NCBI GenBank assembly: GCA_977017575.1 | Contig: CDRNVI010000204.1 | Location: 1-35,765 of the forward strand | From: Paramoeba atlantica | Lineage: Eukaryota > Protista > Discosea | Length of the DNA stretch: 35,765 bases | Direction of reading: 5' to 3' | Shown here: positions 1-35,765 of the stretch, in pieces | Layout: each line of letters begins with the position of its first letter | How positions within the stretch are numbered: position 1 is the first letter of the stretch | Translations under genes and position numbers: made by a program | The notes under the pieces: model-generated | The model's database searches: none | The model's input: the letters and a program-made list of their open reading frames with translations, nothing else | What the model was told of the DNA's origin: nothing

Positions 1-759
1 AACAGTGATGGGAATATTTTTATTTGTGAATGGGAGGATGGTGGATTGAAAGTGAGAGATAAAGAAGGAAATGAGATGATTGAATCAACAATTCAGAAAA
101 CAATTGATTCATTTCAGTTGGAACCTATTGATGTTTCAATTGGATTGAATGATCAAATTGTTGTTCTTGATTGTTCTCAAGATTTTCGTCGAGTTGTAAT
201 ATTAAACAAAGAAGGAGAATTGATCAATTCTTTTGGATCAAAAGGTTCTAAAGATGGTCAGTTTGCGTCCCCGTGTGGGGTGGATGTGGATGAAGAAGGT
301 AGAATTATTGTTTGTGATACTTTGAATCAGCGAATTCAAGTGTTTGATAATGATGGATCTTTTCTTCATTCTTTTGGTTCAAAAGGTTCTTCTGAAGGTC
401 AATTTAATCGACCTTCTAGTGTTGGAGTTGATAGAGATGGGAATATTGTTATTTCTGATTCTTGGAATCATCGGATTCAAGTGTTTGATATTGAAGGGAA
501 TTTTATTCGATGTTTTGGAACAACGGGTGATTCTCAATTGGCCTCTCCAAAAGGTGTTGATGTGGATGGGGAAGGTAGAATTGTTGTTTGTGATAGAGGA
601 AATAGAAGAGTGAGTGTGTTTGAGAAAGATGGAACATTTCTTTTTTCATTTGGTAATCTGTACATGAAGTTTCCTCAAGGGATCGTTCTTGATTCATTTG
701 GAACAATTATTGTTGTAGATTATAAGAAAAAGTCAATTGAATTTTGGAAATCATTTTGA
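1..759 (+). CDS. TRIM-NHL-like paralog c1, 5'-partial (NHL beta-propeller only inside the window)
   Basis: Frame 1 is open from base 1 (NSDGNIFICEW...) to TGA at 757-759. It has repeated NHL blades (FGSKG..GQF..P.GV.VD.EGRIIV.D..N.RIQVFD) and is collinear with the seven other copies. Confidence 0.9.
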   Translation, partial: NSDGNIFICEWEDGGLKVRDKEGNEMIESTIQKTIDSFQLEPIDVSIGLNDQIVVLDCSQDFRRVVILNKEGELINSFGSKGSKDGQFASPCGVDVDEEGRIIVCDTLNQRIQVFDNDGSFLHSFGSKGSSEGQFNRPSSVGVDRDGNIVISDSWNHRIQVFDIEGNFIRCFGTTGDSQLASPKGVDVDGEGRIVVCDRGNRRVSVFEKDGTFLFSFGNLYMKFPQGIVLDSFGTIIVVDYKKKSIEFWKSF

Positions 760-1323
760 AAGGATTGAGAGGTTTTTCTTTTCTTTTCTTTTTTGATTTG
801 ATTTTTATTTTTGTTATTTATTGAAAACAAGAAATTGATATTTTTTTCTCTCTCTTTTCCCCCTCCTCCCCTTTTCTCCTTTTTAGTCTGTGGAGTTCTT
901 TTTCTTCCCAATTTTTCGCTTTGATTCTTCTCCTTCTTCCGCCTTTCCGCAGTCTTCTGACAGACCAAGAATACAGCGAGATTTGCGGAACTGGGGGAGA
1001 AACTCTTGATAAAGGGGATGGGGGAGCTGACAAAATGGAAATACTGAATATTCCTTATGACAAACAATGTTGATCCACACCTTTACATTCGCACCTTCAC
1101 TGAACTTTCATTTAAATTGCAATGCAATCGTCACATTGCGATTGTTGTCGCAATGTCTCTTGAACACAAATAATAAATCATTCTTGTTTTTCCCAATTCA
1201 ATTGGTCTCGAGGAATTAACGATTTTCCTCTAAAAACAAGAATAAAAAGGAAACGAAAATAACAAAAATAACAAAAATAATGACTTTTTTTTGAAAATCA
1301 AAAAAATAAACAAAACCTTCTCT

Positions 1324-3560
1324 TCAAAATGATTTCCAAAATTGAATTGACTTTTTCTCATAATCTGAAACAATAATTGTTCCAAATGAATCAATAACAA
1401 TCCCTTGAGGATATTTCATGTGATGTTTACCAAATGAAAAAAGAAATGTTCCATCTTTCTCAAACACACTCACTCTTTCATTTCCTCTATCACAAACAAC
1501 AATTCTACCTTCCCCATCCACATCAACACTTATTGGATAAGCGAATTGAGAAACACCTGAACCTCTTGTTCCAAAACATCGAATAAAATTCCCTTCAATA
1601 TCCATCACTTGAATTCGATGATTCCAACAATCAGAAATAACAATATTCCCATCTCTATCAACTCCAACACTGTTTGGTTGATCAAATTGACCTTCAGAAG
1701 AACCTTTTGAACCAAAAGAATGAAGAAAAGATCCATCATTATCAAACACTTGAATTTGGTGATTCAAAGTATCACAAACAATAATTCGACCTTCTTCATC
1801 CACATCCACACCACACGGACTCTTAAACTGACCATCTTCAGAACCTTTTGATCCAAAAGAATTGATCAATTCTCCTTCTTTGTTTAAGATTACAACTCGA
1901 AAAGAATCTTGAGACCAATCAAGAACAACAATTTGATCATTCAATCCAATTGAAACACCAACAGGTTTCAAATGAAGTGAATCAATTGTTTTCTGAATTG
2001 TTGATTCAATCACCTCATTTCCTTCAAAATCTCTCACTTTCAATCCATCATCATCTTCACAAATAAAAATATTCCCATCACTGTTCACACTCACTCCTAA
2101 AGGTGGATTCTTCAAAGGAAAAGAAGAAACAAAACGAAAAGAATCACCACCACTAACACCTCCTTCAGAAACAATATCAGTTGCAGTTTGAAGAAGAGTT
2201 GAAAAAAGTTGATCATCAAAAAAGAGAGAAACATCACAATCAGTTGTTGTTGTTGTTGTTGTTGTTGGTGTGTTGGATAAACGAATAATTGAATCTTTTC
2301 TTATTCTCAAATCTTCTTTCTCTAATTCTATTTCTTTCTTTTCAATTCTTTTCTTTTCTAATTTCTCTTCTAATTCTTTCATTTCTTTTTCAATCCTTTT
2401 TCTTTTCTTTTCAATCAAAACCAATCTTTTCTCCAATTTATCTCCAACCTTTACAACTTCATTCCTTTTCTCTAAAATACTTTCTTCAATCGATTTCACT
2501 TTCTCATTGTGTTGAACATGTGTTTCAAGAGCACAACGAAGACAAACAAAAGAAGAACATTGAAAACAATATCCACTGATTGTTTCAGATGGGTGTTTTG
2601 AACATTCTCTCTTCTTCAAATTCTCCAATCCCATCACTCCCACCACCCCTCCCTCCTCTTCCAATCTTCTTCTTCCACCTCCCTCAATACCATCTCTTTC
2701 ACATCGTTTGTGATTTCGAGAGAAAATAGTTGAAGTGTGAGATGGATCACAAGAATCACAAATAAACATGTTGCAAAGAGGGCAAAACATTCGAGTTTGT
2801 TCTCCACATGTTTCGAAATTCGCACATTCTGATTCATCTCCTGTTGTTTTGTTTTTTCAACTTTGAAATCACTTTCTCTCAAAAAAAGAAAGAAAAAAAA
2901 GTGAGAGTTCAAAAAAAGAAAGAAAGAAAGAAAACCTGGTTGGTGGGAGAAAGAGATCAAATTTGAAGAAAGAAGAACATCAATTGTTTCTGGAATCAAA
3001 TAATTCATCGAAAGTGTTTCAATACTTTCACATTCGTTCATTTCTCTACAAACTGGACATTTCACTCCTTTCAAAGAAGAAATGGGAGAGGGAGAAGGGG
3101 AAGAAGGAGAAGAAGAGGAAGAAGAATAAGAAGGATTTTGAAGAAGAAAGAGTTTGTTAAGACAAAGAGAACAAAAAGAAAGAGCACAACAAGGTAACAA
3201 CCTTGGTTCTTTTTCCCAACTCATCAATTCCAAACATATTCCACATTCAAATCTTTTCTTTTTCTCTTCTTCTTCCTTTCTTCTTCTTTTCATCATCTCT
3301 TCTTCTCTTTCTCTTTCTCTTTCTTCCTCTCCTTCTCCTTCATTTTGTCCCACTTGTTGTTCTCTCTTTCCAAGAACATCTTCATTTCTTCTTTCTCTTT
3401 GTTCTTTTTCACCAACATTGTCATCTTCAATTACAACAACAACATCAACATCATCTTCTTTGTCTTTCTTTCCTCTTTTGGTTTTTCTCTTTTTCTCACT
3501 TTCTAATTCTGTTCCTTGTTCTTCTCCTCCTCTTTTTCTCTTTCCTCTTTTTTCACTCAT
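1324..3560 (-). CDS. TRIM-NHL-like paralog c2 (RING, B-box1, B-box2, coiled coil, NHL); 2 exons, 713 aa
   Basis: ATG at 3560 (MSEKRGK). Exons 3560-2936 and 2840-1324 are joined by a 95-nt GT-AG phase-1 intron (2935-2841), giving a continuous frame. Motifs: RING CGIC..LPCCALSFCSLC..CPVC; B-box2 CSKH..CFQC..CLRC..HVQH; EKKR-rich coiled coil; 6 NHL blades. Confidence 0.9.
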
Positions 3561-4239
3561 TTTGTCTCTGTGTGGGGTAAAGAAATCAATCAACAAAAAA
3601 AGAAAGAAAAGAAAAGAAAAAAACAAACATTCTCTTCACCAAAGTTGAGAAAACAAAGATCAAAGACAAAGAACAAACAAAAACACCTTCCCAAAAGAAT
3701 GAACTCAAAAGAGATAGAGTGCGAGAGTGTGAGAGAAGAGGATCAACAATCAAGAAAATCGAGATGTCCCCCACAAAGCCACAAAGACACAAGAGAGAGA
3801 GAGAGAAAAAGGTTTCTGACAATTTTTCAATAAATTGAGATAAAAAAAAGAATAAAGAAGAAAAATGAAAATACAAACATCTCTCTCAGGGAAAGGATTT
3901 TTTGTTTTCAAAGAAAGAAAGAGAAGAGAAAAGAGTCCTCTCCCCCAAAAACAAAAAAGAAAACACCGATTCTTAGAGAATGTCCTCCAAAGAGAGAGAG
4001 AAAGAAAGAGGTCTGACAATTTTTTTTTTCAAAAATGGAGCAAAAAAAAGAGAAAAAAGAAAATAAAAAATACAAACCACTCCCTCAAAAAGTCAAGAAA
4101 GGATTCTTTGGCAAAGGAGAAGAAAAAGAAAGAGAAAAATCCAAACAAAAATATGAGAGAACGAGATCCCAAAAAACCTCAAAAAGAAGAAAGACAAAAC
4201 AACACAACCCCAAAAAAGAGAGGCACAAGAAACGAAATG

Positions 4240-4325
4240 AGAGAGAAGAGAGAAGAGAGAAGAGAGAGAAGAGAGAAGAGAGAGAGAAGGGAGAGAGAAG
4301 AGAGAAAAGAGAGAAGAGAGAGGGA
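4240..4325. repeat. Degenerate (GAGAGAA)n low-complexity repeat
   Basis: Tandem GAGAGAAGAGAGAA units; similar tracts occur at about 16180-16210 and 30700-30740. Confidence 0.7.
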
Positions 4326-4336
4326 AAAACGAAAAA

Positions 4337-4417
4337 GAAAAAGTTTTTGGGTGTTTTTGTGATATTTTTTTCAGAGAGAGGTTTAAAAAGTTTTGAATCC
4401 TCTTTTCATACCCTTCC
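4337..4417 (+). repeat. Conserved ~80-bp non-coding block, copy A
   Basis: GAAAAAGTTTTTGG..TTTTGTGATATTTTTTTCAGAG..GTTTAAAAAGTTTTGAATCCTCTTTTC.TA.CCTTCC; also at 19990-20067 (+) and 30603-30681 (-). Confidence 0.85.
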
Positions 4418-4877
4418 TTTTTTTTCTCTTGTTCTTTTCTGTTTTTTTCTTTTGTTCGCTTTTCTTTCTTCCACAGTGCTTGTTTTTGTCTCTCTTGTTC
4501 TTCTTTCTTTGTCTTTTTCTTAGTCTCTCGTTCTTCTTTCTTTCTCGTCTTTCTGTTGGTTCTCTCTCTCTCTTGATTTCAGTGTCACTTTTTTCATCTT
4601 TATTGTGTTCCTCTTTTTTTCTGTTTTTCTGTTTTTGTCTCTCTTGTTCTTTCTTTCTTTGTCTCTTTTTTCCTTTTGTTCGCTTTTCTTTCTTCCCCAG
4701 TGCTTGTTTTTGTTTCTCTCTGTCTTTTTCCTTTCCCTCCTTGAGTTGTTTGTATTTCCAAAATATTCTTTAAAATTCCTTTCATCTCTTAAGATCTTTC
4801 TGCAGCTCTGAGCGCTCCCTCTTTCAGAAAAAAGTTCATTTGTTTTCAAATTGTTTTGATTTTAGAGCCAAAAGATA

Positions 4878-6024
4878 ATGAGTGGACAACAAGGAAAGAG
4901 AAAGAGAGAAGTGGTGAGAACTGAAAGTGAGGAGGAGAAACGAATTTCAAAAAGAGGGAAGAAAGAACAACTTGATGATGGTCTAGAACAGAGAGAAAAA
5001 AGAAGTGAGGATGTCTCTTTCTCCAATGAATCAGGTTTTTTTTTAGAAAAGAAAAGAGTTGAAAGAAAACAACTGATTCTGATCTTCCTCTTTTTTTTTT
5101 GATGATCAACTTTTTTCAACTCTTCTTCAAACTGCAAATGATATTGTTTCTGAAGGAGGTGTTGTTGGATTACTCAAACCAAAGAAAGGGGTGATTTGTT
5201 GTGATGGTGGTGGTGATTCATCTCGTTTCGTTTCTTCTTTTCCTTTGAAGCAAGAAGTTTTAGGAGTGAGTGTGAACAGTGATGGGAATATTTTTGTTTG
5301 TGAAGGACCGCGTGGATTGAAAGTAAGAGATAAAGAAGGAAATGAAATTAAATCATTTCAGAAAACAATTGACTCTCTTCAGTTGGAACCTGTTGATGTT
5401 TCAATTGGATTGAATGATCAAATTGTTGTTCTTGATCATTCTCAAGATTCTTTTCGAGTTGTAATGTTAAACAAAGAAGGAGAATTGATCAAATCTTTTG
5501 GATCAAAAGGTTCTAAAGATGGTCAGTTTAATGGACCGTGTGGGGTGGGTGTGGATGAAGAAGGTAGAATTATTGTTGCTGATACCGAAAATAATCGAAT
5601 TGAAGTGTTTGATACTGATGGATCTTTTCTTCATTCTTTTGGTTCAAAAGGTTCTTCTGAAGGTCAATTTGACCAACCAAACAGCGTCGGAGTTGATAGA
5701 GATGGGAATATTGTTATTTGTGATAGTTGGAATCATCGGATTCAAGTGATGGATATTGAAGGGAATTTTATTCGATGCTTTGGAACAAGAGGTTCAGGTG
5801 TTTCTCAATTAAAGTCTCCAAAAAGTGTTGATGTGGATGGGGAAGGTAGAATTGTTGTTTGTGATTCAGGAAATGGAAGAGTGAGTGTGTTTGAGAAAGA
5901 TGGAACATTTCTTTTTTCATTTGGTAAACGCCACTTGAAAGGACCTTTTGGGGTTGTTATTGATTCATTTGGATCGATTCTTGTTTCAGATTGGCGGAAA
6001 AAGTCAATTGAATTGTGGAAATAA
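4878..6024 (+). pseudogene. TRIM-NHL paralog c3 with RING, B-boxes and most of the coiled coil deleted but an intact NHL domain; either a pseudogene or an NHL-only gene
   Basis: The N-terminus MSGQQGKRKRE resembles c4. It is followed by remnants of the exon-1 end and donor (AATCAG|GT, 5034/5035), of the coiled coil (ttagaaaagaaaagagttgaaag) and of the TD.D linker. The frame breaks by 1 nt at the T10 run 5091-5100. The frame is then open from 5101 to 6024 and encodes the full propeller. Confidence 0.7.
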
Positions 6025-6485
6025 TTTTTCAGAGAGGTTTGTTTTTTCATTTTCTTTTCTCTTTTTTGATTTTCTTTTGTTTTTTTTGTCATTTTTATTT
6101 TTATTTCTTATTTTGTTTTCTTTTTTCTGATTTTGGAAAATGAAAGAAGAATCTAATTTTTGCTCTCTCCATCCTCCCCTCCCCTCTCTCCCTTCTTTTT
6201 TATTTTAGTCTCTGTGGTCTCAATCATCTTCTTCAATTTCGATCTTCACACTTTCCTTCATTTCTCAGTTCTGGGACAATCTTCTCATTTTTGTTGTGTC
6301 TCTCATTTCACAGAACCAAGTTTTTAAAAAAAAATATTTTAGTTTTGTTGTCTTGCAAATAGATATTTTGTTTTTTGTCTTTTGTCGATTTTTGTTGGGG
6401 TTTCCCTGGGAGACGAGTTCAAAAGAGATAGAATAAGAAATGAAAACAAGACCGAAAGAGCACCCCAATGGATTGGAAGAAACCA

Positions 6486-8244
6486 TTATTTCCACCATTC
6501 AATTACTTTTTCCTCCTTGTCAACAACAATAATGGACCCAAAAGAATCAAGAACAATCCCACGAGGTCTTTTCATGTGATGTTTACCAAATGAAAAAAGA
6601 AATGTTCCATCTTTCTCAAACACACTCACTCTTTCATTTTTCCATTCAGAAACAACAATTCTACCTTTCCCATCCACATCAACACTTCTTGGACACTCCA
6701 ATTGAGAATCACCTGAACCTCTTGTTCCAAAACATCGAATAAAATTCCCTTCAATATCCATCACTTGAATCCGATGATTCCAATAATCACAAATAACAAT
6801 ATTCCCATCCCCATCAACTGTAACAGCATAAGGTTTGTTAAACCGACCTTCAGAAGAACCTTTCGAACCAAAAGAACGAAGAAAAGATCCATCATTATCA
6901 AACACTTGAATTCGATGATTGAAAGTATCTGCAACAATAATTCGACCTTCTTCATCTACCCCAACTCCCCATGGTCCACTAAATTGACCATCTTTAGAAC
7001 CTCTTGATCCAAAAGATTTGATCAATTCTCCTTCTTTGTTCAATATTACAACTCTCCTCGATTTTGACCAATCAAGAACAACAATTTGATCATTCAATCC
7101 AATTGAAACATCAATAGGTTCCAATTGAAGTGAATCAATTGTTTTCTGAATTGTTTCAATTGTGTTCCCTTCTTTATCTCTCACTCTCAATCCATCATTT
7201 TCACAAAGAAAAAAAACCCCATCTCTGTTCACACTCACTCCAAAAGGTTCATCCTTCAAAGGAAAAGAAGAAATAAAACGAAAAGAATCACCACCACCAT
7301 CACAACAAATCACTCCTTTCTTTGGTTTTGGGAATAATCCAACTTCAGAAAGAATCTCATTTGCAGTTTGAAGAAGAATCGAAAAAAGTTGATCATCAAA
7401 AAAAAGAGAAGGATTAGTTGTTGTTGGGGTGTTGGATAAACGAATAATTGAATCTTTTCTGATTCTCAAATCTTCTTTCTCTAATTCTATTTCTTTCTTT
7501 TCAATTCTTTTCTTTTCTAATTTCTCTTCTAATTCTTTCATTTCTTTTTCAATCCTTTTTCTTTTCTCTTCAATCTCAATCAATCTTCGGTCCAATCGAT
7601 CTCCAATCTTTACAACTTTATCCCTTTTCTTCAATACACTCTCTTCAATCGATTTCACTTTCACTTTGTGTTTAACATGAGTTTCAAGAATACAACGAAT
7701 ACAAACAAAAAGAGAACATTGAAAACAATATCCACTGATTGTTTCAGATGGGTGTTTTGGACATTCTTTCATCAACTCATTCCATCTCTCATCACTCCCA
7801 TCTCTCCCATCAGTCCTTGAAAAGTTGATCTTGGTTCGTTGTTCACGTTTGTGATTTCGAATGAAAATAGAAGAAGTGTGAGACGGATCACAGGAATCAC
7901 AGATCAACATATTACAACTGGGGCAGAACATTTCAGTTCGTTCTCCACACGTTTCAAAATTCACACATTCTGATTCATCTCCTGTTTTTTTATGTTTTTC
8001 AATCAAAACTGAATTTGAGAAAAGAAGAAAAAAGGGGAAAATGAAAAAAAAAAAGGAACCTGGTTGGGATAAAGAGATCAAATTTGAAGAAAGAAGAACA
8101 TCAATCGTTTCCGGAATTAAGTAATTCATCACAAATATCTCAATGCTTTCACATTCGTTCACTTGACTGCAAACTGGACATTTCACTCCTTTCAAAGAGG
8201 ATGAAGAAAAAGACGAAGAGGAAGAGGGAGAGGGAGAAGGGGAA

Positions 8245-8275
<31 letters not shown>

Positions 8276-8693
8276 GATTTTGAAGAAGGAAGAGGTTGTT
8301 AAGACAAAGAGTACAAAAAGAAAGACCACAACAAGGTAACAACCTTGGTTCTTTTTCCCAACTCATCAATTCCAAACATATTCCACATTCAAATCTTTTC
8401 TTTTTCTCTTCTTCTTCCTTTCTCCTCTTCACCACTACTTCTTCTCTTTCTCTTTCTCCTTCATTTCCTCCCACTTCTTGTTCTCTCTTTCCAAGAATAT
8501 CCTCAATTCTTCTTTCTCTTTGTTCTATTTTATCATCCTCTTCTTCAATCACATCAACATCAACATCAACATCATCACAATCTGTTGTTTGATCTCTTCG
8601 TTCTTTTTCGTCATCACTTTTTCTTTCAATTTTTCTTTTCTTTCCCTCACTCTCACTTTCGACTCCTTCTCTCTTTCTCTTTCCCTCACTCAT
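6486..8693 (-). CDS. TRIM-NHL-like paralog c4; 2 exons, about 709 aa after splicing
   Basis: The 735-aa ORF includes an in-frame 78-nt GT-AG intron (8059-7982) at the same position as in c2, c6 and c7. All RBCC and NHL motifs are present. Confidence 0.9.
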
Positions 8694-8993
8694 TCAGATA
8701 TCAACAAAAAAAGATCTGAATCAAGAATTGTTGTTGGTAAGAAAAGAGAAGAAAAAACACCTGAAAAGAAAAAAACAAACATCAGAAACAAAGAATCAAG
8801 AGAAGGGAGATAATTTTGTGGGAGAAAAGCTCGTCGAGTCGAGAATAAAGAAGCGGTCAAAAAAAAAGAAGAAAAAACCAAACTCTTAGAGAAGAGAAAA
8901 GTGAAAAAAGCCAACAAAAAAAAGAGCCAGTGGCCATTTTTTAGAGTTCTTTTTTTAGCTTTTTTCTATTTCTTTTTCTGTTTGTTTTTTCAA

Positions 8994-9831
8994 ATGGACG
9001 AAAATCGTGTGTTGTTGGACCAGTTGATGGGGATCGACAGAACTGGAGACCTTCTTGAAACGAATGAGGTTCTCAGGATCGATGATCCTGATGTTTGTAA
9101 AAACTATTTGTGTGGATTCTGTCTTCCTGAACTTTTTGCCAATACAAAGAGCGCGCTCGGTTTGCCTTTTGTTGTTGTTTTCTTCTTTCTGTTTCTGTTT
9201 CTGAGGGGCACTGACTCCCCTTTTTTTTTTGTCTTAGAGCCTTGTTTGAAAAAACATGATCATTTTCTTCAACAAGAATATCAACAGATGCTTGCACTTG
9301 GAAAAACCACCGAATACGGTTATGAGTTTGATTTTCTTCAAGAACTCGAGGCTCTCGTTAAAGTTCGAGATCGAAAGTTTTTTTCTTCTTTGTTTTTTCC
9401 CTTTTTCTTCTTTTGTTTTTGAAAGGAAAAAACTGACTTTGATTCTTCAAAGGGTCAAGCAAATCAAAGAAAGAATCGGAGAAGACAAGGTAGGGTTCTC
9501 GTTCTTGAGCCGCTTCTACATTTTTTCAAAAAATTGAGAGCTTTTTCACAGAATCAACCTGATGTTCTCACTCTGAAAGTTTGTGAGGAATGTGGAGGGA
9601 TAATGGCTTCAAACGACTCAGAAGATCGAATTCAAAGTCATCTACAAGGAAAACATCATCTTGGTTTTGTTCGAATTTGCGAAACAATTAAAGAACTGAA
9701 GGTTTTCTTTTCATTTTTGTCTTGTTTTTCTTTGTTTTTTTTTTGGTGGTTGTTGTTGCTTTAATTTTTCATGGTAGATGGTGAATCTCAAACCTGCAAA
9801 GAGAGAGGCTGGTGGTTCTGATGAGTCTTGA
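8994..9831 (+). CDS. LUC7: LUC7-family U1 snRNP protein, miniature; 5 exons, about 181 aa
   Basis: Motifs: MDENRVLLDQLMG, ZnF1 VCKNYLCGFC...PCLKKH, ZnF2 VCEECG...SHLQGKHHLGF. Exons 8994-9159, 9238-9376, 9453-9489, 9552-9701 and 9778-9831 total 546 nt in frame. CTGAC branch sites are present in introns 1 and 2. Confidence 0.85.
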
Positions 9832-9968
9832 CTCAAAGAAAAGCAGGAAAAGAGAAGCAATTTATTTTTTTGCAGGTTTGATATTCACTTTCCTGGACCT
9901 TGGTTTCCCTTTTGCCTGAGAGATGAAAAGGGTGAGAAAAAGAAAAGAACCAACAAAAAAAGAAGAGG

Positions 9969-10672
9969 TCAAACCTCCACCCAGATGGTTAAGTTATCTC
10001 TCATGAGTTGCAATGACACACATGCTTCTTTATATGAGTCTTCATCAATCGTGTCCAACTCTCCAATCGCACTATCAAACCCCTCCTTGGTCATTTTGAT
10101 TGCTTTGTCTTCCTCTTCTTCATCCCAAAGAAACATTGAATAATAAAGAACACAACGCAACCGAGTGCTCTGAGTGCTGTGCAAATCACTCAAACAAATC
10201 TTCAGCGATTGTTCATAATATTTCCGAGCCTCTTCAGGTTCATATGTTGTGTGATTTACACGCCCCTGATTGTGATTGGAATGAATCACAAAAAAAGAAA
10301 AAGAGAAAGAGGAAAAAATTACCAGCATCCAATAAATGGAGGCCAAGAATTCTGGGTGAGAGGTTGATTGGTGGTTGACCCAAGAGTTGAAAACAGATTT
10401 GGTCAACTCAACAATCTTTTGGTTCTCATCAAATATTGGATCCCCTTCTTTTTCGAATGTTCCTGTGGTAAGAATCACCTGTTTTTCGTTATTATCCTGC
10501 GCGAGAGAAACCAGAAAGAAAGAGAAAAGAACAAAACCAACTGTTCCAGTGTATCAATAGAATCCCAGTCTGAGTTTGCTTGAATTCTCGGAAGAGCTTC
10601 AAGCAAAAGAACACTCTTCTTTTTCTTCACTCCTTCTTTCACTTTTGCCCAAGAATCATCCTCATTGGCCAT
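9969..10672 (-). CDS. Divergent 14-3-3-like protein; 3 exons, about 201 aa
   Basis: The C-terminal part (..RLRCVLYYSMF..FDSAIGELDTIDEDSYKEACVSLQLMRDNLTIW) matches the 14-3-3 helix 7-9 signature. Exons 10672-10538, 10496-10323 and 10265-9969 join in frame with phase-0 introns. Confidence 0.75.
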
Positions 10673-11018
10673 TCCTTCCCTTTGTTGATAAGAGAATCAA
10701 GAAGAATCCCGAGAAGAAAATCCAAAAGAGAAAGGCGTGTCCAAAGGTGGTGAAACGTGATCATGAGAAAAAACAGATTCAGAGAAAAGAAAAGTTGTTC
10801 TCACAATTGCAAAACTCACCCACCTCTCTTGTTTTCCTCTCTTTCCGCAAGTTGCGAACAACAAAAAATGAAATCCAGGAAAATCCAACCCAAGTTCCTG
10901 GAACTTTTGCTTTTTTTTTTTTCTTTCTTTCCTTTTTCGCTTTTGCCACCTTTTTCTTTTTCGTCTTTTTCGTCTTTTTCTCTTTCTCTCTTTTGTTTGT
11001 TTGTGTGAGTCTTGAAAA

Positions 11019-13451
11019 ATGGGGAAAAAATCTTTGAAGGGAGAATTGGAAATTGCTCAGGAGGAGGGAGCTTTTGATCCTGCAGAAAGGTCTTCTTTTT
11101 TCTCTCTCTTTTTTTTCTTCTTCTCTCTCTTTTTCTCAACTCTTTTTCTAAACTCCCCTCCCCTTTTTCTTTCTCTCTCCCTCTTCTCTCTTTTTTTCTC
11201 TCTCTCTTTCAAGAGACAAAGTTCTCAAAAGAGTGGCACTTCGTTTCTTTGGCGCGTTATTGATTATGATGATTGTATTTGTGATTGTGTTGGCGTTGTA
11301 CTTTGGGGCCATGTGGGATCCTTCGACAAGAAAACTTGATATTTTGATTGTCAACAAAGATCAAGGGCTCTCTTTTGGAGGACGTTTTGAATTTTTTTAT
11401 TTTTTTTTTCTCTTTTTTCTCTTTTTTTTCTCATTTTGTTTCTCGCTTTTTCTCTCTTTGTTTTTCGATTTTATAAAAAGTTTCAAAAGCATCAAAACTG
11501 AGAGTTTTTGTTGAATAGAAAATCTCTCTCTTGGTGATATGGTCACCGATTTTCTTTTGAGTAAAAAGGTTTTTTTCCTCTTTCTTTCTTTCTTTCGGTT
11601 TCGAGAAATAAGAGAAAGAGAGACTTTTCTCCCCTTTGAGATTCTTTCTTTTCTTCTCTCCCCCTCATCTCAAATGATTAGGTTCTCGATTTTAAAGAAG
11701 ATTCTGATCCTCTCTCTCGAGGGCCAGATTTTGGGAGACATCGTGTTGTCGAATACAAAGATTGGGGCGTTTTGACCATTCCAGGTTATTTTCCTTTTTT
11801 TTTTTGATTTTTTTTTTGAATCAAATTGTTTCAAATAATAATAATTAAATCATGGTTTTTCATTCAATTGTCTTTAAAATGTCTTTGTTGTTCCAAGGAA
11901 AAAGAAATTGAATGCTCTTTTTCAAATAGAGAATTACACCGTTAGTTATGTTCAAGCTTTGTTTCAAGATCTTGGGGAATACGAGAATCCAATTCGTTTT
12001 GATTATAATCAAGGAAGACAAAAAACAACTGCTGGTTTGTGGAATAATAATTTTGCAGGAGAAAAGAGGGGGAAAAAAGAAAAGAAAAAAGAAAAAGAAA
12101 TTTCTTTCCAAAAAATTATCAAAATCGATGAATAGATTATGATTACTAATCATTCTCTTTGAAAAATAGATGCTGCAAAAAATATTGTTTCTGCATTGAT
12201 TGCTGGGATTAGTAAAGAATTAGCTATTAGAACCGTTTCTGGGGAAGTGCTTCCTTATAATTGTAGTGATGTCACTGCTGCAGCTGTTGTTGATCCTGTA
12301 ATCCATTTCATTTTGATTTAATTTATTTCATCTTTTTTTCTTTTCTTAAAAAATCATTTTCTTTTCTCTTCTTTCTCTCTTTTCGAATAGATTTATCTCT
12401 TGATTGTTGTTTCATTTCCTGTCATTGCAAACGGATACAATTTTATCACTTATATGGGTGTCAATATTCTTTGGACTGTCGCTGCTTCATTGTTAAATAT
12501 TTCAATGACTGTCACACATCCTCTTTTTAAACAAGTCCTTCTTTTTTCCCTCTTTTATTACTCTCATCTTGAAGAATGCTTTGACCTCTAACTCTTCTGA
12601 ATTTAGTTTTCTTTGACCGCAGTCCATGTCATTAGAACTGTCTGTATTTTAATTTGTTGCTTCTTTCAATCGTTATTCTTTATGAGCATTGTGGCAGGTT
12701 CTCTTCTCTCTCTTCTCTCTTCTCTCTTCTTCTCTTGATTTTTAACTTCATATCCTTTTATTCTCAGCTTACGCTGATGTGGATCAATTTGCACATTCAT
12801 TTGGGGCGATTTGGATGTATTTATTTTTTGTTTTAATCACCTTTCAAACTCTTCTCAATTTTTTGATTCGAATGTTGGGTGTTGCTGGACTGTTGTTATT
12901 GAGGTATTTTTCTTATTTTGCACTTTATTAATGTGGTTCCTAGCAAAAGAATTTGGTCAAACATCTCAAATTCTATTTATTTAGTCCTATCCTTGTTCTG
13001 CAAATCACAACATCAAATGCCATCATTCACACCGACATGATGCCTGGTTTTTACGGAACCCTTGGAGTTGGTCTTCCATTTTACCATGCAATTGAGGTAT
13101 TGTTATTATTCAAATCAAATCAACTTGATCTTTTTTTTTATTTGGATTTGGTAGGGTCTCAGATTTATGGTCATTGGACAAACTGATTCACGAATTGGCA
13201 CAAATATCGGTCTCTCTTTTTCATATTGTCAGTTTTTAAAAACTGCAAGTGTGTTTCTCAATTTTTTTCTTTCAGGAGTTCTCCTTGCTTATTTTGTTGG
13301 CTTTTATCTTCTCAATGCTCTGCTGTGGCACATCAAAGTCAAAAAATTTATCAAACAATACCAATCCGATACAGTTGTTGATGCGGGTACTTCCGCAGCT
13401 TTGGCGTTTCCTTCTGATCATGGAAAAGGATTTGCTGGTGCTTCATTTTAG
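11019..13451 (+). CDS. Multi-exon polytopic membrane protein, DUF3533/SNG1-like (YhgE/Pip-related)
   Basis: An N-terminal TM helix is followed by LYFGAMWDP...LDILIVNKDQG. The C-terminus reads TTSNAIIHTDMMPGFY...LPFYHAIE...IGTNIG.VLLAY. First intron is 11090-11213. Not all internal exon junctions were resolved. Confidence 0.65.
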
Positions 13452-13695
13452 AAAAAAATTTTGATCAAGAGCCATCGAAAGAATGGATCTCTTTTCCCCA
13501 AGTCGAAGGACAACACAAAAATATTTTTTTTCCTTTTTTTTGACTTTAAATGTGGTTTTGAGAGGAGAGTTTTGGCTTTTGTTTTGTGTTATTTTGAAAG
13601 GTCGAGCTTGTGAATCACAACAATGAGGGTTTTTGGGTGGTGATGGAAGAAGAGAAATGACACAAAAAAAAAATGCAATAAAATTTCATTTCTTC

Positions 13696-15842
13696 CTACA
13701 AATGAGGAACATTTTCGACTTCCCTTGCAGGAAGCATTTGGTTCTGTATTTTCTCTGCCTCTTCTTCTGTACATTGAAAAGCCGCTATCAAATTCTTTTT
13801 CTTTTCTTCATCATTTTTTTCACCAGTCTGGATGAGAAATTCTTGAGGAGGTCCAGGATATCCAAGAGATTGCCAGGCTTTAGTTGCAAATAAGTCTTTT
13901 CCTTTCATCATAGACGTTAACATAGATCCAATCACACCAACTAAAAAGGAGAAAAGGGTCGAATTTTTGAGAAAAACGAGGAAATCATATTTCCTCCCGG
14001 AAAAAAAGAAAAAAAGAAAATCAAACAATATGGAATTTGTCCTGCTCCTGCCTCTGGACCAATTGGGACAAGCATCGCACTTTCGACTTTCGAATACCTA
14101 AACCAAGAGACAATGTCAAAACAATCCAAAAAAACAAAATCAAAAATGCAAACGATTTCATTGGAGTCTTCGATATGGAGGCAAGGATATTTCTTGCAAC
14201 GACGTTTCTGTCCCAAATATAAATTTTGACAAAAAATAAACATGAAAATTTATTTGAAAGTAAAAGCAAAAGAGAATAGGAATACAATTTCAAGGTGAGA
14301 AGAAAAGAAAAGAAGTCAAATACCCTTGTAAACGAGCAGCAAAGCTAACTTTCTTATCCGCATCACAACAATCTCCAATTGCGAAAATATGTTTCCAGAT
14401 CAATCTTGGAGTTTCAACTTGCATATACTCATTAACATGAATTTCTCCCTAAAAAGAGAAAGAGAGAGTTAGAAGAAAGAGAAAAGTTGAAAACAATTTC
14501 CAAAAATAATAAAGAAAATAAAAACATGATCATTTACAGCTTTTTTTAGCGCCTCTTGATATGAACTACAATTAATATGAGATCCATTACAAAAGAAGAC
14601 AAGATCAGTTGGGATTTTAACTCCTGAAACTGTCATCGCAGAAATAGGACCCAATAAATATCGAGAGTTTGCCACTAAAAAAAAGAATAAGAATTTTTTC
14701 ATTCAGAAACAAAAAAGGAGACTCTTTCTTGATATTGCAAGACTCAAAAACTACTCGAGAAAAATCTTTTCAAAAAAGAATGAAGAAATACTCAACCATT
14801 CGCTTCTTCCAATGATTCTCCCAAAGAACTCAAATCAACTCTCTCATTCAACAACACTTCCACCCCTGTTTTTTTCAAAAGCTCCAACAATTTCTGACTC
14901 AATTTCAAATCAAGATCATCTCTTGAAGAAAGAAGACGATTTCCTGAGTGAACAAGAAAGATTTTTTTGTCTTGGTAAGAGAGAGAGATTTCTCCTGCAA
15001 GTTCAATGCCAACTGGCCCTCCCCCAATGACCAGGATGGTTTTGGATTTGACGATGTTTGCTAAGAGAGAGAGGAAAATGAGGGATAACCTCTTTCATTT
15101 CATTGTCTATAGAGGTATATTTTTCTTTTATCCTTCTCATTCACCACTTCCCCTCTCCTTTCACCCTCAGAAAAAAAAATTCCCCAAACCTCTCAAATCT
15201 TTGTACATCTCAGAAACCCTCATCGCAGAATCAAAAGGGATTTTGGCAGGAAAAGCATATGAAGTTCCTGTTGCCAATACCAAAAAATCAAATTTAATTT
15301 TTTCTTCATGTCCAAAGATTTCCACATACGATGAAGTGATGTTTGTCACATCTCCCTATTTTGCGAAGTTGTTGAAAGAAAAGAGAGCGAGAGAGAGAGA
15401 ATCAGAACTGACAGAGATCATTTTTTTGTTTCTTTTGCCATCTCCTTTGCTCTCTTTTTTCTTAAATCATCCTCAAAGTGATTTTAAAAGTTACCTTGAT
15501 CACAGAACCAGTTTTGAGAAGTTTGTCATATGGGATACAAATCGCTTTTTCGAAATCTGTTGTTGAACCGCTGGAAGCAAAGGAGTGAATCGGAGAAAGA
15601 AGAGGGGAAAAGTGAGAGAAAAAAATGAAACCGAAGTGCGCCAACGTTGTGAAAGAAATAGTCTTTTCTGTCAATCAAAACACAGTTTGCTTTTCCTTCA
15701 AGAGCCTAGTCTCGAAGAATTAAGCTTTTTTCTTGCAGAGAACGATTTTGGAGAAAAAAGAGAAAGAAAAAGAAAGAACCTTCGCACATTCAATCCCACC
15801 GTATCCCCCACCAACAATCACAACAACAGGTTTCCCAGCCAT
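13696..15842 (-). CDS. AIFM2: AIFM2/FSP1(AMID)-like FAD/NAD(P)H-dependent oxidoreductase, multi-exon
   Basis: Starts MAGKPVVVIVGGGYGG (first Rossmann motif). Further motifs: LIDRKDYFFHNVGALR, IPYDKLL, FDFLVLATGTSY, second Rossmann ILVIGGGPVGIELAGEI, VPIGPEAGAGQ, MKGKDLF. The 3' end is less certain. Confidence 0.82.
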
Positions 15843-16674
15843 ATCAATGGATCGAGATTGTCCTCCCCCCATTCTCCCCACACATCAGTTTAAACGGTCC
15901 TCTTTTCTCTTTCTTTTTCTCTTCTTTTTCCAAGAACCGAAACAAAACAAAATTAACCAGAACAAATTTTTTTCATCCCGTGTTCAATTCCCTTTCGGGA
16001 TTCTTTTTTTTTCCTTTTTTTTCTTTTTTTTTCGTTTTTTTTGTTTTTCCTCCCTCTTCTTCTCTTTTCTCTTCTCTCTTTCTTTTCTCTTTTGTCTCTG
16101 ATTTTTTTTTTGGGATCACATTCTTTGGAAAAAACCTCAAGACAGCTTTTTTTGTTTCTTTTTCTTCTCCATTTTCCCTCCTCTTTTCTCTCTTCTCTCT
16201 CTTCTCTCTCTTTCTTTGTGCCTCTCTTTTTGGTCTTTTTGGGGTTGTTTTTGTCTTTCTTCTTCTTCTTTTTGAGGTTTTTGGTTTTTGGGATCTCGTT
16301 CTCTCATCTTTTCGTTTGAATTGTCTTTCTTCTCCTTCTTCTTTGGTGGTTCCTCACTTTTTGAGAACTGTTTGTCTTTTTTCTTCTTTTTTTCTTTTTT
16401 TTTCTCAATTTATTGAAAAAACAATTCTCAGAAACCTCTTTCTCTCTCTCTCTCTTTGTGGGGACATCTCTATTTTCTTGATTGTTCCTCATTTTAATTT
16501 GTTTTGGGTCTCAGCAGTCTTTTTGTGTGTGTGTGTGTATGTGTTGGGTGGGCATAGTTTTGGTTTCGTTTTCTTTTTCTTTTTCATTTCATTCGAATTT
16601 TGTGTGTGTGATTTTTAATTGTTTTTTCCCTCCCTCACATTTCTTTTCTTTTCAATCCCACAGAGAGAGACAAA

Positions 16675-18822
16675 ATGAGTGAAAAAAGAGGAAAGAGAAA
16701 GAGAGGAGGAGGAGAAGAAACAGAATTAGAAAGTGAGAAAAAGAGAAAAACCAAAAGAGGAAAGAAAGAGAAAGAAGATGATGTTGATGTTGTTGTAATT
16801 GAAGATGACAATGTTGATGAAAAAGAACAAAGAGAAGATGTTCTTGGAAAGAGAGAAGAAGAAGTGATGACTAAAAGAAGAAGAAAGGAAGAAGAAGAGA
16901 AAAAGAAAAGATTTGAATGTGGAATATGTTTGGAATTGATGAGTTGGGAAAAAGAACCAAGGTTGTTACCTTGTTGTGCTCTTTCTTTTTGTACTCTTTG
17001 TCTCAACAAACTCTTTCTTCTTCAAAATCCTTCCTCTTCTTCTTCTTCTTCTTCCTCTTTGAAAGGAGTGAAATGTCCAGTTTGTAGAGAAGTGAACGAA
17101 TGTGAAAGCGTTGAAACACTTTCGATGAATTATTTGATTCCAGAAACGATTGATGTTCTTCTTTCTTCAAATTTGATTTCTTTCTCCCACCAACCAGGTT
17201 TTCTTTCTTCCTTTTATTGTGAGAAAGTTATTTCAAAGTTGAAAAACAAAACAATAGGAGATGAATCAGAATGTGTGAATTTCGAAACGTGTGGAAAACA
17301 AACTCGAATGTTTTGTTCTATTTGTAACATGTTTATTTGTGATTCTTGTGATCCATCTCACACTTCAACTATTTTCTCTCGAAATCACAAACGATGTGAA
17401 AGAGATGGTGTTGAGGGAAGAGGTGGAAGAAGAAGATTGGAAGAGGAGGGAGGGGTGGTGGGAGTGATGGGATTGGAGAATTTGAAGAAGAGAGAATGTT
17501 CAAAACATCCATCTGAAACAATCAGTGGATATTGTTTTCAATGTTCTTCTTTTGTTTGTCTTCGTTGTGTTCTTGAAACTCATGTTCAACACAATGAGAA
17601 AGTGAAATCGATTGAAGAAAGTATTTTGAAGAAAAGGAATGAAGTTGTAAAGGTTGGAGATAAATTGGAGAAAAGATTGATTGAGATTGAAGAAGAAAGA
17701 AAAAGGATTGAAAAAGAAATGAGAGAATTAGAAGAGAAATTAGAAAAGAAAAGAATTGAAAAGAAAGAAATAGAATTGGAGAAACAAGATTTGAGAATCA
17801 GAAAAGATTCAATTATTCGTTTATCCAACACACCAACAACAACAACAACAACAACAACAACTGATTGTGATGTTTCTCTCTTTTTTGATGATCAACTTTT
17901 TTCAACTCTTCTTCAAACTGCAAATGATATTGTTTCTGAAGGAGGTGTTGTTGGATTACTGAAACCAAAGAAAGGAGTGATTTGTTGTGATGGTGGTGGT
18001 GATTCTTTTCGTTTAGTTTCTTCTTTTCGTTTGAAGAATCAACCTTTAGGAGTGAGTGTGAACAGTGATGGGAATATTTTTGTTTGTGAATTTCGGGGTG
18101 GATTGAAAGTGAGAGATAAAGAAGGAAATGAGATGATTAAATCAACAATTCAGAAAACAATTGATTCACTTCAGTTGAAACCTTATGATGTTTCAATTGG
18201 ATTGAATGATCAAATTGTTGTTCTTGATTGGTCTCAAGATTCTCATAGAGTTGTAATATTAAACAAAGAAGGAGAATTGATCAAATCTTTTGGATCAAGA
18301 GGTTCTAAAGATGGTCAGTTTAATGATCCATATGGTGTGGATGTGGATGAAGAAGGTAGAATTATTGTTTGTGATACTTTGAATAATCGAATTCAAGTGT
18401 TTGATAATGATGGATCTTTTCTTCATTCTTTTGGTTCAAAAGGTTCTTCTGAAGGTCAATTTGACCAACCTCAGAGTGTTGTAGTTGATAGAGATGGGAA
18501 TATTATTATTTCTGAGACTTTGAATCATCGAATTCAAGTGATGGATATTGAAGGGAATTTTATTCGATGTTTTGGAACATTTGGTTCAGGTGATTCTCAA
18601 TTCGAATGTCCAAAAGGTGTTGATGTGGATGGGGAAGGTAGAATTGTTGTTTGTGATAGAGGAAATAGAAGAGTGAGTGTGTTTGAGAAAGATGGAACAT
18701 TTCTTTTTTCATTTGGTAAACATCACATGAAGAATCCTATTGGGGTTGTTGTTGATTCATTTGGAACAATTATTGTTTCAGATAATGAGAAAAAGTCAAT
18801 TCAATTTTGGAAATCATTTTGA
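16675..18822 (+). CDS. TRIM-NHL-like paralog c5; 2 exons, about 695 aa after splicing
   Basis: The 715-aa ORF includes an in-frame 60-nt GT-AG intron (17198-17257) at the conserved position. All RBCC and NHL motifs are present. Confidence 0.9.
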   Translation: MSEKRGKRKRGGGEETELESEKKRKTKRGKKEKEDDVDVVVIEDDNVDEKEQREDVLGKREEEVMTKRRRKEEEEKKKRFECGICLELMSWEKEPRLLPCCALSFCTLCLNKLFLLQNPSSSSSSSSSLKGVKCPVCREVNECESVETLSMNYLIPETIDVLLSSNLISFSHQPGFLSSFYCEKVISKLKNKTIGDESECVNFETCGKQTRMFCSICNMFICDSCDPSHTSTIFSRNHKRCERDGVEGRGGRRRLEEEGGVVGVMGLENLKKRECSKHPSETISGYCFQCSSFVCLRCVLETHVQHNEKVKSIEESILKKRNEVVKVGDKLEKRLIEIEEERKRIEKEMRELEEKLEKKRIEKKEIELEKQDLRIRKDSIIRLSNTPTTTTTTTTTDCDVSLFFDDQLFSTLLQTANDIVSEGGVVGLLKPKKGVICCDGGGDSFRLVSSFRLKNQPLGVSVNSDGNIFVCEFRGGLKVRDKEGNEMIKSTIQKTIDSLQLKPYDVSIGLNDQIVVLDWSQDSHRVVILNKEGELIKSFGSRGSKDGQFNDPYGVDVDEEGRIIVCDTLNNRIQVFDNDGSFLHSFGSKGSSEGQFDQPQSVVVDRDGNIIISETLNHRIQVMDIEGNFIRCFGTFGSGDSQFECPKGVDVDGEGRIVVCDRGNRRVSVFEKDGTFLFSFGKHHMKNPIGVVVDSFGTIIVSDNEKKSIQFWKSF

Positions 18823-18829
18823 AAGAGAT

Positions 18830-19870
18830 AGAGGTTTTTTCTTTTCTCTTTTTTTCTTTTTTGATTTTGATTTGTTTTATTTTATTTTTTTGGATCATTT
18901 TTTTCTTTATTTTTTCTTTTTGTTTCCTTTTTTGTTTGAAGAAAATTAAAAACAAGAAAATAATAGTTTTTCTCTTCTCTCCTCTTCTTCTTCCCCCCCA
19001 AATCAGCATCATTCTTCTTCTTCCAATTTTTGATTCAATTTTTTGATCCTTCTTCTTCAAAAATACTTTTCTTTGATTTTGTTTCTCCTCTTCATTTTTT
19101 GAGTTTTATTGTTGTGTGTGTGTTTTGTGTTTTTGTGAAAATTTTCTCTCTTTCTCTTCCTCTTCTCTTCCTCTTCTCTTTTTTTTTGATTGAAATTATT
19201 TTTCTTTTTTTTTTTTGTTTTCTTCAAATTTTGTTGTTGTTTTAAAGAAATGATTCTTTTTTGTTCTTTGGTGTTCTTGCTCTGTCTTTTTGTTGAGATT
19301 CCCATTTTTTTTTGATATTATTTTTTGTTCTGTTCCTTTTTTTTGTTTTCTCTTCTTTGTCTCTTTGTTTCTGTTTTCCTTCCTTTACCTTCTTTCTTCT
19401 CTGTTTTTTGAATTTTGCTTTTTGTCTCTGGTTTTGAGTGTGGTTTTTTGTTGTTTTTAGTGTGTTGTTTCCTTTGTTGATAGTTTCTTTTGGAATAAAC
19501 ACTCAGGTGGGTTCCCACTTAAGTTTCTTTCAAGTACATCCACAAAATCAGAAATAGAGAGGTGCAAACATAAATTTGAAACATAGAGGTGCAAATGAAA
19601 ATATCATAGGTCTTTTTTTTCTTTTTTTTGGTTGTTGTTGGGAGGGGGGAGAGGAGGAATTCATATTTTTTGGTTGATTGAATGAGAGAAACACAATTTT
19701 TGGAAAAATGAAATTTTAATCAACAAACAAATTGAGAAATAGTAATTCCACAAAAGGATCAAGAATTTGAGAAAATTCTCACCATCCCCACATCAAAACC
19801 AAACAAAATTGAAATTGAGAAATGAAGAAAGAAAGAGAAGAAAGAAAAGGATGAGGGAGAGAAGAAGAAA
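18830..19870 (+). repeat. Duplicated 3' flank of c5, inverted homolog of 33750-34560 (3' flank of c8)
   Basis: Examples: 18960-19110 versus 34200-34330, and 19650-19860 versus 33760-33950, match as reverse complements. Confidence 0.75.
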
Positions 19871-19989
19871 GAGATATCAGAAACAGACAAAGGGAGAGTG
19901 AAGAAGACAAAAAACCAACAACCCCAAAAAAGAGAGGCACAAGAAACGAAATGAAAGAGAAGAGAGACAAGAGAGAGAAAAACGAGAAT

Positions 19990-20067
19990 GAAAAAGTTTT
20001 TGGTGTGTTTTTGTGATATTTTTTTCAGAGGTTTAAAAAGTTTTGAATCCTCTTTTCGTATCCTTCC
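19990..20067 (+). repeat. Conserved ~80-bp non-coding block, copy B
   Basis: Differs from copy C by one indel and one substitution. Confidence 0.85.
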
Positions 20068-20072
20068 TTTTT

Positions 20073-20826
20073 CACAGCGGAAAAAAAGGCCCCTGAATTT
20101 ACCACTTCTACCAGAAAAGGGGGTCATTTGAAAAGGGGGTCTTTTCTGCTGCTACTTTCTTGAAATGGAGCAATCCCTTCCCCAAAAAAGGGTAAAATTG
20201 GTTTGGAAAGAAATAAATTTTATTTTTCAAGAGAAACCAATCCGTCCTTTGGAATGGGAGGATGGATTGGTTCAGGAGGATAAAAAAGAGGTTCTGGTTC
20301 TGTTTTGTCTTCGTGCCAAAGTTGATAGGCAATCACAGTGAATCTGACACCAGAAAAGTTTTTCTGGAAATGAAACTTCCTTCGCGAGAATTAAAATTTC
20401 GCTTTGTAACCGCGTACTTCCTATCAGGTTTTCGTTTCCCCATCCGAAAATGTCCACAAAAAAACTGGGTGTAAACTGTAGTTTAGATATCTGGGAATGA
20501 AAAAAAGATACCATTTTGCTCAGAAGTGATGGGCATTTTGAGATTTGGCTCCAATGGCAGAACCTCTCAAAAGGCCAAAAACCATCAAAATCAAACACAC
20601 ATACAAAGAAACCAAAAAACTAATTCGATCAGATTGTAGAGTATCACAAAAGAAACCTTGTTGTAAATTTTGAGCACTAAAAGGGCAAAAATCGAACACG
20701 AAAACCTTCCAACGGAAAACAAGGAATTCTGTGGCGAAGAAAGCAGGAAAACCACACGAAAAAAAAAGAAAGAAAAGTTGTCCACAATAGGGTCTGGTCA
20801 AATTCAGCACTGTTTTTTCCGCTGTG
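20073..20826. mobile_element. 754-bp non-autonomous TIR element (MITE-like, CAC...GTG termini)
   Basis: Perfect 14-bp TIR CACAGCGGAAAAAA at 20073-20086 and 20813-20826, extended by a shared CTGAATTT. The paralogous empty sites (4411-4430 and 30590-30610, inverted) have an uninterrupted T8 run here. No long ORF. Confidence 0.82.
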
Positions 20827-23253
20827 ATTTTTCTCTTTTTTTTTCTGTTTTTCTGTTTTTCTTTGTCTCTCTTGTTCTTTCTTTCTTTCTTTTTTTCTTT
20901 CCCTTTTTTCCTTTTGTTTGCTCTCTTGATTTGTCTGTTTCTCTCATTTTGTTGAATCTCTTTTCTTTTGTTTCTCTTCTTTGCTGAGATTTTGTTTGCG
21001 CTCCTCTCTCTCTCTTGTATTTCACGTGGACGTTTCATTTTATCCCTCTCTCAAACTTTTTATCATTTCTCCCTCTCTTTGAGTTTTATTTTGGGTAATT
21101 CATGAAACTTTAATAAATAAAAACATTGAGGAATAATATTCCACAAAGGATCGAGAATTAAGAAAATTCATCCACCCCAAAACCAAACAAAAATGAGAAA
21201 TGGAGAAAAAGAAAGAAAGAAGAAAAGGGAACAACACACTAAAAACAACAAAAAACCGCACTCAAAACCAGAGACAAAAATCAAAAACAGCGAAGAAAGA
21301 ATCCAAAGGAAAACAGAAACAAAGAAACAAAGAAGAGAGAGAAAAGGAAGGAAACACCATGGAAAATTAAAAACAAGAAAAAAAAGAGAAAATTTCTTTC
21401 ATTTTCCTCTAAAAGAAAAAAAGGAAACAAATATTAAATGAACACTTAAAAAAAAAAAAACAAAAGAAAAAAGAAAATCCTTTCTTCCTCTTTTTCAAAG
21501 TGATTTCCACAATCCAATTGACTTTTTCTCATAATCTGAAACAATAATTGTTCCAAATGAATCAATACCAATCCCAATCGGATACTTCATGTGAGGTTTA
21601 CCAAATGAAAAAAGAAATGTTCCATCTTTCTCAAACACACTCACTCTTCTATTTTCTGAATCACAAACAACAATTCTACCTTCCCCATCCACATCAACAC
21701 CTTCTGGATCGTTGAATTGAGAATCACCTGAACCTCTTGTTCCAAAACATCGAATAAAATTCCCTTCAATATCCATCACTTGAATCCGATGATTCCCACA
21801 ATCAGAAATAACAATATTTCCATCTCTATCAACTACAACACTAGAAGGTTCATCAAATTGACCTTCAGAAGAACCTTTTGAACCAAAAGAATGAAGAAAA
21901 GATCCATCATTATCAAACACTTGAATCCGATGATTGTAAGTATCACAAACAATAATTCTACCTTCTTCATCCACATCCACACCATATGGATCATTAAACT
22001 GACCATCTTCAGAACCATATGATCCAAAAGAATTGATCAATTCTCCTTCTTTGTTTAATATTACAACTCGACAACCTTGAAAATGATCAAGAACAACAAT
22101 TTGATCATCCAATCCAATTGAAACATCAAAAGGTTTCAACTGAAATGAATCAATTGTTTTCTGAATTGTTGATTCAATCATCTCATTTCCTTCTTTATCT
22201 CTCACTTTCAATCCACCCTCCTCTTTACAAATAAAAATATTCCCATCACTGTTCACACTCACTCCATAAGGTCCACTCTTCAAAGGAAAAGAAGAAACTA
22301 AACGAAAAGAATCACCACCACCATCACAACAAATCACTCCTTTCTTTGGTTTTGGGAATAATCCAACAACACCTCCTTCAGAAACAATATCAGTTGCAGT
22401 TTGAAGGAGAGTTGAAAAAAGTTGATCATCAAAAAAGAGAGAAACATCACAATCAGTTGTTGTTGTTGTTGTTGTTGTTGCTGGGGTGTTGGATAAACGA
22501 ATAATTGAATCTTTTCTGATTCTCAAATCTTGTTTCTCCAATTCTATTTCTTTCTTTTCAATTCTTTTCTTTTCTAATTTCTCTTCTAATTCTCTCATTT
22601 CTTTTTCAATCCTTTTTCTTTCTTCTTCAATCTCAATCAATCTTTTCTCCAATCGATCTCCAATCTTTACAACTTCATTCCTTTTCTTCAAAATACTTTC
22701 TTCAATTGATTTCACTTTCTCAATGTGTTGAACATGTGTTTCAAGAATACAACAAACACAAACAAAAGAAGAACATTGAAAACAATATCCACTGATTGTT
22801 TCAGATGGGTGTTTTGAACATTCTCTCTTCTTCAAATTCTCCAATCCCATCACTCCCACCACCCCTCCCTCCTCTTCCAATCTTCTTCTTCCACCTCTTC
22901 CCTCAACACCATCTCTTTCACATCGTTTGTGATTTCGAGTGAAAATAGAAGAAGTGTGAGATGGATCACAAGAATCACAAATAAACATGTTGCAAAGAGG
23001 ACAAAACATTCGAGTTTGTTTTCCACACGTTTCGAAATTCACACATTCTAATCCACCATCTCCTGTTGTTTGTTTTTCAAAAATTATGTTGAAATAACTT
23101 TCTCACAAAGGAAGAGAGGAATTAAAGTGAGAAAAAGAAAGAAAGAAAGAAAACCTGGTTGGTGGGAGAAAGAGATCAAATTTGAAGAAAGAAGAACATC
23201 AATCGTTTCTGGAATCAAATAATTCATCGAAAGTGTTTCAACGCTTTCACATT

Positions 23254-25664
23254 CACCGCATCCGATTTTTGAGAAAACGCGAATTTTAAAAATAAAGTTC
23301 GGGCCCATTTTTTTTGGTAGCAATCCGGTGTTTAAAGGTGTCGTAAGCAACTTTTTGATGGTTGTTAAGGTGGTAATTTTGTGTTTTTTTTTCAGATATC
23401 AGATGCACAAACCCAGCACCCATAATTCAAAATCCATTTTCATTTTTCAAAGACTGTGTTTCCAAATGTAACCCAACTTGGTTAGCTCAAAACTTGGTGT
23501 ATTTTCCCATCCTAAATAAAAGAGAAGAGAAAGCCCAATATCTTTTTTGTCACGATGAAGAACTGTCCCACAAGCAATTGAGAGCCAAAATTCTTCAATC
23601 AAGCAAAAATCTTTGTTGAAAGAGTCTTCGAGAAGGAGTTCAGGTCCGAACAGAGTGAGCAGTTTGTTTAGACTTTTGAGAGAAAAACAAAAAACAAGAA
23701 GAAAAAAAAAGAAAAAAAAACAAAGGACTTGAACTAAATCGTTTTGGCTGTATTTTTCGAATAAAAAAAAAGAAAAAAAGTAATCTGAAAAGAATCCAAG
23801 ACGAAAATTGCTAATTTTTTTGCTTTTTTTTCTTTCAAATTTTTGATTCTTTTTTCAAAATGCTTGCCAGATTCAATCTCAAAAGAAAAAAATGAATTCA
23901 ATCACAAAAAAAGAAAAGAAGGAGATTAAAAATGGAATTCTTGCTCTGTCAACCAATTCCCCATGATTCTTTGTTTTCTTCTTCATGGACATTATCACCA
24001 AAAAACCCTTTTCCTCTCTCGATGTTATTGTTTCCTCCTGTTCGTTTTTCAGAGCCATCTAAGGATAGTTATTCTACTCTCTCTCTCCTCCTTCACCTTT
24101 ATTATTTGATCATTTTTGTTTTTCGACTGCACGAGAACTTGTAAAAACAAATAAGAGTTTGGTGTCTTGGAAAGTGCTTGAAGAGAAGGTTGTGTTTCCG
24201 TTTGATCATCTTGTTTTTCTTTTTCTTTCTTTTTTTTCTTTCGTTTTTCTCCCCTTTTTTTCTTTCTTTTTTTTTCTTCCTTTTTATTCTTCCTTTTTAT
24301 TCTCTCTTTTTTTCTCCTTTTTTCTCCTTCCTCTTTTTTCTTTTCTTTTTTTTTTTATTATTCTTATCATTTTTAAAAATATCTTTTTTGAATCCACACA
24401 ATACAGATTTCTAAAATTGTTGGAAGAATGAGTTGAAAGAAAGCAAGTGGTTCACATGGACTCTCAAAACCAATGGATTATTCAAAACTGGGACAACCAC
24501 ATTATTTTAACAAGGAAACCAGGAAAAAGCACTATTGTTGTTGAGAACTTATTTTAAAACCAAACCAGTAACAGTTTCTCCCCAAAATCCATCGCCGGCT
24601 TTGGAGCAGGAAGTTTTGGAAATGGAATTTCAAACTCTGGTGATTTCAAGTGTATTGGCTCCCCAGACAAAGGATCTAAGACTCACTGAAATATCATCAC
24701 ATCATTTGGATTTTTTAGTAACCCATATCATTCATCATCATATTCACAAACTGTGCTTGTTTCAAATCATCAGATTTCTCAAGGTTTTGAAAGTCTATTT
24801 ATTAAATTTTAAGAAATTATAATCCTTCAAAACACACACAAAAAAAAAATGAATTAACCTTTTCGAATCGCTTTCTTCACAACTCGCTTCCCAATGGGCA
24901 GACAATGAACGAGTTCTTGAATCAGTCTTTTTGAAATGCTGGACTTGAACTTTTCAAAAGTTCAAGTTCAGTGTTTCAAAAGGTTTATCCTCTTTAATCC
25001 GTGTTCCTTCATACCTTCGAAGAGATAAACCACTTTAAAGTTTGTAATCTCTTCTGTTTTCCTCTTGATTTGAGATGTAAAAGCTCTCCTTTCCCATTGT
25101 TTTTCATGAATAACAGAAGTGTTGATGATTGGAAGTTGTTCTATTTTTGTTCGGAAGAAAAATTGAAAAATTGTCATTTAAAAAGAAAGTTAAACCAGGT
25201 TGTTTTGTCCTTTTGACTTTTTTAATCTTTTTGATCTCTTTCCAAAAATCTTTTTGGTGTTTCTGTGAGATTCGGGTGTGCCCATTTTCAAAAAATTGCC
25301 CGATCTATTTATTCTTAGACTTTAGAATATGGAGAAAAAAGTAGAACCAAAATAGAAAAGGACATCTTCTCTTTCAAGGGGAGATATTGGCAGTTTGACC
25401 AACACTTTTTTAACACTTTTCAACATCTCTCCCATAAAAGTTGTTTTTTTGGTTCTTTAAAAATACATTATTTCAAAGAACATCAAAAAACGAATCAAAA
25501 TCAAAAAACAAACCTTGAAAAGACTTCAAACAAAGACCAAAAAAGTGGATGGCAGAAGCGAAGAGAAGCACGAAAGAAAAACACGAGAAAACACAAGAAC
25601 GCAAACACCGTCCAAAATAGGGACTCAAAAAAAGTGCGCGATTTTTGAAAAATCGAATGCGGTG
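23254..25664. mobile_element. 2411-bp TIR DNA element (CAC...GTG termini, 2-bp TT TSD, CMC/EnSpm-like ends), non-autonomous
   Basis: 28-bp imperfect TIR, CACCGCATCCGATTTTTGAGAAAACGCG versus CACCGCATTCGATTTTTCAAAAATCGCG (24/28). TT flanks both ends (23252-53 and 25665-66). It splits the sequence TTTCACATTCGTTCATT, which is continuous in c2. Confidence 0.88.
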
Positions 25665-26125
25665 TTCGTTCATTTCTCTACAAACTGGACATTTCACTCC
25701 TTTCAAAGAAGAGGAGGAAGGAGAGGGAGAAGAAGAGGAAGAGGAAGAGGAAGGATTTTGAAGAAGTAAGAGTTTGTGGAGACAAAGAGTACAAAAAGAA
25801 AGAGCACAACAAGGTAACAACCTTGGTTCTTTTTCCCAATTCATCAATTCCAAACATATTCCACATTCAAATCTTTTCTTTTTCTCTTCTTCTTCCTTTC
25901 TTCTTTTCATCATCTCTTCTTCTCTTTCTCTTTCTTTTTCTCTTTCTCTTTCATTTTGTTCCTTTTCATCATCATCATTATCTTCAATCACAACAACATC
26001 AACATCATCACCACAATCTGTTGTTTGATCTTCTTTCTCTTTCTTTCCTCTTTTGGTTTTTCTCTTTTTCTCAGTTTCTAATTTTCTTCCTTCTTCTCCC
26101 CCTCCTCTCTTTCTCTTTCCTCTTT

Positions 26126-26352
26126 TGTGAATAACGGAAATTATCGACCCTCCGATCTTTTGGCCCAACTCTTGGCCAAATCCCAAACCTTTGGCTAGTA
26201 TTCTTGGCCTGCTTCAGCGAATCACCTCGACGGGGACCATTTGATGACATCAGCCCGCGACGCGTTCCTCTCGCGCCTTTTCACATTTTCTCGCTTTCTT
26301 GCGATTTGCATAAACTAGTTTTCCCACACAGACAAACCTTTCAGTTTTTACA
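26126..26352 (+). repeat. 5' LTR
   Basis: TGTGAATAAC...TTTTACA; 226/227 identical to 29791-30017 (single C/A difference at 26342/30007). Confidence 0.95.
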
Positions 26353-26353
26353 T

Positions 26354-26364
26354 TGGCGACGCTG
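26354..26364 (+). promoter_or_regulatory. Primer-binding site (TGGCGACGCTG)
   Basis: TGG lies 1 nt after the 5' LTR and is complementary to a tRNA 3' end ...CAGCGUCG-CCA. A tRNA-Ser-like primer is only an inference. Confidence 0.75.
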
Positions 26365-26639
26365 TACGATTCGAAGAGCAATGACTGACACGATTGATGA
26401 GGAAATCACACCGGATGAAAGGATGGTAGTCCAAGTGGAACCCACCTTCACCGGGAATGAGATCCGAGAAATGGAATCAGAACAGAGGCTGGGGCAAGGC
26501 AATTGAAGACCCATCCCCAACAGTCTCAACAAAGCTTCAAGCTCACCAAGCTCATCAAGCCCATCAGGAGCCCCTTGGTAAGAATGGGAACAATCCCATC
26601 AACCCAGCGGCAGCCACAAGGGGCCAGGATACAAGAGAA

Positions 26640-28830
26640 GGCACTGGCTTGTTGTGGTGCCAGGTCTCTCAACACAAATCATTTTCGGGCGCCCAATTAT
26701 GAAGAAAATTGGCATGGTGCTTGATTTTGATCAAAACACAATCGAAATTCGGAAATTAACACAAGGGATTCTCTGATTCCCAATGGAAATGGGAATGGAC
26801 AAAAGAGTTCAGGTAATGATTCCACTCAATAATGAAGGGGAATTGTGGGCAGCAGAAAGACTCACCCTCAAACCTCGACAAGTGCACAGAATCAGGGTAA
26901 ACCTAAAAAAAAGTGTAATCAACCTTCCTTGCATACTGGATTTATTATGCCTGTGGAACGAACTGGCTCACGTCTAATCGTGTTACCAGGATTAGTTTCA
27001 ATGCAGATCGATCAGTTCAAAAATTATTTCATGGAACTAAGTGATAAATCCAACGGAAAGACCAAATAACATAAATCCAAAAACAATAATCACACACCAC
27101 CGATACCTGACACAAGAGGATGTCAACCAAACAGTTGTAAAGAAAATAACGGATGAAATATCCATGAATTAAATAAAGAAGCAACAACAAAAAAAAAAAA
27201 AAAAAAAAAAACTGAACAAAGAAGCGATCAGAGCAAAAAGGAACTCTTGGAAAGAGTATTTGCTCAGGAGGATTGCCACGATAAAGACCTCAAGACGAGC
27301 TATGAAAAAATTCCAGAGAAAGAGTGTACAGACTCAGCTTCCATGACATGTGCCATGTGTTCACTGATGAACACCCATCCTCGGGAACACTCAATCCAAA
27401 GAATTGGGAAACACAACTCAATCAACGGTAGACAGAGTGAATCAAAACAAAGACTGGAAGTAATGGAGAAGACAGGACTCTCCCAAGCTGACCTCACAAT
27501 GGAGGAAAAGATTCAGCTGGCAGACCTCTTCATTAGATTCCGGGGCACAAGAACAAGAGATTGAATCAAACAGCAAATTGAGGACAGACACATCGAAAGT
27601 ATGTTACAAAGAGGAGTGATACAACCCTCTCAATCAGCTTTCGCAAGCCCAATTATGCTGGCGGTAAAACCCCCAGGAAAAAAGATAAGATTCTGTATTG
27701 ATTACCGAAATCTGAACACAAAAACAGTCAAATGGAGTTACCCATTGCCAAAAATAAATGATGTTTTAACATACCTGGGTGGATCGAAATACTTTTCAAC
27801 CCTTGATATGACAGAGGCCTTTTGGTCAATCCTGATAAGAAAGGAAGATCGCCACAAAACAGCATTTGTATCAAGGAGCGGACTGTGGGAATGGATCTCA
27901 ATGCCATTTGGTCTCACAAACACCCCAGCAACACAACAGAGATTTATGGACATGATCCTAGCTGGACTCCGGTGGGAAACATGCATTGTGTATGTTGATG
28001 ATATTGTCGTTTTTTTTTTTCGAAAGATTTTAAAACACATTATGAGACTCTGGAAGAAACATTGACAAGATTAGAAAAACACAAAGTAAGGATTAACATT
28101 TCTAAAGTTCATTTGTGCAAACCGAAATTCATGCTTCTGGGATATACGGCATCCAAAGAAGGCATTGAAGCAAATAGTGCCAAGGTTGAAGCAATTGCAA
28201 ACTACACAACACCAATAAACCACAAGGAATTACAAACATTTCTTGGGGTTGTAAGCTGGTGTCGGAGATTCATTTATAAATGCTCACAAAGAACATTTAA
28301 TATGAGACAACTCCTAAAAGAGAAAAAATTTGAATGAGACAAAGAATTTCAAGAGATGAAAAAAAGAATCAAAGAGATACCTCCGTTGGTACATCCTGAT
28401 TTCAAGAAAACATTCCATATTCATGTTGATGCCTCAAAGAAAGGATACGGAGCAATATTGACACAAAGACCAAACGACCCAGTTGGAAGACAAGCAGATC
28501 TCCCACAGGGAATACCAAAAGATCACAGAATTATAGCCTTTGCAAGCTCAGCGCTGCCAGCAACTCACACTGGATACACTAACCCAGAAAGAGAGTGTTA
28601 TGGGTTGTACTGGGTGACAGAAAAGTTCAAGGAGTTTATCCAGGGATGTGATGTGGTTGCATTTACCAACCACCATAGCCTGAGAGACTTGAGCAATTCA
28701 ATGAAGGAATCCAGAAGCAGCATGATATACAATTGGCTGATCAACATATCCCAAATGGTGAGACAAGTTCTCCATAAACCAGGGAAAACATTGGTAATTC
28801 CAGATGCCCTCAGTAGAGCGCATGTGGAAT
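26640..28830 (+). pseudogene. pol: Degenerate pol: C-terminal retropepsin remnant, reverse transcriptase and RNase H
   Basis: Protease remnant VVPGLSTQIIFGRPIMKKIGMVLDF. RT motifs ASP, RFCIDYRNLN, FSTLD, MPFGL and YVDD (27601-28010), with a frameshift at the T-run 28011-28020 and a TGA in place of Trp at 28335-37. RNase H motifs VDASKKGYGA, ERECYG and VIPDALSR. Confidence 0.9.
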
Positions 28831-28990
28831 ACAAGATCAAAGAACAAAGGACAACCGAAGAGTTGTTAAAGGATCTAATAGGAACAGAAAGTTCAGGAAG
28901 AGAACAGATTAATGAAACAGTCACAAAATTATGCAAAATGGACACAAATCAACAAAAAGATGTACCTCAAAACTGCAAATCAGGTCATGC

Positions 28991-29164
28991 TGGGAGAACT
29001 GGTAAGTCCGATATTTCGGCCCTGGCTTCACTGGATGATCGAGAATTGACAGTAGTGGGGGTACCAACAGAGGAAAGAATAAAGCAGAATACTTTGGCTG
29101 GCAAAGACCAGCTCAGGGAGATGGGAGAACTGGTAAGTCCGAAATACTCGGCCCTGGCTTCACT
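28991..29164 (+). repeat. Two ~42-bp direct repeats inside the retroelement
   Basis: TGGGAGAACTGGTAAGTCCGA-(TATT/AATAC)-TCGGCCCTGGCTTCACT at 28991-29032 and 29122-29164. Confidence 0.85.
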
Positions 29165-29778
29165 TCGAACTGAGGAAATGCAAGGTATCCACCAGAGGGG
29201 GCCAGAAATAGACCCAGGAAACTGGCTAAGTACAGCTTCATCCGCAGGATGTTCCGCTTGGAAAAGCCCTGTTACTCCCCGGCATCCCCACCTCACCAAA
29301 AACAGATCAGGGCATGTGCAGCGCAACACATGGACCCCACCAAGAGTCTAGAAAGGACTGAACGACAGAAAAAAACCCATTTTGCAAACAAATAAGAGAA
29401 TTTCTCCAGGAACAGAAGCTTCCCAGGAACAAGAAGTCAATGGGGCTCAACTCAGACCAAACAAGATGAGAGTGAGCACCCCATCTAAAGAGGGGGGGGA
29501 CACCATTTGAAAGAAGATTCACAAATGGAATGATCAGTAACACCCTCCGAAACATCTCTGAACCCACACAAAAAGAAGAAGTCCAAGAAGAAACAAATCT
29601 TTTCCAAATATTAACCCAAAAATAACAAAACACAGGTAACAGGTAACCCAACAGATCTGAAACCCTTCAAGGTATTCTAACACTTCGCACACGACCACCA
29701 CGAACGAAGAAGACGACACACCGAGAGGATTACAACAACGAAGAATTTAAAGATTGACGTGGGACACGTCTTTGGCTC

Positions 29779-29790
29779 AAGGGGGGAGGA
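29779..29790 (+). promoter_or_regulatory. Polypurine tract
   Basis: AAGGGGGGAGGA directly abuts the 3' LTR. Confidence 0.85.
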
Positions 29791-30017
29791 TGTGAATAAC
29801 GGAAATTATCGACCCTCCGATCTTTTGGCCCAACTCTTGGCCAAATCCCAAACCTTTGGCTAGTATTCTTGGCCTGCTTCAGCGAATCACCTCGACGGGG
29901 ACCATTTGATGACATCAGCCCGCGACGCGTTCCTCTCGCGCCTTTTCACATTTTCTCGCTTTCTTGCGATTTGCATAAACTAGTTTTCCCACACAGACAA
30001 ACCTTTAAGTTTTTACA
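29791..30017 (+). repeat. 3' LTR
   Basis: 227 bp, TG...CA, near-identical to the 5' LTR. Confidence 0.95.
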
Positions 30018-30602
30018 CTTTTTTCACTCATTTTATCTCTGTAAGGAAAAAGGGATCAATCAACAACATAAAAAGGAAGAAGAGTGAAAACAAAAAAAAA
30101 CAAAAGAAGAGAAATGTGAGGGGGAAAAACAATAAAATCATCCACATCCAAAAAAAATGAAAAAGAAAAAGAAAAAGAAAAAGAAAATGAAAAAAATCAA
30201 ACCAAACCAACAAAAAGAGACTCTCAAACCCACACAAATTCGCACAAAGCGAAAGAGAGGGAGAGAGAGGAAGAGAGAAGAGGTTCTGATAATTTTTTTT
30301 TTCAAAAAAAAATTGAGCAAAAGATATCAGAAAAAAATAGAAAAAAAAAAGAAAAGGAAAAAAAAGAAAAATACAAACATCTCTCAAAAAAGTCAGGAAA
30401 GAATTCTTTTTTTCAAAAGAAAGAGAAGAGAGAAGCAAAAACAAAAAGCAAACAAAAACGAGGCCAAAAAAACAAAACTAAAAAAGAGAGAAAAGGAACA
30501 GACACTTAAATCAAGAGAGAGAGAACAAAGGAAAAAAGAGAGAGAACAAAAGAACAAGAGAGACAAAGAAACAAGAAAAACAGAAAAAAAAGAGAAAAAA
30601 AA

Positions 30603-30681
30603 GGAAGGGTACGAAAAGAGGATTCAAAACTTTTTAAACCTCTGAAAAAAATATCACAAAAAACACACCAAAAACTTTTTC
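30603..30681 (-). repeat. Conserved ~80-bp non-coding block, copy C
   Basis: Reverse complement of copies A and B. Confidence 0.85.
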
Positions 30682-31001
30682 TTTTTCGTTTTTCCCTCCT
30701 CTCTTCTCTCTTCTCTCTTCTCTCTCTCTTCTGTCTTCTCTCTCGTTTGGTTTCTTGTGCCTCTCTTTTTTGGGGTTTTGTCTTTCTTCTTTCTTCTTTT
30801 TGAGGTTTTTCGGGTTTGGTTTTGGTTTTTTGGGATCTTGTTCTCTCTCATATTTTCGTTTGGATTTTTCTCTTTCTTCTGGTGGTGTTTTCTTTTCTCT
30901 TCTCTTTCTTTCTTTGAAACAAAAATCCTTTCCTGACTTTTTTGCGAGAGATGTTTGTATTTTTCATTTTTAGTCTGAAAAAACTGTCAGAAACCCCTTT
31001 T

Positions 31002-31258
31002 TGTCTGCTTGTGAGCACCTTAGTCTTAAGGTGTGACTCTTAACCAATCGATGGATGACACGTCTTCAGTGACACCTCCGATCGGACGGACAACCAACCA
31101 TCTGGCGACACGTCAGCGGATGACACCTTGTCTACAAACCCTCGATTGGGACAATTTTGATGACATCACAAAAGGTGACGCGACGAGACGGCGATTTTCA
31201 TTCTCTCGTTTTCCCTTTATCAAAGAAGTTTTTCCGCACACACCACTTTTGCTTCACA
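31002..31258 (+). mobile_element. Probable solo LTR of a family related to the 26126-30017 element
   Basis: GC-richer island sharing GACA/CCCTCCGATC, GAC.ATTT(T)GATGACATCA, GACGCG and TTCTCGYTTTC motifs with the LTRs. Boundaries are ambiguous: 31002-31245 with a CTTTT/CTTTT duplication, or 31010-31258 by end homology without a TSD. Confidence 0.6.
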
Positions 31259-31368
31259 GGTTTGTTTGTTTTTTTTTTTTTTCTTTTTTTTGTGTGGGGG
31301 ATTGATTATTTTTTACTTGTTCTCAGGGATCTTCAACTCCGATCTTTTTTGTTTGGATGGACTTGAAA

Positions 31369-33425
31369 ATGAGCGAAGGAGAAAGAGAAAGAGAAAGAGA
31401 AAGAGAAGAAGAGATGATGGTGAAAAGAAGAAGAAAGGAAGAAGAAGAGAAAAAGAAAAGATTTGAATGTGGAATATGTTTGGAATTGATGGGTTGGGAA
31501 AAAGAACCAAGGTTGTTACCTTGTTGTGCTCTTTCTTTTTGTACTCTTTGCCTCAACAAACTCTTTCTGATTCAAGATCCTTCTTCATCTCCCTCTTCTT
31601 CTTCTTCCCCTTCTTCATCCTCTTTGAAAGGAGTGAAATGTCCAGTTTGTAGAGAAATGAACGAATGTGAAAGCATTGAAACACTTTCGGTGAATTATTT
31701 GATTCCAGAAACGATTGATGTTCTTCTTTCTTCAAATTTGATTTCTTTATCCCAACAATCAGGTTTTCTTTATTTTTTAATGTTTGATTTTCTTTTTTCT
31801 TTCATTTTTTCTTTTTTGAGTAATTTGACCCACCCAACCCCCTGCTGTTGTACCCTTCACTGACTTATTTTCTTCTTTTTGAAACAACAAAATACAAATT
31901 AGGAGAAGTTCAATGTGTGAGTTTCGAAACGTGTGGAGAACAAACTCGAATGTATTGTTCTGATTGTAAAGTCTTTATTTGTGATTCTTGTGATCTGTCT
32001 CACTCCTCTTCTATTTTCACTCGAAATCACAAACGATCTGAAAGAAATGGAAGATTGGAGGAAGAGGGGGGAGTGGTGATGGTGGGGTTGGAGGATTTGA
32101 AGAAGAGAGAATGTTCAAAACACCCATCTGAAACAATCAGTGGATATTGTTTTCAATGTTCTTCTTTTGTTTGTCCTCGTTGTATTCTTGAAACTCACGT
32201 TCAACACAAAGAGAAAGTGAAATCGATTGAAGAAAGTATTTTAGAGAAAAGGAATGAAGTTGCGAAGATTGGAGATAAATTGGAGAGAAGATTGATTGAG
32301 ATTGAAGAAGAAAGAAAAAGGATTGAAAAAGAAATGAAAGAATTAGAAGAGAAATTAGAAAAGAAAAGAATTGAAAAGAAAGAAATAGAATTAGAGAAAG
32401 AAGATTTGAGAATCAGAAAAGATTCAATTATTCGTTTATCCAATACCCCAACACCAACAACAACAACAACAACTGATTGTGATGTTTCTCTCTTTTTTGA
32501 TGATCAACTTTTTTCAACTCTTCTTCAAACTGCAACTGATATTGTAGGCGTTGTTGGATTCCTCAAACCAAAGAAAGGAGTGATTTGTTGTGATGGTGGT
32601 AGTGATTCTTTTCGTTTTGTTTCTTCTTTTCCTTTGGAGAATGAACCTTGGGGAGTGAGTGTGAACAGTGATGGGAATATTTTTATTTGTGAAGAGGATG
32701 GTGGATTGAAAGTGAGAGATAAAGAAGGAAATGAGATGATTGAATCAACAATTCAGAAAACAATTGATTCACTTCAATTGGATCCTGTTGATGTTTCAAT
32801 TGGATTGAATGATCAAATTGTTGTTCTTGATTGGTCTCAAGATTGTCGGAGAGTTGTAATATTAAACGGAGAAGGAGAATTGATCAAATCTTTTGGATCA
32901 AAAGGTTATGAAGATGGTCAGTTTAAAGATCCATATGGTGTGGATGTGGATGAAGAAGGTAGAATTATTGTTGTTGATACTTGGCATCCTCGAATTCAAG
33001 TGTTTGATAATGATGGATCTTTTCTTCATTCTTTTGGTTCATTAGGTTCTTCTGAAGGTCAATTTAATCGACCTTCGAGTGTTGTAGTTGATAGAGATGG
33101 GAATCTTGTTATTTCTGATTCTTACAATAATCGAATTCAAGTGATGGATATTGAAGGGAATTTTATTCGATGTTTTGGAACATATGGTTCAGGTGATTCT
33201 CAATTAATTTGTCCAAAAGGTGTTGATGTGGATGGGGAAGGTAGAATTGTTGTTTGTGATAAAGGAAATGAAAGAGTGTGTGTGTTTGAGAAAGATGGAA
33301 CATTTCTTTTTTCGTTTGGTGAAGATCACGTGGAGAATCCTTTTGGGATTGTTATCGATTCATTTGGAACAATTATTGTTTCAGATTGTGACAAAAATTC
33401 AGTTGAATTTTGGAAATCATTTTGA
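31369..33425 (+). CDS. TRIM-NHL-like paralog c7 with a short N-terminus; 2 exons, about 638 aa
   Basis: Exons 31369-31762 and 31903-33425 with a 140-nt phase-1 intron join in frame. An upstream in-frame ATG at 31357 is also possible. Confidence 0.88.
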
Positions 33426-34585
33426 AAAGAGATGGAGGTTTTTTCATTTTCTTTTTCCTTTTTTTCAATTTTTTGTTTATTTTCAGTTGATTTATTAACA
33501 CCTTCTCTTTCTCCTCCCTCTCTTTCTCTTTCTTTTAGTCTCTGGGAACACAAAATGTCGGGGGGTGTTCTTATTCCCAATTTTTCGCTTTGATTTTAAT
33601 TCTCCTCCTTTCGAACCTTTTTTTCGATTTGCTCCCACAAGACCAATATTATATGACTCTCTCTCTTCTTTCTCTCTCCTCTCCTCCTCTCCCTCACTTC
33701 CACTCTCCCTTTGTCTGTTTCTTATCTCTCTTCTTTCTTCTTCTCTTTCTTTTCTTCCTTTTCTTTCTTTCTTCATCTCTCAATTTTGTTGTTTCTTTTT
33801 GTTTTTGATGTGGGGGGGAATTTTCTCAATTCTGATCCATTTGTAGAAATACAATTTCTCAATGTTTTTATCAAAATAAAATTTCATTTTTCCCGAAATT
33901 GTGTTTCTCTCATTCAATCAACCAAAATATGAATTCCTCCTCCAACAACAAAAAAAAAGAAAAAAAAAGTTGTTTTTGAGCTTTGAAAGAGTGTTCTTGT
34001 TGAGTTTGGGTATTATTCATTCCACCAAATAAAAAGATGAATCAACAAAAATTTCAACAAAAAGACCGGGCAACAAAAAAGAATCATTTCTTTTTAACAA
34101 CAACAAAATTTGAAGAAAACAAAAAAAGAAAAATAATTTCAATCAAAAAAAAACAGAAGAGGAAGAGAAGAGGAGATCAAAAACACAAAACACAACAACA
34201 CAACAACAAAACTCAAAAATGAAGAGGAGAAACAAAATTAAAGAAAACTGTTTTTGAAGAAGACGAAGGATCAAAAATTGAATCAAAAATTGGAAGAAGA
34301 AGAATGATGATGATTTTGGGGGGGAAGAAGAAGACCACACCACACCACAACAGAGACTAAAAAGGAGAAAAGGGAGGAGGGGAGGAAGGGGAGGAAGGGG
34401 GAAAAGAGAAAAGAAGAGAAAAAAATTAACTTCTTGTTTTTAATTTTCTTCAAACAAAAAAGGAAAACAAAAAGAAAAAAGAAAGAAAAAAATTGATACA
34501 AAATAATAAAATAAAACAAATCAAATCAAAAAAGAGAAAAAAAAGAGAAAGAAAATGAAAAAAAAAATCAAACCTTTTCCTTCAC

Positions 34586-35765
34586 TCAGTTCCAAAATTC
34601 AATTGACTTTTTGTTATAATCTGAAACAATAATTGTTCCAAATGAATCAACAACAACCCCATAAGGATTCACCATGTGAGGTTTACCAAATGAAAAAAGA
34701 AATGTTCCATCTTTCTCAAACACACTCACTCTTTCATTTCCTCTATCACAAACAACAATTCTACCTTCCCCATCCACATCAACACCTCCTGGACCTTTGA
34801 ATTGAGAATCACCTGAACCTCTTGTTCCAAAACATCGAATAAAATTCCCTTCAATATCCATCACTTGAATTCGATGATTCCCAAACTCACAAATAACAAT
34901 ATTCCCATCTCTATCAACTCCAACCCGTCTGGTTGATCAAATTGACCTTCAGAAGAACCTTTTGAACCAAAAGAATGAAGAAAAGATCCATCATTATCAA
35001 ACACTTGAATTCGATGATTGTAAGTATCAACAACAATAATTCTACCTTCTTCATCCACATCCACACCACATGGGGTCTCAAACTGACCATCTTCAGAACC
35101 TCTTGATCCAAAAGATTTGATCAATTCTCCTTCTTTGTTTAATATTACAACTCTCCGACAATATTGAGAATAATCAAGAACAACAATTTGATCATTCAAT
35201 CCAATTGAAACATCAACAGGTTTCAAATGAAGTGAATCAATTGTTTTCTGAATTGTTGATTCAATCATCTCATTTCCTTCTTTATCTCTCACTCTCAATC
35301 CATCCTCCACCCATTCACAAATAAAAATATTCCCATCACTGTTCACACTCACTCCACAAGGTTCATTCTTCAAGGGAAAAGAAGAAACTAAACAAAAAGA
35401 ATCACCACCACCATCACAACAAATCACTCCTTTCTTTCCAAATAATCTGTCAACACCTCCTTCAGAAACAATATCATTTGCAGTTTGAAGAAGAGTTGAA
35501 AAAAGTTGATCATCAAAAAAGAGAGAAACATCACAATCAGTTGTTGTTGATGTTGTTGTTGGTGTGTTGGATAAACGAATAATTGAATCTTTTCTTATTC
35601 TCAAATCTTCTTTCTCCAATTCTATTTCTTTCTTTTCAATTCTTTTCTTTTCTAATTTCTCTTCTAATTCTTTCATTTCTTTTTCAATTCTTTTTCTTTT
35701 CTTTTCAATCTCAATCAATCTTTTCTCCAATCTATCTCCAATCTTTACAACTTCATTCCTTTTCT
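34586..35765 (-). pseudogene. TRIM-NHL-like paralog c8, 5'-partial, with a 1-nt frameshift in NHL blade 4 (real lesion or homopolymer error)
   Basis: Coiled coil plus NHL frame runs to ...GQFDQPDG, then shifts at the C3 run 34924-34926. The remainder (ICEFGNHRIQVMDIEG...EFWN*) continues in another frame to TGA at 34586. Confidence 0.75.

Follow-up and report, generated by a model that had tools for sequence, protein, structure and literature searches.

TRIM-NHL proteins have been regarded as a small set of conserved regulators of development found in animals only, and subfamily C TRIMs have been described as animal-only (PMC3503706); the host of the DNA analysed here is probably not an animal. 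[quoted passage not shown] The Thin structure (6d69) is the best PDB match both in sequence (357 bits) and in fold (TM 0.83, 33% identity), and the best named database matches are insect nhl-1. However, TRIM32, Thin and NHL-1 are encoded by conserved single-copy genes, whereas the family described here numbers more than 80 paralogs, arranged in clusters, whose propeller face is hypervariable; its members have two B-box-like fingers and a RING that lacks its His ligand. LIN-41/TRIM71 and Brat share the same fold, and on its upper face they contact their ligands through the x-P and D-x-x-N positions that vary here. They present a conserved basic face to RNA where that of our family, which has no filamin domain, is hypervariable, aromatic-rich and variable in charge.

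The combination of a conserved catalytic chassis with a selected recognition domain is already known from TRIM5alpha, finTRIMs, MATH-BTB and F-box proteins. MATH-BTB and F-box adapters, too, form large families within the ubiquitin-ligase machinery, and the part that docks to the ligase is conserved; in nematodes and plants their substrate-binding part is reportedly under positive selection, with pathogen proteins proposed as targets (Thomas 2006, Genome Research). Their folds are different, however, and they are cullin adapters, whereas the proteins here are predicted single-chain RING ligases. Teleost finTRIMs and primate TRIM5alpha/TRIM22 share with our family the TRIM chassis and a clustered, lineage-specific expansion and show positive selection concentrated in the loops of the C-terminal recognition domain (PMC2657112, PMC3845644). 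Their variable module is B30.2/PRY-SPRY, as against an NHL beta-propeller here, and an antiviral role is documented for them that would be hypothetical here. The literature searched contains no account of NHL domains under diversifying selection.

The window, that is, the whole 36-kb stretch of DNA analysed, contains eight copies of the family (c1 to c8; tblastn with c5 as query) together with neighbouring genes and a mobile element:

1..759, plus strand: c1, truncated at the window start; the 3' part of exon 2 remains, with NHL blades 1-6 and the stop (tblastn, ORF)
1324..3560, minus strand: c2, full gene; exon 1 (RING) 3560-2936, intron 2935-2841, exon 2 2840-1324; 16 residues deleted where the linker meets the NHL domain
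[quoted passage not shown]
6486..8693, minus strand: c4, full gene, the most diverged of the eight; exon 1 8693-8060, in-frame intron 8059-7982, exon 2 7981-6486
8999..9764, plus strand: LUC7-like neighbour gene, several exons, introns of 60-77 nt, transcribed (Pfam; spliced JGI transcript L009)
9776..10837, minus strand: 14-3-3-like neighbour gene, short and divergent, 195 aa, two introns of ~55 nt, transcribed
16675..18822, plus strand: c5, full gene; exon 1 16675-17197, in-frame 60-nt intron 17198-17257, exon 2 17258-18822; NHL propeller at ~17983-18819
21495..30031, minus strand: c6, exon 2 23062-21495 intact, intron 23154-23063, exon 1 interrupted at two places: an LTR element follows codon 5 (ATG at 30031), and 2.4 kb (23255-25664) are inserted between ...REMNE and CESVE...
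26126..30017, plus strand: LTR retrotransposon inside c6 exon 1, Ty3/gypsy-type RT and RNase H ORFs, GC 42%, two identical LTRs of 227 nt each
31357..33425, plus strand: c7, full gene with short N-terminus; exon 1 31357-31762, intron 31763-31902, exon 2 31903-33425
34586..35765, minus strand: c8, truncated at the window end; exon 2 present from coiled coil to stop, its blade 4 carrying a 1-nt frameshift near 34921-34924 (tblastn)

A database search with the 14-3-3-like ORF matched only itself and one JGI transcript. One ENA assembly holds about 86 close paralogs, with three to five on each contig fetched; as a lower bound, the family has at least about 80 members. The c3 fragment, the c8 frameshift and the two insertions in c6 exon 1 are signs of birth and death. 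The window probably samples a large family whose two-exon genes lie in clusters and evolve by birth and death, in the genome of an AT-rich eukaryote.

Each full protein is laid out as a RING-like finger, two B-boxes, a putative coiled coil and a six-bladed NHL propeller. Eight Cys of the finger are invariant and no His is present (C-x2-C-x14-CC-x4-C-x2-C, a poly-Ser loop, C-x2-C). E3 ubiquitin-ligase activity is thus putative, since the His ligand is missing from the finger and its match to zf-RING_2 falls short of the Pfam threshold (22.5 against 27.3 bits); a paralog subfamily 54% identical keeps a canonical ...PCGHSFC... and clear RING hits. The zf-B_box match is above its cut-off of 24.1 bits in both c5 (28.4) and c4 (36.6), and a second, weaker, ANCHR-like B-box lies upstream of it (Pfam). 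A Lys/Glu-rich stretch of some 80 residues (c5 aa 310-390), invariant in the alignment, may form the coiled coil. The C-terminal domain is NHL (Pfam E 3.4e-29), with no SPRY (B30.2) match. Database searches with the RBCC part returned no relatives outside the family itself, and among the database matches listed there was no family member of at least 393 aa from the species' JGI transcriptome.

The preliminary description of this DNA had noted an invariant propeller framework with variation concentrated at two sites per blade. Our tblastn searches and a MAFFT alignment of the c1 to c8 translations bear out that observation, reproducing every four-residue list for blades 3 to 6 and those given for D-x-x-N; the loop indels of blades 1 and 2 are recovered as well. 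From c1 to c8, the x-x-P-x entry reads ASPC/KSPC/NGPC/SGPW/NDPY/NDPY/KDPY/ETPC in blade 3, NRPS/DQPN/DQPN/NKPY/DQPQ/DEPS/NRPS/DQPD in blade 4, ASPK/AYPI/KSPK/ECPR/ECPK/NDPE/ICPK/KGPG in blade 5 and KFPQ/KYPQ/KGPF/KRPR/KNPI/KYPI/ENPF/VNPY in blade 6; the D-x-x-N site reads DSWN/DCWN/DSWN/DYWN/ETLN/DCGN/DSYN/EFGN in blade 4 and DYK/DYE/DWR/DKE/DNE/DYE/DCD/DYN in blade 6. Both sites are real, but the count is three: the x of a G-S-x-G-S turn after strand D, which had been missed, is under selection at c5 aa 542, 589, 636 and 682. A 45-nt stretch lying between variable sites is, as had been reported, exact in seven of the eight copies (chance expectation 0), c7 being off by 2 bases. We discarded the idea that it is a special nucleotide element: across the wider family its synonymous diversity is ~0.10-0.13 against an exon mean of 0.105, and values near zero occur in other framework stretches (c5 aa 502-511, 532 and 622-631). 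A 29-nt core of the conserved stretch had no match in a collection of metagenome contigs, but nor had a control pattern taken from the JGI transcript, whose sample that collection lacks.

Codon likelihood site models (our own implementation) were applied to the NHL domain, with 19 intact paralogs as the main set. Models allowing positive selection were strongly preferred, with 2ΔlnL of 264 (M1a/M2a), 280 (M7/M8) and 236 (M8a/M8), ω of 5.2 at 13% of sites, and posterior probability above 0.95 at 28 sites. Overall, some 11-13% of propeller codons fall in a class with ω of about 5-7. The eight window copies alone give 2ΔlnL of 107. In eight null simulations the likelihood-ratio statistic was at most 4.3. 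Selected codons, in the numbering of the unspliced c5 ORF, are the following:

aa 456, 458, 473, 474, 500, 519, 522, 524, 542, 551, 569, 589
aa 598, 600, 615, 616, 636, 643-645, 647, 662, 665, 682, 687, 689, 704

The diversifying selection proposed earlier, for which the M7/M8 comparison had been suggested, is thus borne out, and strongly so, for a subset of sites. A domain-wide dN/dS above 1 did not hold up: NG86 gives 2-3.6 for young pairs, but these values are method-dependent, because pairwise likelihood with F3x4 gives ω of 1.2-1.7, not significant. Since propeller-wide dN/dS is about 1 by likelihood, the case for selection rests on site classes. These statistics are to be read with the caveat that recombination can raise them and that the trees are poorly resolved; the four-gamete test is failed by 51% of informative site pairs.

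The variable sites had been predicted to map to one face. In an AF2 model of the NHL domain (pLDDT 95.3, six blades of four strands), for which the best 23 Foldseek matches are all TRIM-NHL propellers, 23 of the 28 selected sites map to D-A and B-C loops, and the A-B and C-D loops contain none (Fisher p 8e-9); four of the other five are the residue following the Pro where strand A begins. In each blade the three spots are the x-x-P-x residues leading into strand A, the D-x-x-N turn that joins B to C and, following D, the G-S-x-G-S turn; all of them fall within the D-A/B-C loops, which in the model form the canonical ligand-binding face, an assignment based on strand topology and homology. In agreement with this, the LIN-41 RNA contacts R564, R581, R611, K628, D629 and Y658 are all at the same motif positions. 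Partitioned ω is 0.94 when averaged over all 88 top-loop codons, 0.36 in bottom loops and 0.33 in strands; it is likewise 0.33 in the B-box/coiled-coil part, where two sites are selected. In these propeller proteins purifying selection acts on the scaffold, on the loops of the bottom face and on the RBCC part, and the common RBCC module is conserved, as had been proposed.

Could the pattern have arisen with no adaptive diversification, from unconstrained loops in a framework homogenized by gene conversion, which would mimic hypervariable sites? Synonymous diversity is indeed patchy, approaching zero in some framework stretches, trees are unresolved, site incompatibility is pervasive, and ω is about 1 over the whole top-loop partition. 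Yet M8 is preferred over M8a, in which ω is fixed at 1, by the margin given above, with a selected class at ω of about 5; five of six blades remain significant on per-blade trees; bottom-face loops are equally exposed and constrained; residue usage at selected sites is non-random; and most exon 2 copies retain open frames. We regard this explanation as very improbable.

The composition of the selected positions bears on the ligand. Among 62 paralogs, Tyr is enriched 7.8-fold and Trp 6-fold, up to 14 residue types occur per position, and net charge over 27 positions (the 28 selected sites minus the C-terminal one) ranges from -6 to +6 with a mean of +0.6. We looked for a conserved electropositive upper face of the LIN-41/Brat type; the homologous positions are instead hypervariable. 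As an explanation of how the variation arose, adenine-directed mutagenesis resembling that of DGRs was rejected, since variation at selected codons involves every one of the four bases and each of the three codon positions. These proteins might be endogenous post-transcriptional regulators like LIN-41 and Brat, each paralog binding a different set of the cell's RNAs after subfunctionalization. In favour of this, the positions that vary correspond by homology to RNA contacts of LIN-41, and RNA-binding NHL domains (those of TRIM71, Brat and Mei-P26) are among the best structural matches. However, selected positions so variable in charge and so rich in Tyr and Trp are not uniformly basic, housekeeping regulators seldom combine an ω of about 5 with hypervariable alleles, and the closest relative is Thin/TRIM32, a protein-binding member; we consider endogenous regulation rather improbable. 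Varied ligands, probably protein rather than RNA, are favoured by the Tyr/Trp-rich, charge-variable positions together with the similarity to TRIM32/Thin.

A comparison between alleles was possible from a second haplotype (L001) in an independent assembly, which matches 12.3 kb of the window, c4 and c5 included, at 98.4% identity. Divergence from the window is 2-4% in c5 and ~0.4% in its flanks. Over c5 as a whole, 33 codon changes are non-synonymous and 8 synonymous; for its NHL part the counts are 15 and 0, a pattern that fits the diversification claimed earlier. At 36 of 43 variant bases the L001 state also occurs in other paralogs. Because c5 allelic states are mostly shared with paralogs, gene conversion between paralogs is suggested; it is inferred from these shared states rather than demonstrated, as a PHI-type recombination test was not significant (p 0.9), incompatibility being already at 51% at all distances. 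Collapsed or chimeric paralogs could in principle give false mosaics and false alleles, the family being highly repetitive and L001 coming from a metagenome-style assembly. That so long a match spanning c4 and c5 was recovered independently, that a transcript contig equals the neighbouring genes at 99.3-100%, and that the region is present in five sequencing runs make such an artefact scarcely credible.

We favour, with moderate confidence, a recognition repertoire as the best explanation: a birth-and-death family with a hypervariable NHL face on a conserved chassis. Each paralog would present a different binding surface on a common oligomerizing, ubiquitin-ligase chassis, so that the family would work as a repertoire. 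New surfaces would come from point substitution, short gene-conversion tracts would reshuffle them among paralogs and alleles, and copies would be steadily gained and lost. The selective agent would most likely be fast-evolving foreign or conflicting molecules, proteins likelier than RNA, and targets, once bound, may be ubiquitinated or sequestered. As in TRIM5alpha and finTRIMs, a clustered expansion goes with selection on the ligand-binding loops of the C-terminal domain. The earlier interpretation stands in part, in its selection at sites, its single face and its conserved RBCC; a function as immune-like E3 ligases would be a further, hypothetical step.

The same binding face may instead serve another conflict, such as self/non-self or mating-type recognition, toxin-antidote or drive systems, or transposon control. 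The high allelic divergence of c5 and the excess of non-synonymous changes in its NHL part would suit this, as would states common to alleles and paralogs and clusters interleaved with mobile elements, but more than 80 paralogs exceed what is typical of allorecognition or drive loci, and no partner gene was seen within the window; we judge it unlikely, if less so than the other alternatives. Allelic divergence, shared states and mobile elements do not tell pathogens from other antagonists.

What is new is the use of the NHL propeller face, the RNA-binding surface in LIN-41, as a hypervariable module, in more than 80 copies and in a protist-like genome. If the function proposed is true, it would represent an independent invention of a germline-encoded receptor repertoire and a natural library of propeller binding surfaces, and innate recognition in microbial eukaryotes would become directly testable. 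More tentatively, we may be dealing with a marine microbial eukaryote, probably non-animal, that possesses a cell-autonomous recognition system of at least 80 TRIM-NHL proteins, whose antibody-like faces are diversified by selection and gene conversion. Were this so, TRIM-NHL proteins would be older than animals or would have arisen outside them, and a beta-propeller would have been recruited as a hypervariable receptor module.

The window is AT-rich eukaryotic DNA (about 34% GC) whose introns are short and of the GT-AG type. A tblastn search of the window with its longest ORF as query revealed eight copies of one gene, distributed over both strands.

Copies of the TRIM-NHL-like gene in the window
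1-759, + strand: c1, truncated by the window start
3560-1324, - strand: c2, full gene
5101-6024, + strand: c3, fragment with the propeller only
8693-6486, - strand: c4, full gene
16675-18822, + strand: c5, full gene
30031-21495, - strand: c6, exon 1 interrupted twice, exon 2 open
31357-33425, + strand: c7, full gene
35765-34586, - strand: c8, truncated at the window end and carrying a 1-nt frameshift in blade 4

The gene is split into two exons. The first encodes a charged N-terminus and a RING-like finger; the second encodes, in order, two B-boxes, a putative coiled coil, a linker of poly-Thr and the propeller. An intron of 60-140 nt separates them; in c4 and c5 it is, by coincidence, in frame. 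Pfam matches comprise a weak RING, a B-box over cut-off and NHL repeats. At the linker/propeller border, c2 (1324-2840) is missing 16 residues (about ...VGLLKPKKGVICCDGG...) present in every other copy, yet its frame is open. Long intergenic tracts (3650-5100, 15980-16620 and 30150-30650) are of GA/CT-rich low complexity and contain, on either strand, spurious ORFs of 150-210 aa rich in Lys/Glu/Arg or Phe/Ser/Leu; c3 starts abruptly, directly past one such tract.

A protein search retrieved about 86 closely related proteins at 45-94% identity, none of them with an assigned name and all from contigs of 7-100 kb in one ENA assembly, and each of seven contigs that we fetched carries 3-5 further paralogs, some broken. 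[quoted passage not shown] By architecture and fold the family groups with class VII TRIM-NHL proteins, closest to TRIM32/Thin, although its RING is a weak and doubtful match.

A preliminary description had proposed two hypervariable sites per blade, the x-x-P-x blade start and the D-x-x-N loop. Every motif that it listed is recovered in our alignment, as are indels in blades 1-2, and a 45-nt string reported as conserved is exact in seven of eight copies, with two base differences in c7. Both sites are borne out; two is too low a total, the G-S-x-G-S turn being a third selected spot.

Nineteen intact copies of exon 2 were codon-aligned: five window copies, the second c5 allele and 13 others. 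They were analyzed with a Goldman-Yang likelihood program written for the purpose, which took an IQ-TREE topology and F3x4 frequencies; branch lengths came from M0 and were rescaled for the site models. Over the 278 propeller codons, 2ΔlnL reached 264 for M1a/M2a (13% of sites at ω 5.2, 28 sites with posterior >0.95), 280 for M7/M8 and 236 for M8a/M8, on trees of the 19 paralogs that are poorly resolved. Eight data sets simulated under the fitted M1a gave M1a/M2a statistics of 0-4.3. With a separate tree per blade, five of the six blades were significant (summed LRT 209.5), and the eight window copies by themselves gave a 2ΔlnL of 106.8 (11% of sites at ω 7.4). Half of all informative site pairs fail the four-gamete test. 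The B-box/coiled-coil part showed an M0 ω of 0.33 and two selected sites. The site models uphold the proposed excess of non-synonymous change. Pooled across all 88 top-loop codons, ω is 0.94, and the youngest pairs have likelihood pairwise ω values of 1.2-1.7 that are not significant, although Nei-Gojobori gives 2-3.6. We consider the existence of the gene family and of site-specific selection well supported.

To locate the selected sites, c5 residues 425-715 were modeled with AlphaFold2 (mean pLDDT 95.3); the model forms six blades of four strands each. By convention, the top face of a propeller comprises the D-A and B-C loops. Residue classes were assigned by strand topology only.

Selected sites by propeller element
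D-A and B-C loops: 23 of 28 sites, ω 0.94
A-B and C-D loops: 0 of 28 sites, ω 0.36
Strands: 5 of 28 sites, ω 0.33

The enrichment in D-A and B-C loops is significant (Fisher p 8e-9), and four of the five sites in strands directly follow the conserved Pro where strand A begins. By structure, the closest matches are Thin/TRIM32, TRIM71/LIN-41, TRIM2/3, Brat and Mei-P26 (TM about 0.8, 25-35% identity). Zebrafish LIN-41 contacts RNA through R564, R581, R611, K628, D629 and Y658 (PMC5908797). With their numbering shifted by a single offset of 415, these contacts agree in residue type with the 6fpt chain; they are the residue preceding the Pro of x-x-P-x and the first two residues following the Asp of D-x-x-N. 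This correspondence independently supports the location of both variable sites on one face, as originally suggested.

A fetched contig, L001, comes from a second haplotype or strain and shares 98.4% identity with window positions 7343-19612. Flanks differ by about 0.4% and c5 by 2-4%. The comparison of alleles agrees with the proposed diversification: the two c5 alleles show 33 non-synonymous versus 8 synonymous codon differences, and 15 versus 0 in the propeller, including N-D-P-Y versus K-S-P-C at blade 3. Of the 43 bases that differ, 36 have in L001 a state also present in other paralogs, and a variant cluster at aa 537-553 matches c2. Taken together with synonymous diversity that is patchy along the exon, these shared states point to gene conversion between paralogs over short tracts, of which a PHI-type test gave no confirmation, half of the informative site pairs being already four-gamete incompatible. 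An adenine-specific mutation pattern was not found. Among 18 paralogs, synonymous diversity (mean 0.105) drops to about zero in framework stretches at c5 aa 502-511, 532 and 622-631 (window about 18178-18207, 18268 and 18538-18567; same columns in other paralogs), which could reflect either homogenization by gene conversion or nucleotide-level constraint.

Two insertions interrupt exon 1 of c6.

Insertions in c6
26126-30017: LTR retrotransposon of 3.9 kb with RT and RNase H ORFs, after codon 5
23255-25664: 2.4-kb insertion in the RING exon, between ...REMNE and CESVE...

The retrotransposon (42% GC versus 34% in its surroundings) has TG...CA ends and two LTRs of 227 nt that are 100% identical, so its insertion is very recent. 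The second insertion contains no recognizable ORF and carries a near-palindromic 17-nt motif (CGATTTTTGA[G/A]AA[A/T][A/T]CG) near both ends (23263-23279 and 25639-25655); it may be a non-autonomous DNA transposon. Between c4 and c5 (8999-10837) lie a LUC7-like gene (+ strand) and a short gene (- strand) for a divergent 14-3-3-like protein of 195 aa. They converge so closely that a single transcript contig of 1431 nt (L009, from JGI sample 3300017035) covers both, matching their exons at 99.3-100% and confirming introns of 55-77 nt. Intron donors include GTTTTG and GTAATT, not GTAAGT. Its number suggests that the sample may be a marine protist culture transcriptome.

All eight RING cysteines are invariant. 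The window subfamily reads ...PCCALSFC..., whereas a subfamily of 54% identity has the canonical ...PCGHSFC...: C-G-H has become C-C-A-L, with loss of the His and gain of one residue (16675-17197, 8060-8693, 2936-3560 and 31357-31762). A poly-Ser/Pro loop of variable length separates the sixth and seventh Cys. The more divergent subfamily, which belongs to the same assembly (contig L008, 2255-2935), retains the canonical C3HC4 RING. The family's ligase activity is putative.

Across 62 paralogs, as many as 14 residue types occur at a selected position; these positions are enriched in Tyr (7.8-fold), Trp (6-fold) and His (2.8-fold), and sum to net charges from -6 to +6. In this pattern the variable face is nearer to protein-binding paratopes than to the LIN-41 and Brat faces, which are uniformly basic, and by this analogy diverse ligands, probably proteins, are favored over RNA alone. 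In Marín's survey (PMC3503706), the TRIM-NHL group (subfamily C) is confined to animals, and the literature that we searched yielded no account of NHL domains under diversifying selection or of TRIM-NHL genes expanded into arrays. The evolutionary behavior matches that of TRIM5alpha and the finTRIMs (PMC2657112) and that of nematode MATH-BTB and F-box families, except that here the variable module is the NHL propeller. Expression of the paralogs is putative, and an immune-like role for the family is plausible.
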